Assembly: GCA_024230675.1 (NCBI GenBank) | Contig: JAAERE010000079.1 | Coordinates: 1-55,318 of the forward strand | Direction: 5' to 3' | DNA from: a bacterium | Lineage (GTDB): Bacteria; Zixibacteria; MSB-5A5; GN15; FEB-12 | Length of the DNA: 55,318 nt | Made by a program: the position numbers and the translations under genes | Notes under the pieces: model-generated | Seen by the model: the letters and a program-made list of their open reading frames with translations, nothing else | Told to the model about the DNA's origin: nothing | Databases searched by the model: none | Part shown: positions 1 through 55,318 of the stretch, in pieces | How positions within the stretch are numbered: position 1 is the first letter of the stretch | Layout: each line of letters begins with the position of its first letter

Positions 1-1754
1 GCGGAACGCACGTTCGTACGACCTCCGTGGACCCTGACTATCTTGGCCACCAACGACAGGCCCAGGCCGGTGCCGGAAGGTCTTGAGGAGAAAAAGGGAG
101 TGAATATTCGGTCAACATCCTCGGCGGGAATGCCGCAGCCAAAGTCCCGAATGCGAATTTCGGCCCGATCGGCAGTCGCTTCCACCTCGATTTCAACTGC
201 GCCCCGGCGGGCGTCATAGGCGTTGATGGCGTTGTCGACAACGTTGCAGAGCACCTGCCGGAAAAGGACGTCGTCGGCCGCTACCTCAAAGTCCTCGCAA
301 AGATTCAGTTTGAACTCGGCGTCCCGGGAGTCATCGCGGGCGCGAAATTGTCTGATCGTTTCATTTATCAACCGGTGCACCGAACACTTCTCGGGCGAGA
401 ATTCAAGCGGTCGAGCGTATGATAAAAACCGTCCTATGAGGCTCTCCGCCTCCCCGGCCTCGTCAAGCAGAGTCTCAGCCGTATCTAGGGCGAGTCCCTC
501 GCGCTTCAAGCGTTTCTTTAAAAGTGTGCCGTAACCGCTTATCGCGCCTAGCGAATTACGCATCTGGTGAGCCAAGCCTCCAGCCATCTCACCCAGCGCT
601 GCAAGGCGGTTCTGATTCTCCAATTCGCGGCGCAGCCGGACCAGTTCGGTGAGATCGTTCACGAGTATGAGCAGCCCCACTCGGTTCTGCGCCTTGTCCA
701 GGATAATTGAGATCGATGCGCCCACAACAACCTCAGGGTAGTCCGGCAGCAAGTTATGGTATTCTTTGTATCCGGTGGTGACACCGTGATCGACCACCGA
801 CCGGACGTCGGCACGCAAGTCTCCCATATCGGCGAGAAGCCCAGCGTAATCGAGACCGATCGCGGGGGCTGCCCCCAGCCTGAGCAGACCGGCAGCGGTT
901 TCGTTGACCGCCACCACTCCTCCCCGGGGGTCAAGGGTGATTATCCCGGCGTGGTTCGATTCAAATAGATACTGGTTGAACTGTTCCAGTGAGTCAGCCT
1001 TGCTCTGGATAGCGGCGTTCAACCGCAGCAGTTCAGTCTCGCTCTGCTGCAGGCGCTCGATAACCGCCCGGTACTCAGTCACGATCGCTTCGGTGTCGTC
1101 GGTGTCGTCCACCGCCCTCCCGGCCCGAGCCGCCTGCTCCTTGATTCGCCTGAGGGGTTTGAAAATGTACCGGGACAGATAGGCGTAGGCCACGCCGGCC
1201 AGCGCCAGAGCCGCGAGCTGTATCGCCAGAACAAACATTCTCATGTCGTCGTAGTTGGCCAGACGCTCCCGTTCGACGGATACGATCAGCAGATGTCCCC
1301 CGCCCGGAGCTTCCACCGGATACAGGTAGTAATACTCTGATTCGTCCCCGCGCGTAAGCCGATTTACTTCGGCCTCGAACAGCTTCTCCGCTACGCCCGG
1401 AAGCTGTCCCGGCGGCAGCCGGTGTATCACCGACGAGAGCCAGGCTCTTTTCTCCGCCCCGGAAGGCCCGTTGGGGCGCGAGTGGACCAGGTTTAGATCG
1501 CTAAGATTGTACTGGCTGACCAGCGCCTGCTCTTCGGTCTGGGTTAGAAGTTCCGGTGTTTTTGCCTGCACGGCCCGGCTGATGCCAAGGGCGGCGGTTC
1601 GAAGATGACTCAGGGTAGCCTCGCGAAGAATAGTCCGGTCTTGAAAGATGACATAGTTGGAGGCAACGTTCAGAGCAAAGAGAAGAAGGACTATAGCCAG
1701 GAATCCGAGATGGACCCAGGATTCGTATCTGCTGGACCGCTTAGACGTCGCCAT
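1..1754 (-). CDS. Sensor histidine kinase (N-terminal TM / extracytoplasmic region / TM, coiled-coil and PAS-like region, HisKA, HATPase_c); 3' end runs off the window
   Basis: Uninterrupted minus-strand frame from ATG at 1752-1754 to the window edge. It is absent from the ORF track because it has no in-window stop. My own translation gives MATSKRSSRYESWVHLGFLAIVLLLFALNV... Motifs seen: H-box GGLAHQMRNSLGAISGY, N-box VVDNAINAY, G1 RDFGCGIP, G2 SGTGLGLSLVAKIV. Confidence 0.85.
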   Translation of the reverse strand, partial: MATSKRSSRYESWVHLGFLAIVLLLFALNVASNYVIFQDRTILREATLSHLRTAALGISRAVQAKTPELLTQTEEQALVSQYNLSDLNLVHSRPNGPSGAEKRAWLSSVIHRLPPGQLPGVAEKLFEAEVNRLTRGDESEYYYLYPVEAPGGGHLLIVSVERERLANYDDMRMFVLAIQLAALALAGVAYAYLSRYIFKPLRRIKEQAARAGRAVDDTDDTEAIVTEYRAVIERLQQSETELLRLNAAIQSKADSLEQFNQYLFESNHAGIITLDPRGGVVAVNETAAGLLRLGAAPAIGLDYAGLLADMGDLRADVRSVVDHGVTTGYKEYHNLLPDYPEVVVGASISIILDKAQNRVGLLILVNDLTELVRLRRELENQNRLAALGEMAGGLAHQMRNSLGAISGYGTLLKKRLKREGLALDTAETLLDEAGEAESLIGRFLSYARPLEFSPEKCSVHRLINETIRQFRARDDSRDAEFKLNLCEDFEVAADDVLFRQVLCNVVDNAINAYDARRGAVEIEVEATADRAEIRIRDFGCGIPAEDVDRIFTPFFSSRPSGTGLGLSLVAKIVRVHGGRTNVRS

Positions 1755-1802
1755 ACTGCATTAATCGGCACCAGTTGAAACCAATTGAGATGGAGCGAAG
1801 GA

Positions 1803-2585
1803 TTATTGGAGATGCAGGAAGTTAGTTACGTAGTAGGCGATGATCTGGTCGCCCCAGATAATAGCCAGCATGGCCGCCGTCGCTATGAACGGGCCGAACG
1901 GCACCATCCGCTGCTGACGCAGTTTCGCCGAGAAGATCATCAGAATCACCGACACAACGAGACCAATGCCGGCCGAAGCCAGAAAAATAAACAGGACTTT
2001 CTGCCAGCCGAGGAACGCCCCCAGCATCGCAGCCATCTTGATATCCCCGCCCCCCATTGACTCTTTCTTGAACAACCAGTCTCCCAGCAGGGCGACCAGG
2101 TAGAGAGCGCCGCCCCCGACCAGCAGGCCAATCAGGGACGAGACGATTCCGATTCCATCCGGAAGGAAAGATATCCCCAGCCCTACTACCATGCCCGGAA
2201 GCGTAATCAGATCGGGGATGATCTGAAAGTCAAGGTCGATAAAGAAGATCGCGATCAGGGCCGACGAAAGAAAAGCGAAAACGCCCAGCTGGAGCGTCAG
2301 ACCGAATTCCCAGGCAAAATAGAGCCAACACAGGGCGTTGAGCGCCTCGACCAGAGGATAACGGAAAGATATCCTTGCACCGCAAAAACCGCATTTCCCT
2401 CTTAGCACGAGAAAGCTCAGAAGCGGGACGTTGTGGTACCACTTCAACTGCTTCTCACAGCCTGGACAAAAAGAACGGCCCGACCGAACCTTCTTGTCTC
2501 TGGGGATACGGTATATGACGACGTTCAGGAACGATCCGATGCACAGTCCCAGTAGTCCGATGAAGATGTAGTGTATTAGCTCCAT
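1803..2585 (-). CDS. pilD: Type IV prepilin leader peptidase / N-methyltransferase (peptidase A24)
   Basis: 260 aa, polytopic. N-terminal GSFLNVVIYRIP followed by the Cys motif CPGCEKQL...CGFCGARIS. Asp-containing membrane core FFIDLDFQIIPD and GGGDIKM. Confidence 0.9.
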   Translation of the reverse strand: MELIHYIFIGLLGLCIGSFLNVVIYRIPRDKKVRSGRSFCPGCEKQLKWYHNVPLLSFLVLRGKCGFCGARISFRYPLVEALNALCWLYFAWEFGLTLQLGVFAFLSSALIAIFFIDLDFQIIPDLITLPGMVVGLGISFLPDGIGIVSSLIGLLVGGGALYLVALLGDWLFKKESMGGGDIKMAAMLGAFLGWQKVLFIFLASAGIGLVVSVILMIFSAKLRQQRMVPFGPFIATAAMLAIIWGDQIIAYYVTNFLHLQ

Positions 2586-2613
2586 ACCTACCTAATATCG
2601 GCAGTGGGAGTTA

Positions 2614-3360
2614 TTATCTGAGTTCCCCCAGACGGTCCATAGCCAAGGCTACAGCTACCGGGCCGGCGGTCTCGGTCCGAAGGACCCTCTCCCCCAGTCT
2701 GACCGGCCTTATTCCGGCCTCTGCCGCCAGGGCCACCTCATCGTCGGAGAATCCCGCCTCCGGTCCCACCAGCAGCGTGAGACGCTTCAGATTGTTCCCC
2801 AACGGGACGTCCGCCAGAGCCTCGGCTTTCCGGATCGGGTGAAATATCAGACCGGTATCGTCGGTATCAAACTCGCCCAGGAAGTCGGCGAAGGTTGTGG
2901 GAAGGGCGATTTCCGGAAGGTAGGCGCGGCGGCACTGCTTGGTGGCAGCCAAAGCCACTTTTCGAAGCCTCGTCACCCTTGATCTAGCCCGCCGAGGATC
3001 GTCCATCCTGATTTTGGATTTCTCTGTAATCAGAGGAACGAATCTTTTGACGCCCAATTCGGTGCCTCGTTGTACCACTGAATCGAATTTCGACGCCGCC
3101 GAGAGACCGGCCGCCAGCGTCAGACGAACTGTCGCTTCCCCGAAATCGCGCAGATCTGAATGTACTCGTACAGAAGTTTTCCTGGCGGAAGAAGCGGCTA
3201 TCTCGCCGCGGCAGGCACTCCCAAGACCGTCGATGACGATCACAATCGCTCCCGCCGCCAGCCGCATCACCTTCGAGGCATGGCGGGCTTCACCGGGCGG
3301 CAGAGCTATTAGATCACCGTCCCGGTTTTCAGGCGGGGAATAGAAAATTGGAGGCTGCAA
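2614..3360 (-). CDS. rsmE: 16S rRNA (uracil1498-N3)-methyltransferase RsmE
   Basis: 248 aa. Shows the PUA-like N-terminus plus SPOUT core pattern (RLTLAAGLSAASKFDSVVQRGTELGVKRFVPL; LLVGPEAGFSDDEV; LGERVLRTETA). Sits downstream of prmA, as in Bacillus dnaK operons. Confidence 0.85.
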   Translation of the reverse strand: MQPPIFYSPPENRDGDLIALPPGEARHASKVMRLAAGAIVIVIDGLGSACRGEIAASSARKTSVRVHSDLRDFGEATVRLTLAAGLSAASKFDSVVQRGTELGVKRFVPLITEKSKIRMDDPRRARSRVTRLRKVALAATKQCRRAYLPEIALPTTFADFLGEFDTDDTGLIFHPIRKAEALADVPLGNNLKRLTLLVGPEAGFSDDEVALAAEAGIRPVRLGERVLRTETAGPVAVALAMDRLGELR

Positions 3361-3363
3361 TTT

Positions 3364-4248
3364 CTACTTCCTGTGGACCGTGTACGTTAACCACTCCTCA
3401 TCGCGGAGGATCGTGAACTCATCCTGTTCCAGTTTGAGCAGGGCTTGAGATATCTCAGGGCCGTCCTGCTCCAGCAGCCCGGATAGGATGAGCCATCCAC
3501 CCGGCGCCGTTAAAGCGACCAGACGCTTGAGCATCTCAAGAATAGTGATTTTTATGATGTTGGCGCAAACAAAGTTGTAAGGGGCGTCCGAAGCACATAC
3601 TTCGATTGACCCCAGCGCGATTTCGTGCGGCGCCCGGAGGTCGTTGATTCTGAAATTGTCCCGGCAGTTTTCGACGGCGATCGGATCGTAGTCAATCGCT
3701 TTGATGTATCGTGCTCCCATTTGGTCGGCCAGCACCGACAGCACGCCTGAGCCGGCTCCCATGTCGAGAAAACGCATCCCCGGTTCCATGCGTTTACGGA
3801 CAGCTATTAGGCTGCTTCGGGTGGTCGCATGACTGCCGGTACCGAAAGCCATCACCGGATCGATGATGATTTCGTAACGAGTCTCCTGAGGATTGGCCCA
3901 GGTTGGGCGGATGGCAATATCATCGCCTATCCGCAGCGGCTTGACCGACTCCCGGTACTTCTCCAGCCAGTTGATCTCGGATACGAGTTTCTCTGTGATT
4001 TCAGGAATCGAAGGCAGTCCCTCGCCCACGAGCGAACTCAGAAACTGCTTCAGCCGGTCCGTGCAATCGGCGTCCTCAAGAGAGGGGTAAAAAAGGATAG
4101 AGGTCGAAGAAGAATTCTCTTCTTCTTCCAGGACCAAACCGCCAACTATGTGTTCGACGATAAAGTCACAGACCGGGTCGACCAGTCCGTTGGGCACCGA
4201 TACCTTCAGCTCCCGATGTGACGGCGAAGGTCTGTCTGTCATTTTCAA
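3364..4248 (-). CDS. prmA: Ribosomal protein L11 methyltransferase PrmA
   Basis: 294 aa. [14 protein letters not shown] and the SAM-binding [13 protein letters not shown] motifs. ATGA overlap with the dnaJ stop codon. Confidence 0.9.
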
Positions 4249-5426
4249 ACTCCGAGCGTTTCTCTCAGCTTTTCAAAAAACGACTTGTCTCCCTTGGGCG
4301 GGACGAAAGTCTCGGACCGGGCCAGTTTCTCCAGCGTGGCCTTGTCTTCGCCGCTGATCTTAGTCGGCACCCAGACGGTTACTTGCACCAGCTGATCGCC
4401 TCGCCCCCCTCGGTGCAAATGCGGAATGCCTTTTCCCCGCATCTTAATCACTTTGCCGGACTGAGTGCCGGCGGGAATCTTGAGTCGGGCGGTACCGCCG
4501 AGAGCCTGAACTTCGACTTCTCCTCCCAACGCCGCGGTCGTAAACGAGATAGGTAGTTCAAAGAGAATGTCGTCGCCATGACGGGTGAAGAACTCGTGCG
4601 GCGTCTCCTGAAATACGGCGATAAGATCACCCGGCTGTCCCTGCTGCGGAGCGGCGTTGCCCATATTCTCGACCGTCATATAATTGCCGCTGGAGACGCC
4701 GGCCGGAACCTTGATGGACACTTTGCCGGCGCCCTTGTGGCGGCCTTCACCGCGACAGGTCGTGCAGGGCTCGGAAATGATCTGGCCCGTGCCCCGACAA
4801 AGGTTGCAGGTCGTTACCTGCTGCACAGTACCCAGAAAAGTCCGCGTTACCGTGCGCACCTGACCAGATCCGCGACACTGGCCACAGGTTTTCTTTGAGG
4901 ACCCCGCCGCCACGCCCGAACCATCGCAGGTTTGACATCTTATCTGGCGGTTGACCTTGAGCGTCCTCTCCACGCCCGTGGAGATTTCCTCGAGCGTCAA
5001 TTCAATGCGTGCCCGAAGGTCCTCACCGCGGTTGCCTCGACGGCCTCCGCCCCCGCCCATGCCGCCTCCGAAGAACTCGTCGAAAATAGTTCCGCCCCCT
5101 CCGGCGCCGCCGCCGAAGTCCCGCATGAAAGCGCGGAGAGCATCGCCCAGATCGAAGGCTTCAAAACCGCCTCCGAAGCCGCCACCAAAACCGCCCTGTT
5201 GGCCCAGTCCGGCATGGCCGTACTGGTCGTAAACCTGGCGCTTTTGTGAGTCCTTGAGGACCTCGTAAGCCTCAGTGGCTTCCTTGAAATTGCTCTCGGC
5301 TTCCTTATCGCCCGGATTTCGGTCCGGGTGGAACTGCATCGCCTTCTTGCGATAGGCCGACTTGATCGTATCGGCCTCGGCCCCCCGATCGAGGCCAAGG
5401 ACCTCGTAGTAATCCCGTTTGGTCAT
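4245..5426 (-). CDS. dnaJ: Molecular chaperone DnaJ
   Basis: 393 aa. J-domain DYYEVLGL...HPDRNP, G/F-rich linker, four CxxCxGxG zinc-finger repeats ([32 protein letters not shown]). Confidence 0.97.
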
Positions 5427-5431
5427 CTGCC

Positions 5432-7369
5432 CTACTTCTTGTCGTCGTCGACTACCTCAAAATCGGCGTCGACCGCACCGTCGGTATCTCCGGATGTTTC
5501 CTGGGCGGCTTCACCGTCCGGCTGTTCGGGGGCGCCTTCGGTCTGAGCACCGGCAGCTTCCTGCGCCTGCTGAGCCTGCTTGTACATCTCCTCGGCCAGC
5601 TTGTGAGAGGCCTGCATAACCTTCTCCTTGGCAGCGTTGATAGCCTCCAGCGACTCGCCTCCCAGAGCGGTACGGAGTTCTTCGAGGGCGGTCTCGATAT
5701 TCTTCTTCTCTTCTTCGGAAACCTTGTCGCCGTGCTCTTTGAGCGTTTTCTCAGTAGTATAGATCAACTGGTCACACTCGTTGCGGGCTGCAATTACTTC
5801 GCCCTTCTGTTTGTCCTCGTCAGCGAACTTTTCAGAGTCCTGAACCATGCGGTCAATCTCAGTTTCGCTCAAACCGGAGGAGACTTCAATCTTGATCGAC
5901 TGCTCTTTGCCGGTAGCCATGTCTTTGGCCCCGACGTGAACGATGCCGTTGGCGTCGATATCAAACGCGACCTCGATTTGCGGCATGCCGCGCGGCGCGG
6001 CCGGGATACCGACCAGGTCGAACTTACCCAGAGTGCGGTTGTCAATAGCCATCTGTCGCTCACCCTGGAGCACGTGAATCGAAACGGCCGGCTGGTTGTC
6101 GCTGGCTGTTGAGAAGACCTGCGATTTCTTGGTCGGAATAGTAGTATTGCGTTCTATCAGTTTGGTCATGACGCCGCCCAGAGTCTCAATACCGAGAGAG
6201 AGCGGCGTAACGTCGAGAAGGACCACATCCTGGACATCGCCGGCCAGCACACCGCCCTGAATGGCAGCACCTACGGCCACGACCTCGTCCGGGTTGACGC
6301 CCTTGTTGGGCTCCTTGCCGAACAGCTCCTTGACCATCTCGACGACCTTGGGCATGCGGGTCATGCCACCGACCAGGACAACCTCATCGATTTCGCCGAT
6401 AGACAGCTTGGCATCAGCCAGCGCCTGCCGGCAGGGACCGGTAGTACGTTCCAGAAGCGCCTCCGTAAGCTGCTCAAACTTCGCCCGAGTAAGCGAAAGG
6501 TCCAAATGCTTGGGGCCGCTCTGGTCGGCTGTTACGAACGGAAGATTTATGTTCGTCTGCATCGCCGACGACAGCTCGATCTTTGCCTTCTCGGCCGCCT
6601 CCTTGAGGCGCTGCAGGGCCATGCGATCCTTGCGAAGGTCTATCCCCTGCGACTGCTTGAACTCGTCGGCCATCCAGTCGATGATCGCCTGATCAAAGTC
6701 GTCGCCGCCCAGGTGAGAGTCACCGTTGGTAGAACGGACCTCAAAAACACCGTCGCCGATCTCAAGAATCGACACATCGAACGTACCGCCACCGAGATCG
6801 TACACAGCTATCTTCTCGTTACCTTTTTTCTGAAGACCGTAAGCCAGCGAGGCCGCTGTAGGCTCGTTGATGATGCGGAGTACTTCCAGCCCGGCGATGC
6901 GTCCGGCGTCCTTGGTCGCCTGACGCTGAGCGTCGTTGAAATAGGCCGGGACCGTAATCACCGCCTGTTTGACGTCCTCACCAAGATAGTTCTCGGCCGC
7001 CTTTTTGAGATACTGGAGCGTCATTGCGGAGATTTCCGACGGCGCCAGTTTCTTTCCGCCGGCCTCGACGATAGCGTTGCCCGAATCGTCGGAGACAACC
7101 AGATATGGCACGATTTTCTCTTCGGTGGAAACTTCCTCATGCCGGCGTCCCATGAAACGCTTAATGGAGAACACCGTGTTCTCGGGGTTGGTGACGGCCT
7201 GACGTTTGGCGGCCGCGCCTACGAGACGTTCACCATCTTTGGTGAATGCCACCACCGAAGGTGTCGTGCGAGCGCCTTCCTGGTTCGGAATAACTGCCGG
7301 TTCCTTGCCCTCGAGCACCGCCACACAAGAGTTGGTGGTTCCCAGATCAATACCTATGACTTTTCCCAT
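5432..7369 (-). CDS. dnaK: Molecular chaperone DnaK (Hsp70)
   Basis: 645 aa. [37 protein letters not shown] and an acidic C-terminal tail. Confidence 0.98.
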
Positions 7370-7402
7370 GATCCTTTCTCCTCTATTCAGAATTCACACA
7401 TA

Positions 7403-8101
7403 TTAGCTTTGCTCAGGCGCCTGTTCGCCGCCCTGTTCCGAGTTATCTTCCAGACCTTTGCTCACGCCCACTTTGGCGTGTCTCAACACGCGCTCCCCCA
7501 GCATATAGCCTTTGCCTATCTCGACCGCGACCGTCCCCTCATCGTATTCTTCCGTAGGCACCGGCATCAGGGCCTCGTGAAGGTTCGGGTCAAACGGCTT
7601 TCCGAGCGACTCGATCGCCTTCACGTCGTGACGCGCCAGAAGATCTACCATCTGGCTGTAAATGAGCTCCGTGCCCTGGCGAACGGCGTCACCGCTAGCG
7701 GTATCGCCGTTGGCAGCCTCACTGTTGGCGCCGTTCTGGACGCCTTCCTCGTGGTGCTGGAGAGCTCGCTCGAAATTGTCAACAACGTCGAGCATTTCTC
7801 TCAACAGGCGGTCGTTGGCGTGTCGGATTGTGTCCTGTATCTGACGGGCCGATCGCTTCCGGAAATTGTCCATCTCCGCCAGAGCGCGGAGTTTCTGATC
7901 CTCGAGCTGCTGCACCTGCGCCTTCAGCTGGTCTACCTCGCTGAGAATTTCCTCCGCGGGCTCTTCGCAAGGGCGGTTTTCGTCCTTTTCGGATGAAGGT
8001 TCTTCGTGCTCGCCGATAGGAATGATCTTCTCCTCCGACCGAACGTCACCAGCAGCCGCTGTATCTGTCTTATCTCTTTTCGCTTTTTTAGCCTTGGCCA
8101 T
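7403..8101 (-). CDS. grpE: Nucleotide exchange factor GrpE
   Basis: 232 aa. Acidic N-terminus, coiled coil, ALAEMDNFRKRSARQ and GKPFDPNLHEA...GYMLGERVLRHAKV motifs. Lies between hrcA and dnaK. Confidence 0.93.
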   Translation of the reverse strand: MAKAKKAKRDKTDTAAAGDVRSEEKIIPIGEHEEPSSEKDENRPCEEPAEEILSEVDQLKAQVQQLEDQKLRALAEMDNFRKRSARQIQDTIRHANDRLLREMLDVVDNFERALQHHEEGVQNGANSEAANGDTASGDAVRQGTELIYSQMVDLLARHDVKAIESLGKPFDPNLHEALMPVPTEEYDEGTVAVEIGKGYMLGERVLRHAKVGVSKGLEDNSEQGGEQAPEQS

Positions 8102-8115
8102 ATCTCTCTTCTCTC

Positions 8116-9150
8116 TTACTTATCCATTCCGGACAGAACATCGGTTATGGAACGAGCGGTGTACTCAACTATCGAGACCGCCTTGCTGTACGGCAGTCGC
8201 GTGGGGCCGATAATCCCCACGGCGCCGTGTATCTTGCCCGCCCGGTAAGAAGCCGTCACCAGCGAACAGTTCATAATCTCGTTCAGGGTGTTCTCACGCC
8301 CAATGCTGATAATCAAATCTTCTTCGTGAGCATGCCCGAGAAACTCTGAAAGCACCTTGCCGTCTTCGATCACCTTCAGCAACGAGGACAATCTCTCCAG
8401 CTTGGCAAACTCGGGCTTGGCAAGGAGATGATCGGTGCCGGATACGAGAAGGTCCTGCGAGTGATCCTCGGTCCAGATGCGATCGCTTGAATCGACCACA
8501 AGTTTGAGCAGGCGAGCGTGCCCGGCAACATCGGCCAGGCGGTTCGAAATAGAATCCCGGATCTCCGAGAGCGTCAGGCCGCGTAGTCGCTCGTTAAGGG
8601 TAGTCTCGACCTCGCGTACCGCCGTGTCGGATATGCTGGTCTCAACCTCGAGCACCAGCGATCGGGCCAGGCCCGATTCCACAACGACCACGACCATAAG
8701 TCTGTCTTCGGAGACGGGGATCAGCCTGAGGTCGCGCAGGACGCCCACTTCGAACCGAGGAGCAATAGTAACGCCGAGCTGGTTGGTAATATCCCCCAGA
8801 AGCCGGGCGGTCTGTCCGAGAATCTCCTGGATACCACGCCCTTCCTTGAGAATGCCCTGCTTAATCGCCTGCTTCTCATCTTCCGTCAATTGATCCGGCT
8901 TCAGCAGGAAATCGACATAAACGCGGTAGCCAACGTCGGTCGGTACCCTTCCGGCCGAAGTATGCGGCTGCTCGACTAGTCCAAGTTCTTCGAGATCCTG
9001 AAGGGTATTCCGGATCGTTGCCGAGGAGAGACCCATCTTGAACTTGTTAGCGATAACACGCGAACCCACAGGATCAGCCGACCCGATATAGTGATTAATC
9101 AGGTTGGCGAGGATCTCCTTTTCGCGCGCTGACAGATTTTCGAAGGCCAT
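8116..9150 (-). CDS. hrcA: Heat-inducible transcriptional repressor HrcA
   Basis: 344 aa. N-terminal winged helix (LSAREKEILANLINHYIGSADPVGSRVIA...LSSATIRNTLQDLEELGL...HTSAGRVPTD). First gene of the hrcA-grpE-dnaK-dnaJ string. Confidence 0.92.
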   Translation of the reverse strand: MAFENLSAREKEILANLINHYIGSADPVGSRVIANKFKMGLSSATIRNTLQDLEELGLVEQPHTSAGRVPTDVGYRVYVDFLLKPDQLTEDEKQAIKQGILKEGRGIQEILGQTARLLGDITNQLGVTIAPRFEVGVLRDLRLIPVSEDRLMVVVVVESGLARSLVLEVETSISDTAVREVETTLNERLRGLTLSEIRDSISNRLADVAGHARLLKLVVDSSDRIWTEDHSQDLLVSGTDHLLAKPEFAKLERLSSLLKVIEDGKVLSEFLGHAHEEDLIISIGRENTLNEIMNCSLVTASYRAGKIHGAVGIIGPTRLPYSKAVSIVEYTARSITDVLSGMDK

Positions 9151-9175
9151 ATCAAGCTACCCGCATTTTCATTAA

Positions 9176-9190
9176 CTGCCATAATGGCAG
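9176..9190. promoter_or_regulatory. Perfect 15-bp palindrome CTGCCAT-A-ATGGCAG between the putative hrcA promoter and the hrcA start; candidate operator
   Basis: Read directly from the sequence. It lies 26 nt upstream of the hrcA ATG and downstream of the -10 candidate. It does not match CIRCE. Confidence 0.3.
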
Positions 9191-9211
9191 ACCTCATGTC
9201 AGAGGCCACAA

Positions 9212-9240
9212 TAAATAACACATTTTAGTACGCTCGTCAA
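9212..9240 (-). promoter_or_regulatory. Sigma-70-like promoter candidate for the hrcA-dnaK operon
   Basis: Minus strand reads TTGACG (9240-9235), a 17-nt spacer, then TATTTA (9217-9212) preceded by TGT (extended -10-like). Confidence 0.4.
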
Positions 9241-9272
9241 GCCCAAATGGTTCCCCTGAAAACGATTAGCAC

Positions 9273-9298
9273 AAAAAAAGCCGCCCGGAACGGGCAGC
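9273..9298 (-). terminator. Rho-independent terminator after the 98-aa Lys/Pro-rich gene
   Basis: Minus-strand RNA GCUGCCCG-UUC-CGGGCGGC (8 bp including one G-U pair) followed by UUUUUUU. Confidence 0.75.
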
Positions 9299-9369
9299 CT
9301 GAATTAGATCGACTGCAACGGCCCCAACGACCGCATATTTCGGACACCGCCGGACAACCGGCAGCTTCA

Positions 9370-9666
9370 CTAGTCTGTCTTCTTCTTCTCCGTAGGTTTC
9401 TTTTTCAAATTCTCACGGCGGTCGTCAATTCCGTTTTTGTTCTTGTCCACGAAATCGTCGTACTTCTTTTTCGTTTCTGGCTTCTTTTTCGGCGGAGACG
9501 GTTTCTTAGCGGCCGGCTTCTTCGGGGCCTCTTTCTTGGCCGGCTCTTTCTTCTCTTCGGTCTCAGTCTTGGGCTTTTCTTTGCTCTTCTTCTCGACCGC
9601 CCAGGCGCTACCGCCGCCGGACACCAGGAACGCTGCACAGAAAATGAAAGTTAGGATTCTCTTCAT
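9370..9666 (-). CDS. Small secreted Lys/Pro/Glu-rich protein with one thrombospondin-type-3/EF-like Ca-binding loop
   Basis: 98 aa. Signal peptide MKRILTFIFCAAFLVSGGGSAWA. The rest is KEKPK/KKP low complexity, with DKNKNGIDDRRE embedded. Has its own terminator. Confidence 0.6.
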   Translation of the reverse strand: MKRILTFIFCAAFLVSGGGSAWAVEKKSKEKPKTETEEKKEPAKKEAPKKPAAKKPSPPKKKPETKKKYDDFVDKNKNGIDDRRENLKKKPTEKKKTD

Positions 9667-9758
9667 GGTAACACCTGCTCCAAATTAATGGAATCGGCAC
9701 GGGCTGTCAACGAGTTCGCCCGGCCGATATAAGTTACTTTCTTCACGCTGCCATCGCC

Positions 9759-11396
9759 CTACTTGCGGTCCTTCTTTTTTGAGCTGCTGCTCTTGGAGCC
9801 CGAACTGCTCTCGGTCGCTTTCGAGGATCCCCCCGACTTCTTGGGACTGGAGGACTTCACCTTGCTGCCGCTGGAGCTCTTGGTGGAGGATGACTTAGTG
9901 GACTTCTTCGGGGTCGACTTCACCGTGCCGGAAGACTTGTTTGAGCTGGACTGTTTCTTATAGGAGCTCTTACTGCCGCTCTTACTGCTACTTGTGCCAC
10001 TGCTCTTGCTGCTTGATGAAGACTTGCTCTGACTCTTGACCGTGTTGCTCGAGCTGCCGGATTTGGACGAGCTTTTCACCGAGCTGCTTCGTTTGCTGGA
10101 GCTGCCCGACTTCTTCTGATAGTATCCGGAGGAACTCGAGGACTTGTTGCCGCTCGTGTTCTTGTAAGACCCGCTGTTCGTCTTGCTCGACTTCGTGCCG
10201 GTCGATTTGCTGCTCGAACCCGTAGTTGTCCGCGTCACCGAAGTCTGAGTGCGGCTGGTGCTCCCGGTCCGGGTTTTTGTGGTTTTGGTACCAACCACCG
10301 CCGATGAGGCGTCGGTCTCGTAGCCGCGATCGGTCTTGACCATCTTTGTTGAACCGCGAACATACTTCCGGGCGGCGTTGCTGACCACTGTGTTGTTCTT
10401 GACGGTGGTCTTCGAGGTCGACTTGTTAACCACCTTGGTGTTATTGACGGTTACATTGTTGTTGATGACCGTTTTGCTCTTGAAATTGGGATAGCCGCTC
10501 TTGACGGGGTCCCGATATCCGGCCAGGCGAACCTCTTTGTACTTGGACTTCACGGTGGACGAGGTCCTGATCACCGCCCGGTCGAACACAACCGTGTTGT
10601 AGCGACTGACGTGGAAGTCGGATTCCCAGCAATGACCGTAGTGATCGTAGATTGTCACCACATGCCAGCCGACCGATATCCTGGGGACGTAGAGCGGAGC
10701 ACAGCCCCAGTAAATGCCGTTGACGTAGATCGAGGAGCCGAAAGGATAGTCTATGTAGGCGTTGCCGTAGACCGTCCAACTCGGATAATAGGGCCGGTAG
10801 ACCGGCCGGTAATAATCCTGCTCCCATTCGTTGACGTAGATTACCGCCCGATCGTAGGCGAATCTCTGCCCGCTATAGCGCACAAAGTGATTGGCGTTCA
10901 AAAAGTCCATGTACTCGGCCCGATCGTCCCAATCGCACACCAGTCCGGAATTGCGGTACCAGTTGGGAACGGCAAATCGCTCTCGCGAGGCGACAATCTG
11001 GATGTTCTCGAAACCCTCAGGACCGTTTATCTCCAGATCATAGTCGGCGTCCTCGCCGGGCAGGCTGTAGGTCACACCGCCCCGGACATAGTTGTCCTCG
11101 GTCGGGTCGGCTGGAAAGAGGAGGTTCACCCGGCCGCGCGTGTCGATCGAATAGATCGATACGAAGGCGTCCCGGCTGGCCCGGAAGTAAACGACGATAT
11201 TGTCGCCGCTGTAATACTCACCGTCGTAATGATCGGTCCACACTTCGACATCAAGGTGGCGGTCGATCTTGACCCGTTCGTAATCGACCTCGCCGTACTC
11301 GTTGTCACGCTCTATCGACTGGGCCTGGCCGACGATCGCGCCGGCGAAGATAGCCAGGAAGGCCATCAGACTGGTTATGATCGTTTTCCGTAGCAT
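9759..11396 (-). CDS. Secreted DUF4384-like / PEGA-like protein with ~250-aa Ser/Lys/Thr-rich disordered C-terminal tail
   Basis: 545 aa. Signal peptide ...AIVGQAQS. DVEVWTDHYDGEYYSGDNIVVYFRASRDAFVSIYSIDTRGRVNLLFP resembles DUF4384. IYVNGIYWGCAPLYVPRISVGWHVVTIYD resembles PEGA. The tail is KSSSSSKSSGTSSSKSGSKSS-type. Confidence 0.7.
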   Translation of the reverse strand: MLRKTIITSLMAFLAIFAGAIVGQAQSIERDNEYGEVDYERVKIDRHLDVEVWTDHYDGEYYSGDNIVVYFRASRDAFVSIYSIDTRGRVNLLFPADPTEDNYVRGGVTYSLPGEDADYDLEINGPEGFENIQIVASRERFAVPNWYRNSGLVCDWDDRAEYMDFLNANHFVRYSGQRFAYDRAVIYVNEWEQDYYRPVYRPYYPSWTVYGNAYIDYPFGSSIYVNGIYWGCAPLYVPRISVGWHVVTIYDHYGHCWESDFHVSRYNTVVFDRAVIRTSSTVKSKYKEVRLAGYRDPVKSGYPNFKSKTVINNNVTVNNTKVVNKSTSKTTVKNNTVVSNAARKYVRGSTKMVKTDRGYETDASSAVVGTKTTKTRTGSTSRTQTSVTRTTTGSSSKSTGTKSSKTNSGSYKNTSGNKSSSSSGYYQKKSGSSSKRSSSVKSSSKSGSSSNTVKSQSKSSSSSKSSGTSSSKSGSKSSYKKQSSSNKSSGTVKSTPKKSTKSSSTKSSSGSKVKSSSPKKSGGSSKATESSSGSKSSSSKKKDRK

Positions 11397-11418
11397 CTTT
11401 CACTCTCCTTAATCGGAC

Positions 11419-12294
11419 CTATTTAATCGGCAGCGTCGGCCGCGGTTTCACGTAATCGTCACCGTGCTCCGGCTTCTGATCAACCGAGGGAGCCAGTTCG
11501 AGATTACCCTGATCGGTCTGGTAGGCCCATTCGAAGGTCACCGAATTGAGACCGCCCACACCGGTGTTAAACGACAGAGCGCGCATCTTGGCAAAATGAT
11601 TGTCAGCCGTCCAGATCACATACGTGTGCCCCAGAACTATCTCAACATAGCCCAGTTCAGACCAACCGAATTCGGGGGACCAGCCTATGCCGTCGAAGTC
11701 GTTCGTGAAGCCCATGTCCTGAATGTCTGTATCGATATTCCCGACGTTCAGGTAAGGGATGCCATCGAGATCGCGGTCCATCCAGACATCGGCCGCAGTG
11801 CTCGTATCGGGAACGTTGGCGTGAGCCCCCAGATTGAACCCGGCCAGAGCCGGCGTGTCGTCGTTGAAGAAAATAGAGGCCTGACCATCGGGGCGCGGCG
11901 TATCAAAAACATCCTCGGCCGAGAGATCCGACTCCTGCCCCGCCCGATCGACAGCCGTTACGGCGTACCAGTAGGTCGTGCCGTTGTCGGCGTCATCGTC
12001 AGCGTACTGATAGATTATGAGATCAAGGTTGGAATTGCTCTGAGCGTCTACCACAGCAATTTCCTCGTAGCCGGTGACCGCGTCCAGCGAACGATAAACA
12101 ACGTATTCGTCTACATCTCGCTCATAAATGCCGTTCCAGAAGACGTAGACAGCATCATCGCCGGTTATGCTAAAAACGCCCTGGGGAGAGGCCGGAATCG
12201 GATCGGGGTCTAAAACAACATTGTCGTCGTCGTCGCACCCCACCAAACCGAGGGCCAGAAGCATCAACATTAGCGATACGAACTTGAGTTTCAT
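11419..12294 (-). CDS. Lipoprotein with fibronectin-type-III-like domain
   Basis: I moved the start to the ATG at 12294. It is preceded by AGGAGA and gives MKLKFVSLMLMLLALGLVGC (lipobox LVGC). The track ORF start at 12456 would add 54 non-signal residues. FN3-like YVFWNG...YVVYRS...GTTYWYAVTAVDRAGQES. Confidence 0.7.
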   Translation of the reverse strand: MKLKFVSLMLMLLALGLVGCDDDDNVVLDPDPIPASPQGVFSITGDDAVYVFWNGIYERDVDEYVVYRSLDAVTGYEEIAVVDAQSNSNLDLIIYQYADDDADNGTTYWYAVTAVDRAGQESDLSAEDVFDTPRPDGQASIFFNDDTPALAGFNLGAHANVPDTSTAADVWMDRDLDGIPYLNVGNIDTDIQDMGFTNDFDGIGWSPEFGWSELGYVEIVLGHTYVIWTADNHFAKMRALSFNTGVGGLNSVTFEWAYQTDQGNLELAPSVDQKPEHGDDYVKPRPTLPIK

Positions 12295-12340
12295 TTTCAG
12301 TCTCCTTACCGAATTACATCGTTTTACTGTCAAAGGGTTA

Positions 12341-12356
12341 ATCAACTGTCGTGCCG
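12341..12356 (-). promoter_or_regulatory. Sigma-54-type -24/-12 promoter candidate upstream of the lipoprotein operon
   Basis: Minus strand reads cGGCACGacagTTGAt, against the consensus TGGCACG-N4-TTGCW. The GGCACG core and spacing are exact, but the -12 C is replaced by A. It lies 47 nt upstream of the ATG at 12294. Confidence 0.4.
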
Positions 12357-12420
12357 AGACGCATAACAGACGCTGCCACACCAGATTACTAGAATTGGAC
12401 GGACGGAGCCCGAGCTCTGA

Positions 12421-12464
12421 CGCACAGAATTTGTGCGTTCGACCATCGAGCCGCACAAATTCTG
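12421..12464. promoter_or_regulatory. Inverted-repeat cluster (three CGCACA/TGTGCG hexamers; 13-bp perfect arms CAGAATTTGTGCG / CGCACAAATTCTG separated by 14 nt); candidate enhancer-binding-protein site or atypical terminator
   Basis: Read directly: CGCACAGAATTTGTGCG-ttcgaccatcgagc-CGCACAAATTCTG. It starts 12 nt after the response-regulator stop and lies about 65-110 bp upstream of the -24/-12 candidate. No U-tract follows it. Confidence 0.35.
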
Positions 12465-12475
12465 GTCGGATTCTA

Positions 12476-13825
12476 CTAGTGTCGAATGAGCTGGTAGTCC
12501 TTGATTTTGGCTCTTAGCGTATTGCGGTGAATTCCGAGCTTTTCAGAAGTCAGACTGAGGTTCCAATCAAGCTGGTCCAGGCAGAGCCTGATATGATCTC
12601 GCTCGACCTCCGAAAGGGGCCTAACCCGCCCGCCGGCGCCCGGGGAAGAAAGCCCCGAAATGCCGCCGAGATCATCCGGCGTGAGAAACCGGGTATTGGT
12701 CAATACCAGGGCGCGCTCGATAATATTCTCCAGTTCGCGAACATTGCCGGGCCATGAGTATTTGGTGAGAAGCGCGGCCGCCTCGCTGTCGAGTCCGGCA
12801 ACCTCCTTGCCCACTCTCTTGGCGTGCTTTTCGATGAATTTCTCGGCCAGCAGGAGAACATCGCCGGTTCTCTCTTTCAGAGGAGGCAGGTGCAATTGGA
12901 TAACGTTCAGCCTGTAGAAGAGGTCCTCGCGGAATTTGCCGGCTTCGACCATCTTTTTGATATCCCGGTTGGTGGCGGCCAGCACCCGGATATCCAGCGA
13001 AATCTCTTTGACCGAACCCAGCCTCTCGATCCGCCGTTCCTCCAGAACTCGCAACAGCTTGACCTGCATGGTAAGCGGCATCTCACCTATTTCATCGAGA
13101 AAAAGCGTCCCGCCGTCGGCCAGTTCGAAACGTCCCTGCTTGGCTCGATCGGCACCGGTAAAAGCCCCCCGTTCGTAGCCAAACAGTTCGGATTCCAGAA
13201 GCGTGTCGGGGAATGCGGCGCAGTTGATAGCCACCAGCCTCTTGTCGGCGCGGTCGGAAATAGCGTGAATCGCACGGGCCACCAGTTCCTTGCCGGTGCC
13301 CGAGGGACCGGTGATAAGAACCGTCGCTTCGCGGGGGGCCACCAGGGTAATCATCTTCTTGATCTGCTGAATGGCCGGGCTTTCACCGATTATCTCCGAC
13401 GATGGGAAAATCTCCGTCAACCTCTCCGTCATCACACGATTGTCAACCACCAGGCGGTTCTGAGCGGCGGCCTTGTCGAGCTTCATAAGGAGCTCTTCGA
13501 GGTCCTCAACCGGCTTGGTCAAATAGTCATAGGCCCCGGCCCGCATCGCTCCCACGGCCGACTCCACCGATCCAAAGGCCGTTAGAACGATCACCTGAAT
13601 AAACGGGTTGACCTCGCGAAGTCGCCGCAGCAATTCCATACCGTCCATGCCGGGCATCTTCATGTCAATCAGAGCCAGCGGTGAAAAAACCGAATGGTAC
13701 TGTTCCAGCGCATCCTCGCCGGACTCGGCTTCCGTAACCTTATATCCCTTGTCGGTCAGAAAGCCCGCCAGCAGGGCCCGCTGACCGGCCTCGTCATCGA
13801 CTATGAGCAGTTTGGGACGATCCAT
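12476..13825 (-). CDS. Sigma-54-dependent response regulator (REC - AAA+ sigma-54 interaction domain - Fis-type HTH), NtrC family
   Basis: 449 aa. Receiver [13 protein letters not shown], Walker [17 protein letters not shown] (the GAFTGA loop), and C-terminal [21 protein letters not shown]. Confidence 0.93.
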
Positions 13826-13861
13826 GTGATGAACCTAAGGGCGCTGTCGTTCGGGGGCAAT

Positions 13862-13890
13862 AAAAAAGGCCTGCCGAAAAACGACAGGCC
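13862..13890 (-). terminator. Rho-independent terminator after the outer-membrane barrel gene
   Basis: Minus-strand RNA GGCCUGUCG-UUUUU-CGGCAGGCC (9 bp including one G-U pair) followed by UUUUUU. Confidence 0.75.
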
Positions 13891-13910
13891 CCTATAATCA
13901 TTACTGAGTG

Positions 13911-14627
13911 CTATTCATCGGAACCGAAGAACACCTTAATTCCGGCGTGGAAGTCGAGCGTCGAGGCCGTCTCGCCGAAAACGTACGGTCCGGCATTGCC
14001 ATAGTCGCTCTTGACCTCAGAGGTCAGACCATGATGATAGTTGACCTCCAGGAAAAGACCACCATAATCGTGAGTGTAGTAAAAAAGACCTGCTCCGGCG
14101 CCGAAGGCAAAACCGGGGTCATATGAAAGTTCGCGATATTCGAAGCCGCCCTCGTTGGTGTCAAAGACTCTGGTTGTATACTTTACGATATCGAGACCTG
14201 CATGCCCTTTGACATAAGGCACCAGGGCAGATTCGCCGGCGAAGTAGTACTTCAGGTAGGCACTGGGACTATAAATGCGATGATGACGCGACTCGATCAA
14301 CGGCAGATCGGCGGCGTTGGGCACGTCAGGATCTATGGTGTACTGCGAGGCTGTGATATTGAAACCCAGCACCATGTTGGCGGTCAGGAAATATCCAACT
14401 TCGATGCCGAAGTTGAAGCCCATCTCGGTTCCCAACTGATACTGTACGCTATCGCTGGTCAGCCCCCAGTCACTAAGGCCGCCCATGGGAAGGGATCCGC
14501 CAAAAAACAGGGCCGCTTCCATGAAGTCTTTTTCAATTTCTTCTTCTTCGTCTTGAGCGATAACAGGAACATTGACACAAACAGATAACAACAGCAGAAC
14601 TGCCAGCACAGAAGAGAGTTTTTTCAT
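13911..14627 (-). CDS. Small outer-membrane beta-barrel protein (OmpA-barrel/OmpW-like class)
   Basis: 238 aa. Signal peptide MKKLSSVLAVLLLLSVCVNVPVIAQ. Alternating aromatic and Gly-rich amphipathic strands (FGIEVGYF, GFAFGAGAGLFYY, LFLEVNYHH, LDFHAGIKVFF). Confidence 0.7.
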   Translation of the reverse strand: MKKLSSVLAVLLLLSVCVNVPVIAQDEEEEIEKDFMEAALFFGGSLPMGGLSDWGLTSDSVQYQLGTEMGFNFGIEVGYFLTANMVLGFNITASQYTIDPDVPNAADLPLIESRHHRIYSPSAYLKYYFAGESALVPYVKGHAGLDIVKYTTRVFDTNEGGFEYRELSYDPGFAFGAGAGLFYYTHDYGGLFLEVNYHHGLTSEVKSDYGNAGPYVFGETASTLDFHAGIKVFFGSDE

Positions 14628-14717
14628 CGCCGCATCCTTAACAAAATCGATTGCCCATAATAGTTGTCATACCGCCGAAACGAACGGAATGCCTTCTCGA
14701 CCGCACACAAAGCGAGA

Positions 14718-14746
14718 AGATAATCAAACATAAGACGCCTTGTCAA
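14718..14746 (-). promoter_or_regulatory. Sigma-70-like promoter candidate for the outer-membrane barrel gene
   Basis: Minus strand reads TTGACA (14746-14741), a 17-nt spacer, then TTATCT (14723-14718). The -10 element is weak. Confidence 0.3.
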
Positions 14747-14854
14747 CAGCTTATATTTAGTCCAATTTAGAGGATCAGCGCATCTTTTGGATCATGTCCG
14801 GGCCGTTTCGGCCAGACAGCCGAGCTCCTGCGCAGGCCTCCCTCAAAAAACAGG

Positions 14855-14882
14855 TTGAATTCCAAAGGTATTCTTGTATAAT
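14855..14882 (+). promoter_or_regulatory. Sigma-70-like promoter candidate for purD-purE
   Basis: TTGAAT (14855-14860), a 16-nt spacer, then TATAAT (14877-14882). It lies 30 nt upstream of the purD ATG. Confidence 0.5.
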
Positions 14883-14912
14883 TTCAGACTTCAACCCCAA
14901 GTGTGGAAACGT

Positions 14913-16187
14913 ATGAAAGTTCTAGTAATCGGTTCCGGCGGTCGCGAACATGCCATCGTCTGGAAATTAAAGCAGTCCAAGAAAGTCAAGCAGATCTACT
15001 GTGCCCCCGGCAACGGTGGAATGTCCAGGGCAATCAAGTGCGTCAACATCAAGGCCGACGGCGTCAAAGCGCTGGCGAATTTCGCCTCCCGCAACAAGAT
15101 CGGTCTGACGGTAGTGGGGCCGGAGCAACCGCTGGCGAAAGGCATCGTAGACGAATTTCAGAAACGTAAACTTCGGGTCTTCGGCCCGGAGAAGCGTGCG
15201 GCCCAATTGGAAAGCTCCAAGGTATTCGCCAAGGAGTTCATGCAGAAGTACCACATCCCGACGGCGCCGTTTCGAGTTTTCGACAACATCACCGACGCCG
15301 TGAGTTTCTGCAAGGTAATTGAGTATCCGGCGGTCATCAAGGCCGATGGTCTGGCTGCGGGCAAGGGTGTGATTGTCGTTGACAATTTCAAGGCGGCCGG
15401 CGAGACCATCGAGAGCATTTTCGACGGCAAGCGCTTCGGCGAAGCCGGTTCACGGATCGTCGTCGAGTCGTTCCTTCGGGGACAGGAAGTCTCGGTCATG
15501 GCTATTACCGATGGCAAGACTGTTATCCCAATGCTGCCCAGTCAGGACCATAAGCAGGCCTACGAGGGCGACAAGGGGCCGAATACCGGTGGCATGGGGG
15601 CCTATTGTCCGGCCGGAATTCTCACCGACAATCTCGCTCAGCAGGTGCGTCAGTTTATCCTCTCCCCTACCATCGCCGGGCTGCGCCAGGAGAACATCAA
15701 CTACCGGGGCGTTTTGTACGCCGGGTTGATGCTTACCGAGCAGGGACCGAAAGTCCTGGAATTCAACTGCCGTTTCGGCGACCCGGAGACCCAGGTGGTC
15801 CTCCCCATGCTCAAGTCCGACCTGGTAGAGATAATGCAGGCGGTTGTTGACCGGCGGCTGGACAAAATCAAGAAATTCGAATGGCACAAAGGGGCGGCCG
15901 CGTGCGTCATCATGGCGTCCAAGGGATATCCCGGCAGCTACAAGTCCGGCCAAAGGATCACGGGTTTGCAGCATCTGAAGAATGAGGGCGGCTACGTCTT
16001 CCACGCCGGAACCAAGCGAGAACAGAACCATCTGGTGACTGCAGGTGGCCGGGTGTTGGGCGTCATGGGGCGCGATACTAACCTGAAAGGCGCCCTGCAG
16101 AAAGCCTATCGGGTCATCGACCAGATCAAATACGAGGGCGCCACGTTCCGACGAGATATCGGTTTTCGCGTCCTGGACAAGAAGTGA
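14913..16187 (+). CDS. purD: Phosphoribosylamine--glycine ligase PurD
   Basis: I moved the start to the ATG at 14913 (MKVLVIGSGGREHAIVWKL). The track start at 14874 is a TTG inside the promoter. ATP-grasp motifs are present, plus GDPETQVVLP. Confidence 0.93.
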   Translation: MKVLVIGSGGREHAIVWKLKQSKKVKQIYCAPGNGGMSRAIKCVNIKADGVKALANFASRNKIGLTVVGPEQPLAKGIVDEFQKRKLRVFGPEKRAAQLESSKVFAKEFMQKYHIPTAPFRVFDNITDAVSFCKVIEYPAVIKADGLAAGKGVIVVDNFKAAGETIESIFDGKRFGEAGSRIVVESFLRGQEVSVMAITDGKTVIPMLPSQDHKQAYEGDKGPNTGGMGAYCPAGILTDNLAQQVRQFILSPTIAGLRQENINYRGVLYAGLMLTEQGPKVLEFNCRFGDPETQVVLPMLKSDLVEIMQAVVDRRLDKIKKFEWHKGAAACVIMASKGYPGSYKSGQRITGLQHLKNEGGYVFHAGTKREQNHLVTAGGRVLGVMGRDTNLKGALQKAYRVIDQIKYEGATFRRDIGFRVLDKK

Positions 16188-16201
16188 AAACAGGAGAAAA
16201 G

Positions 16202-16648
16202 ATGCCCAAAGTACTTATCATAATTGGCTCCAAGTCGGACCAGGAATACGCAGACAAATGTAAGGCCCAGCTGGAATCTCTGGGGATCGACTCGAGCCTC
16301 GAAATCTCGTCGGCTCACCGCCACCCGGAACGGACAGCTGAGTTGACGGGCGGTGCGGAAAAAGCCGGCTTTGACGCCATAATCGCTATGGCCGGTCTGT
16401 CGGCGGCTCTGCCGGGCGCGGCGGCCGCACATTCCAACCTCCCGGTGATCGGTGTGCCCCTTCCGGCAGCTCTGAACGGACTCGATTCTCTTCTTTCAGT
16501 GGTGCAAATGCCTCCCGGTATACCAGTTGGCGCCGTAGCCATCGGCTCACCCGGGGCCAAGAACGCCGCTATTTTGGCCGCCAGAATTCTGGCTCTGAAG
16601 CACCCCGAGATCAAAAAAGCCGTCGCCGAGCACCGGCAATCGCTCTAA
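16202..16648 (+). CDS. purE: N5-carboxyaminoimidazole ribonucleotide mutase PurE
   Basis: Start at the ATG at 16202, preceded by AGGAG. MPKVLIIIGSKSDQEY...SSAHRHPERT...AGLSAALPG...PVIGVPL. Confidence 0.9.
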   Translation: MPKVLIIIGSKSDQEYADKCKAQLESLGIDSSLEISSAHRHPERTAELTGGAEKAGFDAIIAMAGLSAALPGAAAAHSNLPVIGVPLPAALNGLDSLLSVVQMPPGIPVGAVAIGSPGAKNAAILAARILALKHPEIKKAVAEHRQSL

Positions 16649-16718
16649 TTGCCCGGGATCAAATTTAGACTAAGATTGTATTATAAGGTGATAGAGAATC
16701 CATTTGAAAGGAGCTGCG

Positions 16719-17639
16719 ATGATTCGCACTAGTCGACTCAAACTCTTACCTGTCTCGCTTTTGATGGCGCTCGTCCTCATGCTGGGCGGCATTTCTGCCC
16801 TGGCTCAGGATGAAGATCAAGCCAACCAGGCCAAGAAATTATATAACGACGGCATAAAGGCCGCGCAGGAGGGACAACCTGACCTGGCAATCGTGGCTTA
16901 CGAAGGCGCTATCGGCCTCGACCCCGAGTTCATCGACGCCTACCTGAATCTGGGCGCCATCTATTTTGAGCAGAAGAAATATGACGAGGCTCTGGAGATG
17001 TTCCGCACGGCGGTTGACAAGGACGATCAGAACGTGGATGCCTGGGCCAATATCGGGCGCGTAGAGTCGGTCCTGAAACGGACGGTTGAGGCTCAAAGCG
17101 CTTATGAGTCAGCCCTGGCCATAGAGCCCGCCAACGGACAGTTGCTCAAAGAGCTGGGTAAAGTTCTGTACTCGCGCAGCCAATTCCCGGACGCTGTCGA
17201 CAAGTTCACAAAATGCCACGAGGCCGGAGACGGGGATCACGTCTCTTATTACATGCTGGCCAAGGCGTATCAAAAGCAGAGTAAACTTGCTGACGCAATT
17301 GCGGCTCTGAAAAAGTCCATCGAGATCAAGAGCAAGTATTACAATTCGCATTCCTCTCTTGGTTCGATCTATCTGTCTCAGGAGAAGTATCGATCCGCCG
17401 CCGCTGAGTTCAAGGCCGCTCTCGCCGCCGCCCCCAAGCGCGGTTATCGGGCTGCTTATAACTATGCCATCGCGATGGAGACTGCGGACCAGGACAACAT
17501 TGACGCCAATGTCGCCAACTGGAACGCCTATATAAAAATAGCCAAGAACATTCCGAAGGACAAAGATAACGTCGAGATCGCCCGGAAGCATGTCGACGAA
17601 CTCAAGGAGCGCAAGGCAGCGTTGGCCAACGAACTGTAG
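16719..17639 (+). CDS. Secreted tetratricopeptide-repeat protein
   Basis: Start at the ATG at 16719, preceded by AAGGAG. Signal peptide ...LGGISALAQD. Several 34-aa TPR units (AIVAYEGAIGLDPEFIDAYLNLGAIY, EALEMFRTAVDKDDQNVDAWANIG, and others). Confidence 0.8.
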   Translation: MIRTSRLKLLPVSLLMALVLMLGGISALAQDEDQANQAKKLYNDGIKAAQEGQPDLAIVAYEGAIGLDPEFIDAYLNLGAIYFEQKKYDEALEMFRTAVDKDDQNVDAWANIGRVESVLKRTVEAQSAYESALAIEPANGQLLKELGKVLYSRSQFPDAVDKFTKCHEAGDGDHVSYYMLAKAYQKQSKLADAIAALKKSIEIKSKYYNSHSSLGSIYLSQEKYRSAAAEFKAALAAAPKRGYRAAYNYAIAMETADQDNIDANVANWNAYIKIAKNIPKDKDNVEIARKHVDELKERKAALANEL

Positions 17640-17684
17640 AGAGCTGATTATAGTCGGCAGGAATGGGCTCCGCCCAAAACGACG

Positions 17685-17710
17685 AAAGGCCGCCGAATCC
17701 GGCGGCCTTT
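17685..17710. terminator. Bidirectional hairpin between convergent genes
   Basis: AAAGGCCGCCG-AATC-CGGCGGCCTTT, a perfect 11-bp stem. It sits between the plus-strand TPR gene and the minus-strand triple-module gene. Confidence 0.65.
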
Positions 17711-17771
17711 CCTATGGTTAACCCTGCAGGGCAGCAACTTGAATTAAGCCGCCCGGGACCTTGGGCATTGG

Positions 17772-19019
17772 TCAGGGTTTTTCCAATTCTAACTTCTCGA
17801 ATTCATCCCAATCAACCACCACTTCGTCGCCATCGGCGAGCGTAATGATGATCCCCTTGTTGTCTTCGTCCACGTCGTTGGAGCCGCGCAGACGGAAAGT
17901 ACGACCATCCCAGACAGTCACTTCCGCGGAGCGGTAGGAATTCTTCTCAATCTGTTTGATAAGCCCGAATTCTATATCGTACTCGAGATCTCTATACTCA
18001 CCGTCAATGATTTCCCAGGTGTACTCCTCGTCGCTGTCCCAAATGATGGTTCCCTTGTAGGAGTCTCCGTCTTCCGTGAACACCGTACCTTTGAGCAAAC
18101 GGCCGCCGTCGAACTGGTCATAAGTTACGTGACTGGGGATGTCCTTAAACACCAGTTCTTCAAACTCGTCCCATTGGACCCGGACCTGTCCGAAACCGGG
18201 GTCGGAAATGATGATACCGCGATTGTCGTTGTCGACGTCGTTGCTGCCGCGAAGGACCATCTCATCCCCGTTCTTGAGGACCAACTGAGCGCCGCTTGAA
18301 CTGTAGCGGCTGATCGATTGGACCGTACCGAATTTGACTTTGCGTTTGCGTCTTTTCTCGTTGCCGTCAATAACATCGGATGTGAACAGCTCGTCTACAT
18401 CCCAGCAGACGAACCCCGTGAACTCGTCGCCGCGCCGCGTGGTCAGGGTACCGTATAGACGTTCTCCCAGGCTGGATTCCATCCCCCCCCTGGTGTCCTC
18501 AAACTCGATCTTCTCGATATCGTCCCAGGAAAACTCGATTTCACCCTCATCGCGTTCCTCCAGAAGGATCTCCCGGATTCCGGAACCGATGTCCGTGGAA
18601 TTGTCGGAGAGCTCAACTTCGTGGCCGGACTTCAGAGTCAGCAGCACCCGATCGTCGTCGATCACTTCCATCGTCTTGATGTGTCCGAACCTCATGCCGG
18701 ATTCGGCAGAACCGGTCCACCTGAAATCGTTGTCCGACTCGCCGATCTTGACCCCGAATATCTTTATGGACTTTCTGCGCTCGCCGTATTTCCGCCGCTC
18801 GCTGGCGCGATTGCGGTAGTTGCTGCGAAGCTCCTTGGTGCCGTTCAGGATGTCCACCCAGTGGGCTTCGTTTTTGTCCCACCTGATCATTCCCTCGAAA
18901 GTATCACCGTCGACCGTGTAGATCGTTCCGTAGAGCCGGCCGTTGTCTTCGGCCGCCGCCAGCGATGCCAAGCCCAGCAGAAGAAGAGTGGTCGCTGCTG
19001 TCAGTAGTCCGGTCCTCAT
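17772..19019 (-). CDS. Secreted protein of unknown function built from three tandem ~110-150-aa modules
   Basis: 415 aa. Signal peptide ...GLASLAAAED. Each motif recurs three times: RLYGTIYTVDGDTFEGMIRWD / RLYGTLTTRRGDEFTGFVCWD / RLLKGTVFTEDGDSYKGTIIWD, and WDDIEKIEF / WDEFEELVF / WDEFEKLEL. Confidence 0.65.
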   Translation of the reverse strand: MRTGLLTAATTLLLLGLASLAAAEDNGRLYGTIYTVDGDTFEGMIRWDKNEAHWVDILNGTKELRSNYRNRASERRKYGERRKSIKIFGVKIGESDNDFRWTGSAESGMRFGHIKTMEVIDDDRVLLTLKSGHEVELSDNSTDIGSGIREILLEERDEGEIEFSWDDIEKIEFEDTRGGMESSLGERLYGTLTTRRGDEFTGFVCWDVDELFTSDVIDGNEKRRKRKVKFGTVQSISRYSSSGAQLVLKNGDEMVLRGSNDVDNDNRGIIISDPGFGQVRVQWDEFEELVFKDIPSHVTYDQFDGGRLLKGTVFTEDGDSYKGTIIWDSDEEYTWEIIDGEYRDLEYDIEFGLIKQIEKNSYRSAEVTVWDGRTFRLRGSNDVDEDNKGIIITLADGDEVVVDWDEFEKLELEKP

Positions 19020-19139
19020 AATTCATCCCTTCAATGTGCAATACTATACCTGCTAATCTACTACGAGAATGGACCGGAAATGTTCTGTTCCACAGCGAGT
19101 CTGCGAACAAAAAACGCCATAAAAATGGAATATGACCGG

Positions 19140-22004
19140 CTACTTGATGAGAAGCATCTTGCGCGTGAGCGAGGTCTCGGCCGTCCGCAGACGGTAGAAG
19201 TAGACTCCGGTGGGGGCTGCATTTCCTCCGGTCAACCGCCCCTCCCAGACAACAGAATGCTGACCGGCGGGAAGCGGCCTTGAAACCAGCGAACGGACCT
19301 TCTGACCCAGGACGTTGAAGACCTCAATGTCAACCACAGCTTTAGATGGAAGCTGGAATTCTATGACTGTGGATGGGTTGAAAGGATTGGGGTAGTTCTG
19401 AGAGAGGGCATATTCTATCGGAAGGTTGCTGTCGCCATCATCGCCCACGGCAGTGGGACTGTCTACGCGAATGTCCCCCGGCACAACCGACGGCAACAGC
19501 CAGACGTCGGAAACGTCCACCAGATAGGGCGAGAGGCCTTCGAGGTTTGGCTTGTCGACGACGAAAAACCCTCCCTGTCCCCGACCGCTGAAATGAATCT
19601 CAGCAGCGTTGTATCTACCGGGAGTGAGAGAAGTGTCCGATACTGAACGATCCATCTTGAGGATGAATATGCCGGCTATCGTGTCGGTCTCTGTCTCCAC
19701 CCCCAACAAGGGCGCCAGACCGCTGTCGAGCACGACCGAATCAATGGTGATCAAATTCGGATCGAAGGCAATCGGCAAGAAGACCGTGCGCACGCTGGAT
19801 GTGAGAACAAGTTCGACCGGCAGGAAACCGCTTCCGTTCGCGGGGATCTGTTCTGAGCCGAAAATCACCGTATCGTTCGATGAAAGCAGATACTCCAGAA
19901 TGAACGGCAGACGTTCCACCGGGTTGAAAGCGGCGTTATCTACTATCTCAACCCAGGTCTCGTGATATCCGGACGAAAGGCCTGCGGTGTCTATGGTGAG
20001 ATGGATAGTATCACCGTCGGTACCCGAGTTTCGGTCCAGCTGGAGCCACGGATTATTCACGCCAGCGGTCCAATTGAGCGTCCCGACTCCGGCGTTGGAC
20101 ACTACCGTAAGGTAGTCAACGTCTATGGGATAACTCGCAGAAATCTTAATGCTGTCCGGCTCGAGCAGAATATACGGCACATCGTCGTAGACATCGATAA
20201 CCGCCCACGTCGTTTCGGGATTATTAGCTGCTTCCGGGGCCGTGATTATAATCGGCTCGGCGTAGCTACCGGCGGTGAGGTTATAGGCAGAGGCCCAGAC
20301 TTCAACAGAAGTTTCGTCAAGGTCGGAGTAGGACGACAGTCGCAGCCACGGGGCGGTCTCGATCGCCGACCAGACCAGCGCGCCGGCACCGGCGTTGGCG
20401 ATCGCCAACTGTTTGCTGGTCGAATCGTTGATTCCCGCAAAGGCACGATATTGAAGAGTATCCTCGGAAAGCTCAATAATCGGCGCGGTCACATCCAGGC
20501 GTACCGTGACAACCATCGATGAATCATCGTTATCGAGGTCAAACAGCGTGAGGAAACCATAGTACGTCCCGAACGGCAGAGTGTCCGTGGTAATCGACAC
20601 CGAGACCTCCGCCAGCGTAACACCGGAGGTCGGAGCTGCTGAGAGCCAATCGGCCGAGGTGATCAATTCGAAGCGTATAGGATTGTATCCGGCGTGGTCA
20701 ATCTCCAACGTCTGATTTGGCGGCGCCGGATCACCCTCAAGCATCTCAAATTGCATGGATGCGGGCGAAGGTATCAGAGTCGGATCGTTGTATTTGGCAA
20801 TGGAGGCATAGATATCAAAATCGCCGTTACGTTTATCAGACCAGGTGATGTAGCGATAGCGGCCGTCGAGAGCGACATCGGGGTGCAATTGCGAAGAATC
20901 CCCGTCGGTGTTCGCCTGGAAATTGGCCTCACGAATCACGCCTTCGACATCGATCATCTGACCGACAATATCCCATGAGGAGGCCGTTGAGTCGGCCCAG
21001 ATGATAGCGACGTTGCCCCGCCGGTCGGCGGCGATGCTCGGCTGCCGTTGGGCCCGGACCGTGCCGTCCTTGTTGACCCGCATGTCTCCTGTAACAGCCA
21101 CAAGGTTAGTGTCGAATTTTCGCGCGTAGATATCCGGGTTGCTGGGATAGGCGCCGTGCCGCCAGTCGACCCACACCACGGTGAAGTGACCGGCACCGTC
21201 GGTGGCAACGTCGGGAAAAGCCTGACGCACATCGGTGACGTCGGAGTTGATCTTGAGATTGTTCCCGAGCGGGTTGGCCAGCGAGTCGTATCTCTGAGCG
21301 TAGATATCGTCGTTGCCGCGACGATTATCGTACCAGGTGACTGCAAACCAACCTTCGGGCGAGACCGCCACTCTTGGAGCGTGCTGCTGAGCCGACCCGA
21401 CGTCGGTATTGACCTTGAAATTCGAACCGACCAGAGCGCCGCCGGCAGTGATCATCTGGGCGTAGATATCCCAATTGCTGTTGCGATAATCCGCCCACAC
21501 CAGCATGCCTCCGCCCCACGGCGAGAGGGCTATATCCGGCGTCTCCTTGAAGGCGCCCGGAGCGGCGCCGGTCATATCGAAGTTTGCGCCTACCGGCGAC
21601 AGGGCAGTGTCGAAACGCTGAAAAAACAGATCGGGATCAAAGGGGTACTCGCTGTTACGATAATCTTTCCAGACACAGGAATACAGACCGGTGCGATCAA
21701 CTGCCAGGGCCAATTCGGATTGATAAGCCCCGGCCGTGTCATCGTTGACGCGGACGTTCGCCTCCAAAGCGGCACCTTCGATATCGTACCTTTGGAGGTA
21801 GATATCGCTGGAGCCATCGCGAGAATCAACCCAGGCAATGACAAAGCCGCTTTCGCCGGCCACGGCTATGCGCGGGTTTTTCTGTTCGGTCCGGGAGCCG
21901 TCGTCATTGACGAGAAAATCGGTCTTGTCTGCCAGCGCGGGCAGACTGCACACCAATGTTAATGCGACGGTCGCACAGAGTCTTTTGATTCCGGTAGTTT
22001 TCAC
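19140..22004 (-). CDS. Secreted surface protein: seven ~52-aa propeller-like (PD40/TolB-like) repeats, Ig-like middle region, T9SS-type (FlgD-Ig-like) C-terminal sorting domain
   Basis: CTD reads QNYPNPFNPSTVIEFQLP...VFNVLGQKV...GQHSVVWEGR...GVYFYRLRT...MLLIK. Repeat anchors: DIYLQRYD, DLFFQRFD, DIYAQMIT, DIYAQRYD, DIYARKFD, DIVGQMID, DIYASIAK. The start is uncertain. The GTG at 22004 gives the signal peptide (M)KTTGIKRLCATVALTLVCSLPALA. The track start at 22067 is a TTG and would place a strong hairpin inside the coding region. Confidence 0.75.
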   Translation of the reverse strand: MKTTGIKRLCATVALTLVCSLPALADKTDFLVNDDGSRTEQKNPRIAVAGESGFVIAWVDSRDGSSDIYLQRYDIEGAALEANVRVNDDTAGAYQSELALAVDRTGLYSCVWKDYRNSEYPFDPDLFFQRFDTALSPVGANFDMTGAAPGAFKETPDIALSPWGGGMLVWADYRNSNWDIYAQMITAGGALVGSNFKVNTDVGSAQQHAPRVAVSPEGWFAVTWYDNRRGNDDIYAQRYDSLANPLGNNLKINSDVTDVRQAFPDVATDGAGHFTVVWVDWRHGAYPSNPDIYARKFDTNLVAVTGDMRVNKDGTVRAQRQPSIAADRRGNVAIIWADSTASSWDIVGQMIDVEGVIREANFQANTDGDSSQLHPDVALDGRYRYITWSDKRNGDFDIYASIAKYNDPTLIPSPASMQFEMLEGDPAPPNQTLEIDHAGYNPIRFELITSADWLSAAPTSGVTLAEVSVSITTDTLPFGTYYGFLTLFDLDNDDSSMVVTVRLDVTAPIIELSEDTLQYRAFAGINDSTSKQLAIANAGAGALVWSAIETAPWLRLSSYSDLDETSVEVWASAYNLTAGSYAEPIIITAPEAANNPETTWAVIDVYDDVPYILLEPDSIKISASYPIDVDYLTVVSNAGVGTLNWTAGVNNPWLQLDRNSGTDGDTIHLTIDTAGLSSGYHETWVEIVDNAAFNPVERLPFILEYLLSSNDTVIFGSEQIPANGSGFLPVELVLTSSVRTVFLPIAFDPNLITIDSVVLDSGLAPLLGVETETDTIAGIFILKMDRSVSDTSLTPGRYNAAEIHFSGRGQGGFFVVDKPNLEGLSPYLVDVSDVWLLPSVVPGDIRVDSPTAVGDDGDSNLPIEYALSQNYPNPFNPSTVIEFQLPSKAVVDIEVFNVLGQKVRSLVSRPLPAGQHSVVWEGRLTGGNAAPTGVYFYRLRTAETSLTRKMLLIK

Positions 22005-22029
22005 CGTCGAAGAGTAAGGCAACAAGAAT

Positions 22030-22049
22030 GCCCACCCGACCGGGTGGGC
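22030..22049 (-). terminator. Strong GC hairpin, possible terminator of the HU / bS22-like transcription unit
   Basis: GCCCACCCG-AC-CGGGTGGGC. On the minus strand it is followed by AUUCUUGUUGCC. It lies 148 nt downstream of the bS22-like stop codon. Confidence 0.4.
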
Positions 22050-22196
22050 AAATATTCTTGATATCAAATGACAACCCGTTGGCTATGCGAGCCTTACAGA
22101 TTGCATCCCCGATGGTGACCGTCTGAGGGGGGTCTGTTGGTGTCCCTCCTGAGGAAATTAGTTCCAGAATCCAGCGGATAGTTTTTCCGTTATCGC

Positions 22197-22292
22197 CTAG
22201 ACCTTTTTCTTTTTGTGACGGTTAGCGCGTCTGCGCTTTTTCCGCTTGTGCGTCTTAATCTTCTGACGCTTCCGCTTTTTTCCGCTGGGCAT
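22197..22292 (-). CDS. 31-aa Lys/Arg-rich peptide resembling ribosomal protein bS22 (AURKAIP1/COX24-domain small proteins)
   Basis: My own translation gives MPSGKKRKRQKIKTHKRKKRRRANRHKKKKV*. The strong SD GGAGGA lies 3-4 nt before the ATG at 22292. The ORF starts 27 nt downstream of the HU-family gene. It is below the size threshold of the supplied ORF track. Confidence 0.7.
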   Translation of the reverse strand: MPSGKKRKRQKIKTHKRKKRRRANRHKKKKV

Positions 22293-22319
22293 CTATCCTC
22301 CGTTAGGACTGTTGCACAC

Positions 22320-22604
22320 TCAGATGGACAACTTGGTTATCATGTTCTTGAACTCGTTGGACGGCTTGAAGACCGGCACTTTACGATCCGGAACCGGTAC
22401 CACTTCCCCGGTGCGGGGGTTACGGGCCTTGCGGGCCTTACGTAACTTGATTTTGAAGGTACCAAAGCCGCGGATTTCGATGTTGTGTCCGCCCTCGACT
22501 GATTTTTTCACAGTGTCGAGAAATGAGTCGACGACAACCGCAACATCGGTACGCGTGAGCCCCGTTCTCTCGGCAACTTTTTCGACCAGATCAGCTTTAG
22601 TCAC
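22320..22604 (-). CDS. HU/IHF-family nucleoid-associated DNA-binding protein
   Basis: I start the gene at the GTG at 22604, preceded by GGGAGGA, giving (M)TKADLVEKVAERTGLTRTDV... The beta-arm reads RGFGTFKIKLRKARKARNPRTGEVVPVPDRKVPVFKPS. The track start at 22622 is a TTG. Confidence 0.88.
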   Translation of the reverse strand: MTKADLVEKVAERTGLTRTDVAVVVDSFLDTVKKSVEGGHNIEIRGFGTFKIKLRKARKARNPRTGEVVPVPDRKVPVFKPSNEFKNMITKLSI

Positions 22605-22794
22605 GTCATCCTCCCTCAACAAGTCTCTCTATGTACTATCTCTCTTCTTATCCTGTTTGGCTCCGCCGTCTTCCGACCGGCACAAGTGCGAGCTCGACCG
22701 ATAAGCTGTTGGGACAGCAGAAGATAATAAAAACTTCTTCCAAGAAAAGGAAAATTTGCTATTTCCTTGATATTTTTTTGCGGTAATCCGGGCC

Positions 22795-23697
22795 CTATTG
22801 GTATAGATACATCAGGCTCGGCCCCACCTCAGTACCCTGGACCTGCCGTTCAAACCGCCCCATGAAGCCTCCCAGCAGGTCAAAAATCGACGTCTGGTCC
22901 CGTCGCCGTGGTCTGACCACATTGGGCTCCCCTTCCAGCTCGGCCAGATCAGCAGCCAGCTCGATAGCGTCTCTGAGACCTCCCAGCGTATCCACCAGAC
23001 CCAGGTTATAGGCCTGAAGGCCGGTAAAAATCGAGCCGTCGGCCAGCGGATACACCTCTTCCTTCTCCATATCCCGGCCCTCGGCAACAACTTCGACGAA
23101 CTGCTCGTAACCGTCCATAATCACCGAACGGAGCATCAGCTCTTCCCGCTTCGTCATCTCCCGGGCATACGTCCCTACATCCTTGAGTTCGCCGGATTTG
23201 ATCGTCTCCATGCCGATTCCCAGCTTCTCCATAAGATCCTTGTAGGTGTGGAAAGACATGACGGTCCCGATCGACCCCGTCAGGGTACCGGGGTTAGCGA
23301 TCACACGGTCGGCCGCACAGGCTATGTAGTAACCGCCCGATGCTGCCACAGCTCCCATGGCCACCACCACCGGCTTTTCTTCTCGAATCCTGAGGATGGC
23401 GTCATGAAGCTCTTGTGAAATGGAGACGCCTCCGCCTGGAGATTCGACGTGTATGACCACCGCTTTTATCGAACGGTTGTCCTCCCAACGATCCAACTGG
23501 CGAATCACGGGGCGCCCTGAATACTCATCCATGACCCCGAACATTTCGACAACAGCGACCGATCCACCCAGGCCGACGAACTGAAGATCACCGTCCCCGG
23601 AGAACATGCCTACCATCAGGATCAGAAAGAAGATCGAAACCACGGCGAACGAGCCGATGATGACAACCGCAATTACGACATCACGTTTCCTGGCCAT
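22795..23697 (-). CDS. sppA: Signal peptide peptidase SppA, 36K type (peptidase S49)
   Basis: 300 aa. N-terminal TM, then IKAVVIHVESPGGGV, AASGGYYIACAADRVIANPGTLTGSIG. Confidence 0.88.
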   Translation of the reverse strand: MARKRDVVIAVVIIGSFAVVSIFFLILMVGMFSGDGDLQFVGLGGSVAVVEMFGVMDEYSGRPVIRQLDRWEDNRSIKAVVIHVESPGGGVSISQELHDAILRIREEKPVVVAMGAVAASGGYYIACAADRVIANPGTLTGSIGTVMSFHTYKDLMEKLGIGMETIKSGELKDVGTYAREMTKREELMLRSVIMDGYEQFVEVVAEGRDMEKEEVYPLADGSIFTGLQAYNLGLVDTLGGLRDAIELAADLAELEGEPNVVRPRRRDQTSIFDLLGGFMGRFERQVQGTEVGPSLMYLYQ

Positions 23698-23708
23698 ACT
23701 CCGCCCCG

Positions 23709-26012
23709 CTACTTGACGTTAATCCTGAGCTTATATCCTACCGGAATATTGTCCGGATCGGTAAGGTGATTGGCCGCTAGAATCCTGGCGATAGTCGTCC
23801 TGTACTTCTTGGCGATCCGGCTAAGATTGTCGCCTCTTCTGACCTTGTAAATGACGTATTCGGAACCGCCCCCGCCGGCGACTGTCAGGACCTGCCCGGG
23901 ATAGATGCGGCTGGAACGACCAAGGCCGTTGAGGTTGCGAAGTTTCGAAGTGGTCGTCCCGAACTTGCGTGCGATATCCCAAAGCGTATCGCCGGAGCGA
24001 ACTTTGTATTTCGAGGTATCACCGGACGAGGACGACTTGGCGGAGCTTTGATTCGAAGCGTAGGTCTTGCCGGAAGACGAACTATTAAGCTCTTTGAACC
24101 GGGAGGCGCTGGAAGGAATCTTCAGGCGCTGGCCAACATATATACGCGATCCCCGTTCAATGTAGTTCACACGCCGGAGAGCGTCGACAGAAGTACCGAA
24201 CACCCGCGCCAGATCCCACAGGTTGTCGCCGGAACGAATGGTGTAGATAGAATTCTCTGCGCGATAGTCGCGCTTAGCACTCTTACTGGAATACTCACGG
24301 TCAAGCGGCACCGGTACAATTAGCTTCTTGCCGGCATAGATACGTGAGCGTCGGCTCAGGTTGTTGGACTCGAAAACTGCGTATTGGGACACACCGTACT
24401 TAGCAGCGATTGTGCTGACCGTCTCCCCTTTCCTGATCTTATGCTGCACCCAACTGGTTTCCTTGGGTGACGGCATGCCGTCGTATGCGGCCAGGAACTT
24501 CGGTTTGGAACCGACGGGAATCTTGAGCTGATATTTCTTATCGTTGGGCGGCGTGTAATTTCGCAGGAGCTCCGGGTTGAGGTTTTTGAGCGTCTTCACA
24601 TCGCAACCAATTTCCTTGGCGACGACCTTTAGCTCCAGACACTTGTCGATCTTGACCTCATCCCATACAACCGGCGACTCGTGCACGATGTCATAAAAAC
24701 CATACCGCTCGGGGTCTTTGGAGATAATGGCAGCGGCATAGATCAGGGGGACATAGTCCATTGTCTGGCGTTTGAGCTTCATTTTCCAGAAATCTATCGT
24801 GCCCTGCTTTTTGATTGTCCTGCTGACCCGGCCCGGTCCGCCGTTGTAAGCGGCCATCGCCAGTTCCCAATCGCCGAACTGCTTGTAGAGGTCCCTCAGG
24901 AAGCGGCAGGCGGCGTCGGTGGCTTTCACCGGGTCCTTGCGCTCATCTATCCACCAGTTGCGGTTAAGACCGTAACTACGGCCGGTCGAGGAGATGAACT
25001 GCCAGAGGCCCATAGCCCGCGCCCAAGAATAGGCGTTGGGATTGAAGCCGGACTCAACCAGCGAAAGATAAACAAGATCTTCCGGGAGTCCGTACTTTCG
25101 AATCGTCTCGCGATAAAGCGCGTCGTACCTCTGAGAGCGGCGAAGATACTTTTTGAATTGTTCTTTGGCCACCGTTTGGAAGTAAATGACGGAACTCTTC
25201 ACCCGATCGTTCATCTTGACCGGAAGATCGTAGGTGATCGGCTTAACTTCCTGTGAAAACACGACCATGGAATCGTGCCCGAGCCGTTCCTCCAATTCGC
25301 CGTACCGCTCAACCATCACGTACGGAGTGACCTCTCCCTCAAGCTGCCCCAGCGAGCGCAGGGCCACGCGATAATCTGCTATGGTGTTGCTCAGAAGCGT
25401 CGTGTATTTGACAGCCTCCGGCGTTACAACCGTGTCCGGCTCGATATCGAGCGAGGCAAGAATCTTGATTGCCTTCTCGAAATAATACTGTGCCTCTTCC
25501 CAACTGGCTTCACGGTTTGCTACCACGCCCATAGAGTGGTATTCCTCGGCCAGATCGAACATCCGCCAGACATCGTCGTCAACCGCCGAGGCGGAGTCTT
25601 CGTTTTCGCCCAACGCATACTGCTCGTGCAGCGCGAACGAACCGTGATCCGCCGTACTCTCAAGCCACGATCCCTCGGACTCCTTCGCGGCAGAACGCCG
25701 GCTCGGAGATATCGGTTTGGGCTTGGTTGACTCGACCGCGGTTACTTTTTCAGCCGGTTTTTCGCTGTCTTTTCTGTCTTTGTTCTTGTCTTTGTCGAAA
25801 TTGTAGGCCAGAGGACGTTCAGGCGTTGCCTTCTCTTCTTCGGCGGAGGACTCAGTTTTCGCCGGTTCCCCTGAAGTCTTTTCGGGTTTGTCACCGTAGA
25901 CCTGAGGTGCCGCGCCGGAATGCTTGCCGACGCAGGAGACCAGGAAGGCCATAGCTGCCATAAGGGTCATCAGAGTGAGGAGGTGTCTGAGAGAACTGTT
26001 CGACCGAATCAT
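23709..26012 (-). CDS. Membrane-bound lytic murein transglycosylase D-like (SLT domain + four LysM domains)
   Basis: 767 aa. SLT catalytic motif LSLVESGFNPNAYSWARAMGLWQF. LysM units HKIRKGETVSTIAAKYGV, YTIRSGDNLWDLARVFGT, YKVRSGDTLWDIARKFGT, YKVRRGDNLSRIAKKYRT. Confidence 0.88.
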   Translation of the reverse strand: MIRSNSSLRHLLTLMTLMAAMAFLVSCVGKHSGAAPQVYGDKPEKTSGEPAKTESSAEEEKATPERPLAYNFDKDKNKDRKDSEKPAEKVTAVESTKPKPISPSRRSAAKESEGSWLESTADHGSFALHEQYALGENEDSASAVDDDVWRMFDLAEEYHSMGVVANREASWEEAQYYFEKAIKILASLDIEPDTVVTPEAVKYTTLLSNTIADYRVALRSLGQLEGEVTPYVMVERYGELEERLGHDSMVVFSQEVKPITYDLPVKMNDRVKSSVIYFQTVAKEQFKKYLRRSQRYDALYRETIRKYGLPEDLVYLSLVESGFNPNAYSWARAMGLWQFISSTGRSYGLNRNWWIDERKDPVKATDAACRFLRDLYKQFGDWELAMAAYNGGPGRVSRTIKKQGTIDFWKMKLKRQTMDYVPLIYAAAIISKDPERYGFYDIVHESPVVWDEVKIDKCLELKVVAKEIGCDVKTLKNLNPELLRNYTPPNDKKYQLKIPVGSKPKFLAAYDGMPSPKETSWVQHKIRKGETVSTIAAKYGVSQYAVFESNNLSRRSRIYAGKKLIVPVPLDREYSSKSAKRDYRAENSIYTIRSGDNLWDLARVFGTSVDALRRVNYIERGSRIYVGQRLKIPSSASRFKELNSSSSGKTYASNQSSAKSSSSGDTSKYKVRSGDTLWDIARKFGTTTSKLRNLNGLGRSSRIYPGQVLTVAGGGGSEYVIYKVRRGDNLSRIAKKYRTTIARILAANHLTDPDNIPVGYKLRINVK

Positions 26013-26112
26013 GTGATCCTTCCTGTGCCTGAGGAGACTATCATACTGTTCCCCTGTTGCTATCGGTCCGAGCGCCGGGTTCCTTTAGGCGCTCTATGGC
26101 TAAGTGGTTGCC

Positions 26113-26141
26113 ATATAACAAATAGTAAAAGCGACTGTCAA
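26113..26141 (-). promoter_or_regulatory. Sigma-70-like promoter candidate for the MltD-like gene
   Basis: Minus strand reads TTGACA (26141-26136), a 17-nt spacer, then TTATAT (26118-26113). It starts 5 nt after the miaA stop codon. Confidence 0.45.
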
Positions 26142-26145
26142 GTTT

Positions 26146-27084
26146 TTACTGCCCGGGCTGCCCGTCAATTGCGTTTTGGCTCAGGGCGGCCAGCATTACG
26201 CCCGATTCCTCAAAAAAACGGCAATCCGCTTGATGACGGAACCAAGTTATCTGGCGCTTGGCGTAACGCCGAGAATTCTGCTTAATCGCGGCTATCGCCT
26301 GATCCAGACCGGCTTCACCGTCCAGATAATCCAGCAGCTCCGCGTATCCGATAACGTTGGCCAGCCTGATTCGTTCAGTGAAACCTTCCCGAACAAGTGT
26401 CTCTATCTCGCCCAGAAGTCCCTGGGACATCATCTGATCAACCCGAGCCTCAATAACTTCGTACAAACGGGCACGGGGTGGCACCAGACAGAAATAGTCA
26501 AAAAAATGACCACTTCTTTTGTACGTACCTGACGCAGTCAGGGCTGACTTTGTTTTCCCGGTCAGCTCAAAAACCTCCAGGCTCCGAATTACGCGAACCT
26601 TGTTGTGCGGATGCACGCGCGCCGCCTCTTCCGGGTCAACCGCCGCCAACCGGGCGTGCATTTCCTCGGCGCCCAGCCTCTCCATATCCTCCTCCAGTCG
26701 GGCGCGAACTTCGGGACTGTCGGTGTCGATTTGGACAACGCCCTCGCTGAGGGCTCGAAGATACAGCCCCGTGCCACCCACCACGAGCGGCATGCGATCG
26801 CGGCTGAGAATGTCGTCGATGCACAGCTCGGCATCTTCGAGGAATCTGTAAGCCGAATAGCGCTCGCCCGGCTCGACAATATCGACAAGATGGAAAGGCA
26901 CCCTCGCCTGTTCCTCGGAAGTGGGCTTGGCGGTACCTATGTCCAGATGCTTGACAATCTGCCGCGAGTCGGCAGAGATGATCTCTACCGGGAAGTCTTG
27001 CGCCAGTCTTACGGCCACACCCGTCTTGCCGGCCCCGGTCGGGCCGCAAATGATAGGGATTCTGTTTGCGTCAGCCGCGCCCAA
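26146..27084 (-). CDS. miaA: tRNA dimethylallyltransferase MiaA
   Basis: 312 aa. P-loop ICGPTGAGKTGVA, SADSRQIVKHLDIGTAKP, GGTGLYLRAL. Overlaps the mutL 3' end by 14 nt. Confidence 0.93.
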   Translation of the reverse strand: MGAADANRIPIICGPTGAGKTGVAVRLAQDFPVEIISADSRQIVKHLDIGTAKPTSEEQARVPFHLVDIVEPGERYSAYRFLEDAELCIDDILSRDRMPLVVGGTGLYLRALSEGVVQIDTDSPEVRARLEEDMERLGAEEMHARLAAVDPEEAARVHPHNKVRVIRSLEVFELTGKTKSALTASGTYKRSGHFFDYFCLVPPRARLYEVIEARVDQMMSQGLLGEIETLVREGFTERIRLANVIGYAELLDYLDGEAGLDQAIAAIKQNSRRYAKRQITWFRHQADCRFFEESGVMLAALSQNAIDGQPGQ

Positions 27085-28921
27085 ACTGCTTATCCAGATC
27101 GGTGCGGGTGAGTTTGATAAAGGTCGGGCGACCGTGCGGACAGGAGTACATGTTCTTGCATTTCCTGAGCTGTTCGACCAGACCTACAGCCTCCCGGTCG
27201 GAAAGCCGGTCTCCGGCCATGACCGCCGAGCGGCAGGCCACCGACTGCGCGATCGCCTTGGTAAGATCAAAGCCGGCTTTTCGCAGCGAGGCAATGTCAT
27301 CAACCACGGTGCGAAGCGCCTTTTCAGGTGACTTCCTGGAAAGTATAGAAGGGACAGCTTCAATTCGTACGGTGCAACCGCCGAATGGCTCCGCTCCAAA
27401 ACCGGAATGTATCAGACCCTCGCGGGCCTCCTCGAATACTATCATCTGCTCCGGGCTGAACTCTACCTGTACGGGCAGCAGGAGCTGTTGGGCGGTACCG
27501 CCCTGGTTGTCCATCTTCTTGAGCATTTCTTCGTACAGAACTCGCTCATGGGCGGTGTGTTGATCCACAACAAGCAGTTCGTGACCGGCCTGGAAGAGCA
27601 AATACAGGTCATCAAAACGACCTATCAGCCTGAGGCTGTCAAGTGATGTCGCGCTGCCGGAGGGAGGCTCCGCTGTCGAAGGCTCCGTTTCCATAATCTC
27701 GCCCGTAGCTGTATCCACGCGAACAACCCCGGGGGCAGCCTCGGCCGCGGGGGAAACGCCTTTGTATATTTCGTCCAGAAACTCGGTATTGCCTCCTGCT
27801 CGCTGGGCTATGCCGGGGATCTTGTGCGACGGCCAGTCGCGCGGGGACCTTTCAGAGCCTGTGTCGCTGTGTCCCGGCGTGCGGTCAGGCATACGCAGAG
27901 TGGGCATGAGGCCGTCTTGACGAAGCCCTTCTTTGATGAGTCGATACAGCGTGTCGTGAATCTCCCGATCGCGGGACAGACGGACTTCGGTTTTGGCCGG
28001 GTGAACGTTGACGTCGACTTCTGTAGGATCGATCGTCAGCAGCAGAGCGCCGATGGGGAAATTGCCGCGCGGCAGCAGTTCGCCGTACCCCAGGGCAAAG
28101 GCGTGGGCCAATTGCGAAGATTGAATCGATCGACCGTTGATGAAAATGAACTGGCTGTTGCGGTTTTTCTGGGCCATATCCGGCAGCCCCACGAAACCTT
28201 CGACTCTGATCGGTCCCATCTCACCGGAAACATCGATAAACTTCTTGCCGGGCGCGAGCAGGGCGCTAACCCTCTCCCCCAGTGTCTGCCCCGGCGAGAG
28301 TGAGAACACTTTGCGGCCGTTAAGACTGTACGTGAGCCCGATCCAATAGCGGCCCAGCGCCAGAGCCATGGCAACTCTTGAGACGTGGCGAGCCTCAGTA
28401 CTCTCCGCTTTCAGGAATTTGCGTCGAGCCGGCGTGTTAAAAAAGAGATTGCTGACCTCTAGGGTCGTCCCCGGCGGAGCGGCCACAGGTTGCTTAGAGT
28501 GAAGAACCCCGCCTTCGTACACGATCTCCGTCGCCACCTCGGCGTCGGCGGGGCGCGACACCATGCGAAGCTGCGAGACCGAGGCTATCGAAGGCAGAGC
28601 TTCACCTCGGAAGCCGTACGAGGTGATTCGATCCAGGTCCTCGAACTCAGATATCTTGGAGGTCGCGTGCCGGGAGAAAGCGATTTCGATCTGGTCCTCG
28701 ACAATGCCACAACCGTTGTCGACAATCTTGATCTGTTTGGCGCCGGATTTCTCGATGATGATCTCGATGCGATCAGCCCCGGCGTCGAGAGCGTTCTCGA
28801 CCAGTTCCTTAACGACCGAGGCAGGCCGTTCGACTACCTCGCCGGCGGCAATCTTGTTGACGAGCCGCTCCGGAAGCGGCCGAATCCAGGGGCGCGGCTG
28901 CTTGTTTTTCGACGGCGTCAT
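27071..28921 (-). CDS. mutL: DNA mismatch repair protein MutL
   Basis: 616 aa. LVNKIAAGEVVERPASVVKELVENALDAG, GFRGEALPSIASVS, and C-terminal SCPHGRPT. Confidence 0.96.
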   Translation of the reverse strand: MTPSKNKQPRPWIRPLPERLVNKIAAGEVVERPASVVKELVENALDAGADRIEIIIEKSGAKQIKIVDNGCGIVEDQIEIAFSRHATSKISEFEDLDRITSYGFRGEALPSIASVSQLRMVSRPADAEVATEIVYEGGVLHSKQPVAAPPGTTLEVSNLFFNTPARRKFLKAESTEARHVSRVAMALALGRYWIGLTYSLNGRKVFSLSPGQTLGERVSALLAPGKKFIDVSGEMGPIRVEGFVGLPDMAQKNRNSQFIFINGRSIQSSQLAHAFALGYGELLPRGNFPIGALLLTIDPTEVDVNVHPAKTEVRLSRDREIHDTLYRLIKEGLRQDGLMPTLRMPDRTPGHSDTGSERSPRDWPSHKIPGIAQRAGGNTEFLDEIYKGVSPAAEAAPGVVRVDTATGEIMETEPSTAEPPSGSATSLDSLRLIGRFDDLYLLFQAGHELLVVDQHTAHERVLYEEMLKKMDNQGGTAQQLLLPVQVEFSPEQMIVFEEAREGLIHSGFGAEPFGGCTVRIEAVPSILSRKSPEKALRTVVDDIASLRKAGFDLTKAIAQSVACRSAVMAGDRLSDREAVGLVEQLRKCKNMYSCPHGRPTFIKLTRTDLDKQFGRG

Positions 28922-31524
28922 TTGAGTTCCTCTCGGAGCTTGCGGAGAAAATCAAAGGCTTCCATAGGAGTCATCTTGTCAAGGTCCGCCTCGGAAAGCA
29001 TTTCTTCGACTTTCGAGGGCGCCGCTTCAAACAGGCTGGTCTGGACTTTCTCCTGATAAATCCCCTTTCCCAACTCGCTCTGATTGAACTTGCCCGACTC
29101 CAGCAGGCGGAGAATCTGTTTGGCGCGAGTGATAGTCGGACGCGGAATTCCAGCTAGTCGGGCTACCTCGATTCCATACGAGTCATCACATCCGCCCGGG
29201 ATAATCTTGTGCAGAAAAATGACCTTGTCTTCCCATTTCTTGACGGCCACCTGGAAATTGCGAACACGGTCGTACATGGCGGCCATGCCGGTCAATTCAT
29301 GATAATGGGTTGCGAAGACTGTCCGCGCCAGGCAGACTTCGTTGATCCTCTCCACGACCGACCAGGCCACGGAGAGACCGTCGAAAGTAGAGGTACCTCG
29401 ACCGACTTCGTCAAGTAGCACCAGCGAGCGTTCCGTGGCGTTATTGAGGATGTTGGCCGTCTCGACCATTTCAACCAGGAAGGTTGAGCGTCCTCCGGCA
29501 AGATCGTCCATCGCCCCAACCCGCGTGAATACTCTGTCAACCAAACCTATCTCTGCTTTGGCCGCCGGGACGTAGGAGCCGATCTGGGCCATGATAACTA
29601 TCAGACCTATCTGGCGAAGGTAAGTCGATTTGCCGGACATGTTGGGGCCGGTCAGAATCGCGATCTGATCTTCGTTGGAAGACAACGTCGTGTCGTTAGC
29701 CACAAACGAACCCGAGGGCAGCACGGCCTCGACAACAGGATGGCGGCCTTCGACAATGTTCAGCCGAGTGTCCTCAAAGACTTCCGGGCGACAGTAGCCC
29801 ATCTCGACGGCCAGTTCGGCCAGTGCTGACACTAGATCTGTTTCGGCCAGAAGCTCGGCCGTAATCAGCAAGTCTCCGATGTGTTCGTTGAGGAAGATGA
29901 GCAACTCTGAGTACAGCTCCAGTTCAAGCGCGATGATTTTCTCTTCCGCCGCGAAAATGAGCTGCTCTTTCTCCTTCAGTTCCGGTGTGATGTACCGCTC
30001 GGCGTTGACCAGAGTCTGTTTGCGAATGTAATCTTCGGGAACGAGGTTTACATTAGCGTGGGTGACCGAAATGTAATATCCAAAAACCTTGTTGAAGCCG
30101 ACCTTAAGGCTGGTTATGCCGGTACGCTCCCGCTCGGTTTCCTGTAGAGACGAGATGTACTCCCGCGCAGACTTGATGGAATCGTTGAGTTCGTCGAGGC
30201 GAACAGAGAAACCGCGCCTGAATATCCTCCCTTTGCTGGTGACCAGCGGGGGCTCTTCGGTTAGCGCGCAGTCAATCTTTTCGATGAGGCCGCTGCAATC
30301 CGGCAGCGTGTCACCTATCTGCATCAGATGCGGGCTGTGAGCCCCGGCCAGTAGTTTTTTCAGCTTGAGAGCCGTAGATGACGCTGAGCTTATCCCGGCC
30401 ATCTGTCTCGGATTGAGCTTGCCGATTCCCAGCCGCCCGGCGAGACGTTCCAGGTCCGGAAGCTTTTCCGTCTCCCCTCTGACTTCAAACGTCAGGTCTC
30501 TGTTTTTCACCAGCTCCGCCACACCGGCCAGGCGGGTCTCTATTTTGGAGCGTGACTTGAACGGCTGCAGGAGCGCCCGCCGCAGCCTTCGTGATCCGGC
30601 CGCGGTCTGACAGCGATTTATCACGCCGAACAGCGTGTTTTCTTCGCCGCCGCCGGAGATATTCCTAACCAGTTCGAGATTGCGCACCGTGCTGTAGTTG
30701 AGTGACATGATCTCGGCGTCGTCCAGCCGGGTCAGTCGGTTGATATGGCTGAGCTGCTCGCGATGATTGTCGCGAAGGTACCGGAAAATCGCTCCGGCCG
30801 CGGTCTCGGCCAACCGGACCTCAGAGACTCCAAACCCCTCTAACGTGCTGGTACCGAAATGTTGATTCAACTCGCGCCGGGCTGTCTTAAGATCAAAGTT
30901 CCAGTCTTCGTAGGCGGTCAGTTCCGCGCCCGTGAGTCCATTCTCAAAAAGAGAAGGGAGTTTTTCTTTCGTCGATTCCGTCGGATGTATTATCTCCAGA
31001 GGCTCGAGGACGCGCAGCCGTTCCAGCATCTGCTCAGACGGGCCCTGATCGACCAAAAAAGAGCCCGTGGCGATATCCAGCACGGCCAGGCCTACCGTCC
31101 GGCCATCGGATGTATACACCGCCGCCAGAGGACCGGAGCGCTGGTCGAGGTCCGGGCTTTCGACGGTCGAGGTGCCGGGCGTCAGAATCTCGACTACTTC
31201 CCGCTTCACCAGCCCCTTGGCTGTTTTGGGGTCCTCCACTTGTTCCACAACCACGACCTTGATGCCTTTGGCGAGGAGCCGGGCCAAATAACGATCGGCC
31301 GAGTGATGCGGCACCCCGGCCAGCGGAATGCGCTCGCCGTTACCGTGAGCACGCGAAGTGAGGGTTATGTTCAGCACCGGCGCCGCCTTGACAGCGTCCT
31401 CGCCAAACATCTCAAAAAAATCCCCCATGCGGAAAAAGAGTATTTTATCCGGATGCTGTTCTTTGATAGCGTGAAATTGCCGCATCAGCGGTGTGAAAGC
31501 GGAGGCGTCGGACTTCTTGCTCAT
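28918..31524 (-). CDS. mutS: DNA mismatch repair protein MutS
   Basis: 868 aa. TPLMRQFHAIKEQHPD...FRMGDFFEMF, Walker A GPNMSGKSTYLRQ, DEVGRGTSTFDG. 4-nt overlaps with both neighbouring genes. Confidence 0.97.
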   Translation of the reverse strand: MSKKSDASAFTPLMRQFHAIKEQHPDKILFFRMGDFFEMFGEDAVKAAPVLNITLTSRAHGNGERIPLAGVPHHSADRYLARLLAKGIKVVVVEQVEDPKTAKGLVKREVVEILTPGTSTVESPDLDQRSGPLAAVYTSDGRTVGLAVLDIATGSFLVDQGPSEQMLERLRVLEPLEIIHPTESTKEKLPSLFENGLTGAELTAYEDWNFDLKTARRELNQHFGTSTLEGFGVSEVRLAETAAGAIFRYLRDNHREQLSHINRLTRLDDAEIMSLNYSTVRNLELVRNISGGGEENTLFGVINRCQTAAGSRRLRRALLQPFKSRSKIETRLAGVAELVKNRDLTFEVRGETEKLPDLERLAGRLGIGKLNPRQMAGISSASSTALKLKKLLAGAHSPHLMQIGDTLPDCSGLIEKIDCALTEEPPLVTSKGRIFRRGFSVRLDELNDSIKSAREYISSLQETERERTGITSLKVGFNKVFGYYISVTHANVNLVPEDYIRKQTLVNAERYITPELKEKEQLIFAAEEKIIALELELYSELLIFLNEHIGDLLITAELLAETDLVSALAELAVEMGYCRPEVFEDTRLNIVEGRHPVVEAVLPSGSFVANDTTLSSNEDQIAILTGPNMSGKSTYLRQIGLIVIMAQIGSYVPAAKAEIGLVDRVFTRVGAMDDLAGGRSTFLVEMVETANILNNATERSLVLLDEVGRGTSTFDGLSVAWSVVERINEVCLARTVFATHYHELTGMAAMYDRVRNFQVAVKKWEDKVIFLHKIIPGGCDDSYGIEVARLAGIPRPTITRAKQILRLLESGKFNQSELGKGIYQEKVQTSLFEAAPSKVEEMLSEADLDKMTPMEAFDFLRKLREELK

Positions 31525-32519
31525 CGAGCGACAACCTGGAAGGGTTCGTTATGGGCCGCTTCCAGCTGCGACTGCACGGCCAGGGCCTTTTGGTAATTCT
31601 GAAAGCGCCCGACATAAACGACGTGGTACTTCTTGCCGGAGATCGTCTTGGACTGAATGTCAATCTTGTGACCATAGTCCTTGAACAGGTCGCGCTGACG
31701 TTTGGCGTTCCCTTTCTCTGAGAACACTCCGATCTTGACTGAGTAGAAGGTGCCGGTGAGCTTCTCGGCCTCGTTGCTCGCCCCTGTCTCCGAAGACATG
31801 CCACCCAGGCGTTCCACCAGGTCATCCAGACCGATCGCTGCCGGATATCCTTCGCGGAAAATGCTGTAATAGAACACGGCGTCATCGGTCCTGTTTCTTC
31901 GGGCAGCGTCGGTGCCGAGCAGATATAGCGCCAGGGGGATCGTCCCGCCCGACTTTGCTCGTGAAAGTTGCCGAAGCGTCCTGAGTGAGCCGATATTCTT
32001 CTTGTTTGCAGCCAGCACGCGAGCCTTGTCTATCTGTCCCCATTGCTCGAACGGACTCGACTTGTAGGTGATCAGATACCGGTCGCACTGTTTGAGAGCG
32101 GCCTCGAAATCTTTCGCCATCTCATCCAGAAGTACCGATAGTCGCATCATCTCCGACTCATACTTGCCTTGCGGCCAGCGCGACTGGTAATCGGTGAGGA
32201 GCCGCGCAAGATTGGCGCGGTCACCGGCAATCAGGTAGTATTGCGCCAGGCGATAGTGTATTTCTTCCTGAAACCGCGCCGACACCGATGTATTCAGGGC
32301 GGCCTCCATCAATCGGGAGGCCTGAGCGGCGTTGCTTTCCAGGAGGCTCTGACAAAAGAGATAGTCGCCGTCCCGGGAGGCGGCTGTAGCTCGGAGAGAC
32401 AGAGAATCGCGGGCTTCCTGCAGCTTGCCATCCCGGATCAGGCCGTATATGTCGGCGGCAGCTGACCCGACGGGGGCCATCAGAACAGTCAGACTGACTA
32501 TGACAATGAGACGAATCAT
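31521..32519 (-). CDS. SPOR-domain protein with helical/TPR-like N-terminal region
   Basis: Start at the ATG at 32519 gives the signal or anchor sequence MIRLIVIVSLTVLMAPVGSAAA and removes the overlap with the upstream gene. C-terminal SPOR domain FYSVKIGVFSEKGNAKRQRDLF...YHVVYVGRFQNYQKALAVQSQL. Confidence 0.75.
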   Translation of the reverse strand: MIRLIVIVSLTVLMAPVGSAAADIYGLIRDGKLQEARDSLSLRATAASRDGDYLFCQSLLESNAAQASRLMEAALNTSVSARFQEEIHYRLAQYYLIAGDRANLARLLTDYQSRWPQGKYESEMMRLSVLLDEMAKDFEAALKQCDRYLITYKSSPFEQWGQIDKARVLAANKKNIGSLRTLRQLSRAKSGGTIPLALYLLGTDAARRNRTDDAVFYYSIFREGYPAAIGLDDLVERLGGMSSETGASNEAEKLTGTFYSVKIGVFSEKGNAKRQRDLFKDYGHKIDIQSKTISGKKYHVVYVGRFQNYQKALAVQSQLEAAHNEPFQVVAR

Positions 32520-32550
32520 CGGCGGTAGATCGCGCCCGGGCCGAGCTGGC

Positions 32551-33651
32551 TCAGGCTGTTGGGTTTGCCGGGTCCGACGAGATCGGCTTGCCCGGCTGTT
32601 TTCTTCTCTTGTCCTCGCGTCGATGCTCGATAGTCCGCAGTAATTGAGCAATCTTCTTCTGGTCCCCCTTCTCCAGGTAAACTCGGATCAATTCCAGCAC
32701 CGCTTCCATGTTCTCGGGATAATCCTCAATCACCCGGCTCCAGAGATCAATCGCCTGGTCAAGATCCCCCTTCTTCTCGTAAAACTCGGCCAGCGCCTGG
32801 CGCGCCTCCAGGTTTTTAGGGGAATGTTCCAGAATAGCTTCGCAGACGCCCTGAATGTCGCCGTACCTGCCGAGATCAAAAAACGTCTTCTTGAGGCGGT
32901 CGATAACCAGGTGCCCCTGATCCGGGACCGAAGATATCAACTTGCCCCAGAATGTGACGGCGTCCTCGGAGCGATCTTCCTCGCAGTACGAGTCACCGAT
33001 CGCCAGATAAGCAGCCGTGTAGGTCGGATCGAGACCGATCGCCTCCTTTAAGAGAATTCGCGCCTTATGGTATTCGCGCTTGCGGAACAGCTGTTCGCCC
33101 GCCAGATACTTGAACCGGGCCAGTGGTTTTTTGGACTTGTTGGCCTCCAGATGCAGTATGTGTACCGCCGTCTCGTAGGCAGCGTTCCACAACTGAGCCT
33201 TTTCCTGAAGAGCCAGCAATTGCGTATGAGCCCAGTGGTCATCGGGGTTCATCGAGATCAATTCATTCAGGGCCGCATCGGCCATCTTTATATCCTCGAG
33301 CGCCAGATAATCCGAGGCCAGCTGCCGCAGGATCGAAACCCGGTCGGAGCGGGTCAGACCCGGTCTTAGCGTAAGATCGCGATGCACCTGCACGGCGCGC
33401 TCCGGGCGATTGTTATCTCGAAGAATCAGGCCGAGCCGAATGTAGGCGTCGAGGTTAGTGGAATCCTCGGCCACCACCTGTCGAAGTTTGGTGAAGGCCG
33501 ATTCCTGCCGACCGTCGAGCAGCTCTCGGAGAGCATCAACGTAGAGCGACGAGTCCGGCTTGCTGCTTCGGCGAAAGAGACGTTCGTATCCGATGTAAAA
33601 GACCGCTGCCACGAGAAGCAGAAACAGGAAAACCAGGAAGTATTCGGTCAT
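32551..33651 (-). CDS. LapB (YciM)-like TM + TPR protein lacking the C-terminal rubredoxin-type zinc finger
   Basis: 366 aa. N-terminal TM FLVFLFLLLVAAVFYIGY followed by TPRs with the LapB-like pattern (AYIRLGLILRDNNRPERAVQVHRDL...RVSILRQLASDYLALED). There are only two isolated Cys residues and no CxxC pairs. Preceded by a LapA-like gene with a 4-nt overlap. Confidence 0.65.
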   Translation of the reverse strand: MTEYFLVFLFLLLVAAVFYIGYERLFRRSSKPDSSLYVDALRELLDGRQESAFTKLRQVVAEDSTNLDAYIRLGLILRDNNRPERAVQVHRDLTLRPGLTRSDRVSILRQLASDYLALEDIKMADAALNELISMNPDDHWAHTQLLALQEKAQLWNAAYETAVHILHLEANKSKKPLARFKYLAGEQLFRKREYHKARILLKEAIGLDPTYTAAYLAIGDSYCEEDRSEDAVTFWGKLISSVPDQGHLVIDRLKKTFFDLGRYGDIQGVCEAILEHSPKNLEARQALAEFYEKKGDLDQAIDLWSRVIEDYPENMEAVLELIRVYLEKGDQKKIAQLLRTIEHRREDKRRKQPGKPISSDPANPTA

Positions 33652-34025
33652 GACGATTGTCCCCCCGAGAACGGGGATTCAAGTTCGTCCTGCTTGCGAT
33701 CGGCTCCCTTGAGCAGTTCCACCGATTCTTCGATCGGTCGGTTGCGCAGGATTGACACTTCTCCCTCAAGAGCCTTGATGCGTTTTCGCGAGGAATGAAC
33801 CAAGACCGACTGCTTGATGTACATGGAAACGAACAACAGCATCGACAGTACGGCCCCGACCACGAACGACCAGAAAACAACGGTTACCAGGGGAACATCG
33901 ACATAGTTCGGCAGCACCGGCTCAAGTTTGACATCGACCGTCTGGTCGGCTCCAAAGTTGTTATAGGCGAAGGCAACTACCAGCAGAATAAGCAGCAGCA
34001 CCAGAACAGCCCGTACAACCCACAT
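33648..34025 (-). CDS. LapA-like (DUF1049) inner-membrane protein
   Basis: 125 aa. Two TM helices (VLVLLLILLVVAFAY; VFWSFVVGAVLSMLLFV), then a coiled-coil tail SRKRIKALEGEVSILRN. Confidence 0.65.
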   Translation of the reverse strand: MWVVRAVLVLLLILLVVAFAYNNFGADQTVDVKLEPVLPNYVDVPLVTVVFWSFVVGAVLSMLLFVSMYIKQSVLVHSSRKRIKALEGEVSILRNRPIEESVELLKGADRKQDELESPFSGGQSS

Positions 34026-34065
34026 ACGACCTCCGTCAGTTTGGCGTTTTCAACCAGAGCCACAT

Positions 34066-34094
34066 ATTATATTGTCGCACGCTCGCCGGGGCAA
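34066..34094 (-). promoter_or_regulatory. Sigma-70-like promoter candidate for the lapA-lapB-SPOR-mutS-mutL-miaA string
   Basis: Minus strand reads TTGCCC (34094-34089), a 17-nt spacer, then TATAAT (34071-34066). Confidence 0.5.
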
Positions 34095-34095
34095 C

Positions 34096-34122
34096 AAAAA
34101 ACGCGGTGCCGACGGCGCCGGA
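34096..34122 (-). terminator. Possible rho-independent terminator after the 228-aa secreted protein gene
   Basis: An imperfect GC stem (CGC-C-GU / AC-C-GCG with loop CGGC) followed by UUUUUUGUUG on the minus strand. Confidence 0.4.
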
Positions 34123-34809
34123 TCAGCCGTCGCCCGAGGTTTCACCCCAATTGAGGCTCCGGACGGTCATTTCCACCTCGGCCAGAACCGTGGCTACGTA
34201 CGGCCATTCGCACATGACGTGGAACAGGTAGATATGGTCGCCGTGTTTGACCGCGCCGATAGCACCGCCATAGGAGCTGCGAACCAGCTTACCTCCCACG
34301 GACGAGGCGGAGGTGGACACGATCTGCCGGTACTTGACCTGCCCCTTCCACATAACTCCCGATTCACCCGCGATCTCCAGCCGGGACCTTCCCTTGGGGA
34401 CAACTTCGCCATCGTAAATGTCCGACGGCTGCAAAATCTCGAACTCTTTGACGATTTCCTTCTTCTGATTCGACTTGAAGCTTTCCGACGTCAGAGAGTC
34501 CAGAAATGCGTGCGCGCCCAGGCTGGTCGTATCCACGTAAACGACGATGCGCGGAATTTTAGTGTAGTCCGGAGCGTTCACGAAATCGGAAGGAATTCCG
34601 TAGTTCTTCTTCGTGATCGTCAGGCGAACATTGTCGTCCTTCTTATTGACGCGCGCCTTCCAATTTTCATGAATCGAGAGCGCAAAGCCGTAGCTGGCGT
34701 CGGTATAGACGCCGTCTTTCACTGCTCCGGCCTTGGGTTTCTTGCGCCGGGCGTCCGCCATCGGGGCGAGCATAAGACCGGCCAGAATAGTAATAACGAG
34801 TTTCTTCAT
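34123..34809 (-). CDS. Secreted protein of unknown function
   Basis: Start at the ATG at 34809, preceded by AGGAGG, gives MKKLVITILAGLMLAPMADA. I recognise no motifs. The track start at 34908 adds 33 non-signal residues. Confidence 0.6.
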   Translation of the reverse strand: MKKLVITILAGLMLAPMADARRKKPKAGAVKDGVYTDASYGFALSIHENWKARVNKKDDNVRLTITKKNYGIPSDFVNAPDYTKIPRIVVYVDTTSLGAHAFLDSLTSESFKSNQKKEIVKEFEILQPSDIYDGEVVPKGRSRLEIAGESGVMWKGQVKYRQIVSTSASSVGGKLVRSSYGGAIGAVKHGDHIYLFHVMCEWPYVATVLAEVEMTVRSLNWGETSGDG

Positions 34810-35024
34810 CACCATTTCCTCCTGCAGCAATACCCGTAAGTATCTACAACGATTAAGCCTTGTCCGGGCAATAGTCAAGGATTTAATGGACGAATCCGTC
34901 CGATGCACTTACTCATTGATACACAAGAGCTTTGGAACCGTTCCTGTAATCTCGGCGGCAGCGACAGAGACCTCCGCCGTAGGCCGTAATGTTATGTCGG
35001 CGAAAGAATTACGAAAGGCCCAAT

Positions 35025-35894
35025 TTACCCCTCAAAACCGATACGGTTGCGCGCCGAAGAGCGAATGTGATCCATCAAGGTGGAGAAGTGGAAGTCACCC
35101 AGCAGACGGTTCAGCTTGATTTCCAGCGTATCGGTTGACCCGTAGGTTCTGAATCGCTGTAGCATCGTCAGGCCGGTTATCGGAGGTGGCTGGGGATCGA
35201 TTTCCCACGGGTGGACGTAAACCATAGCCGGCCGGCCCTGGTCGTTCAGTTTGCGGATCATCCGGCGGGAATACCAGTACGGTGAGTGCCTAAGATATCC
35301 GCCGCCGCCCAGGGGAAGGTTCTGACCGAAAAGGCGGTGGGTTGAGGCCGGGACTTCATAGAGATACTTACCGCTCTCCAACCTCATTTTGAACAGTTCA
35401 CGAGGACCATCGGGCATGCCGTAAATGTCATGTTTGATGGGAAAGATAGAACTGTCGTACTCGAAGCCAAACTCCCCCAGGATTTCGAAGGCCCAGGTAA
35501 CGTCCTCGTTGATGGACCAACTGGGAGCCCGGTAGCCAAGCGGCCGAAAACCGGAAGTGTTCACTATAGCTTCAAGGGCCCGTTCGGTGTCCTCCCGAAA
35601 AACCTCCGGTTCGAGCTGGTCTACCCGGCGATGTCGATAACTGTGGCAGCCGATCTCGTGGCCGTGGTCGGCGATGCGGCGCATCAGGTCCGGGTGGCGC
35701 TCAGCACACCAGCCGACGATAAACCAGGTAGCCTGAACATCGTGGCGGCGAAACAGAGCCAGCAGGCGTTCGCAGTTTCGTTCCAGGGTAGTGGGCAGGC
35801 CGGGCCAGTCTTCGAATCTGATCCTGTCGGCCAGACTCTCGACCACAAACCATTCTTCGAGATCAACGGTGAGTACGTTCGATTGGCGTTTCAT
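35025..35894 (-). CDS. Polysaccharide deacetylase family protein with DUF3473-type C-terminus (PEP-CTERM/XrtA-locus subfamily-like)
   Basis: 289 aa. LTVDLEEWF, ATWFIVGWCAERHPDLMRRIADHGHEIGCHSYRH, YRAPSWS, GGGGYLRHSPY. Confidence 0.8.
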   Translation of the reverse strand: MKRQSNVLTVDLEEWFVVESLADRIRFEDWPGLPTTLERNCERLLALFRRHDVQATWFIVGWCAERHPDLMRRIADHGHEIGCHSYRHRRVDQLEPEVFREDTERALEAIVNTSGFRPLGYRAPSWSINEDVTWAFEILGEFGFEYDSSIFPIKHDIYGMPDGPRELFKMRLESGKYLYEVPASTHRLFGQNLPLGGGGYLRHSPYWYSRRMIRKLNDQGRPAMVYVHPWEIDPQPPPITGLTMLQRFRTYGSTDTLEIKLNRLLGDFHFSTLMDHIRSSARNRIGFEG

Positions 35895-35911
35895 GGTTCA
35901 GGGAGGGGTGG

Positions 35912-36718
35912 TTATTTGGGGATTCGGTTCTTCCGGGGTGAATCGGTCTCTTTTTCCGATTGGTCGGTCTTGGAAGCCCGCACGGCGCCGGGGTTGTTTC
36001 GATTGTCAATCGGTTTGCCGCTGTCGTGGCGCTGACTGTAATCGTAGTTGTAGTGGCTGTAGTCGTAGTAGTAAGGCAGGCTTCCCTTGACGTTGTTCAG
36101 CACCACACCAAGGAGGTTGATCTGGCTGGAAGACAGAATATCAGCGGCTCGCTGGGCCACTTCGCGCGCCGTCGATCCGGCCTTCACGATCAGAACCGCG
36201 CCGTCCATCTCCTGAGCCAGCAACATGGGATCCGAGACGGGAATGACCGGCGGAGTATCAACGAACACGAAATCATAATAGAATTTCAGTTCGTGGACCA
36301 GCCCCCCGATTATCCTTGAGTCGAACAGTTCCGTAGGGTGCGCCACGGCCTTGCCGGCGGTAATAATATCAAGATTGTCGAGCGAGGTTTTTTTGACGAC
36401 GCTTTTGACCTCATCGCCGTTATGTAGCACCTCGGACATTCCCTTGCCTCGCTCGCAGGCGAACAGTCGATGTACCGAGGGCCGTCTCAGATCACAGTCT
36501 ATCAACAGCGTCTTATGACCCTTGTAAGCAGCTGTGATGCTCATTAGCGAGGCCACGGTCGACTTGCCCTCGGAAGTAATGGCCGAAGTAAAGAGGATCG
36601 ATTTGAGGTCCGCCTCCTTCCCCTTTCTCTGAAACGTGTGCAGGAGGCGGCGAAACTCCGTGGCTACCGGAGACTCGAGCGAGTAATAGTCAATGAGCGG
36701 CATCGATGGACGAGCCAT
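35912..36718 (-). CDS. Stand-alone bacterial tyrosine (BY) kinase catalytic domain (CpsD/CapB / EpsG-like)
   Basis: 268 aa. Walker A SAITSEGKSTVA, A' LLIDCDLRRP, Walker B FVFVDTPPV, and a C-terminal Tyr cluster LPYYYDYSHYNYDYS. There is no transmembrane segment. Confidence 0.85.
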   Translation of the reverse strand: MARPSMPLIDYYSLESPVATEFRRLLHTFQRKGKEADLKSILFTSAITSEGKSTVASLMSITAAYKGHKTLLIDCDLRRPSVHRLFACERGKGMSEVLHNGDEVKSVVKKTSLDNLDIITAGKAVAHPTELFDSRIIGGLVHELKFYYDFVFVDTPPVIPVSDPMLLAQEMDGAVLIVKAGSTAREVAQRAADILSSSQINLLGVVLNNVKGSLPYYYDYSHYNYDYSQRHDSGKPIDNRNNPGAVRASKTDQSEKETDSPRKNRIPK

Positions 36719-36729
36719 ATGGAATTGTC

Positions 36730-37854
36730 CTATCTCTTCCCGGTTATTTTTCCGACCGCTTCGTCGATTACTCGACGAACCTGGTCAGACTGGTTCAGGG
36801 CTTCCGTCACACCCGGCAGAGAAGAATTCATCTCAGCCGTTTTGCGGAACTGCTCTACTCCCTTACGCCAGACTAGCCGGGAGTGTTCCAGATAACAGTG
36901 GGCCAATTCGGCCTGGAGGTCAACGTAAGTTGGATTGCGGCCCAGCTCCCCTTCCAAAAAACCGATGCGGTCAACCAGTGATCTTTCCGACACCAGACCC
37001 GGGGAGGTAACGAATCTCATGTAATAAGCCGAGAATTCCTTGCGCCGGCTTTCTTTGCGTGCATCTCTTATCTCCCGGAAGAGAATGAGCGCGCGGCCTC
37101 TATCGCCGGTCTTCAGCGCCTGCAGCCCGTCTTCAAAGTCACTTCTCTTCTTGAACTCAGGATAGATCAGCGAAGCCTTGTGCAAATAGCCGGTTATTCT
37201 CTCGACCGAGGGAGCAGCTCCTCCCGACGGTCCGGCGTTGATCGAAGCCAGGAGATGCGCCAACCCCAGATTAAGGTAGGCGTCGCCGTAATACATGTTG
37301 ACGCTTATCGCCTCCTGGAACTCGCCAATGGCCGCTTCAGGATTGTTGTCGGCCAGATAGGCCTCACCAAGGCTGTTGCGATAATCAGCGTAACCTGGTC
37401 GAGCCGCAACCGCGCGGCGGGCGGCCTCGACCGCTTCGTCAAAACGCCCCAGGGCGAGGTAGGTCATTCCCAAATAGTTGGCAGACTGATGGTGTCCGGC
37501 TCTCAACTGCTCCGCCTGTACAAAAAGGCGGGCGGCCTCAGTGAAAAATCGTTTATAGAAAAAGGCCGTGCCGAGCTGGTAGGTCGTGTCCGGGTCGCCC
37601 TGCTGCACGACCTCGCTGTAAGTCTGTAGCAGCGTCTCAACTTCCTTCTTTTTCTCCCCGTGAGTGAGCTTAACCAGCGAAAGGACTTCCTGCGGGTCTG
37701 ATTCCGCAGGATGGGGACAGCTGACGGTCTCGGCCTGGACGCCGTCAACAAAGATGGTAGTGGAGACTGAGCCTACCGAAGGATCGTTGGTCGTGTGGAT
37801 GAGATACTCGCGGTCGTCTTCTCTAAGCTTGCTGTTAATACGATAGGTTTCCAT
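36730..37854 (-). CDS. Cytoplasmic TPR-repeat protein
   Basis: I prefer the ATG at 37854 (METYRINSK...), because the track start at 37863 is a TTG. Several TPR units (ANYLGMTYLALGRFDEAVEAARRAVAARPGYADYRNSLGEAYL...). No signal peptide or TM segment is evident. Confidence 0.75.
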   Translation of the reverse strand: METYRINSKLREDDREYLIHTTNDPSVGSVSTTIFVDGVQAETVSCPHPAESDPQEVLSLVKLTHGEKKKEVETLLQTYSEVVQQGDPDTTYQLGTAFFYKRFFTEAARLFVQAEQLRAGHHQSANYLGMTYLALGRFDEAVEAARRAVAARPGYADYRNSLGEAYLADNNPEAAIGEFQEAISVNMYYGDAYLNLGLAHLLASINAGPSGGAAPSVERITGYLHKASLIYPEFKKRSDFEDGLQALKTGDRGRALILFREIRDARKESRRKEFSAYYMRFVTSPGLVSERSLVDRIGFLEGELGRNPTYVDLQAELAHCYLEHSRLVWRKGVEQFRKTAEMNSSLPGVTEALNQSDQVRRVIDEAVGKITGKR

Positions 37855-37945
37855 ACGCCTCAAACAGTTTCCCGATTGTTACTTCATAACGTCCCTGACT
37901 CCTCGATAGTTCTCTATCGGGCCCGGGAAAAGCACAGCGGGAGGC

Positions 37946-38917
37946 CTACAATTCCCGGATGAGGAAGACGGTAGTGGTAAGCACTCCCAGGACCGTGGCC
38001 ACGCCGGTTAAGCCACCTGAGAAGAAACCGGACCGCTGAGTCGGGACGACAAACATATCTTCCTTCTGCATTATGTATCGGACCGGACGTCCGGTTTGTG
38101 AGTATTTCTCGAGGTCAAAACGTACCGTCTGAGCAAACCGGCCGTCTTTCAGGATCAACTGAGTCTTTCTCAGATCGGCGTCAGCGGTCGGACCGCCGGC
38201 CAGGGCCAGCGCCTCAATAACGTCGATACCCTCTTCGTATTTAATCGGCCCCGGTGAGGAAACCGCCCCGATAACATATATCAGATTCTTCTTCTCGGTG
38301 CTCTGCCCCACCTCGGCCGCCAGCACCTGCCCGGGTGTCCTCGGAATCTCAATCGTGTCCTGTCGGCGGACTTTTGGCAGATCGGAGAGCCTGCCTTCGG
38401 CTATCGCCTGGCTGATGTTTACGACCTCAATCTCTCCCGCCTGATCGCCGCCGCGAATAATCGTCACCCGGCTGAGATCGCCCAGTTCACCAACGCCGCC
38501 GGCCTCGTTGATCAGGGTCCACAGGTCGGGAATTTCCTCGAAAGCCAGCTTACCGGGAGAATTGACCTGGCCGATCACGAATACATGATTGTGATAATAT
38601 CCCGAGACCCTCACAGTGGCCTGAGAGATATTCTCTTTGAGGCGCGACATAAGGCGCACAATATCGGTCTGCAACTCCTCGGTCGTCTTCCCGGCGGCCT
38701 GGATCTGACCGATGATGTCCAGCGTGATCCTGCCGTCAAGGCCCACCGTGACCTGAACGTTCAGGCCCGGATCCTGCCAGAAGCTGACGTCAATGACATC
38801 CTCCACACCGATACGATATTCTGCCGCCATCAATTGACCGACAGCCAGTCCGGATAGCAGAAGCGCTACCGCCGCGACCTTAACAATCCCTGTTAACCAC
38901 AGACGTTTCATGTCCAT
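37946..38917 (-). CDS. Polysaccharide export protein (Wza/EpsE-like: Poly_export + SLBB domains, C-terminal helix)
   Basis: 323 aa. Signal sequence, then YRIGVEDVIDVSFWQDP...VTVGLDGRITLDIIGQIQAAGKTTEEL, an SLBB-like IYVIGAVSSPGPIKY, and a C-terminal hydrophobic helix GVATVLGVLTTTVFLI. Confidence 0.85.
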   Translation of the reverse strand: MDMKRLWLTGIVKVAAVALLLSGLAVGQLMAAEYRIGVEDVIDVSFWQDPGLNVQVTVGLDGRITLDIIGQIQAAGKTTEELQTDIVRLMSRLKENISQATVRVSGYYHNHVFVIGQVNSPGKLAFEEIPDLWTLINEAGGVGELGDLSRVTIIRGGDQAGEIEVVNISQAIAEGRLSDLPKVRRQDTIEIPRTPGQVLAAEVGQSTEKKNLIYVIGAVSSPGPIKYEEGIDVIEALALAGGPTADADLRKTQLILKDGRFAQTVRFDLEKYSQTGRPVRYIMQKEDMFVVPTQRSGFFSGGLTGVATVLGVLTTTVFLIREL

Positions 38918-38978
38918 ATATCTCCCAGAAATGGATCTACTATAGAAATCGGCAATTTTCCTTTTAGTTAGAGCCTAA

Positions 38979-39007
38979 AATATAGACCCGGTGTTGACGA
39001 GTGTAAA
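38979..39007 (-). promoter_or_regulatory. Sigma-70-like promoter candidate for the polysaccharide-export operon
   Basis: Minus strand reads TTTACA (39007-39002), a 17-nt spacer, then TATATT (38984-38979). Confidence 0.45.
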
Positions 39008-39064
39008 GCTCAAAAAAAGTCTGGATTGGGTTTCCTTTTAAGGCGCTGGTGAGGAACAGGAGCG

Positions 39065-40687
39065 TCAGGCAACAATGTACTTGTTGCGGCCGGCCTCTTT
39101 TGCTTTCAGCAGGGCCATATCGGCGGCGAATATGAGCTGTTCGGAGTTTTCTCCATGGTCGGGAAAGACCGCCCCCCCCTGGGAAATAGTGAAAACGAGG
39201 TCTGTGGTAATCTGATCGAATCTGAACTTGGAACCAACAATTTTCCGCTGCAGGCGGTCCATAAACTGGCGGCAGGTCGCCCGGTCGGATTCCGGCATAA
39301 CCACGCAGAACTCGTCGCCCCCGTAGCGCGCAATTACATCGATAGACCGAATCGACAGTCTCAGGACTTCGCCAATACGTTTGATGACAGCATCGCCGGC
39401 CTGGTGGCCGTAACGATCGTTGACGCTCTTCAATTCATCGAGATCGAAGATAATCAGCCCCAGCGAACGCTGGTATCGTTTGGCGCGATCGATCTCTTCC
39501 TCCAGACGTCTCAAGAAATAGCGGCGGTTGGCCAGACCCGTCAGATTGTCCGTGAACGACAGCTCTTCGACCTTCTCAAACGAGACCGCATTCTCCATCA
39601 GGTGGCCGGCGCTAGTCTCGTGTCGGCGCAGTTGCATTTGGATCTCGGCGGGCTTTCGACTATCGTTCCAGGTCATTATTCCGGCGCGGCCCTCGGTCAG
39701 GGGGAACTTGGAGAGATACATAAGCCCGGCTTCCTGCAGTTTCTCGCCCCAGGCGGCCGCCTCCGCCCCGTGATCTTTCAACTGCCCCACGGATATCCAC
39801 CCGTTGACCGACAAGCGCCCGACCAGATCGGCGAATTTCTCATGGCGAGGCGGTTCGAACTGACGGGTCGTGCCCGCTTCGACTATCCGCAGAGGATCGG
39901 ATGCACATTTGGGCTCGTACAGGAAAGCCATGCTCTCCAGACCTATGTCTTTCTGCATCTCTTCCACAATCTCTCCAACGAGAGTCTCGGAATTGCGGTG
40001 TCGAACCAGCTTTAGCACGCCCATCGCGGGTGCCTTACTCTCGACCGCACGCGCCAAGGCCTCGTTCTCTGCCTCCGCGACGCGGTCCTGCAGTTTCCCG
40101 AATTTGCTCTCGTGCCAACGAATGTGATAGGCCGCCGACAGGGATTGCGCCAGGGCCGCCACAAGGAGCTTGAACGAAGGCGTCCGCGTTTCAATAGAAC
40201 TTCTGATGAAATACAGGCCGTACAGGTGATCCCGCCAGAATATTGGGAAATACAGATCGCATTTCCATTCGTGCAGTTTGCGACAGAGATTTTCCGGCAG
40301 ATAGCTCTCCAGATCGGAGACTTCCTCGGGGAAAACCTGACCTCTCAATCGATTGACCAGATCGTCCGAGTATCGGGTGCGGAGGTCCTTCCGGTCAAAT
40401 CGACTAATGCCGTGGAAATAGTTCAGATCAAGAGACCGCCGCCGCTTCCGCAAAAAGAGAATGATCTCACAGCCACAGGCGTGTTTGAGAAGGTCGGATA
40501 CTTTGCCAGCCACGTCCTGAATCGAGCCTTCAAGACAGTTGGTGCGCAAGAAATCGGAGAATTCTTCCAGATCCATCCTGGCTATTGCGGCCAGACGACG
40601 CCTCTCTGACCTGATTCGGATCAGCAGGATCGTGGCAAGAATCACCACAAGAACGATGAGAAATATGACCAGCACGGTCTGCGTCAT
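39065..40687 (-). CDS. Membrane-anchored diguanylate cyclase (TM - GAF-like sensory region - GGDEF with I-site)
   Basis: 540 aa. N-terminal TM VLVIFLIVLVVILATILLI. GGDEF domain LTGLANRRYF...IIFDLDELKSVNDRYGHQAGD...RSIDVIARYGGDEFCVVM, with the RxxD motif five residues before GGDEF. Confidence 0.9.
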   Translation of the reverse strand: MTQTVLVIFLIVLVVILATILLIRIRSERRRLAAIARMDLEEFSDFLRTNCLEGSIQDVAGKVSDLLKHACGCEIILFLRKRRRSLDLNYFHGISRFDRKDLRTRYSDDLVNRLRGQVFPEEVSDLESYLPENLCRKLHEWKCDLYFPIFWRDHLYGLYFIRSSIETRTPSFKLLVAALAQSLSAAYHIRWHESKFGKLQDRVAEAENEALARAVESKAPAMGVLKLVRHRNSETLVGEIVEEMQKDIGLESMAFLYEPKCASDPLRIVEAGTTRQFEPPRHEKFADLVGRLSVNGWISVGQLKDHGAEAAAWGEKLQEAGLMYLSKFPLTEGRAGIMTWNDSRKPAEIQMQLRRHETSAGHLMENAVSFEKVEELSFTDNLTGLANRRYFLRRLEEEIDRAKRYQRSLGLIIFDLDELKSVNDRYGHQAGDAVIKRIGEVLRLSIRSIDVIARYGGDEFCVVMPESDRATCRQFMDRLQRKIVGSKFRFDQITTDLVFTISQGGAVFPDHGENSEQLIFAADMALLKAKEAGRNKYIVA

Positions 40688-40725
40688 GACCGGACCTATT
40701 GTATAACGGACTCTTACTTAATTGA

Positions 40726-40753
40726 ATAATAACCAATTACAGGGAATTGTCAA
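40726..40753 (-). promoter_or_regulatory. Sigma-70-like promoter candidate for the GGDEF gene
   Basis: Minus strand reads TTGACA (40753-40748), a 16-nt spacer, then TATTAT (40731-40726). Confidence 0.45.
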
Positions 40754-40769
40754 ATAAAACAGGCGGCGA

Positions 40770-41450
40770 TCAAGTGCGCCCCCAAGCGTAGCGGAACCGT
40801 GATCTCTTGCGAAGCAGGTTATTTCTTTTCAGGATGAAGAAGATTCTCCACCAACCCGCGGGCTGCTCCGAACTACGATTTTTGAGCTCCCGCCTGATCT
40901 CGGAGATGGTTACAAAAGGATCGTTCTTGACCATTTGCAGAGCCACCAACTCGGGGTCTTTCTCCACCTCCGCCGAAGGAGCTATATACGCCTCGGTACG
41001 GGCCACACGTCCGTCATCGGCCGCGGCGGCGACCTCTTCCACCACTGTCAGTTTTGTCGGGGCCCCTTTTTTTTTTCCGCCGGTCGGCGCCTGGCCCCTT
41101 CCGAACCGCTCCACGGCATCGTCCACCGAGGTGAAGATCTGAAGCACCTTATCAAACTCCAGCAGTTCGAAAATCTCGTGAACATCCGGTACCATACCGG
41201 CCAACTTGATATCCCCCGCGTTGGAGCGAACGTCCTTGATATGGGAGATAAAAATCCCCCAGCCCGCGGAAGAGATATAGTCGACGCCGGCTAAATCAAT
41301 AACGATCTTGTAGCGCCCCCGACGCAGCAGAGAGTCAATAACCTGCTCGAGTTCGTTGGCCGTCAACGTATCCACGACTCCGTCAACGCGAATCTCGGAG
41401 ACTTCACGGTCGTGGCCGCTCTCAGATAAAGAAATACTAATGTTTTCCAT
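40770..41450 (-). CDS. STAS-domain anti-sigma-factor antagonist-like protein with ~110-aa C-terminal extension
   Basis: 226 aa. STAS core IRVDGVVDTLTANELEQVI...IVIDLAGVDYISSAGWGIF...LAGMVPDVHEIFELLEFDKV, with a conserved phosphorylatable Ser in DYISSAG. After it come a Lys/Gly linker and a basic tail (ISEIRRELKN...LKRNNLLRKRSRFRY). Confidence 0.8.
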   Translation of the reverse strand: MENISISLSESGHDREVSEIRVDGVVDTLTANELEQVIDSLLRRGRYKIVIDLAGVDYISSAGWGIFISHIKDVRSNAGDIKLAGMVPDVHEIFELLEFDKVLQIFTSVDDAVERFGRGQAPTGGKKKGAPTKLTVVEEVAAAADDGRVARTEAYIAPSAEVEKDPELVALQMVKNDPFVTISEIRRELKNRSSEQPAGWWRIFFILKRNNLLRKRSRFRYAWGRT

Positions 41451-41526
41451 GCTCTTACCGGGTCATCCGTAGCTGTACACTTCTTTCCAATTGCCCAAAA
41501 ATCCGGCTAACATCAACTCCGGGCAA

Positions 41527-43584
41527 CTAAAAACTTCCTTCCTCGCCGGTTCCGGACTCCGGCAGGGTTCGGCTGTCGAGGGTTTGTTCGTCCAGTTCCT
41601 CGTCGTCCTCACGGTCCTCTTTAACGGCCACTGTTCGTCCCACCACAAAGGTTATGTCATCCCGTTGCGCCGCAAAACCGGAAAAGCTGTCGACCCTGTC
41701 AATAATCTCTTTGGACAGAGCCTTGAGTTCCGATTTGCGGTCGGCCTCCTGCCACCCCTGCAGGAAGTCAATCATACGCTCCAGGCCGTACTGATTGCCC
41801 TCGCGATCGACGGCCTCGGTAATTCCGTCGGTATAAATGAAGAACAGGTCGCCCTCGTCGAGTTGCAGGTCAAAGCTCTCCAGGGAATCGCCGAAGTCCT
41901 TTGCCAGGGTCACCGGCACGCCAAGGGGCATACCGGAGGGATTCAGCTTCACAACTTTGCGCGTGGCGGCCTTGTACAGCAACAGCGGGTTGTGTCCGGC
42001 CGAGACAAAGTCAAGTTTACGGGTCGAGGAGTCGAATATCGCCATGAGCACCGTAACAAACATACCGCGCGGCATGTTTCCCGAGAGGTAATCGTTGACC
42101 GACAGTAACGTATCCCGGGCCGAGGCAGAGCCCTGCGCAAAGATCCTGATCACCGTTCGCAGCATCGACATAACCAGCGAGGCGGGCACGCCTTTGCCGG
42201 AGACGTCCGCGACAACCAGACAGCAGCGACTGCCACCGATATCGAAAATGTCATATAGGTCTCCACCTATCATGGAGGCGGCGCGGTAAAAGGCGTCGAT
42301 CTCAAGACCCGGCAGATGTGGCAGGCGCACCGGGAGGAGGGTCTTTTGAATCTGCGAGGCGACCTCAATTTCCTTGGCCATTCTCTCGCGTTCGATCGCG
42401 CTTTCGCGGTCGCGCCTGAGACGCGTCATCATCTCGTTGAGGGCGCTCGAAATCTCGAAAAACTCGGCGGCGCCTTCAAGAGGCAGCTCGCTCTCAAGAT
42501 CGCCCGAAGAAAACCGTCGGACCCTACGGGTGATCGCCACGATCGGCTTCACGAAATAATTAGACAGTAGGTAGATACCCACAATGCCAATCACCAGCAG
42601 CAAGCCTGTGAACTGAAGGATTTTCTCTTTGGCGAGCTGTAAACGCTGCTGAACCAGTTCGGAAGAATATGTCAGATAGGCTGAGCCCAGCTCCCGGTTT
42701 CCGGCGCGTATAGGCAAAATCAGGTAGTTGGTTTCTCGGTTCTCTATCCGCCAGCGTTGCGGCGCAGATTGGAAGCCCGGGTCCGCCTCCGGGGGATATT
42801 GATAGGGTCTCCGGATATTGTGGATATCGTCCGAGTGGGCCAGAATGACGTTCGAGGAGTCGGTTAGTACGATGCGCTTGAGCACCGGGTTGGAAGTATA
42901 ATAGCTAATGACGAGTTCGTCGAACTCCACGTCACTGCGGCGGTTGATGATATACAGGCCGGCCTGTTCAGCCAGTGTTTTGCCGAGGGCGGCCACGGTT
43001 CCGTCGAGATAATTGTATACCTCGCGCGAAGATCGATCGTTGATGAAGTAGTAAGCCGTCCCGATAAGAATGCTCACGATAACCAGCGTCCAGAACGAGA
43101 ACTTGGCGCGTAACGTAAACATACGGCGCAACAGCGGCGGCGTGGCTGACCCGGCCTCCGCCCCCAGCCATTTGGTCATCCTCAGTTCGTTCTGCCCGGC
43201 CGAAGACACATATTCCACCGAATCCATGATCTTCTGGATCATGTAGAAGCCAAGACCGCCGCGTCGTCCGGACTCCACCAGCCGGTTCAGGTCGAGCTTG
43301 CCGGTACCTTCCGGCCGGAACGAACGTCCGGTATCTATCAACGAGAAACTGATAAGCTTTTTGTAGGTGACGATCCGCAGTCGGATGCTTCCCTTTTCAT
43401 AAAGGTAAGCGTGACGAATGATATTCGTGGCGCCTTCTTCGATAGCCAGGAGAACGGCCGATACGTACTTGCGATTCATACCGGCAGCGGTACAGACCTC
43501 GCGCACGATACGTTGGATGCTGTCGAGGTACTTCTCTTCCGCCTGAAACTCGGCGTTTATCTCCTTTGTTGGACGACGGAACAT
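41527..43584 (-). CDS. Fusion protein: RsbW/SpoIIAB-like Ser kinase (HATPase_c) - TM - extracytoplasmic region - TM - HAMP - PP2C/SpoIIE phosphatase
   Basis: 685 aa. Kinase motifs EEGATNIIRHAY, IDTGRSF, GGLGFYMIQKIMD. TM segments FWTLVIVSILIGTAYYFI and LLLVIGIVGIYLLSNYF. PP2C motifs GGDLYDIF, VVADVSGKGVPAS, IYTDGITEA, QRDDITFVV. Confidence 0.8.
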   Translation of the reverse strand: MFRRPTKEINAEFQAEEKYLDSIQRIVREVCTAAGMNRKYVSAVLLAIEEGATNIIRHAYLYEKGSIRLRIVTYKKLISFSLIDTGRSFRPEGTGKLDLNRLVESGRRGGLGFYMIQKIMDSVEYVSSAGQNELRMTKWLGAEAGSATPPLLRRMFTLRAKFSFWTLVIVSILIGTAYYFINDRSSREVYNYLDGTVAALGKTLAEQAGLYIINRRSDVEFDELVISYYTSNPVLKRIVLTDSSNVILAHSDDIHNIRRPYQYPPEADPGFQSAPQRWRIENRETNYLILPIRAGNRELGSAYLTYSSELVQQRLQLAKEKILQFTGLLLVIGIVGIYLLSNYFVKPIVAITRRVRRFSSGDLESELPLEGAAEFFEISSALNEMMTRLRRDRESAIERERMAKEIEVASQIQKTLLPVRLPHLPGLEIDAFYRAASMIGGDLYDIFDIGGSRCCLVVADVSGKGVPASLVMSMLRTVIRIFAQGSASARDTLLSVNDYLSGNMPRGMFVTVLMAIFDSSTRKLDFVSAGHNPLLLYKAATRKVVKLNPSGMPLGVPVTLAKDFGDSLESFDLQLDEGDLFFIYTDGITEAVDREGNQYGLERMIDFLQGWQEADRKSELKALSKEIIDRVDSFSGFAAQRDDITFVVGRTVAVKEDREDDEELDEQTLDSRTLPESGTGEEGSF

Positions 43585-43633
43585 AACGGAAAGTACTCCC
43601 GGAGAGAGAGAAAACCACTAAAAAACGAAGTAG

Positions 43634-45457
43634 CTAGTTGTCGGAGTCCTGGGCCCCCATGCGGAGCCGGGCCTGCTCGATATTGTTCAAAGTGTTGGGG
43701 TTGTTGGGGTATTTTGCCAGCACTTTTTGCCAGGCCTCTATGGCCTGCTGATATTCTTTGTTGCGCATGAACCTCAGACCGTCGAGATAGAGGCTCCATA
43801 TCTCAGCATCGTTCTGGAGGTCCTCAAGCGTCGCCGTCCGAGTCTGCGCTTCCTGAATCCTGTTGAGATAGTCGAGCGCCGTAGCCTCGTTCGGATTGAC
43901 GTCGAGAATTGCTCGGAACTGGGTCTTGGCAGCCTCATAGCGACCCTTCTCAAACATCTCTATGCCCAGCCTGATTTTCTCGGGCAGCCCCATGGTGGCC
44001 AAAACCTGCTGCTTGGATTGACTGGCACCTTCGTTGTCCGGATCGACATCCAGAATACGATTGTACGCTTCGATCGCCTCAACGAGACGCCCGGCCTCCC
44101 ACGCCTGCCGGGCGGTCTCGAAGTTGGCTGCTATTTCGTCCGACATGGACTGTCGTATCTGACGCTGAAGCTGCTGCGCCCGGTAATTGTCGGGATCGAT
44201 GTCAAAGATCAGTTCCAGAAGGTCGAGCGACGCCCGGTAGTGGCGCTGCGCGTACAGTTGGCCGGCCTGAGTTAAGAAGCCGCCCAGCGTCTGATTGAGC
44301 TCTTCCTGAGCCTCGAACAACAGCGTTTCCTGTTCTCGCTGTTTCCGTCTGGCCTCCTCGATGGCCGCTATCGATCCGATTATCTCCCGGTTGTCGGGCT
44401 GGTACTTCAGCGCTTCGCTGAAGAAGTAAGTCGCCGAGTCAAGGTGGAAGCGATGCAGATACAGATTGCCCTGCTCCATAAGCGCGGCGAACTGTTTTTC
44501 CTCCTCCGTGGGCTCCGGAGGCAGTGCCGCTATTTCCTTCAGACGTATCTGCTCCGAGACCGAATTCCCTATGAGGAATGACAGTGAGAAGTGGTGGATA
44601 TCGCTAACATAGTCGACGAGTTTGTAGGCATAGTCCACCTTGAGCCGTCGGTATTTAAGCCCCGCTCCAAACGACACATTGTCTCGGTCGTACCCCAGTC
44701 GCAGAGCAAAGGACCTGTGAAAATCTATTTCGGCACCGGCCCGCACTTTGAGATCGCGGTCTTCAGTCTTCTCAAGGTCGACAGCCGCGGTAAGCTGGAC
44801 GTACTCGGACACTGCCAGATCGGACAATGACAGTCCACCGACAACCGACACCGGCGTGCGTTCCGATGTGGCCTGTAGTTGAAGCTCCGGGGCACGAATG
44901 TCTCTAGCCATGACGCCCAAAGCGAGATGGCGATGTATTTTAGCGGTCAATCCCAGATCGAGGCCTATACCAAAATCAGTATGACCCGCCAGAGACTGAC
45001 GCAAGATCTTCAGACTCGTGCCAATCGCAAAGCGGTTCCCCAGCGACCGGCCGTAGGAGAGCAGCGACTGGGAGTAGGCGTAATGGAAAGCCCCACGGTC
45101 CAAATAGTCCACACGTCGGGTGATGTCCTCGGTGCCCAGGCGCATTATGCCAATGCCCAGGCCGTGGTGGTCTCCGATCGGATAGACCCACGAGACAACG
45201 TCGTAAATGCTGCCTTCCAGCAGAACAGTGTGCATGGCAGCGAATTCCTGAAACTCAAGAGAGGAGAGCCCCGACGGGTTGTAATAGAGCGATGTGGCGT
45301 CGTCGGCCATCGACACGAAACCGCCGCCCATGCCCAGCGGACGGGCACCGGCGCCGATAGCGAACGGCGTCTCCCTTCCAGCGTCTCCCGCCTGGGCCGT
45401 GCTGATACAGACCGACAAAAGAAGCACCAGGGCGATGTATTTCGATACTCTCATCAT
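43634..45457 (-). CDS. Outer-membrane beta-barrel (PorV/PorQ/UPF0164-like) fused to a ~300-aa C-terminal TPR region
   Basis: Start at the ATG at 45457, or at 45454, overlapping the stop codon of the upstream gene (ATGA). Signal peptide MMRVSKYIALVLLLSVCISTAQA. N-terminal motif GAGARPLGMGGGFVSMADDATSLYYNPSGLS. The C-terminal half consists of TPR units (ALKYQPDN, IFDIDPDN, ILDVDPDN, ILDVNPNE, LAKYPNNP). Confidence 0.65.
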   Translation of the reverse strand: MMRVSKYIALVLLLSVCISTAQAGDAGRETPFAIGAGARPLGMGGGFVSMADDATSLYYNPSGLSSLEFQEFAAMHTVLLEGSIYDVVSWVYPIGDHHGLGIGIMRLGTEDITRRVDYLDRGAFHYAYSQSLLSYGRSLGNRFAIGTSLKILRQSLAGHTDFGIGLDLGLTAKIHRHLALGVMARDIRAPELQLQATSERTPVSVVGGLSLSDLAVSEYVQLTAAVDLEKTEDRDLKVRAGAEIDFHRSFALRLGYDRDNVSFGAGLKYRRLKVDYAYKLVDYVSDIHHFSLSFLIGNSVSEQIRLKEIAALPPEPTEEEKQFAALMEQGNLYLHRFHLDSATYFFSEALKYQPDNREIIGSIAAIEEARRKQREQETLLFEAQEELNQTLGGFLTQAGQLYAQRHYRASLDLLELIFDIDPDNYRAQQLQRQIRQSMSDEIAANFETARQAWEAGRLVEAIEAYNRILDVDPDNEGASQSKQQVLATMGLPEKIRLGIEMFEKGRYEAAKTQFRAILDVNPNEATALDYLNRIQEAQTRTATLEDLQNDAEIWSLYLDGLRFMRNKEYQQAIEAWQKVLAKYPNNPNTLNNIEQARLRMGAQDSDN

Positions 45458-48400
45458 TTGAGCACCGCCACTTTCAATACCGCCTGGGCACCTGTCCACT
45501 CGTCGGTCAGAACCGCCAGGTAAACGCCGTTGAGGACCATCTGCCCTCTATCGTTGCGCCCATCCCATTCAAGTGTCCGAGAACCGGTGAGACCCTCAGC
45601 GGGAAGCGTCTTGCGATACACGATCTCTCCGGAAAGGGTTAGAATCCTGAATACGATCGTGCCCGCTTCCGCCTGAAAGAACTGGAACTCGGCCGGACGA
45701 GAAAGCGGGTTGAACGGGTTGTCTCGAATAATGAACGACCCCACAAGATCGGCAGCTACCGTAGTAAAAACCTCGCTGACCACCTCTTCCTCACCGCTCT
45801 GGCTGCTGATCTCAACTTGCTGCCCCCCTATGGGACCGGAGGCAAAAACGGCCTTTATGTCTTCCATCATCAACGAGACGCCAAAGACGCCGCCAGCATT
45901 GGCAAGTATCCTGGAGCGCAGCACCAACTCAACGGGTGAAGTGCCGTTGATGATGTAGTCTTCGAATGTGAGATTGAGACGATTACCACCGGCAGTGGCC
46001 CGGGTGACTTCGCGTAAACCGTCGAACAATCCGGTACTCCCCACCTCCAGCACAGACCTCACGCTGACGGGCTGTCCTTCGGCATCCTTAAGGGCAAACG
46101 ACATCGATTGCATCGCGACGGCTGTTACCGAGGACGTGCCTTTGTTGTCGAGAACCAGGCGAATCAGATCGCGGGTTTTGCCGGGGAAAACAACGTTTGG
46201 AAGAACCGGTTCGGCTGAGACGAGCAGCTCCAAATCCTCGGAAAGCACGGCCAGATTGGTCTCAAACTCGGTCTCACCGATTTGCGCGGGTAGACCCGTG
46301 TTTATGTCCAACGGGATTTCTGTTAGCCCGAAGTTGATCGTTAGGGAAGTGTCGAAGGATGGCGCCAGGAACTCAATACCGGCCGGCTGGCCAACCTCCA
46401 CCGACAGGACGAGCGGGTCGGGGACGCCCAGATCCAGACCGTTGGTGGTGAGAGTGAATTCACCGTCGGAGGTCTCGGCCTCACCGCTGTTAACGATGGT
46501 CAGGATCAGATCAAAGTCATCGTTGACCGTCACATAGCCATCGCTGGCCCCGCGCAACAGAACGGACACCGTCAGGAGCGCCGGTTCCTGGATCATAGCC
46601 TGAGCTATGTTGTCGATAGGCGGCAGTTGATTTACCCCCAGGCTGGTTATGTCTACGCGGAAGATCTCGGAGGCATTGGCCACCGGAGAGGCCTGCACGA
46701 CAATGAAAGAATCTATAACGCTCTCGCCGGGCACGCCGGGGATAGTGTGGTCGGACTCAAAGACGGAAGCGCCGTCCGATACCAGGCGGATATTGAAAGG
46801 TGGTTGGTCTGTCGTTGACAGATTGGCGATCCGGAAAGAAATCCTGAATTCCTGATTCGTATTTACGTTTGGGCTATTGGGCGCTACTACAGAGACTTCG
46901 GTTATCTGCACAGTTGGTAGTTCTTCGACCACCACAGCCTGGCTGTCGAAGTCGGTCGTGAAGGTCAGCCAATTGGCTGAACCCTCCCTATGGAACGTGA
47001 CTGTGGCCGCAACTTCCAGGGAGTCACCCAGATGACTGGGGGGAATGAACACCTGGCCCGTCGTCACATGATTGAGTCCGGGGATTAGTGAATCGCCTTC
47101 CACCACCAGACTGGCGGCCGCAGAAAAACTCCCGCCACTGATCAGGAACCAACTCAGGTCGTAGTCCAAGTGCACCGGAGACGACCCGCCCAGCGAGAAG
47201 TCGAATTCGAAGGTTGATTCCTGGCCAGAGGACACCTCAACCGGACCGAAACTGCCCGGCACATACCCGAGAGCGGGAGCGAGTAACAGGAACAGGGAAT
47301 CGGTCGGGGATGGGTCCAGACAAAATACGCTGCCTCCCGACGACAATCGAAAGTCCAGTCTGACGTCGAACCAACCCTCGGTCAGACCAAGACTGGAATC
47401 GACCATGGCTTCCAGATCGGCATAGCTTATTATCGAGTCTTCAAACGCCGCGTATTTCGGCGAGCCATCGTATATAGTTGCGATTACGGAGTCGGAAGCG
47501 CTCACCAGATGAACCGCCAGGCTGGTGCTGTCGATCGGGCCGGCAAAACCGCCGGTGGACACATCGAAGGACATATCGAACGAAACCCCGACGAACACAG
47601 ACTCGGGCACCAGGGAACCCTCGACAAGGCCGAAGTCAGCCGAGGGCAGGATTGTGACCGGCGTTCGCACCGTATCGGTGACCGCCAGCAGGCTGTCGGC
47701 GGGTTGGTAGGCGCTTTCCAATACCAGGACCAGCGTATCTTCCCCCGCGCTCAGGCCGGTTGTTGGCAGATCAATCTCCAGCGTATCCTGCATACCGCTG
47801 GTCTTGGGAGGGAAAAAGACTTTCACCGAGCCGCCGCCTGAAGCAAAAAACGCCTTCAATGTAGGCTCGGACTCGGCCAAAAGATCCCCGCCGTTTGATA
47901 CAGGTACCTTGATGGTAGCCGGCAGATCAGAGTAAACGCTTTCAACGGGATCGCCAAGGCGGTCGAAAACCGACAATATCTCGTAGCCGCTGTAGGAGAC
48001 CAGCGTCGACAGCGAAGAAACGCCTGAATTGGATGCGGTTATGGCGACCGTCCCGGAGGAGCCCTCATAAACCACGCCCAGCGGCAAAAAGTCTACTACT
48101 CCTGCCGCAAAGAGACTGGAGTCGCTAATGACATCCGGCGCTAGCAGCCCGGAGTCCGGGGCCAATTGGATAGGATCCCCGGCAAAATCATAGTCGGTCA
48201 CCAAAGCGGAGTTTTCATCGAGCAACAACACTCGAGCCGTACCGTGCAGAGGATAGCCGACTACCTGTTCGGATGCGATCTCAAGAACTAGTCGATCCAA
48301 AGCCTCAGCCTCGAACACCGCGGCGCCGGAGTCTGCGGCTGCTTGAGAAGTAGTCGCGTGACCGGATTCGCGGGACTGGGCGAAGGTTGTTTGAGACGTG

Positions 48401-48489
48401 ACAAAAAGCGTCAGCGTCAGCCAGAGGATTGCGAGCAGGATATGTTGCGCTCTTTTCACCAAATCAACTTTGTTTAGCGTGCAAAACAT
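45454..48489 (-). CDS. Large acidic Ser-rich secreted surface protein (tandem Ig/CARDB-like beta-sandwich regions) with T9SS-type / FlgD-Ig-like C-terminal domain
   Basis: 1011 aa. Signal peptide ...LTLTLFVTSQTTFAQS. C-terminus IRDNPFNPLSRPAEFQFF...IVFRILTLSGEIVYRK...LEWDGRNDRGQMVLNGVYLAVLT...LKVAVLK. I recognise no catalytic motif. Confidence 0.7.
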   Translation of the reverse strand: MFCTLNKVDLVKRAQHILLAILWLTLTLFVTSQTTFAQSRESGHATTSQAAADSGAAVFEAEALDRLVLEIASEQVVGYPLHGTARVLLLDENSALVTDYDFAGDPIQLAPDSGLLAPDVISDSSLFAAGVVDFLPLGVVYEGSSGTVAITASNSGVSSLSTLVSYSGYEILSVFDRLGDPVESVYSDLPATIKVPVSNGGDLLAESEPTLKAFFASGGGSVKVFFPPKTSGMQDTLEIDLPTTGLSAGEDTLVLVLESAYQPADSLLAVTDTVRTPVTILPSADFGLVEGSLVPESVFVGVSFDMSFDVSTGGFAGPIDSTSLAVHLVSASDSVIATIYDGSPKYAAFEDSIISYADLEAMVDSSLGLTEGWFDVRLDFRLSSGGSVFCLDPSPTDSLFLLLAPALGYVPGSFGPVEVSSGQESTFEFDFSLGGSSPVHLDYDLSWFLISGGSFSAAASLVVEGDSLIPGLNHVTTGQVFIPPSHLGDSLEVAATVTFHREGSANWLTFTTDFDSQAVVVEELPTVQITEVSVVAPNSPNVNTNQEFRISFRIANLSTTDQPPFNIRLVSDGASVFESDHTIPGVPGESVIDSFIVVQASPVANASEIFRVDITSLGVNQLPPIDNIAQAMIQEPALLTVSVLLRGASDGYVTVNDDFDLILTIVNSGEAETSDGEFTLTTNGLDLGVPDPLVLSVEVGQPAGIEFLAPSFDTSLTINFGLTEIPLDINTGLPAQIGETEFETNLAVLSEDLELLVSAEPVLPNVVFPGKTRDLIRLVLDNKGTSSVTAVAMQSMSFALKDAEGQPVSVRSVLEVGSTGLFDGLREVTRATAGGNRLNLTFEDYIINGTSPVELVLRSRILANAGGVFGVSLMMEDIKAVFASGPIGGQQVEISSQSGEEEVVSEVFTTVAADLVGSFIIRDNPFNPLSRPAEFQFFQAEAGTIVFRILTLSGEIVYRKTLPAEGLTGSRTLEWDGRNDRGQMVLNGVYLAVLTDEWTGAQAVLKVAVLK

Positions 48490-48752
48490 TAGAACCGGTA
48501 TCTAAGGATGTGAGCAAACTCTATGCCCCAACCCATTGCGCCACAGATAAATAGCGGAAAAATATTCCCTTAGTTATCCACATCTAGTCGCACGCGTAAG
48601 AGCTTTGATGTTAATGAGTTATGGTCACTTTTTGAACAGCATCTTGATTTAGGAGAAGCCAGGATAGGATCGGTGCAACCCGCGAGGGCAGCGGTAATCT
48701 CCCGCGATGCAGTCGCTTGCACCATAAGCGCAACCTGACGGCATGCTAGTTG

Positions 48753-49643
48753 CTAGCTGTCGATGCCTGTCAAGATCTCAGCGGCTGTTACAGTGTTGGT
48801 CATCAGCATAGCAATGGTCAGTGGCCCCACTCCCCCGGGCACTGGAGTGATGTGAGAGACCTTGTCAGCGACCGCCTCAAATGCTACGTCGCCGACCAGG
48901 CGATAGCCCTTCTCCGTGCCGGCGTCCTCCACACGGTTGATCCCGACATCGATCACTACGGCCCCGTCTTTCACCATATCAGCCGTAATCATCTCGGGCC
49001 GTCCGATAGCCGCAACCAGAATGTCGGCCCGCCTGGTTACTTCAGCAAGATCGGGTGTGCGCGAGTGGGCCACCGTGACGGTGGCGTTGGCCGTACGTCC
49101 CTTCTGCATGAGCAAAGCCGCAACCGGTTTACCTACGATGTTGGATCGCCCTACGACAACCACTTCCTTGCCCTCGGGGTCGATATCGTAATGCTCGAGG
49201 AGTTTGATTATACCGAAGGGTGTACACGAGATCAGAGCCGGCCGACCCAGCAAAAGCAGGCCGACGTTGTGAGGATGAAAACCATCCACGTCCTTGTCGG
49301 GACGAATCGCCAGCGTGACGGTCATTTCGTCAATGTGAGACGGCAGCGGCGACTGGACCAGGATGCCGTGAATCTGGTCGTTTTCGTTTAGCTGCCGGAC
49401 GATATCCAGAAGTTCGTCCTGACTGGTACCGGCGCTCTTCAGAATAATCTCGGAGTACAGTCCGAGTTTGTCACAGGCCCTGCCCTTGCTTGCGACGTAC
49501 GTCTGCGAGGCCGGATCATCCCCCACCAGTACGGCGGCCAGTCCGGGCGTAACGCCTTTTTCTTTGAGGGCGGCAATACGCGGCTTGAGTTCTTTGCGGA
49601 TGCGGGCCGAAACCTTTTTGCCTTCTATGATCGTAGCTGCCAT
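48753..49643 (-). CDS. folD: Bifunctional methylenetetrahydrofolate dehydrogenase / methenyltetrahydrofolate cyclohydrolase FolD
   Basis: 296 aa. [54 protein letters not shown]. Confidence 0.95.
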
Positions 49644-49660
49644 ACTCTCAGGTCCCCCTG

Positions 49661-50488
49661 TCAGTCCATCCCGCTGGAGCCGTTGTTCTGCACATCGGAT
49701 AGATCAAAGCCGCGAGAAAAACGTTCAATATGTTTGGCGGCGCCGGTGTCGGCGTCGATCCTGACAATCACGCCCATTATCTTGACATCACCGGAGGCAG
49801 TCGTAAACCTCTTCGGCATGCCGGTTACAAAACGTCCCAGCGAAGGACCTTTGTCCATGCCAATGATAGAATCCTGAGGCCCGGTCATGCCGGCATCCGT
49901 CAGGTAAGCAGTACCTTCGGGAGAGATTCTCTCGTCCGCGGTCGGTACGTGGGTGTGCGTCCCGATCAACGCTGAGACGCGGCCGTCGAGATAATGCGCC
50001 AGAGCCTGTTTCTCCGAAGTAGCTTCGGCGTGAAAATCGACAAAGATCACCGGCGTCTCTTTTGACATCTGTTCGACATCGCGGGCCGCCTGGCGAAAGG
50101 GGCAATCGATGTTGTTCATGTATGTCCGCCCCATCAGGTTAAGCACGCCGATCTTATGCGTACCGACCGTGTCGACGAAAGCACCGCTGCCGGGAACGCC
50201 GGGGGGATAGTTGCCGGGTCTCAGGAGGCGCGGGGTTTCGGCGATGTATTCCAGAATCTGGACGCGGTCCCAGATATGATTGCCCGAAGTCTGCAGATCG
50301 ATTCCGTAGGCGAACATCTTGCGGGACATTTCCGGAGTAATGCCGAAGCCTCCGGCGGCGTTTTCGACGTTGGCGATGACGTAGTCGACCTCAAATTCTT
50401 CCTTGAGCGGCTTAATCATGTGAGCTGTCGCCTGGCGACCCGGTTTGCCACAAATATCAGCGACAAACATCACGGTAAGTAAGGACAT
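49661..50488 (-). CDS. ymdB: YmdB-family (TIGR00282) metallophosphoesterase / 2',3'-cyclic-nucleotide 2'-phosphodiesterase
   Basis: 275 aa. [54 protein letters not shown]. Lies directly downstream of rny, as in Bacillus. Confidence 0.9.
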
Positions 50489-50556
50489 TGGAGCTCTTTT
50501 CTAAGGCGGAAGTTGTGTCGCCCTGACCGCTCCGCCGGTCCCGATCAGGTCCCCCC

Positions 50557-50598
50557 AAAAACAAAAAATACAGGTGGAGTTTACTAAAACCCCACCTG
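50557..50598 (-). terminator. Rho-independent terminator after rny
   Basis: Minus-strand RNA CAGGUGG-(14-nt loop)-CCACCUG followed by UAUUUUUUGUUUUU. Confidence 0.75.
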
Positions 50599-50636
50599 AT
50601 AATCAACAGCTTTGTGCGGCCGCTTATCGGCGCAAC

Positions 50637-52199
50637 CTACTTGGCGAATTCGGTGGCTCGCATCTCGCGAATAACCGTCACCTTGATCTGGCCGGGATAT
50701 TGCATGTCGGCCTCAATCTTCTCGGCGATGTCACTGGCCAGAATAGTACTCGCCAGATCCCCGATCTTGTCGTGCTCCACAATGACCCGCACCTCTCGTC
50801 CGGCCTGTATAGCATAGGCCTTGGAAACTCCCTTGAAACTGTCGGCTACTTCCTCGAGTTGTGTCAGCCGCTTGATGTAAGCCTCGAGCGGTTCGCGCCG
50901 GGCGCCCGGACGAGACCCGGACACGGCGTCAGCCGTCTGCACCAGCACCGGATAGGGGCTCAGCATCGGGACATCGCCATGATGACTCTCCGCAGCGTTG
51001 ACCACGAGTTCGTGTTCTTTGTAGCGCCGCAGGAAATCGGACCCGATCTGGGTATGAGTTCCCTCCGTCACTCGGTCAACGGCCTTGCCGACATCGTGCA
51101 GAAGGCCGCATCGCTTGGCCAGAACATCGTCGAGCTCCAACTGGGCCGCCAGCAGACCGCACAGCATGGCGACTTCTTTGGAGTGAGCCAGAACGTTCTG
51201 CCCGTACGAAGTACGATAGTTTAGCTTGCCCAACATCTTGATCAGGTCCTGATGCATGCCGTGCACGCCGAGTTCAAAACAGGCTTGCTCGCCGGCTTCG
51301 CGAACGATAACGTCCATCTCCTTGGCAGACTTCTCAACCACTTCCTCGATCCGGGTGGGGTGAATACGGCCGTCGGAGACAAGTTTGTCCAGAGCCATAC
51401 GAGCTATCTCCCGGCGCACCGGGTCGTAGCCGGAGAGGATCACGGCCTCGGGGGTGTCGTCAACAATGACGTCAATGCCGGTCGCCGTCTCAAACGCGCG
51501 GATATTGCGGCCCTCGCGTCCAATGATTCGCCCTTTCATCTCATCGTTGGGCAGGCTGACCACCGATACGGTAGTTTCAACCGTGTGATCGGCCGCACAG
51601 CGATAGATCGACTGAAGGATTATCTCTTTGGCCTCTTTGTCAGCTTCCTGTTCGGCCTTTTCCTTGATTTCTTTGATATGGGCAGCTGCCTCAAGTTTGG
51701 CCTCACCTGTCATGTTGTCCATGAGCTGCTTTTTGGCCTCCTCGGGCGTCATCTGGGCTATTTTTTGCAGTTTCTCATTCTGAGATTCCAGCGTTCGATG
51801 GAGCTCTTCCTCACGCAGTTCGATCCCCTTTTCGCGACCGTGAAGCTGCTTGGTCCGATTGGTCAGGTCTTGTTCTTTGGACTCAATCAGGTCCATCTTC
51901 CTCTGGACAGTGCCGTTTTTCTCTTCAACTTGTTTCTCCAAGGTTTCGAGCTTGCGCCGTTTTTCCTCGGAAGTCTGGTCGAATTGGGCCTTGGCCTTCA
52001 GAGATTTCTCGCGAGCTTCCAGCAGGGCTTCCTTCTTGCGAATTTCGCCCTCTTTTTCGGCCTCGATGACTATTCGTTTGGCCTCTTCCGCGGTTCGGAC
52101 CAGGCTCTTCTCACCTATATTTCGGGACATAAACCAAGCCGCGACAAAACCAACGACGGCGGCGCCCACGACAACTACTAAGATGGTCAAAGTGTCCAT
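50637..52199 (-). CDS. rny: Ribonuclease Y
   Basis: 520 aa. N-terminal TM, long Lys/Glu coiled coil, KH domain GRIIGREGRNIRAFE, HD domain LLHDVGKA. Confidence 0.96.
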   Translation of the reverse strand: MDTLTILVVVVGAAVVGFVAAWFMSRNIGEKSLVRTAEEAKRIVIEAEKEGEIRKKEALLEAREKSLKAKAQFDQTSEEKRRKLETLEKQVEEKNGTVQRKMDLIESKEQDLTNRTKQLHGREKGIELREEELHRTLESQNEKLQKIAQMTPEEAKKQLMDNMTGEAKLEAAAHIKEIKEKAEQEADKEAKEIILQSIYRCAADHTVETTVSVVSLPNDEMKGRIIGREGRNIRAFETATGIDVIVDDTPEAVILSGYDPVRREIARMALDKLVSDGRIHPTRIEEVVEKSAKEMDVIVREAGEQACFELGVHGMHQDLIKMLGKLNYRTSYGQNVLAHSKEVAMLCGLLAAQLELDDVLAKRCGLLHDVGKAVDRVTEGTHTQIGSDFLRRYKEHELVVNAAESHHGDVPMLSPYPVLVQTADAVSGSRPGARREPLEAYIKRLTQLEEVADSFKGVSKAYAIQAGREVRVIVEHDKIGDLASTILASDIAEKIEADMQYPGQIKVTVIREMRATEFAK

Positions 52200-52299
52200 A
52201 GTGTCCTCCCGTCCGGTCGGAAAACCAGACGTCTCGGAATATATGATAATGATAGCAGAGGGTTAGAAGAACACCGGCGATTGTGGTGAGGATAGGCCG

Positions 52300-52623
52300 T
52301 TATGGCGTCGGTTGGTCGTCGCCCAGAGCCCGGTCGAGCCGAGCCAGGACTTCATCCAGATTCGTTTTTCTTGTGGCGGCCGACTCCCGAACGGACTCGG
52401 CATTATCCAAAATCTCCGAAGCCAAGGAAAGAGCGGTCAATATTGCCACCTTTTCTCTGGCACGCGTTCGACTTCGACGGGCCACATCCTGCATTCTGGA
52501 ATCAAGAAAATCAGCGATTTTGGAGATGTACGCCGGATCATCTGATCCGGTTATAGGGTACTCTTCTCCAAATATTTTAACAACGACCTTATTTTCAACC
52601 GACGGGCTAGACAAAGCTCCCAT
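52300..52623 (-). CDS. zapA: Cell division protein ZapA
   Basis: 107 aa. VKIFGEEYPITGSDDPAYISKIADFLDSRMQDV...REKVAILTALSLASE. Confidence 0.85.
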   Translation of the reverse strand: MGALSSPSVENKVVVKIFGEEYPITGSDDPAYISKIADFLDSRMQDVARRSRTRAREKVAILTALSLASEILDNAESVRESAATRKTNLDEVLARLDRALGDDQPTP

Positions 52624-52706
52624 CCAGTCACAACAAGTTGTATTATTCTATCCCACTATCGTTTAATGTCTTATACCAATATATTAGAACCGTGTCAAGA
52701 AAAATC

Positions 52707-52949
52707 TCAGAGTCCGCTTTTCTCGAGCTCTTCGATCCGGCCCAGAACCGATACCAGTTTGCTCCGGATCACATCCGCCTGATCGTTCTGGCTCAATTTC
52801 ATGCTGTCAAGATCCTGTTGCAGTTGGCCAAGTTGCGACCTGAGCGAAGCGTTTTCGTCTTTCAGAGACGCGTTGTCCCGCTTGAGGCTTTCGAGCCGGT
52901 CCAGGACTTGCGAAACTTTCTTATCCAGCAGTTCAAGCCTATCCGACAT
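52707..52949 (-). CDS. Small coiled-coil protein, ZapB-like
   Basis: 80 aa, almost entirely heptad-repeat Leu/Asp/Lys/Gln sequence. Lies immediately upstream of zapA and 2 nt downstream of pheT. Confidence 0.5.
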   Translation of the reverse strand: MSDRLELLDKKVSQVLDRLESLKRDNASLKDENASLRSQLGQLQQDLDSMKLSQNDQADVIRSKLVSVLGRIEELEKSGL

Positions 52950-52951
52950 AA

Positions 52952-55318
52952 CTATTTATCCCTGACTTCAGCATTAAATTTCTTGCGAAGTGCGGCCACT
53001 ATTTTTGACTGCATCTGGTCGACCTCTTCACTGGAGAGGCTGCGTTCCGTTGAGCGGTAGGTTATCGCTACGCCCACAGATTTTTTGCCTTTGGTAATCT
53101 GCTTGCCCGCATAGAGATCAAAAATAGTCGTGGATTCGGCCAGCTCACCGGCCATATCTTCTATCAGATCCACTATCTGGCCAACTCGAACCGACTCGTC
53201 TACGACCAGAGCGAGGTCGCGAGGAGCAGCCGGATAAACCGGCAGCGACTTGAACTCGGCGAGCTCACCGCTCTCTGCAAACAGCGGGGCCATTTTCAAC
53301 TGAGCCAAGTAAACGGGTTGCTTTACATCTGCTTTCTTGGCGATCCCGGGCGCGACCTGCCCTATACTCCCAACTACATCCCCGTTGAACTTCAGAGAAA
53401 ATGATAAGTCGGCTTGAAGGTAATTAACCTCGGCCGGATCGAATTCGAATCGGGACCAGTGGAAATGCCGGGTCAATCTATTCAACGCGCCCGAAAGATC
53501 GTAGAAATCAAGGGCTCGCGGCTTTTCGCGCCAGTTGGCGGAGGTCTGCCCCGTGACCGCCAATAGCAAACGGTCTTCTTCGATCCAGTCCCCGTTCGTA
53601 TCGGCCGGGAAATAGGCCTTGCCGATTTCGAAGAATCTCAGGTCAAGATTGCGATGCGAGAGATTGTGGCCGATCGAAGTCAGGGTCGTCTGAGCCAGAT
53701 CGTTGCGCATGATGTCGAGATCCTCAGACACCGGGCTGATAATCTTTATTTGCGGGAGGCCGGGGTTGAGCAACTCGGCCAGCCTACTGTCGGACAAACC
53801 GTGCCCCATGATCTCATCAAAGCCGGCTCCGGTCAGGACCGTGCGAACCTCGTCCTCAAACCGGTCGCCCTTGTGATCCGGAGTATAGAGAGAGCCTATG
53901 TTGTCGGTAGAGTCGGGGATGCTCTCGTATCCTTCAATGCGCGCGACCTCTTCTATCAGGTCTATTTCGCGCGAAATGTCGGGGCGGAAAGTAGGCACCG
54001 TAACCTTGATGGGGTCGTCGCCTGAGACTGCGAATTCAAGATCCTTGAAGACTTGTATCATTCGCTCAGTTGGCACTTCTACGCCCATGATATCGTTGCA
54101 GCGTTTCGGCCGCAATTCCACGGTCAAAGGTTCGATCTTGTGAGGGTAGCAGTCGACGATACCTTCCGAAACCTCTCCCCCGCACAATTCCGCGAACAAT
54201 TGGCAGACGCGAGCCGAGGCTTCCGGCAAATCGTTGGGGTCGACCCCTTTTTCAAAACGGGTCGAGGCTTCCGAGTCCATCCCCATCTGTTTGCGACTGC
54301 GGCGTATTACTCGCGGATTGAAGCAGGCCACCTCGAGGAGAATATTGCGGGTGTCATCGTCAACTTCGGAGTCGCTGCCCCCCATGATACCGGCTGCGGC
54401 TTTGGCCTCTTTGCCGTTGGTTATGAGCAGAACTTCTGGCGTCAACTTGTGCTCTTCGCCGTCGAGAGTTACCAATTCCTCTCCCTCGGTTGCTCGGCGG
54501 ACAAGAACTTCACGGGAGCCAAAACGGTCGAGGTCAAAGGCGTGAACCGGATGTCCCGTCTCCAGCATGACGTAGTTGGAGACGTCGACCACGTTCGAGA
54601 TCGGTCGCATGCCGCAGGCAATGAGCTTCTCCTGCATCCACCACGGAGAGGGTCCGATTTTAATGTTTCTTATAATTCGGGCGGTGAATCGGGGACAGGC
54701 CTCAGCGTCGTCGATCGTCACTCTAATAACATCGGAGGCTTTCTCGGAAGTCGTTTTAACTTCAACGTGAGGGTATTTGACTTTTGAGGAAGCCAGGGCG
54801 GCCAGATCGCGAGCGATGCCGACAGCCGACATCGAGTCGGCGCGGTTGGGGGTCAGCTCGAACCCCATAATGTAATCGTCGAGTTCAAGATGCTCGATCA
54901 GGGGCGTTCCGGGTACTGCTTCAGCGGCCAGAACGAGAATGCCGGTGTGATCCTCGGAGAGGCCCAACTCGTCCTCGGCACAGATCATCCCACGTGATTC
55001 GACACCTCTTATCTTAGCCTTTTTGATTTTGATACCGCCAGCCAGTTCAGCGCCTTCAAGCGCCACAGCAACCTTCTGTCCAACCGCGACATTGGGCGCT
55101 CCGCAGACGAGGTCGAGCGCTCCCGAACCGGTGGTCACGCTGGCCTTCCTTATCTTGTCGGCGCCGGCGATAGGCTGGACGTCGGTGACTTCGCCGACAA
55201 CAACCTTATCAAGGTACTGGCCCATGAAGTCAATTTCTTCACAGGCGGTGCCGCACAGCGTAAGCCGGTCGGCCATCTCTTCAACTGACCAGTCCAGTCC
55301 GGTCAGTGCTCTGAGCCA
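52952..55318 (-). CDS. pheT: Phenylalanine--tRNA ligase beta subunit PheT; 5' end runs off the window
   Basis: The frame stays open upstream of the track's Met at 55276, right to the window edge (WLRALTGLDWSVEEMADRLT...). That matches the canonical PheT N-terminus. tRNA-binding domain VVVGEVTDVQPIAGADKIRKASV. B3/4, B5 and FDX-ACB regions follow. Confidence 0.93.
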   Translation of the reverse strand, partial: WLRALTGLDWSVEEMADRLTLCGTACEEIDFMGQYLDKVVVGEVTDVQPIAGADKIRKASVTTGSGALDLVCGAPNVAVGQKVAVALEGAELAGGIKIKKAKIRGVESRGMICAEDELGLSEDHTGILVLAAEAVPGTPLIEHLELDDYIMGFELTPNRADSMSAVGIARDLAALASSKVKYPHVEVKTTSEKASDVIRVTIDDAEACPRFTARIIRNIKIGPSPWWMQEKLIACGMRPISNVVDVSNYVMLETGHPVHAFDLDRFGSREVLVRRATEGEELVTLDGEEHKLTPEVLLITNGKEAKAAAGIMGGSDSEVDDDTRNILLEVACFNPRVIRRSRKQMGMDSEASTRFEKGVDPNDLPEASARVCQLFAELCGGEVSEGIVDCYPHKIEPLTVELRPKRCNDIMGVEVPTERMIQVFKDLEFAVSGDDPIKVTVPTFRPDISREIDLIEEVARIEGYESIPDSTDNIGSLYTPDHKGDRFEDEVRTVLTGAGFDEIMGHGLSDSRLAELLNPGLPQIKIISPVSEDLDIMRNDLAQTTLTSIGHNLSHRNLDLRFFEIGKAYFPADTNGDWIEEDRLLLAVTGQTSANWREKPRALDFYDLSGALNRLTRHFHWSRFEFDPAEVNYLQADLSFSLKFNGDVVGSIGQVAPGIAKKADVKQPVYLAQLKMAPLFAESGELAEFKSLPVYPAAPRDLALVVDESVRVGQIVDLIEDMAGELAESTTIFDLYAGKQITKGKKSVGVAITYRSTERSLSSEEVDQMQSKIVAALRKKFNAEVRDK

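Follow-up and report, generated by a model that had tools for sequence, protein, structure and literature searches.

Ten consecutive genes on the minus strand at positions 34123–48489, here called g1 to g10, raise the question of whether a giant surface protein, a partner switch, a diguanylate cyclase and polysaccharide export genes belong to one regulatory cluster or are neighbors without a shared function. The genes lie in a window (the whole stretch of DNA that was analyzed) of 55,318 nucleotides. Open reading frame and domain analyses recovered all ten genes with the domains named in a preliminary description of this DNA. Its view of the genes as a co-directional locus was correct as to strand, but this property is not specific to the locus; the run of same-strand genes covers 17772–55276 and includes at least 30 genes, housekeeping genes such as PheT, RNase Y, MutS and MutL among them, and co-directionality was therefore given no weight. 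The reading preferred here, which has about an even chance of being correct, is that three transcription units form a layered envelope-regulation cluster, conserved in the phylum, with a proposed flow of signals.

The g1 gene (45454–48489) encodes a protein of 1011 amino acids with a signal peptide and a FlgD_ig / T9SS-type C-terminal domain. No other member of the cluster evolves as fast (24–48% identity to orthologues), and the C-terminal motif NPFNP...WDGxN...GVY...KvAVvK is common to every gene located upstream of g2 homologues. No adhesin domain was found in a domain search of g1, whose role as an adhesin is putative. The g2 gene (43634–45457; full open reading frame 43634–45499) is predicted to encode an outer-membrane barrel of the PorV/PorQ family with a periplasmic TPR domain at its C-terminus; it scored 112 bits against the PorV/PorQ model NF033709 (cutoff 90) and matched the solved PorV weakly. 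The adjacency of such a barrel to a protein with a T9SS-type C-terminal domain resembles T9SS PorV-cargo pairs, although g2 differs in its TPR domain from canonical PorV, which is not known to carry one at its C-terminus. The likely g2 start (ATG at 45457) overlaps the g1 stop codon as ATGA, as is also seen in relatives, an arrangement by which g1 would be translationally coupled to g2. The g2 family comprises 203 representative clusters at E ≤ 1e-30, and among the matches listed most are about 600–680 amino acids long and align end to end.

The g3 gene (41527–43584; HATPase_c_2, two transmembrane helices, HAMP, SpoIIE/PP2C) begins 49 nt after g2, and g4 (40770–41450; STAS) follows after 76 nt, so that, with the g1/g2 overlap, the gaps from 48489 to 40770 do not exceed 76 nt, as previously described. 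Rv1364c of Mycobacterium tuberculosis is a cytoplasmic protein in which PAS and STAS domains are also present. Its phosphatase and kinase domains are fused, like those of g3, and its structure (PDB 3ke6) is the best PDB sequence match for the g3 family; other PDB relatives are SiaA, RsbW and SpoIIE. Against the SiaA model, g3 scored just 58 bits (cutoff 700). From N- to C-terminus, g3 consists of an RsbW-like serine kinase domain (residues 1–145), a transmembrane helix, a Cache-like domain (about 181–320), a second transmembrane helix, a HAMP domain and a PP2C domain (430–650). The Cache-like domain is predicted to be periplasmic, with homologues recorded as having sCache_3_2, and the N-box, the G-box and the PP2C aspartate residues are invariant among homologues, suggesting that g3 is a bifunctional membrane sensor with predicted kinase and phosphatase activities.

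In the g4 protein, a STAS anti-sigma-antagonist domain (residues 1–117) is joined by a disordered linker to a conserved three-helix HTH-like module, after which comes a basic tail. Its predicted phospho-acceptor, Ser61 in DYISSAGWG, is invariant among homologues. The predicted structure likewise consists of the STAS domain, the linker and the three-helix module, and has the SpoIIAA/RsbV fold with a target-normalized TM-score of up to 0.9. The tail matched HTH_21 and HTH_Tnp weakly, under the family thresholds. Long forms of g3 matched HTH_23/28/29/32, and a motif resembling the g4 tail of KSB1-, Calditrichota- and Eisenbacteria-type loci was recognized by eye at the C-terminus of those long forms.

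The g5 gene (39065–40687), separated from g4 by 82 nt, encodes an N-terminal transmembrane helix, two GAF-like domains identified from the predicted fold, a coiled coil and a GGDEF domain. The GGDEF active site and the RxxD I-site are intact, residues R447, D450 and G456–F460 are invariant in 32 homologues, and phytochrome-type and GAF-type diguanylate cyclases matched best in the PDB. With GAF sensor domains of its own, g5 could act alone. Neither a c-di-GMP receptor (PilZ etc.) nor a c-di-GMP riboswitch was found within the window.

The export block begins 147 nt beyond g5 with g6 (37946–38917), a Wza/OPX-type polysaccharide export protein with Poly_export, two SLBB domains and a C-terminal hydrophobic helix. 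After 82 nt follows g7 (36730–37863), a cytoplasmic protein made up of a small N-terminal domain and TPR repeats. Along its whole length it is orthologous to the TPR protein found with the partner switch in Latescibacterota, Krumholzibacteriota and FCPU426. The g8 product (35912–36718; 11-nt gap) is a stand-alone BY-kinase (153 bits against eps_fam, cutoff 108) with a Walker A motif and a conserved C-terminal tyrosine cluster, YYYDYSHYNYDY. Relatives carry a Wzz/TIGR03007-like gene, the membrane partner type for g8, and together with it g6 and g8 correspond to the OPX/PCP/BY-kinase set of Wza-Wzc export loci; a whole-window search found no Wzz, which has been lost from the export block of this window. 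The g9 product (35025–35894; 17-nt gap) contains Polysacc_deac_1 and DUF3473 and scored 321.6 bits against TIGR03006 (cutoff 276.2). It is thus a deacetylase of the type found in XrtA/PEP-CTERM loci, but g6 and g8 scored under the XrtA-specific cutoffs, and in contrast to those loci the window has no genes for an exosortase, a PEP-CTERM protein, a glycosyltransferase or a flippase; a polymerase gene is also absent from the window. The export block is incomplete here. The g10 gene (34123–34908), 116 nt beyond g9, encodes a secreted protein with no family match and with a signal peptide if its start is at 34809. Its earlier assignment to the locus was not upheld, since g10 is found only in the window's own clade, alongside LapA/LapB/SPOR/MutS, and in locus L087 PurD comes after g9.

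A sigma-54-type -24/-12 promoter motif, GGCATAGAGTTTGCT (48513–48527, minus strand), ends 24 nt upstream of the g1 ATG. The window has a single exact copy of the pattern GGCAT-N4-W-TTGCT, which is present in five of 81 loci, four of these sites being at the orthologous position upstream of g1. The promoter-like hexamers noted earlier before g5 and before the export genes both proved to be real. The sigma-70-type promoter in the g4-g5 gap (TTGACA-16-TATTAT; 40726–40753, minus strand) has 11/12 matches, and TTGACA...TATATT is kept at this position in L004, L081, L082 and L083. That in the g5-g6 gap (cTTTACA-17-TATATT; 38979–39007, minus strand) has 10/12 matches, and a search of all collected loci with CTTTAC-N15-19-TNTATATT returned only the orthologous site in seven Zixibacteria loci. 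The g6 leader also contains an invariant TGCCGAT motif (38948–38954, minus strand), a possible operator, and no conserved RNA fold was found in it. A terminator-like hairpin with an 8-bp stem is located at the g9 stop (35012–35034, minus strand). Because conserved promoters precede g1, g5 and g6, three transcription units served by two sigma factor types are predicted, rather than a single transcript. With its own promoter before each unit and two sigma types in play, the units could be regulated independently.

Gene order was compared in 16 Zixibacteria-type loci wherever the sequence extends far enough. The g1/g2-g3-g4-g5 genes and the adjoining g6–g9 are kept together in all 16 loci as far as the sequence reaches, with g5 directly 3' of g4 in every Zixibacteria locus, and the cluster order persists down to 35% identity of g3 and with changed flanks. 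The flanks differ in L005–L008, L029 and L043, in which g3 is 35–43% identical, and also in L082 and L087; in L029 and L043 the export block is inverted yet still adjacent. Synteny in relatives, a check called for earlier, was thus found, two inversions included. In the window's own clade the FolD/YmdB and LapA/LapB/SPOR/MutS flanks are equally syntenic, and since this extends to the downstream housekeeping genes (LapA/B, SPOR, MutS), only the deeper loci discriminate. Gene content, domain integrity, order conservation and promoter footprints are all directly visible in these comparisons.

An older four-gene core, consisting of the giant T9SS-CTD protein, the PorV-like barrel with TPR, the membrane kinase/phosphatase and the STAS protein with its HTH-like tail, recurs without GGDEF or export genes in at least six further phyla, namely KSB1, Calditrichota, Latescibacterota, Krumholzibacteriota, Eisenbacteria and FCPU426. 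Thirty-five loci from these and other groups have a full-length g3 preceded by 2 kb or more of sequence; in 33 of them g2 lies directly upstream of g3, and 28 have a STAS gene downstream. In the reciprocal analysis from g2, three of four distant representatives (24–27% identity) were directly followed by a g3-type gene and then by a STAS gene. A g7-like TPR protein is often found alongside the core, as is a ParA/BcsQ-like ATPase in many phyla. As judged from the sequences, the Zixibacterial addition is the TM-GAF-GAF-GGDEF cyclase and the Wza/Wzz/BY-kinase/deacetylase block; given the core's lack of GGDEF elsewhere, c-di-GMP is at most a lineage-specific output and cannot be the ancestral one.

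Several known systems resemble parts of the locus. SiaC of Pseudomonas aeruginosa is not known to be a STAS protein, its phosphorylation site is a threonine, and the Sia kinase is a separate protein. In SiaABCD, a small protein activates a diguanylate cyclase, and its phosphorylation state depends on a HAMP-PP2C membrane phosphatase and a kinase (PMC7647112, PMC8457831), an arrangement that the predicted phosphatase and kinase over g4, with a cyclase alongside, would parallel. In Vibrio fischeri, SypE (kinase-REC-PP2C) and SypA are encoded in the syp polysaccharide locus (PMC10120452, PMC8256260). Like SypE, g3 combines in one polypeptide an N-terminal RsbW-type serine kinase, a signal-input module and a C-terminal PP2C domain; like SypA, g4 is a single STAS substrate with a conserved serine as its predicted phosphorylation site; and in both cases the switch genes lie inside or beside a polysaccharide locus, with no sigma factor as a known target. 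The center of g3, however, is TM-Cache-TM-HAMP, indicative of extracytoplasmic sensing, instead of REC, g4 has the additional HTH-like tail, the gene after it encodes a GGDEF cyclase, and T9SS-type cargo and a PorV-like barrel are linked; the phyla differ, and sequence similarity is at the domain level only. In the HptB-HsbR-HsbA-HsbD system of P. aeruginosa, phosphorylated HsbA binds and activates the diguanylate cyclase HsbD, promoting biofilm (PMC6482189). HsbR is likewise a bifunctional phosphatase/kinase over a STAS protein, but its domains run REC-PP2C-kinase and a phosphorelay provides its input; FlgM and RpoS are further targets of HsbA, and surface-protein or export genes are not linked. 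Chlamydial RsbU, with its membrane-spanning region, HAMP linker and PP2C domain (PMC4552016), is built similarly to the C-terminal two thirds of g3, whereas the kinase of Chlamydia RsbU/RsbV/RsbW is separate and targets sigma-66. In Anabaena HenR/All4160, the STAS phosphorylation state controls an EPS enzyme / exopolysaccharide independently of sigma factors (bioRxiv 10.64898/2026.04.08.717354), a link to exopolysaccharide that may also hold here, but its kinases and phosphatase are separate and neither cyclase nor T9SS-type linkage is present. Since SypE/SypA, HsbR/HsbA/HsbD and HenR/All4160 already exemplify partner switches over polysaccharide or a diguanylate cyclase, the earlier proposal of an undescribed system was overstated, and the cluster is a variation on known biofilm switches, not a wholly new system.

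In the preferred reading, the interactions between proteins are all inferred, as is the direction in which control passes. Unit 1, with the sigma-54-type promoter, would be the ancient g1-g2-g3-g4 cassette, in which g2 would serve as a dedicated outer-membrane barrel for g1, its TPR domain facing the periplasm. An envelope or surface cue perceived by the Cache-like domain of g3 would act via HAMP on the balance between the RsbW-type kinase and the PP2C phosphatase, both of which would target Ser61, and the altered ratio would set the phosphorylation state of g4. Unit 2, with a sigma-70-type promoter, would be g5, the membrane-anchored GAF-GAF-GGDEF cyclase placed after the STAS gene by Zixibacteria, and unit 3, with another such promoter, would be g6–g9, the export/modification end of a Wzx/Wzy-type exopolysaccharide pathway, with the old TPR protein g7 in its midst. 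One form of g4 may bind and activate g5, as HsbA does HsbD, and/or work via its HTH-like tail and g7, with changes in c-di-GMP, polysaccharide export and surface-protein display as the outcome. Such a cascade from STAS via c-di-GMP to export and adhesin would resemble SypE/SypA and HsbR/HsbA/HsbD. Counting against it are the occurrence of the core outside Zixibacteria with neither GGDEF nor export genes, the separate promoters of the units, the absence of a c-di-GMP receptor or riboswitch from the window, the gaps in the export block and the GAF sensor domains of g5.

Alternatively, three independent units might lie side by side merely through stable inheritance of the region, with no signal passing between them: a T9SS cargo and its barrel, a partner switch of generic type plus a cyclase, and what is left of a polysaccharide locus. 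Such an origin is compatible with the co-directionality of the whole 37-kb stretch with its intermixed housekeeping genes, the equally syntenic flanks in the window's clade, the three separate conserved promoters and the incomplete export block. It appears rather unlikely, however, as g1–g9 stay together while the flanks change at greater divergence (the loci named above), the inverted export block is still adjacent, and g1-g2-g3-g4 are kept across several phyla, from the g2 side as well.

Slightly less probable again is a transcriptional output in place of c-di-GMP, with the GGDEF protein as an independent GAF-regulated enzyme. RsbW-type kinases are classical anti-sigma factors, and the g3 kinase might sequester a sigma factor whose gene lies elsewhere, or the HTH-like tail of the STAS protein might act on DNA or RNA polymerase. 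Absence of GGDEF from the core in all non-Zixibacteria phyla, the conserved basic three-helix module of g4 and the HTH matches and shared by-eye motif of the long g3 forms agree with this; on the other hand, no sigma factor gene was found in or adjoining any locus examined, the HTH matches of the g4 tail are under threshold, and g5 invariably follows g4 in Zixibacteria. The combination of barrel and TPR also recalls the porins of synthase-dependent exopolysaccharide systems (BcsC, PgaA, PelB), and the ParA/BcsQ-like ATPase would fit a core that exports polysaccharide through g2, which would then not be the partner of a T9SS-type cargo. This is very improbable given that g2 is above the PorV/PorQ cutoff with its weak match to solved PorV, its domain order is the reverse of that in BcsC and PgaA, a gene with a T9SS-type C-terminal domain always precedes it, often overlapping, and the core loci have no synthase gene.

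In conclusion, the search of the literature found no description of the four-gene core, which is common to several little-studied phyla.

All ten minus-strand open reading frames of the locus (g1 to g10, numbered in the order of transcription) were found where they had been reported, the gap lengths were correct, and Pfam and NCBIfam searches confirmed every domain assignment of the preliminary description. The first four genes, referred to here as the core, encode a protein of 1011 aa that begins with a signal peptide and ends in a FlgD_ig/T9SS-type domain (g1, 45454-48489), a PorV/PorQ-family barrel with C-terminal TPRs (g2, 43634-45499), a protein combining an RsbW-like HATPase_c_2 kinase, two transmembrane helices with about 140 periplasmic residues between them, HAMP and a SpoIIE/PP2C phosphatase domain (g3, 41527-43584), and a STAS protein (g4, 40770-41450). 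The most likely start codon of g2, an ATG at 45457, shares an ATGA overlap with the stop codon of g1. The core is followed by a gene for a GGDEF protein (g5, 39065-40687) and by an export block consisting of genes for a Poly_export protein with two SLBB domains (g6, 37946-38917), a TPR protein (g7, 36730-37863), a stand-alone BY-kinase with a tyrosine cluster at its C-terminus (g8, 35912-36718) and an XrtA-system-type deacetylase (g9, 35025-35894). The last gene, g10 (34123-34908), had no family match and no match in any other search.

The unbroken minus-strand run extends from 17772 to 55276 and contains at least 30 genes in which housekeeping and envelope functions are mixed, including PheT, ZapA, RNase Y, YmdB and FolD upstream of the locus and LapA-like, LapB-like, SPOR, MutS, MutL, MiaA, MltD-like and SppA proteins and another T9SS cargo downstream. 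Because this run far exceeds the locus and the region is strand-biased, co-directionality is no evidence for a module. The remaining window encodes housekeeping functions (HrcA-GrpE-DnaK-DnaJ, PurD/PurE) and a sigma-54 response regulator. Previously unannotated open reading frames in the window encode PurE, a DUF4384/PEGA protein and, at the far end (1803-2585, minus strand), a type IV prepilin peptidase with A24_N_bact and Peptidase_A24 domains.

Gene order was compared in relatives, the check that the preliminary description had called for. Eighty loci were collected from species-representative genomes by alignment with g3 and seven Zixibacteria loci by exact-protein look-up, and all proteins of the window were mapped onto the fetched loci. 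Homologues with 58-89% identity to g3 over their full length were labelled Zixibacteria or GN15, and g4 and g5 each had more than 100 full-length cluster representatives from Zixibacteria. Wherever sequence was available, g2-g3-g4-g5 were contiguous and g5 abutted g6-g9 in all 16 Zixibacteria-type loci. The clade to which the window belongs has conserved flanks too (FolD/YmdB upstream; g10, LapA, LapB, SPOR and MutS downstream), and synteny there is uninformative. The flanks differ in L005-L008, L029 and L043, where g3 is 35-43% identical; the upstream flank of L082 is SMC/FtsY, and L029 and L043 have g6-g9 in inverted orientation, yet still adjacent. Since the order is kept despite changed flanks and an inverted block, g1-g9 behaves as a conserved cluster. 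The same rearrangements place g10, which had been counted as a member, outside the cluster (PurD, for example, follows g9 in L087) and mark the export block as a separable unit.

Promoters were called by phylogenetic footprinting. A sigma-54-type -24/-12 element, GGCAT-N4-W-TTGCT, is located upstream of g1 at 48513-48527 on the minus strand; this exact pattern occurred once in the window and in 5 of 81 loci, and four of the five sites were orthologous, upstream of g1 (sigma-54-type sites at L002 4361-4375, L003 2621-2635, L004 3744-3758 and L081 5043-5057). The intergenic DNA surrounding these sites was otherwise unalignable by eye. In deeper Zixibacteria (L005, L006 and L008), TTGACA-N17-TATAAT was found instead at the g1 promoter position, and the promoter class of g1 thus appears, judging from these motifs, to have been swapped between sigma-54 and sigma-70 types within the phylum. 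Matches to the sigma-54 consensus were not enriched across the window (12 versus 19.6 expected), and weight is given solely to the match before g1, whose position is conserved. No inverted repeats were found upstream of g1. The window also encodes an NtrC-family sigma-54 response regulator (12476-13825, minus strand), followed on this strand by a familyless open reading frame (11419-12456) and the DUF4384/PEGA protein (9759-11396); this regulator is a possible partner for the promoter upstream of g1.

The promoter-like hexamer pairs that had been proposed for g5 (40753-40726) and g6 (39007-38979) are present. A TTGACA/TATATT pair is conserved in the g4-g5 gap, and the g5-g6 gap carries CTTTAC-N17-TCTATATT, which matched this orthologous site only, among all loci compared. 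The heptamer TGCCGAT (38948-38954, minus strand), which follows the conserved -10 box by about 25 nt in the leader of g6, is invariant, also in L001, L002 and L081-L084, and may be an operator; no pairs were predicted in a search of this leader for conserved RNA structure. A terminator-like hairpin is located at the g9 stop codon. The footprints predict three transcription units, g1-g4, g5 and g6-g9, with g10 apart, instead of a single transcript for the locus.

Outside Zixibacteria, related loci were found in KSB1, Calditrichota, Latescibacterota, Krumholzibacteriota, Eisenbacteria, FCPU426 and some MAGs with a missing or odd label, with g3 28-34% identical. Genes for GGDEF, Wza, BY-kinase and deacetylase proteins are absent from these loci, and the order giant CTD protein, g2, g3, STAS is retained. 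A full-length g3 and 2 kb or more of sequence upstream were available in 35 loci; g2 is directly upstream of g3 in 33 of them, and a STAS gene is downstream in 28. All genes that precede g2 share one T9SS-type motif at the C-terminal end. In a reciprocal check that started from g2, on the contigs of four distant g2 representatives (24-27% identity), a g3-type gene and then a STAS gene followed immediately after g2 in three. The non-Zixibacteria g3 proteins are longer (945-1468 aa) and have in addition HTH_23/28/29-type modules, as many as three further STAS domains, or TPRs following PP2C.

The TPR protein g7 aligns end to end with a 371-396-aa TPR protein that in Latescibacterota, Krumholzibacteriota and FCPU426 sits between g3 (or a ParA-like ATPase) and the STAS gene. 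This match beside the switch in other phyla makes g7 an old companion of the switch, around which the export genes appear to have been inserted by Zixibacteria. Frequent companions of the core are a ParA-like ATPase and the TPR protein g7; in deeper Zixibacteria lineages a ParA/BcsQ-like ATPase lies between g3 and g4, and it is missing in the window. Loci of the Latescibacterota and Krumholzibacteriota type (L012 17534-21610, L044, L038 and L013) have two more conserved genes after the core. One encodes a membrane protein (about 720 aa) that matched no family; the other encodes a protein of about 580 aa, in which lamin-tail domains and, at the C-terminus, a weak FlgD_ig-type match below threshold were seen in L012, the sole locus checked.

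The C-terminal domain of g1 matched FlgD_ig at 28.2 bits (cut-off 27) and did not match TIGR04183, and a comparison of g1 with PDB sequences returned nothing besides a marginal FlgD match. The motif NPFNP...WDG...GVY...K is common to g1 and a second T9SS-type cargo protein of 975 aa (19140-22067, minus strand). This second cargo has beta-propeller and BACON-like repeats, and its Por_Secre_tail is above the cut-off (TIGR04183, 38.8 bits, cut-off 23). The barrel protein g2 matched NF033709, the PorV/PorQ family, at 112.1 bits (cut-off 90), with scores under the cut-offs of the PorV, PorQ and PorV2 equivalogs, and proteins with its combination of barrel and TPRs form a family with 203 representative clusters (E<=1e-30). 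No core T9SS machinery (SprA/Sov, PorKLMN, PorU) was found within the 55-kb window.

The phosphorylatable STAS serine, GHKL serine kinase and PP2C (SpoIIE-type) phosphatase that identify a partner switch are all present in g3 and g4. Residues 13-138 of g3 matched HATPase_c_2 (82 bits), with invariant N-box and G-box positions (E49, N54, D84, G86 and G106-G112), and residues 452-650 matched SpoIIE (152 bits), with invariant metal-binding aspartates of the PP2C domain (D442, D460, D586 and D642/D643). By the order of these profile matches, g3 unites a kinase at the N-terminus and a PP2C phosphatase at the C-terminus in one polypeptide; its centre consists of a transmembrane helix, a periplasmic Cache-like domain, a second transmembrane helix and HAMP, and no Response_reg (REC) domain was matched. 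The periplasmic domain is the least conserved part across phyla (mean column identity 0.30 versus 0.64 for PP2C), which is compatible with ligands that have diverged or with a variable partner with which the domain co-evolves.

In g4, the phospho-acceptor motif, of the DxSG-like kind, is DYISSAGWG, with S60/S61 invariant in 30 homologues, also across phyla, where DLxGVDYISSAGWGIFIS in the STAS domain is essentially invariant. In the predicted structure, residues 1-117 form a SpoIIAA/RsbV-like STAS domain, which a disordered linker (119-161) joins to a bundle of three helices (166-209) with a basic tail. The HTH-like tail (residues about 116-226, window 40770-41105) is conserved, basic and three-helical, with only sub-threshold matches to HTH_21 and HTH_Tnp. 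STAS domain and tail are separate open reading frames in some Zixibacteria (L001 3033-3800; L084 12569-12805). By eye, the tails of KSB1-, Calditrichota- and Eisenbacteria-type g4 homologues resemble the second HTH-like module that ends long g3 forms of other phyla (L088, L089 and L091); BLAST gave no significant match of the g4 tail to the C-terminal end of long g3. Neither the window nor the annotated related loci contain a sigma factor gene as a target of the switch, and such a target may be encoded elsewhere.

The gene for the cyclase g5 directly follows g4 in every Zixibacteria-type locus with sequence there. Its active site and I-site (RSIDVIARYGGDEF) include R447 and D450 of the RxxD I-site and G456-F460 of GGDEF, all invariant in 32 homologues. 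The predicted build is one transmembrane helix, two GAF-like domains, a coiled coil and GGDEF, and the best PDB matches were phytochrome- and GAF-linked cyclases. No c-di-GMP riboswitch or other Rfam family was detected in the window at the gathering score, or at E<=1 across 33900-48800, and no PilZ or other obvious c-di-GMP receptor was found among the remaining open reading frames of the window. The N-terminus of g7 was considered as a PilZ domain and rejected on inspection because the RxxxR/DxSxxG spacing is too short.

In the export block, the deacetylase g9 matched TIGR03006 at 321.6 bits (cut-off 276.2), and the export protein g6 and the kinase g8 stayed below the cut-offs of the XrtA-specific models (TIGR03027, 116 bits, cut-off 180; TIGR03018, 128 bits, cut-off 231). 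Neither exosortase XrtA nor PEP-CTERM proteins were found among the scanned open reading frames of the window, which also has no genes for a glycosyltransferase, flippase, polymerase, Wzz or any exosortase. The window has the OPX protein (g6) and the BY-kinase (g8). In 10 related loci, Wzz is encoded between g6 and g7 (for example L002 15676-17166, L084 15678-17168 and L086 12804-14297; fragmented in L085); it has been lost from the window (g6-g7 gap, 37864-37945), from L004 and from L081-L083. The BY-kinase is therefore without its usual membrane partner in cis. Deeper Zixibacteria have a Wzz-type chain-length determinant similar to TIGR03007, and two of their loci have a priming sugar transferase after g8.

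Kept together across the phylum are a bifunctional sensor with intact kinase and phosphatase domains, a STAS protein with a phosphorylatable serine, a cyclase of the active type and the export genes. In the proposed mechanism, the periplasmic domain of g3 would set the kinase/phosphatase balance via HAMP, analogous to the central REC domain of SypE (PMC10120452), and the phosphorylation state of g4 would select its partner. In Zixibacteria one such partner would likely be g5, by analogy with the binding of HsbA~P to HsbD (PMC6482189); further partners may be g7 or targets of the HTH-like tail. The c-di-GMP produced could then act on export or on transcription, for example via a sigma-54 enhancer-binding protein. 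That g1, g2 and g3 keep their order, often with overlaps, suggests that the switch may monitor the state of cargo and barrel. A tentative reading, which we consider rather doubtful as a whole, is that the four-gene core is an undescribed envelope-signalling device widespread in FCB-related candidate phyla, in which the TPR arm of the PorV-like barrel would relay the state of the giant surface protein (secretion, attachment or load) within the periplasm to the sensor and hence to STAS phosphorylation, with outputs that differ by lineage: c-di-GMP together with export of exopolysaccharide for Zixibacteria, and modules of HTH, additional STAS or TPR type for other lineages.

By analogy, the g3/g4 switch would work like SypE/SypA and HsbR/HsbA/HsbD while being a member of neither. 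Like SypE, g3 joins an N-terminal kinase and a C-terminal PP2C domain in one protein, but it lacks REC; compared with HsbR, its domain order is also different, and g5, a candidate counterpart of the STAS-binding cyclase HsbD, is encoded next to the STAS gene. The locus is not SiaABCD, as g3 scored 57.7 bits against SiaA (cut-off 700) and g5 150 against SiaD (cut-off 290), and no locus protein matched the SiaB or SiaC models. Rv1364c is a known fused phosphatase-kinase protein, like g3, a membrane HAMP-PP2C RsbU is known from Chlamydia (PMC4552016), and a partner switch controls exopolysaccharide without a sigma factor in Anabaena (bioRxiv 10.64898/2026.04.08.717354). The earlier proposal of an undescribed system accordingly goes too far: partner-switch control of polysaccharide or a cyclase has precedents in SypE/SypA, HsbR/HsbA/HsbD and Anabaena. 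Among the papers searched, none combined T9SS/PorV with SpoIIE and an antagonist, and none dealt with Zixibacteria together with type IX secretion.

In conclusion, the cluster provides concrete conserved candidates for an attachment or matrix decision, namely a sensor, a phospho-switch, a second-messenger enzyme, an export apparatus and a surface protein, and it shows an older cassette extended by c-di-GMP signalling in one phylum. Zixibacteria, KSB1, Calditrichota, Latescibacterota and other neighbours are abundant sediment bacteria with no or hardly any cultured members, and to our knowledge almost nothing is known of how Zixibacteria and their neighbours decide on attachment or matrix building. 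The multi-phylum core is the part most worth pursuing. If the link from the cargo/barrel pair to the switch is functional, it would constitute a new class of input, surface-protein status, for partner-switching systems and a regulatory layer for type IX-like secretion outside Bacteroidota.

Follow-up and report, generated by a model that had tools for sequence, protein, structure and literature searches.

A candidate sigma-independent partner-switching module, possibly wired to a diguanylate cyclase, in a Zixibacteria surface and exopolysaccharide locus

We analyzed a stretch of 55,318 nucleotides from a Zixibacteria chromosome (the window) and found on its minus strand a locus that we tentatively read, from its sequence and by analogy, as a sigma-independent partner-switching module set among surface and exopolysaccharide (EPS) genes and possibly wired at the protein level to an adjoining diguanylate cyclase. 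Three ORFs fill positions 39065 to 43584 exactly, in the order KP, STAS, cyclase (Table 1), where KP denotes a fused RsbW-like kinase, two-transmembrane (TM) sensor, HAMP, and PP2C phosphatase. The preliminary description of this DNA had named three functional parts in that order, and the ORFs and their Pfam domains bear this out at exactly those limits. Chance is of no concern for the three genes, since they are long ORFs with strong domain matches and hundreds of full-length homologues.

Table 1. Features of the locus and its surroundings, in the order of transcription of the minus strand
Feature	Positions	Strand	Size and basis
Giant surface protein, C-terminal FlgD_ig; first gene of conserved block	45454..48489	-	1011 aa; Pfam
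PorV/PorQ-family beta-barrel fused to TPR repeats, directly upstream of KP	43634..45499	-	621 aa; NCBIfam NF033709
KP gene: RsbW-like Ser kinase, two-TM periplasmic sensor, HAMP, PP2C	41527..43584	-	685 aa; ORF, Pfam
KP kinase domain HATPase_c_2, residues 13-138, cytoplasmic	43171..43548	-	Pfam 5e-23
KP periplasmic sensor segment, residues ~183-320	42625..43038	-	Hydropathy; between TM1 156-182 and TM2 321-349
KP HAMP, residues 339-391	42412..42570	-	Pfam 6e-10
KP PP2C/SpoIIE phosphatase domain, residues 452-650	41635..42231	-	Pfam 3e-44
STAS gene: STAS domain, disordered linker, C-terminal helical domain	40770..41450	-	226 aa; ORF, Pfam, AlphaFold2
STAS domain, residues 1-117; predicted phospho-Ser S61 (codon 41268-41270)	41100..41450	-	Pfam, Foldseek, alignment
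A10 homopolymer (T10 on plus strand) in linker GKKKG; candidate slippage site	41067..41076	-	Run search, relatives
C-terminal helical, basic, HTH-like domain of STAS protein, residues 162-226	40773..40967	-	AlphaFold2, sub-threshold profile matches
Predicted sigma-70-type promoter TTGACA-16-TATTAT, between STAS and cyclase	40726..40753	-	11/12 positions match
Diguanylate cyclase gene: TM, GAF-like, long helix, GAF-like, stalk helix, GGDEF	39065..40687	-	540 aa; ORF, Pfam, AlphaFold2
GGDEF domain, residues 378-536; GGDEF motif 39308-39322, RxxD I-site 39338-39349	39080..39556	-	Pfam 3.5e-46
Wza-like exporter	37946..38917	-	Profile matches
TPR protein	36730..37863	-	Profile matches
BY-kinase ATPase	35912..36718	-	Profile matches
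XrtA-type polysaccharide deacetylase	35025..35894	-	TIGR03006, 321 bits vs cutoff 276

KP is predicted to be one membrane protein whose two catalytic domains are both cytoplasmic and flank a Cache-like periplasmic sensor and the HAMP domain. It has more than 120 full-length homologues (58 to 89% identity), of which those with names belong to Zixibacteria/GN15. The kinase domain also matched the NCBIfam RsbW model at 9e-17, under that model's cutoff, and its N-box (EEGATN), G1 (DxG), and G2 (GGLGF) motifs are invariant in 12 homologues, as are the metal-binding Asp motifs of the PP2C domain (ADVSGKG, TDG, and DD). The ∼138 aa between the TM segments score as sCache_3_2 in homologues; for the window's own KP, Pfam gave no Cache match at an E value of 0.01 or better. 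Sequence matches in the PDB comprised Rv1364c, which was the best, the PP2C domain of SiaA (6k4e, 2.4e-8 with the KP PP2C domain), and RsbW (6m36).

An RsbW/SpoIIAB-like kinase domain would suit a classical anti-sigma system, in which KP holds back an alternative sigma factor from another part of the genome until STAS releases it; in Pseudomonas aeruginosa, RpoS is reported to be regulated posttranslationally through HsbR (PMC6482189). We consider such a system very unlikely here, as KP keeps its kinase at the membrane in one polypeptide with its own phosphatase, and as a Pfam scan of the non-overlapping ORFs of at least 150 aa in the window found no Sigma70 domain. Nor was a sigma factor noticed in the ∼10-kb flanks of related loci, which were compared with the proteins of the window locus only, apart from a handful of flank ORFs scanned with Pfam. 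The earlier statement that no sigma factor lies nearby thus holds for the scanned ORFs.

The second gene encodes what is predicted to be a canonical SpoIIAA-type STAS domain with a phosphorylatable Ser, S61. The protein matched PF01740 over residues 17 to 112 (2.5e-18), and Foldseek aligned its STAS domain with SpoIIAA (1th8_B) at a target-normalized TM-score of 0.85. In the alignment with SpoIIAA, S61 falls on a Ser-to-Ala difference between the chains 1th8_B and 1tid_B, and we take this Ser to be the phosphorylated residue. Neither S60 nor S61 varies among 29 homologues, and the domain as a whole is near-invariant over about eight phyla.

The STAS protein had been described as extended. Its "extension" is predicted to be a separate, small transposase-type HTH-like domain, so that two domains meet at a conserved poly(A) tract. 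AlphaFold2 models four helices in this domain, with a pLDDT of about 70 to 87. Only 92 relatives were found among 1.84 billion representatives, as STAS fusions or short stand-alone ORFs, and its conservation reaches beyond Zixibacteria to KSB1, Calditrichia, Eisenbacteria, and Omnitrophota, whether or not a cyclase is present. HTH_21 matched 7 of 10 non-Zixibacteria STAS orthologues (best 1.5e-5; HTH_32 and Tc3_2 matched as well), HTH_Tnp_Tc3_2 matched 8 of 18 Zixibacteria members, and the Sleeping Beauty transposase HTH was the only full-length PDB profile match. In addition, long KP forms from other lineages carry HTH_23/28/29 and HTH_32 directly after PP2C, a block that exceeds Pfam cutoffs in loci L007 and L011; in L005, L012, and L028, single families of it do so.

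These observations, together with the conserved predicted promoter directly downstream of the STAS gene, argue for a built-in DNA-binding output, whereby the STAS protein would work through its C-terminal domain and KP, in other lineages, through its own HTH domains. Phosphorylation would then set whether KP keeps the STAS-HTH protein at the membrane or lets it go to bind DNA and regulate the nearby surface/EPS genes, the cyclase promoter possibly among its targets, and the cyclase would be a regulated target or a neighbor instead of a binding partner. We regard this output as rather unlikely: the HTH matches of the extension all fall under curated cutoffs, the Sleeping Beauty match has an E value of 0.28, Foldseek yielded no structural match for the C-terminal part of the STAS model, the window's own KP lacks the HTH block, and no operator-like repeat was identified. 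Moreover, STAS-cyclase adjacency is kept in a locus (L092) where the STAS protein is only 120 aa long and lacks the HTH-like domain.

The A10 run at the domain boundary is the sole A/T run of at least 8 in the window. An A9 or A10 run is kept in 21 of 21 crown-clade loci while the flanking sequence diverges, and in 13 of these 21 the second domain is out of frame and the zero-frame product is STAS only, which also counts against a DNA-binding output. Because the downstream domain lies in another frame in those loci, programmed slippage is suggested at the run, which would probably yield both STAS-only and STAS-plus-HTH-like isoforms; with a DNA-binding output, how much DNA-binding protein is made relative to a STAS-only decoy would depend on the tract. 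Transcriptional slippage has precedents in Thermus thermophilus dnaX (A9), Shigella mxiE, Citrobacter tssM1 (A11), and Yersinia tssM3 (PMC1088944, PMC4256274). Like these genes, the STAS gene has a long A run in coding sequence where two domains meet, orthologues with the downstream domain in frame or out, and two expected length variants; unlike them, it belongs to an uncultured phylum. Phase variation at the DNA level or an assembly error may account for the run instead.

The third gene encodes a diguanylate cyclase that looks catalytically intact, with both active and inhibitory sites. The GGDEF motif lies at residues 456 to 460 and the RxxD motif (RSID) at 447 to 450, five residues upstream, and the GGDEF, RxxD, FDLD, N423, D432, K530, and R534 positions are invariant in 31 homologues, so that the intact motif and I-site noted earlier stand up to closer alignment. 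The GGDEF domain matched PDB entry 3ign at 3.7e-35. Hydropathy indicates a single N-terminal TM segment (residues 1 to 29), and the AlphaFold2 model (mean pLDDT of 80) places long helices at 170 to 212 and 346 to 377 ahead of GGDEF; its top Foldseek matches were the bacteriophytochrome-cyclases 6et7 and 5llw, the GAF-GGDEF protein Dcsbis, and SiaD (7e6g). The cyclase is also predicted to have its own conserved promoter. The site upstream of it scored best between 34 and 49 kb, and a regex search recovered an equivalent TTGAC(A/T) −35 and TAnnAT −10 upstream of the cyclase in 16 of 27 relatives.

The three-gene neighborhood proved to be conserved, as 26 other Zixibacteria-type loci share the KP-STAS-cyclase order of the window, the most divergent KP among them being about 35% identical; the count took in loci with KP, STAS, and downstream DNA all visible, and every one was syntenic. 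The 26 include the closed genome CP070824.1 and, in the reverse test, STAS lay immediately upstream of every full-length cyclase relative with upstream DNA. In Zixibacteria, the Wza, TPR, BY-kinase, and deacetylase genes (35025..38917) come after the cyclase. On the other side, the PorV/TPR gene (112 bits with NF033709, cutoff 90) precedes KP in nearly every phylum sampled, and Zixibacteria and other phyla alike retain the giant surface protein gene upstream of KP.

Outside Zixibacteria, KP-STAS with the same STAS surface and C-terminal extension occurs with no adjacent cyclase in at least 7 other phylum-level groups, so the cyclase cannot be the ancestral STAS partner. In many FCB-type candidate phyla, KP-STAS follows a giant surface protein and an outer-membrane protein of PorV-like/TPR type, and the pan-phylum core consists of the giant protein, PorV/TPR, KP, STAS, and often then a TPR377-like gene; the cyclase and Wza occupy the position of an insert between STAS and a TPR gene. 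We infer that KP-STAS is an ancient unit and the cyclase a Zixibacteria-specific acquisition, inserted together with Wza, which supports the proposal that the circuit was independently assembled. A distance-matrix test of STAS-cyclase co-evolution gave a partial r of −0.03, but it had no power, as the KP-STAS positive control reached only 0.07.

The core without a cyclase, and the housekeeping genes that follow STAS in other phyla (e.g., Obg, DprA, and GltX), would also fit a shared pathway with no direct link. KP-STAS would then control the giant surface protein and PorV-like/TPR machinery or an export/biosynthetic protein, ligands of the GAF-like domains would govern the cyclase independently, and clustering would reflect a common surface/biofilm programme only. 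Consistent with this, the cyclase has its own promoter and sensor domains, and non-cyclase targets have been proposed for SypA and All4160 (PMC4517449; bioRxiv 10.64898/2026.04.08.717354). A related cyclase-Wza-Wzz-BY-kinase-deacetylase block without KP or STAS, in L097 to L099, points the same way and counts against cyclase wiring to KP-STAS. We hold a merely shared pathway to be unlikely, since STAS-cyclase adjacency is fixed across deep divergence in the 26 loci and such tight clustering usually means more than a loose common pathway. Adjacency to the cyclase also survives the absence of either partner: in L092, no KP is nearby and STAS directly precedes cyclase-Wza-TPR-BY-kinase-deacetylase, and in L009, STAS is absent and KP directly precedes the cyclase.

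Direct control of the cyclase by STAS/KP is plausible and is the reading that we tentatively prefer. A periplasmic signal would pass through HAMP and shift the kinase/phosphatase balance of KP, thereby setting the phosphorylation state of S61. Unphosphorylated STAS might then bind and activate the helical stalk of the cyclase, much as SiaC, unless phosphorylated by SiaB, attaches to the stalk of SiaD and activates that enzyme (PMC8457831, PMC7647112). Alternatively, it might free the cyclase from the KP kinase domain in a classical partner switch, with the cyclase replacing sigma. c-di-GMP would rise and with it polysaccharide export and surface-protein display. Precedents are the HsbA-HsbD interaction (PMC5085249) and polysaccharide control without a sigma factor by SypE/SypA and HenR/All4160 (PMC4517449; bioRxiv 10.64898/2026.04.08.717354). 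The case for the cyclase as primary partner is weakened, since the STAS domain and extension are equally conserved in phyla without the cyclase, since the latter comes with a conserved promoter of its own and a pair of GAF-like sensor domains, and since the HTH-type domains in STAS and long KP offer a different output.

As every curated or architectural membership test was negative, we regard the locus as an analogue and not a member of known systems. HsbR, which had been put forward with HsbA and HsbD as the precedent, is a response regulator with phosphorelay input and the order REC-PP2C-kinase, and hsbD lies near the hsb cluster. KP has no REC, a TM sensor in its place, and the opposite order, in agreement with the difference in input and domain order already pointed out; HsbA, in addition, is a single domain. 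The likeness in three functional parts stands, in that a kinase/phosphatase, a STAS protein, and its interacting membrane cyclase form a partner switch into c-di-GMP in the HptB-HsbR-HsbA-HsbD system (PMC5085249, PMC6482189); HsbR is also reported to act on RpoS (PMC6482189). It is not the closest precedent, SiaABCD and SypE/SypA fitting better.

Rv1364c of Mycobacterium tuberculosis likewise fuses partner-switch domains in one polypeptide but is cytoplasmic and contains its own STAS. STAS-based modules with GGDEF output exist in Moorella, and stressosomes are large RsbR/S/T assemblies, which are absent at the KP-STAS locus. PDB entries 3ke6 and 3zxn were among the matches from the KP sequence search and the STAS Foldseek search.

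By analogy, SypE/SypA of Vibrio fischeri is closer than Hsb in architecture, with an opposing Ser kinase and Ser phosphatase in one protein, a conserved STAS Ser, and a polysaccharide locus. SypA is a single STAS domain, whereas the STAS protein here carries an extra one, and no cyclase is known to adjoin SypA. SypE acts with two outputs, kinase and phosphatase, on the STAS Ser; the unphosphorylated form is active and its target is no sigma factor (PMC4517449). SypE is, however, a cytoplasmic response regulator with phosphorelay input (PMC4517449), in contrast to the TM, Cache-like sensor, TM, and HAMP of KP.

SiaABCD, judged in the same way, is closer than Hsb in logic and gene order, combining a phosphatase of TM-HAMP-PP2C type with a kinase, a switch that resembles STAS, and a cyclase (PMC7647112, PMC8457831). 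Membership was rejected on the curated models (SiaA, 57.7 against a cutoff of 700; SiaD, 150 against 290). The KP kinase is fused at the N terminus of the phosphatase protein, the switch is a PF01740 STAS with a Ser and an extra domain where the SiaC type uses Thr68, and the cyclase, under its own promoter, is TM anchored with two GAF-like domains, whereas SiaD has a small N-domain and stalk. Both systems pair a two-TM/HAMP/PP2C membrane phosphatase with an RsbW-type kinase, and both have a small switch protein of anti-sigma-antagonist fold with a single phosphorylated residue, predicted here, and a cyclase last in the gene run. The C-terminal half of KP aligns with SiaA over HAMP and PP2C, Foldseek matched the cyclase model with SiaD among others, and SiaABCD needs no sigma factor for its output, which is biofilm.

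The preliminary description had placed three genes on the minus strand here, encoding a fused kinase/phosphatase (KP), a STAS protein and a GGDEF cyclase, and the three ORFs lie at precisely the limits it assigned (coordinates in the table). KP matches the Pfam domains HATPase_c_2 (residues 13-138), HAMP (339-391) and PP2C/SpoIIE (452-650), and two hydrophobic segments in its hydropathy profile (156-182 and 321-349) enclose ∼138 residues, which in homologues correspond to a single Cache match. Because this TM pair brackets the sensor segment, the kinase and PP2C domains are expected in the cytoplasm on either side of a periplasmic sensor, and the order is kinase, TM, periplasmic segment, TM, HAMP, and PP2C. 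The view that the input is a TM sensor instead of REC/Hpt, with a domain order of its own, was borne out by a Pfam search of KP, which found no Response_reg (REC) domain. Both the kinase and the phosphatase catalytic motifs are invariant in an alignment of 12 homologues. The homologues of the triad have equal lengths and 45-89% identity and, where named, almost all belong to Zixibacteria/GN15.

Features of the triad and its surroundings in the window
Feature	Position	Strand	Description
KP	41527-43584	minus	685-aa ORF, Pfam domains
STAS	40770-41450	minus	226-aa ORF, STAS domain PF01740
Cyclase	39065-40687	minus	540-aa ORF, C-terminal GGDEF domain
A10 run (T10 on the plus strand)	41067-41076	minus	STAS linker, at the domain boundary
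Predicted sigma-70-type promoter TTGACA-16-TATTAT	40726-40753	minus	STAS-cyclase intergenic, 11/12 consensus match
PorV/PorQ barrel with C-terminal TPR, 621 aa	5' of KP	minus	NCBIfam NF033709
Giant surface protein, 1011 aa	5' of PorV/TPR gene, same strand	minus	C-terminal FlgD_ig
Wza-like exporter, 377-aa TPR protein, BY-kinase ATPase, polysaccharide deacetylase	3' of cyclase	minus	four genes
Second large protein	19140-22067		FlgD_ig and T9SS C-terminal sorting domain
Response regulator	12476-13825		sigma-54 dependent
DUF4384 protein	9759-11396		
Four ORFs of 238-415 aa	34123-34908, 17772-19019, 13911-14627, 11419-12456		no Pfam match

The cyclase carries its GGDEF motif at residues 456-460 and, five residues before it, an RxxD I-site (RSID, 447-450). 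All 31 sequences aligned share D415/D417, N423, D432, K530 and R534, along with R447 and D450 of the I-site, and the GGDEF domain aligns with the cyclase chains 3ign and PleD. The two motifs, reported at first sight as intact, passed the catalytic-integrity check, being invariant in 31 homologues, so that the protein is predicted to be an active diguanylate cyclase (PF00990) with active-site motif, metal/GTP residues and I-site in place. In STAS, S61 is invariant in 29 homologues, and its counterpart in the alignment is the Ser at which the SpoIIAA chains 1th8_B and 1tid_B differ; we took this to be the phosphorylated Ser, which makes S61 the predicted phosphosite. All parts of a canonical partner switch are present, namely, a PP2C phosphatase, an RsbW-type kinase and a STAS protein with a conserved Ser. 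In the RsbU/V/W and SpoIIE/AA/AB systems a sigma factor is encoded with the module, whereas the window ORFs scanned, of at least 150 aa, revealed no sigma-70 family domain, as the preliminary description had it for the locus. That a sigma factor encoded elsewhere in the genome takes this role is an alternative to which we give very little weight.

We then examined gene order in relatives. A forward scan, in which a KP alignment was run against one genome per GTDB species and all ORFs were compared with the window proteins, yielded nine Zixibacteria-type loci with KP-STAS-cyclase, at KP identities from 66% down to 35%. In a reverse scan of metagenomes with the cyclase, STAS lay immediately 5' of every full-length cyclase relative with upstream DNA, and KP preceded STAS in ten. 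Seven further genomes fetched by exact protein, the closed chromosome CP070824.1 among them, have the same order. With 26 KP-STAS-cyclase loci besides the window, some of which possibly sample the same organism twice, the three-gene synteny holds in relatives. Three exceptions were found: in L009, the cyclase directly follows KP and STAS is missing; in L092, a 120-aa STAS precedes the cyclase and EPS genes with no KP upstream; and L097-L099 contain a related cyclase-Wza-Wzz-BYK-deacetylase block without KP or STAS. The L092 STAS has a Thr next to the switch position and lacks the extension.

The 621-aa protein encoded 5' of KP matches the PorV/PorQ model over residues 48-308 (112 bits versus a cutoff of 90), and the deacetylase encoded 3' of the cyclase passes the XrtA-system (XrtA/PEP-CTERM) model, despite which no exosortase was seen in the window. 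Since surface-protein genes lie 5' and EPS genes 3', the triad sits within a cell-surface/exopolysaccharide locus. In the window's clade, the TPR gene directly follows Wza (35912-38917) and no Wzz partner lies near the BY-kinase; in the other Zixibacteria compared (L002, L167 and L168), a Wzz chain-length gene follows Wza. At the end of the EPS block, ORF 34123-34908 also has no NCBIfam match. The predicted promoter between STAS and the cyclase is the best sigma-70-type site within the 15 kb scanned; a regex search found an equivalent -35/-10 pair 5' of the cyclase in 16 of 27 relatives, several of which read TGTTATAAT, with an extended -10. The cyclase gene probably forms a transcription unit of its own, with its own predicted promoter. 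Rfam gave no match, either over the whole window at gathering thresholds or over 34-49 kb at an E value of 1 or better, so the window holds no c-di-GMP riboswitch.

The block comprising the giant FlgD_ig-tailed protein, PorV-TPR, KP and STAS also occurs in KSB1, Latescibacterota, Calditrichia, Eisenbacteria, Krumholzibacteria, FCPU426 and Omnitrophota, and an adjacent cyclase is absent at all loci compared in these lineages. There, STAS is followed by a relative of TPR377 (the TPR protein encoded after Wza in the window) or by housekeeping genes (Obg, DprA, GltX). In Zixibacteria, the cyclase and Wza are placed exactly between STAS and TPR377; because L010, L011, L037 and L039 have KP-STAS-TPR377 directly, we read the cyclase and Wza as an insertion in Zixibacteria. 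KP-STAS is older than the cyclase and is an ancient sigma-less module linked to genes for PorV-like and giant surface proteins. Its STAS domain hardly varies between the cyclase-less phyla and Zixibacteria, so that the cyclase cannot account for this conservation. The genes for the giant protein and PorV/TPR, at 43634-48489 in the window, have matching genes in L002-L044 and form a conserved four-gene block with KP and STAS. In another lineage (L102, L104, L109, L121, L123 and L147), a 137-aa STAS gene is divergent from a gene for an 863-aa GAF-GGDEF-HD_5 (HD-GYP-type) protein, a pair that may be an independent link from STAS to c-di-GMP.

The preliminary description had called STAS extended. 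It does have an extra C-terminal part, more exactly a second domain, and a poly-A tract marks the junction. The STAS model comprises a SpoIIAA-like domain (residues 1-117; target-normalized TM-score of 0.85 to 1th8_B), a disordered linker (119-161) and a basic four-helix module (166-222), and Foldseek matches of the whole model were confined to the STAS domain. A profile of the module retrieved only 92 proteins in 1.84 billion representatives, all of them either fusions with STAS, 215-266 aa long, or short ORFs that start in the linker and span 56-115 aa. HTH_Tnp_Tc3_2 matched 8 of 18 Zixibacteria modules below threshold (best E value, 1.3e-4), and HTH_21 matched 7 of 10 modules from other phyla (best, 1.5e-5; 25.5 bits versus a cutoff of 28.1 in an Eisenbacteria orthologue), which also match HTH_32. 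These matches are consistent and sub-threshold, none of the STAS modules reaching the Pfam gathering cutoff for HTH_21, HTH_32 or HTH_Tnp_Tc3_2, and the HTH assignment of the window's own extension is likewise putative and sub-threshold. PDB profile searches with the module gave no significant match; the sole full-length one was the Sleeping Beauty transposase HTH (E = 0.28), and RecA matches were discarded as repeat artifacts. A membrane anchor was ruled out by the lack of a hydrophobic segment, and a cyclase-specific role by the presence of the extension in phyla without the cyclase.

HTH domains also occur in KP itself. In the long KP forms of deep Zixibacteria and other phyla, HTH_23/28/29 and HTH_32 lie immediately after PP2C, above the Pfam cutoffs in L007 and L011 and with single families passing in L005, L012 and L028. 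These long KPs seem to make up a family of partner-switch proteins that are large and have predicted built-in HTH domains. The long orthologues span 820-1470 aa (L005, L007, L011, L012, L014, L023 and L028), with three STAS domains in L012, TPR repeats in L014 and L023, and often a ParA/MinD-like ATPase gene following theirs. The module matches and the independent HTHs of the long KPs together indicate that DNA-binding-type domains are recurrent in the KP-STAS system. A built-in DNA-binding output via the HTH-like domain is one possible reading of how the switch acts, albeit a doubtful one.

The codons of the GKKKG linker in STAS are GGAAAAAAAAAAGGG, and the resulting A10 is the only A/T run of at least 8 in the 55-kb window, in which Lys is encoded elsewhere by 150 AAA and 190 AAG codons. 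A9 or A10 is kept in all 21 loci of the crown clade, which includes the window, with flanking nucleotides that are not conserved. The C-terminal domain is in frame in 8 of these loci, all A10, in the +2 frame in 12, where adding one A or shifting by -1 would bring it back into frame, and in the +1 frame in one. The A-run is absent from deeper Zixibacteria and from other phyla, whose STAS fusion is in frame. An A-run is present at the matching position in L001-L003, L081-L095 and L162-L168. Public gene calls show the identical split, ruling out an artifact of our own ORF calling; a 133-aa STAS (P0238) is truncated at a contig end and says nothing about the frameshift. An error in assembling the homopolymer seems an unlikely cause, given that the out-of-frame configuration is found in 13 of the 21 loci, which come from various assemblies, and that 12 of these deviate in one direction; the out-of-frame cases include the closed genome CP070824.1. 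In bacterial genomes, selection against slippage-prone runs usually becomes evident at runs of nine (PMC1088944), and the 9-nt threshold for A/T homopolymers that we adopted from that study is exceeded by A10. Two length variants arise from both tssM1 of Citrobacter, which has an A11 run and is out of frame, and tssM3 of Yersinia, which is in frame (PMC4256274), and the STAS A-run resembles known transcriptional slippage sites in its length, conservation and frame variation. Small GC hairpins occur upstream in some loci, with unremarkable z-scores and no consistency, and none qualified as a stimulatory hairpin.

From its sequence pattern, the A9/A10 tract is a candidate for a programmed slippage or phase-variable site, and phase variation at the DNA level is itself a candidate explanation. 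Slippage would proceed by RNA polymerase realignment or by a -1 ribosomal shift on A_AAA_AAA_AAG. We consider it conceivable, if rather improbable, that the tract is a programmed site setting the ratio of STAS-only to STAS-plus-HTH-like product in an undescribed sigma-less class of partner switch with a built-in DNA-binding output. If so, the class would occur widely among FCB-type candidate phyla, next to PorV-like and giant surface proteins, and in Zixibacteria the switch would in addition have been coupled to a dedicated cyclase and a polysaccharide exporter. Such an A-run at a domain boundary is a recoding candidate in a signaling protein.

In the cyclase model (mean pLDDT of 80), the TM helix is followed by two GAF-like domains (40-165 and 233-345) with a long helix (170-212) between them, and then by a stalk helix (346-377) and the GGDEF domain. 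Its best structural matches were bacteriophytochrome-cyclases (full length), the GAF-GGDEF protein Dcsbis and SiaD, which, with the two modeled GAF-like domains, suggests that the cyclase has sensor domains of its own. SiaC binds the long helices of SiaD (PMC8457831), and long helices of this kind are also present in the cyclase model. We propose that the periplasmic sensor and HAMP would set the kinase/phosphatase balance of KP and thereby the state of S61. Our preferred reading, which we advance tentatively, is a protein-level wiring of KP-STAS to the cyclase. Unphosphorylated STAS might bind the cyclase stalk in a SiaC-like manner, or the KP kinase domain might hold the cyclase until STAS releases it, in classical partner-switch logic. 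This wiring is favored by the fixed adjacency, by its survival in L092, where STAS lacks the HTH-like part and KP is missing, and in L009, where KP has no STAS, and by the zero-frame product being STAS only in most crown genomes. KP-STAS and the cyclase could instead share a pathway with no direct contact, which we think unlikely. In a mirror-tree analysis of 11 complete loci, all pairs correlate via shared phylogeny, and the partial correlations (STAS-cyclase, -0.03; KP-cyclase, 0.60) have no power, since the certain pair KP-STAS reaches only 0.07.

Among known systems, SiaABCD comes nearest in logic and gene order; its parts are a phosphatase of TM-HAMP-PP2C layout, a kinase, a switch with the antagonist fold, and a cyclase (PMC7647112, PMC8457831). 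SiaA has the architecture of the C-terminal half of KP, although its model NF038263 reaches 57.7 bits versus a cutoff of 700, over HAMP and PP2C only, and SiaB is a separate kinase gene, whereas here the kinase is fused to the phosphatase N terminus. The SiaD model NF038266 scores 150 bits versus a cutoff of 290, over the GGDEF domain only, the N-terminal region of the window cyclase being different. SiaC is phosphorylated on Thr68, whereas the switch here is a true STAS (PF01740) with a Ser. Closest in architecture and setting is SypE/SypA, where a kinase/phosphatase with two outputs and phosphorelay input targets the Ser of a STAS protein inside a polysaccharide locus (PMC4517449). Like KP, SypE combines Ser-kinase and Ser-phosphatase outputs in one protein, but its input is a REC domain, in place of TM, periplasmic segment, TM and HAMP; SypA is a STAS protein within a polysaccharide locus, as is the window STAS, with Wza, a BY-kinase and an XrtA-type deacetylase downstream. 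HsbR has an N-terminal REC domain fed by HptB, followed by PP2C and then the kinase. HsbA is a single-domain STAS with a phosphorylatable Ser, and it interacts physically with the cyclase HsbD (PMC5085249). The window protein has a STAS fold and a predicted switch Ser, but it also carries a second domain beyond the poly-A tract. The proposed likeness to HsbR/HsbA/HsbD does not extend beyond the principle (PMC5085249), KP having no REC and another domain order. In addition, a recent preprint describes another partner-switch-like module that acts directly on polysaccharide synthesis (bioRxiv 10.64898/2026.04.08.717354).

Given the Sia, Syp and Hsb systems and the preprint case, partner switching onto c-di-GMP or EPS is already established as an idea. 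The window locus is a new variant outside the SiaABCD, SypE/SypA and HsbR/A/D families: its kinase and phosphatase share one polypeptide with the periplasmic sensor between them, and the surface-polysaccharide locus around it includes a dedicated c-di-GMP synthase. As a compact three-gene system, the triad is testable in E. coli. Possibly weightier than the original claim are the pan-phylum KP-STAS with its PorV-like protein, giant protein and HTH domains, and the conserved slippery A-run. To our knowledge, partner switching with a non-sigma endpoint is confined to a few proteobacterial and cyanobacterial cases; here the same switch logic, differently built, is a fixed feature of an uncultured phylum.

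Follow-up and report, generated by a model that had tools for sequence, protein, structure and literature searches.

A predicted STAS kinase and phosphatase joined through a transmembrane Cache-HAMP sensor in Zixibacteria

The gene at 41527..43584 (-) of the window (the whole 55,318-nt stretch of DNA that was analysed) encodes, from its sequence and structural models, what is probably a dimeric inner-membrane protein with a predicted kinase and a predicted phosphatase on one transmembrane sensor. Our preferred reading, drawn from sequence, models and analogy and given a probability of roughly 0.65, is that this protein would be a signal-gated bifunctional STAS kinase/phosphatase, which would work on the same principle as Vibrio fischeri SypE, though through a Cache-HAMP sensor, and would drive c-di-GMP and EPS in Zixibacteria. 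The open reading frame is 685 aa long, opens with ATG and is uninterrupted in the window, and its start codon is correct, since homologues keep the N-terminus MFRRP(T/I)KEINAEF. The sole annotation of the identical NCBI protein (P0001) is 'SpoIIE family protein phosphatase'. The parts of the fusion are as follows.

41527..43584 (-), whole gene, kinase / TM / Cache / TM / HAMP / PP2C fusion (ORF and Pfam)
43171..43548 (-), RsbW/SpoIIAB-type serine kinase domain, HATPase_c_2, residues 13-138 (Pfam E 5e-23)
43039..43101 (-), TM1, about residues 162-182 (Kyte-Doolittle hydropathy; model helix 158-214)
42622..43038 (-), predicted periplasmic single-Cache (sCache_3-like) sensor, residues 183-321 (model and family Pfam matches)
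42556..42621 (-), TM2, about residues 322-343 (hydropathy peak 2.38; model helix 309-359)
42412..42570 (-), HAMP, residues 339-391 (Pfam E 6e-10; 39.7 bits, cut-off 25)
42232..42411 (-), helical linker between HAMP and PP2C, about residues 392-451 (model helix 369-416)
41635..42231 (-), PP2C/SpoIIE serine phosphatase domain, residues 452-650 (Pfam E 3e-44)

Pfam places HATPase_c_2, HAMP and SpoIIE along the fusion in that order, all above their gathering scores, which bears out the order of kinase, HAMP and PP2C domains proposed in an earlier note. The catalytic motifs quoted there are likewise all in the translation, which contains LAIEEGATNIIRHAY, LIDTGRSF, GGLGFYMI, GGDLYD, DVSGKG, TDGITE and DDIT. 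The HATPase_c_2 match scores 81.9 bits against a cut-off of 27.4 and covers positions 1-127 of the 127 in the profile; on the same domain the NCBIfam RsbW model (E 9e-17, 60.9 bits) falls under its equivalog cut-off of 145 and the SpoIIAB model gives 28 bits against 135. Judged by its sequence, then, the kinase domain is a member of the HATPase_c_2 family and an orthologue of neither RsbW nor SpoIIAB. Alignment with the sequence of solved RsbW (6m36) brings the N-box, DxGxSF and GGLGxY into correspondence, and a Foldseek comparison of the kinase model with RsbW 6m37 and 6m36 gave TM-scores (target) of 0.90-0.93. Across the fused proteins E50, N54, H58, D84, G86 and G112 are invariant (41/41), as is, or nearly so, the stretch G109-G112 in the 41 sequences.

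At the other end of the protein, the SpoIIE profile scores 151.6 bits against a cut-off of 25, and Foldseek matches for the PP2C domain include Rv1364c (3ke6), RssB, SpoIIE and the PP2C domain of SiaA (6k4e, TM-score (target) 0.82); the E values against 3ke6, 5ucg and 6k4e lie around 1e-13 to 1e-14. Residues D442, D445, D460, G463, D586, G587, D642 and D643 are invariant in the fused proteins wherever the column is present, and the metal-binding Asp residues match D457, D474, D600 and D653 of SiaA in pattern.

The two transmembrane helices proposed earlier are borne out by hydropathy segments at about residues 162-182 and 322-343, with continuous helices through both in the AlphaFold2 model. 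Basic residues stand on the cytoplasmic side of each, RRMFTLRAK ahead of TM1 and KPIVAITRRVRR past TM2, and the homologue alignment contains an invariant basic juxtamembrane motif before TM1 (R154..L158 R159. K161 F162 S163). The even number of TM segments, the positive-inside charges and the requirement of both enzymes for the cytoplasm together place the kinase and phosphatase in the cytoplasm and the loop in the periplasm. The extracytoplasmic location presumed for this loop in the earlier note therefore agrees with the predicted topology, but its length is about 139 aa and not about 150 aa. AlphaFold2 models the loop as a long helix, a helix and five strands with pLDDT of 80-90. Pfam sCache_3_2 was matched by all 16 of the family loop sequences tested (best E 4.6e-9), and the orthologue L013 gives a match of E 2.8e-6, while the window's own loop scores E 0.0077 and 16.7 bits, under the cut-off of 28.4; a search of the loop profile against PDB sequences returned no match even at E 10. 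Invariant motifs of the loop include RSxxEFD and AHSxD. On the strength of the family-wide Pfam matches and the model, we regard residues 183-321 as a predicted sCache_3-like sensor. The predicted Cache identity of the loop had been missed earlier, as had the HTH-like tail of the STAS protein described below.

The HAMP profile match lies directly after TM2. By analogy with the way in which coiled-coil linkers work in RsbU-type PP2C phosphatases (PMC12143880), residues of about 392-451 may serve to connect HAMP with the phosphatase. The AlphaFold2 model of the fusion has low confidence in the tether between kinase and TM1 (142-156) and in the HAMP region, with a pTM of 0.42, so the coupling between domains cannot be read from it.

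The fused architecture is present in all 120 close homologues among the matches listed and in about 40 species genomes (GTDB), all of them MAGs, from at least eight phylum-level lineages. Two TM segments and both catalytic sets are found in 40/40 fused orthologues from many phyla, and overall identity among the 41 fused sequences is only 28-40%. A third homologue search, with a Calditrichota-type orthologue as query, returned MAG-derived proteins only and no cultured host. The next-best matches in the exhaustive search are unfused relatives of about 500 aa that start at about position 152 of the profile. On sequence evidence the fusion architecture is common in uncultured FCB-type phyla. The earlier note had raised the case of a common and already characterised family; common it is (at 50% identity, 83 of the best 150 clusters have it), but our literature search found no characterised member. 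In agreement with that note, it also found no description of a kinase and a phosphatase flanking a periplasmic sensor in one protein, and nothing relevant on membrane kinase-PP2C fusions or on partner switching in Zixibacteria.

The genes around the fusion suggest both a substrate and candidate partners, and the following features lie on the same strand.

40770..41450 (-), STAS protein, 226 aa, predicted substrate (Pfam STAS E 2.5e-18)
40785..40955 (-), basic four-helix C-terminal module of the STAS protein, residues 166-222, conserved (model)
39065..40687 (-), membrane-anchored diguanylate cyclase, 540 aa, candidate effector (Pfam GGDEF E 3.5e-46)
35025..38917 (-), EPS genes (Pfam)
37946..38917 (-), Wza-like exporter (Pfam)
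43634..45499 (-), exported PorV/PorQ-family beta-barrel with C-terminal TPR (NCBIfam PorV_fam and Pfam TPR)
45454..48489 (-), secreted 1011-aa protein, CARDB-like region and, at its C-terminus, FlgD_ig (T9SS-CTD-like) domain (Pfam)

The presence of a STAS protein with DYISSAG beside the fusion, as noted earlier, is confirmed by its ORF and Pfam match. Its gene starts 76 nt downstream of the fusion gene, and in the large majority of fused loci with downstream flank a STAS gene is next after the fusion. The protein exceeds the cut-off of the NCBIfam anti-sigma factor antagonist model TIGR00377 (65.1 bits against 53.45), and its model matches SpoIIAA/RsbV in Foldseek with TM-scores (target) of 0.86-0.91. 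The STAS domain occupies residues 17-112, with the predicted phospho-acceptor at Ser61 (codon 41268..41270). DYISSAG is exact in 26/26 aligned Zixibacteria STAS proteins and in many fused loci overall, and DYISSAGWGIFIS is invariant in the alignment. After a linker that is disordered in the model (119-161) comes the C-terminal module, which accompanies the fusion across Zixibacteria, KSB1, Calditrichota, Eisenbacteria and FCPU426. By hhalign (97%, E 2e-10) this tail is related to an HTH_21/32-like module found in long fusions: in these long orthologues the homologous module is fused after PP2C, beside an HTH_23/28 domain.

The conserved order of the core genes runs from a T9SS-cargo-like protein through a PorV-like barrel with TPR and the fusion to a STAS protein with an HTH_21-like tail. 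This order was taken from the domain table and not from single-linkage neighbour clustering, because shared TPR and STAS domains had led the clustering to merge the PorV/TPR, fusion and STAS proteins. The PorV-like product scores 112.1 bits against the PorV_fam cut-off of 90, and its gene adjoins the fusion upstream in most fused loci with upstream sequence, across phyla; a gene of the 45454..48489 type lies two genes upstream in 31/40 fused loci. Directly downstream of the STAS gene on the same strand come the GGDEF cyclase gene and then an EPS export locus, whose string also includes a TPR protein, a ParA/Wzc-like ATPase and a DUF3473 polysaccharide deacetylase. The cyclase has its GGDEF domain at 378-536 with RYGGDEF and the RSID I-site intact, and matches NCBIfam SiaD (E 7e-44) at 150.1 bits, under the cut-off of 290. 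A sigma-70-like promoter match (11/12) between the STAS and cyclase genes suggests that the cyclase may be transcribed separately. The cyclase gene follows the STAS gene in 11 loci, all Zixibacteria-type, and since the fusion, STAS and PorV-like genes are distributed far more widely, the cyclase cannot be the ancestral output. Neither the operon running into the cyclase and EPS locus nor the conserved PorV-like/TPR gene ahead of the fusion had been remarked on in the earlier note.

The nearest precedent for this arrangement is SypE of V. fischeri, a kinase-REC-PP2C chain that acts on SypA, a STAS protein encoded in a polysaccharide locus (PMC3610818). As published, SypE has an N-terminal RsbW-like kinase of about 140 aa, a central regulatory module and a C-terminal PP2C, as in the fusion, and its catalytic N52, which is required (PMC3610818), equals N54 of the fusion. 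The domain order had earlier been called unusual, which is overstated given that SypE already has the order kinase-regulator-PP2C (PMC3610818). In both cases a single STAS substrate (predicted, for the fusion) is encoded in the same polysaccharide locus, with Wza, Wzc-like and deacetylase genes in the fusion's string. Phosphorylation inactivates SypA, and its control by SypE is post-transcriptional with no known sigma factor involved (PMC3610818). SypE, however, is soluble, with a middle REC fed by a phosphorelay, whereas the middle of the fusion is TM-sCache-TM-HAMP with a predicted periplasmic input and the fusion gave no Pfam match to Response_reg. On sequence, the element that is new relative to SypE is TM-Cache-TM-HAMP in place of REC; the locus differs as well, since here an HTH-like tail is added to the STAS protein and a GGDEF cyclase gene comes next after the STAS gene.

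The Pseudomonas aeruginosa system of SiaA (two TM, HAMP, PP2C), SiaB, SiaC and the cyclase SiaD (PMC7647112) offers a second comparison, in which SiaA resembles the C-terminal two-thirds of the fusion and the kinase, STAS-fold substrate and diguanylate cyclase are encoded together, the same gene set as here, and control aggregation and biofilm. SiaB, though, is a separate kinase, whereas the kinase here is fused, and SiaC has a divergent STAS-like fold outside Pfam STAS that is phosphorylated on Thr68, whereas the partner here is a canonical STAS protein. The NCBIfam SiaA match spans fusion residues 319-647 at 57.7 bits against a cut-off of 700, so that, as with SiaD and the cyclase, the equivalog score is far under the threshold. 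A phosphatase and an RsbW-type kinase also share one chain in HsbR and CrsR (REC-PP2C-kinase) and in M. tuberculosis Rv1364c (PAS-PP2C-kinase-STAS), the last being the best structural match for the fusion's PP2C domain. These proteins act on a STAS partner, as predicted here, and HsbA additionally targets the cyclase HsbD; however, they carry the phosphatase before the kinase and are soluble with an N-terminal sensor, whereas the fusion is reversed, with two TM segments and a central sensor. Chlamydia RsbU and other HAMP-PP2C membrane phosphatases have a periplasmic sensor-TM-PP2C layout like that of the fusion, with the kinase encoded by a separate gene.

According to our preferred reading, the N-terminal kinase would phosphorylate Ser61 of the STAS protein with ATP. 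The Cache domain would bind a cue from the periplasm, which could be a small ligand or else the TPR domain that the PorV-like outer-membrane protein is predicted to hold there. TM2, HAMP and the helical linker would then relay the signal and turn the PP2C dimer on or off, in the manner of the HAMP-linker-PP2C dimer relay described for RsbU-type phosphatases (PMC12143880), and TM1 may act reciprocally on the kinase. The output would then be the ratio of STAS to phosphorylated STAS. In the least certain step, unphosphorylated STAS would act on the downstream cyclase, as SiaC does on SiaD, to raise c-di-GMP and with it Wza-type EPS export in the Zixibacteria lineage. The active STAS form differs by system: it is unphosphorylated for SypA (PMC3610818), and in the HsbR, HsbA and HsbD system it is phosphorylated HsbA that acts on the cyclase (PMC6482189). 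The HTH_21-like tail of the STAS protein could be a second, lineage-independent output or a docking module.

In the usual description, partner-switching modules consist of soluble proteins that receive their input from phosphorelays or stressosomes. With opposing enzymes on one transmembrane Cache-HAMP sensor, an extracellular cue could set STAS phosphorylation without an intermediate, and the fusion would be a compact natural scaffold for the control of two antagonistic catalytic domains by one sensor. It represents a large uncharacterised family, spread over at least eight phylum-level lineages under the annotation 'SpoIIE family protein phosphatase' alone. Because it is consistently tied to a PorV-like protein and, in Zixibacteria, also to EPS export and the synthesis of c-di-GMP, it is a plausible main surface or biofilm switch of abundant uncultured sediment and soil bacteria. 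A bolder proposal, which we consider improbable, is that FCB-type phyla use the four-gene core as a trans-envelope signalling system that has not been described before; here the PorV-like TPR would report the state of surface cargo to the Cache domain, a TM1/TM2 piston would drive kinase and phosphatase oppositely, and STAS would act via its own HTH-like tail without a sigma/anti-sigma pair. If true, both the output of the partner switch and this form of cell-surface signalling would be new in kind.

Other explanations differ chiefly in where the output lies. One that we hold to be a genuine though lesser possibility makes the HTH_21/HTH_32-like tail itself the output, with phosphorylation-dependent capture of STAS by the membrane kinase gating the binding of the tail to DNA or a partner, and the cyclase merely co-located. 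The tail is kept with the fusion in each of the five lineages named above, outside Zixibacteria with no cyclase present, in the model it folds with confidence into four helices beyond a disordered tether, and its homologue stands beside HTH_23/28 in long orthologues. Yet isolated tails matched HTH_21/HTH_32 in Pfam only at scores under the gathering thresholds, with no Pfam match for the tail encoded in the window, while a fold search with the STAS model returned STAS-domain matches only and failed to isolate the tail, with no structural match for it. HTH_21 is, moreover, only 'HTH-like', DNA binding is putative here, and the homologous copy on a membrane-anchored enzyme fits docking equally. 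Classical anti-sigma control, in which the tethered RsbW-like domain would hold a sigma factor encoded elsewhere until displaced by dephosphorylated STAS, with kinase activity only resetting the switch and a sigma regulon as output, seems to us unlikely. The domain is nearest RsbW in sequence and fold, and among its fused relatives CrsR and HsbR bind RpoS, whose gene does not lie beside theirs (PMC6482189). Against this, there is no sigma factor gene in the 55-kb window or among the gene families conserved around 40 fused loci, the STAS protein carries a conserved extra module that would be unusual for a pure antagonist, and SypE, the closest architectural precedent, works without a known sigma factor (PMC3610818).

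The remaining alternatives concern the protein itself. Were one catalytic domain a pseudo-enzyme kept for binding, like the inactive PP2C of RssB, the fusion would be effectively monofunctional; the phosphatase-like domain of RssB is indeed among the top Foldseek matches, but ATP-lid residues and metal-binding Asp are invariant across 41 sequences that are 28-40% identical, which makes such a loss very improbable. We reject, as having next to no likelihood, the idea that assembly or gene calling merged two adjacent genes, for which the existence of split versions could be cited: the frame runs uninterrupted through the window and through hundreds of independent assemblies, among them those of the 120 listed homologues, and the fusion recurs in 40 species genomes from GTDB as well as in 83 of the best 150 clusters. 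The split versions are L038, with two ORFs in different frames, and the Riflebacteria locus L065, in which a kinase ORF and a TM-sensor-PP2C ORF keep the order of the fusion and overlap by 8 nt, evidence that the two halves work as a pair.

The fusion is an open reading frame of 685 aa at 41527..43584(-), its start codon backed by the conserved N-terminus in homologues. Three Pfam domains, all scoring well over curated thresholds, and two membrane segments recognised by hydropathy, with basic residues on their cytoplasmic sides, lay out the chain as follows.

Layout of the fusion protein
Residues 13-138, (-): HATPase_c_2 (Pfam E 5e-23)
Residues about 162-182, (-): first membrane segment, TM1
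Residues about 322-343, (-): second membrane segment, TM2
Residues 339-391, (-): HAMP (Pfam E 6e-10)
Residues 452-650, (-): SpoIIE/PP2C (Pfam E 3e-44)

The order of kinase, membrane segments, HAMP and PP2C proposed in the earlier note is thus borne out, and every motif quoted there is present in the translation. In NCBIfam, the N-terminus matched RsbW and residues 319-647 the biofilm phosphatase SiaA, both far under the equivalog cut-offs, so that the fusion is a relative of these proteins and not an orthologue.

In an AlphaFold2 model with 24 homologues as input (mean pLDDT 74, pTM 0.42), the N-terminal domain has a predicted RsbW fold (Foldseek to 6m37/6m36, TM-score 0.90-0.93), with which the sequence alignment agrees motif for motif (N-box, DxGxSF, GGLGxY), and the modelled C-terminal domain matches the PP2C domains of Rv1364c, RssB, SpoIIE and SiaA. 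Confidence is highest (pLDDT 80-90) in the loop at 183-321, where a long helix running on from TM1 is followed by another helix, then by a sheet of five strands and by a last helix that leads into TM2, a predicted secondary structure with the single-Cache/PDC layout. Pfam sCache_3_2 matched 16 of 16 loop sequences tested (best E 4.6e-9), which is good if not formal support; the window's own loop scored a sub-threshold 16.7 bits, and we therefore call it Cache-like only. Confidence is low in the tether between kinase and TM1 (142-156) and in part of the HAMP region and, given also the pTM, the model does not fix the relative arrangement of the domains.

The same three Pfam domains occur in all 120 close homologues among the matches listed (58-100% identity). 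Where a source is named, it is mostly a Zixibacteria or GN15 MAG, and no cultured host appears among the homologues listed from the searches. When 1.84 billion cluster representatives were searched exhaustively with a profile, full-length kinase-to-PP2C matches made up 83 of the best 150 clusters (total lengths 644 to 2253 aa); ranked under these were the unfused TM-sensor-HAMP-PP2C relatives, ~500-aa proteins starting at profile position ~152. A scan of GTDB species genomes with domain mapping found the fusion as a single ORF in 40 loci from Zixibacteria, KSB1, Latescibacterota, Krumholzibacteriota, Eisenbacteria, FCPU426, Calditrichota, Spirochaetes and Omnitrophota. In all 40, two TM segments stand between the enzymes, and kinase residues E50, N54, H58, D84, G86 and G112 and phosphatase residues D442, D445, D460, G463, D586, G587, D642 and D643 are invariant. 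From this shared architecture and the invariant catalytic residues over many loci, we conclude that the fusion is, as judged from sequence, genuine, old and widespread, with both activities under selection. More distant loci, including those of Planctomycetota, keep the three functions on separate genes in the classical way, with PP2C first, then the kinase, then STAS. In a Riflebacteria locus (L065:5992-8377), a kinase (136 aa) and a TM-sensor-PP2C protein (660 aa) are encoded by separate ORFs with an 8-nt overlap, arranged as in the fusion, which is likely a pre-fusion or post-fission state.

The fusion lies in a string of same-strand genes bordered by housekeeping genes.

Genes of the string around the fusion
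45454..48489, (-): first gene, secreted protein, 1011 aa, FlgD_ig (T9SS-CTD-like) C-terminus
43634..45499, (-): second gene, directly before the fusion, exported PorV/PorQ-family barrel with C-terminal TPR domain
40770..41450, (-): STAS protein, 226 aa, directly after the fusion
39065..40687, (-): membrane-anchored GGDEF cyclase, 540 aa, intact RYGGDEF and RSID I-site, after the STAS gene
After the cyclase, (-), in this order: Wza-like exporter, TPR protein, ParA/Wzc-like ATPase, DUF3473 polysaccharide deacetylase

The core kept across phyla is the cargo-like protein, the PorV-like/TPR protein, the fusion and the STAS protein. A FlgD_ig protein of ~1000-1400 aa and a PorV-like/TPR barrel stand directly upstream of the fusion in the window (43634..48489(-)) and in homologous loci L002-L045, in most fused loci and at least 8 phylum-level lineages, and this conserved pairing suggests a functional link between the sensor and an outer-membrane or secretion component. 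A ParA/MinD-type ATPase, a VWA protein and DUF4159 also recur near the fusion. The ATPase gene (AAA_31) lies between fusion and STAS in several lineages (L006-L009, L013, L030, L039 and L045; e.g. L008:9003-9746); in the window, a ParA/Wzc-like ATPase is instead encoded farther downstream at 35912..36718.

The STAS partner has a predicted SpoIIAA/RsbV fold (Foldseek of the model, TM-score 0.86-0.91), and its DYISSAGWGIFIS motif is invariant in the aligned STAS proteins. Alignment to Ser58, the phospho-site of SpoIIAA, makes Ser61 the predicted phospho-acceptor. A disordered linker of ~45 residues leads to a confidently modelled, basic four-helix module (residues 166-222), also kept in STAS proteins of other phyla, which matches Pfam HTH_21/HTH_32 below threshold. 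This tail (40785..40955(-)) is very basic, with the pattern DPF..GWW..SRFRY. Its family consensus RRSRFR (about 214-220, 40770..40820(-)) reads RRxxxR, which resembles the arginine motif found in PilZ receptors for c-di-GMP, and a diguanylate cyclase gene lies beside it; the pattern may be chance, and the PilZ fold is absent. In two Zixibacteria (L001:3024-3726, L002:8138-8823) STAS domain and module are separate ORFs in different frames, either through MAG frameshift errors or through genuine module splitting.

Long orthologues carry, C-terminal to PP2C, HTH_23/28 and then a second HTH-like module homologous to the STAS tail (profile-profile hhalign, probability 97%, E 2e-10), sometimes with three STAS domains or TPR repeats. 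Latescibacterota and Krumholzibacteriota-type fusions of about 1400-1470 aa (L013:5974-10380, L014, L033, L039, L045) gain HTH domains and three STAS-domain stretches, so that one chain unites kinase, sensor, phosphatase and substrate-like domains, and two more small STAS genes follow. KSB1/Calditrichota fusions of about 1180-1470 aa (L015, L018, L021, L025, L036 and homologue matches) have a C-terminal cytoplasmic TPR array besides HTH modules; this type comprises >100 clusters, from MAGs only.

The protein thus has two intact, antagonistic catalytic domains, both on the cytoplasmic face of a transmembrane sensor of Cache-HAMP type, and the adjacent gene encodes a phosphorylatable STAS protein. 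Our readings are based on sequence, fold and synteny, and beyond these we infer. By family knowledge, the kinase domain would phosphorylate Ser61, as the SypE N-terminal domain does SypA (PMC3610818). Ligand binding to the Cache domain would be relayed through TM2 and HAMP to a crossing helical linker and the PP2C dimer, a general mechanism of RsbU-type phosphatases, HAMP-linked ones included (PMC12143880). On its other side, the Cache domain connects directly through TM1 to an invariant juxtamembrane motif, beyond which lies the kinase; this makes reciprocal control of kinase and phosphatase through TM1 possible, across a tether modelled with low confidence.

By analogy with SiaC-SiaD, HsbA-HsbD and the S. 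meliloti BgrU/BgrW system, the adjacent cyclase is most likely the STAS target in this lineage. The cyclase and Wza genes follow STAS in 11 Zixibacteria-type loci only, and it is nearly as likely that the conserved HTH-like STAS tail is the ancestral output or docking device. No sigma factor is among the gene families conserved near the fusion; a classical anti-sigma role is possible nonetheless, since CrsR and HsbR bind RpoS, which is unlinked to their genes.

Within its first 370 residues the cyclase has a TM anchor at the N-terminus and then ~340 aa of cytoplasmic sequence that match no Pfam family and are kept in the closest Zixibacteria only (L001-L005, L010); more distant Zixibacteria have a cyclase at the same position with a different N-terminal region. 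The 82-nt gap from STAS to cyclase holds a sigma-70-like promoter match (40726..40753(-); TTGACA, 16-nt spacer, TATTAT; 11/12), and a second lies upstream of wza (38979..39007, 10/12), both consensus matches only.

The earlier note calls the domain order unusual, which does not hold: the characterised Vibrio fischeri protein SypE has the order kinase-REC-PP2C and, within a polysaccharide locus, regulates a STAS protein (PMC3610818). The fusion would work like SypE and like a fused SiaB-SiaA pair, but belongs to neither family: it lacks the central REC domain, and the scores fall short of the SiaA and SiaD equivalog cut-offs. Our literature searches turned up no description of a protein whose two enzymes flank a periplasmic sensor. 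Domain recombination in itself is of little surprise; more notable are how widely the fusion is conserved, its constant pairing with a PorV-like/TPR outer-membrane protein, and the HTH tail of the STAS protein. Taken together, these form a coherent uncharacterised system.

Elsewhere in the window, a second large secreted protein (19140..22067(-), 975 aa) has C-terminal FlgD_ig, Por_Secre_tail and CHU_C matches, which indicates that the host uses T9SS-type sorting signals. About 25 kb off, 12476..13825(-) encodes an NtrC-type sigma-54-dependent response regulator, notable only since SypG, of the same type, drives the V. fischeri syp locus.
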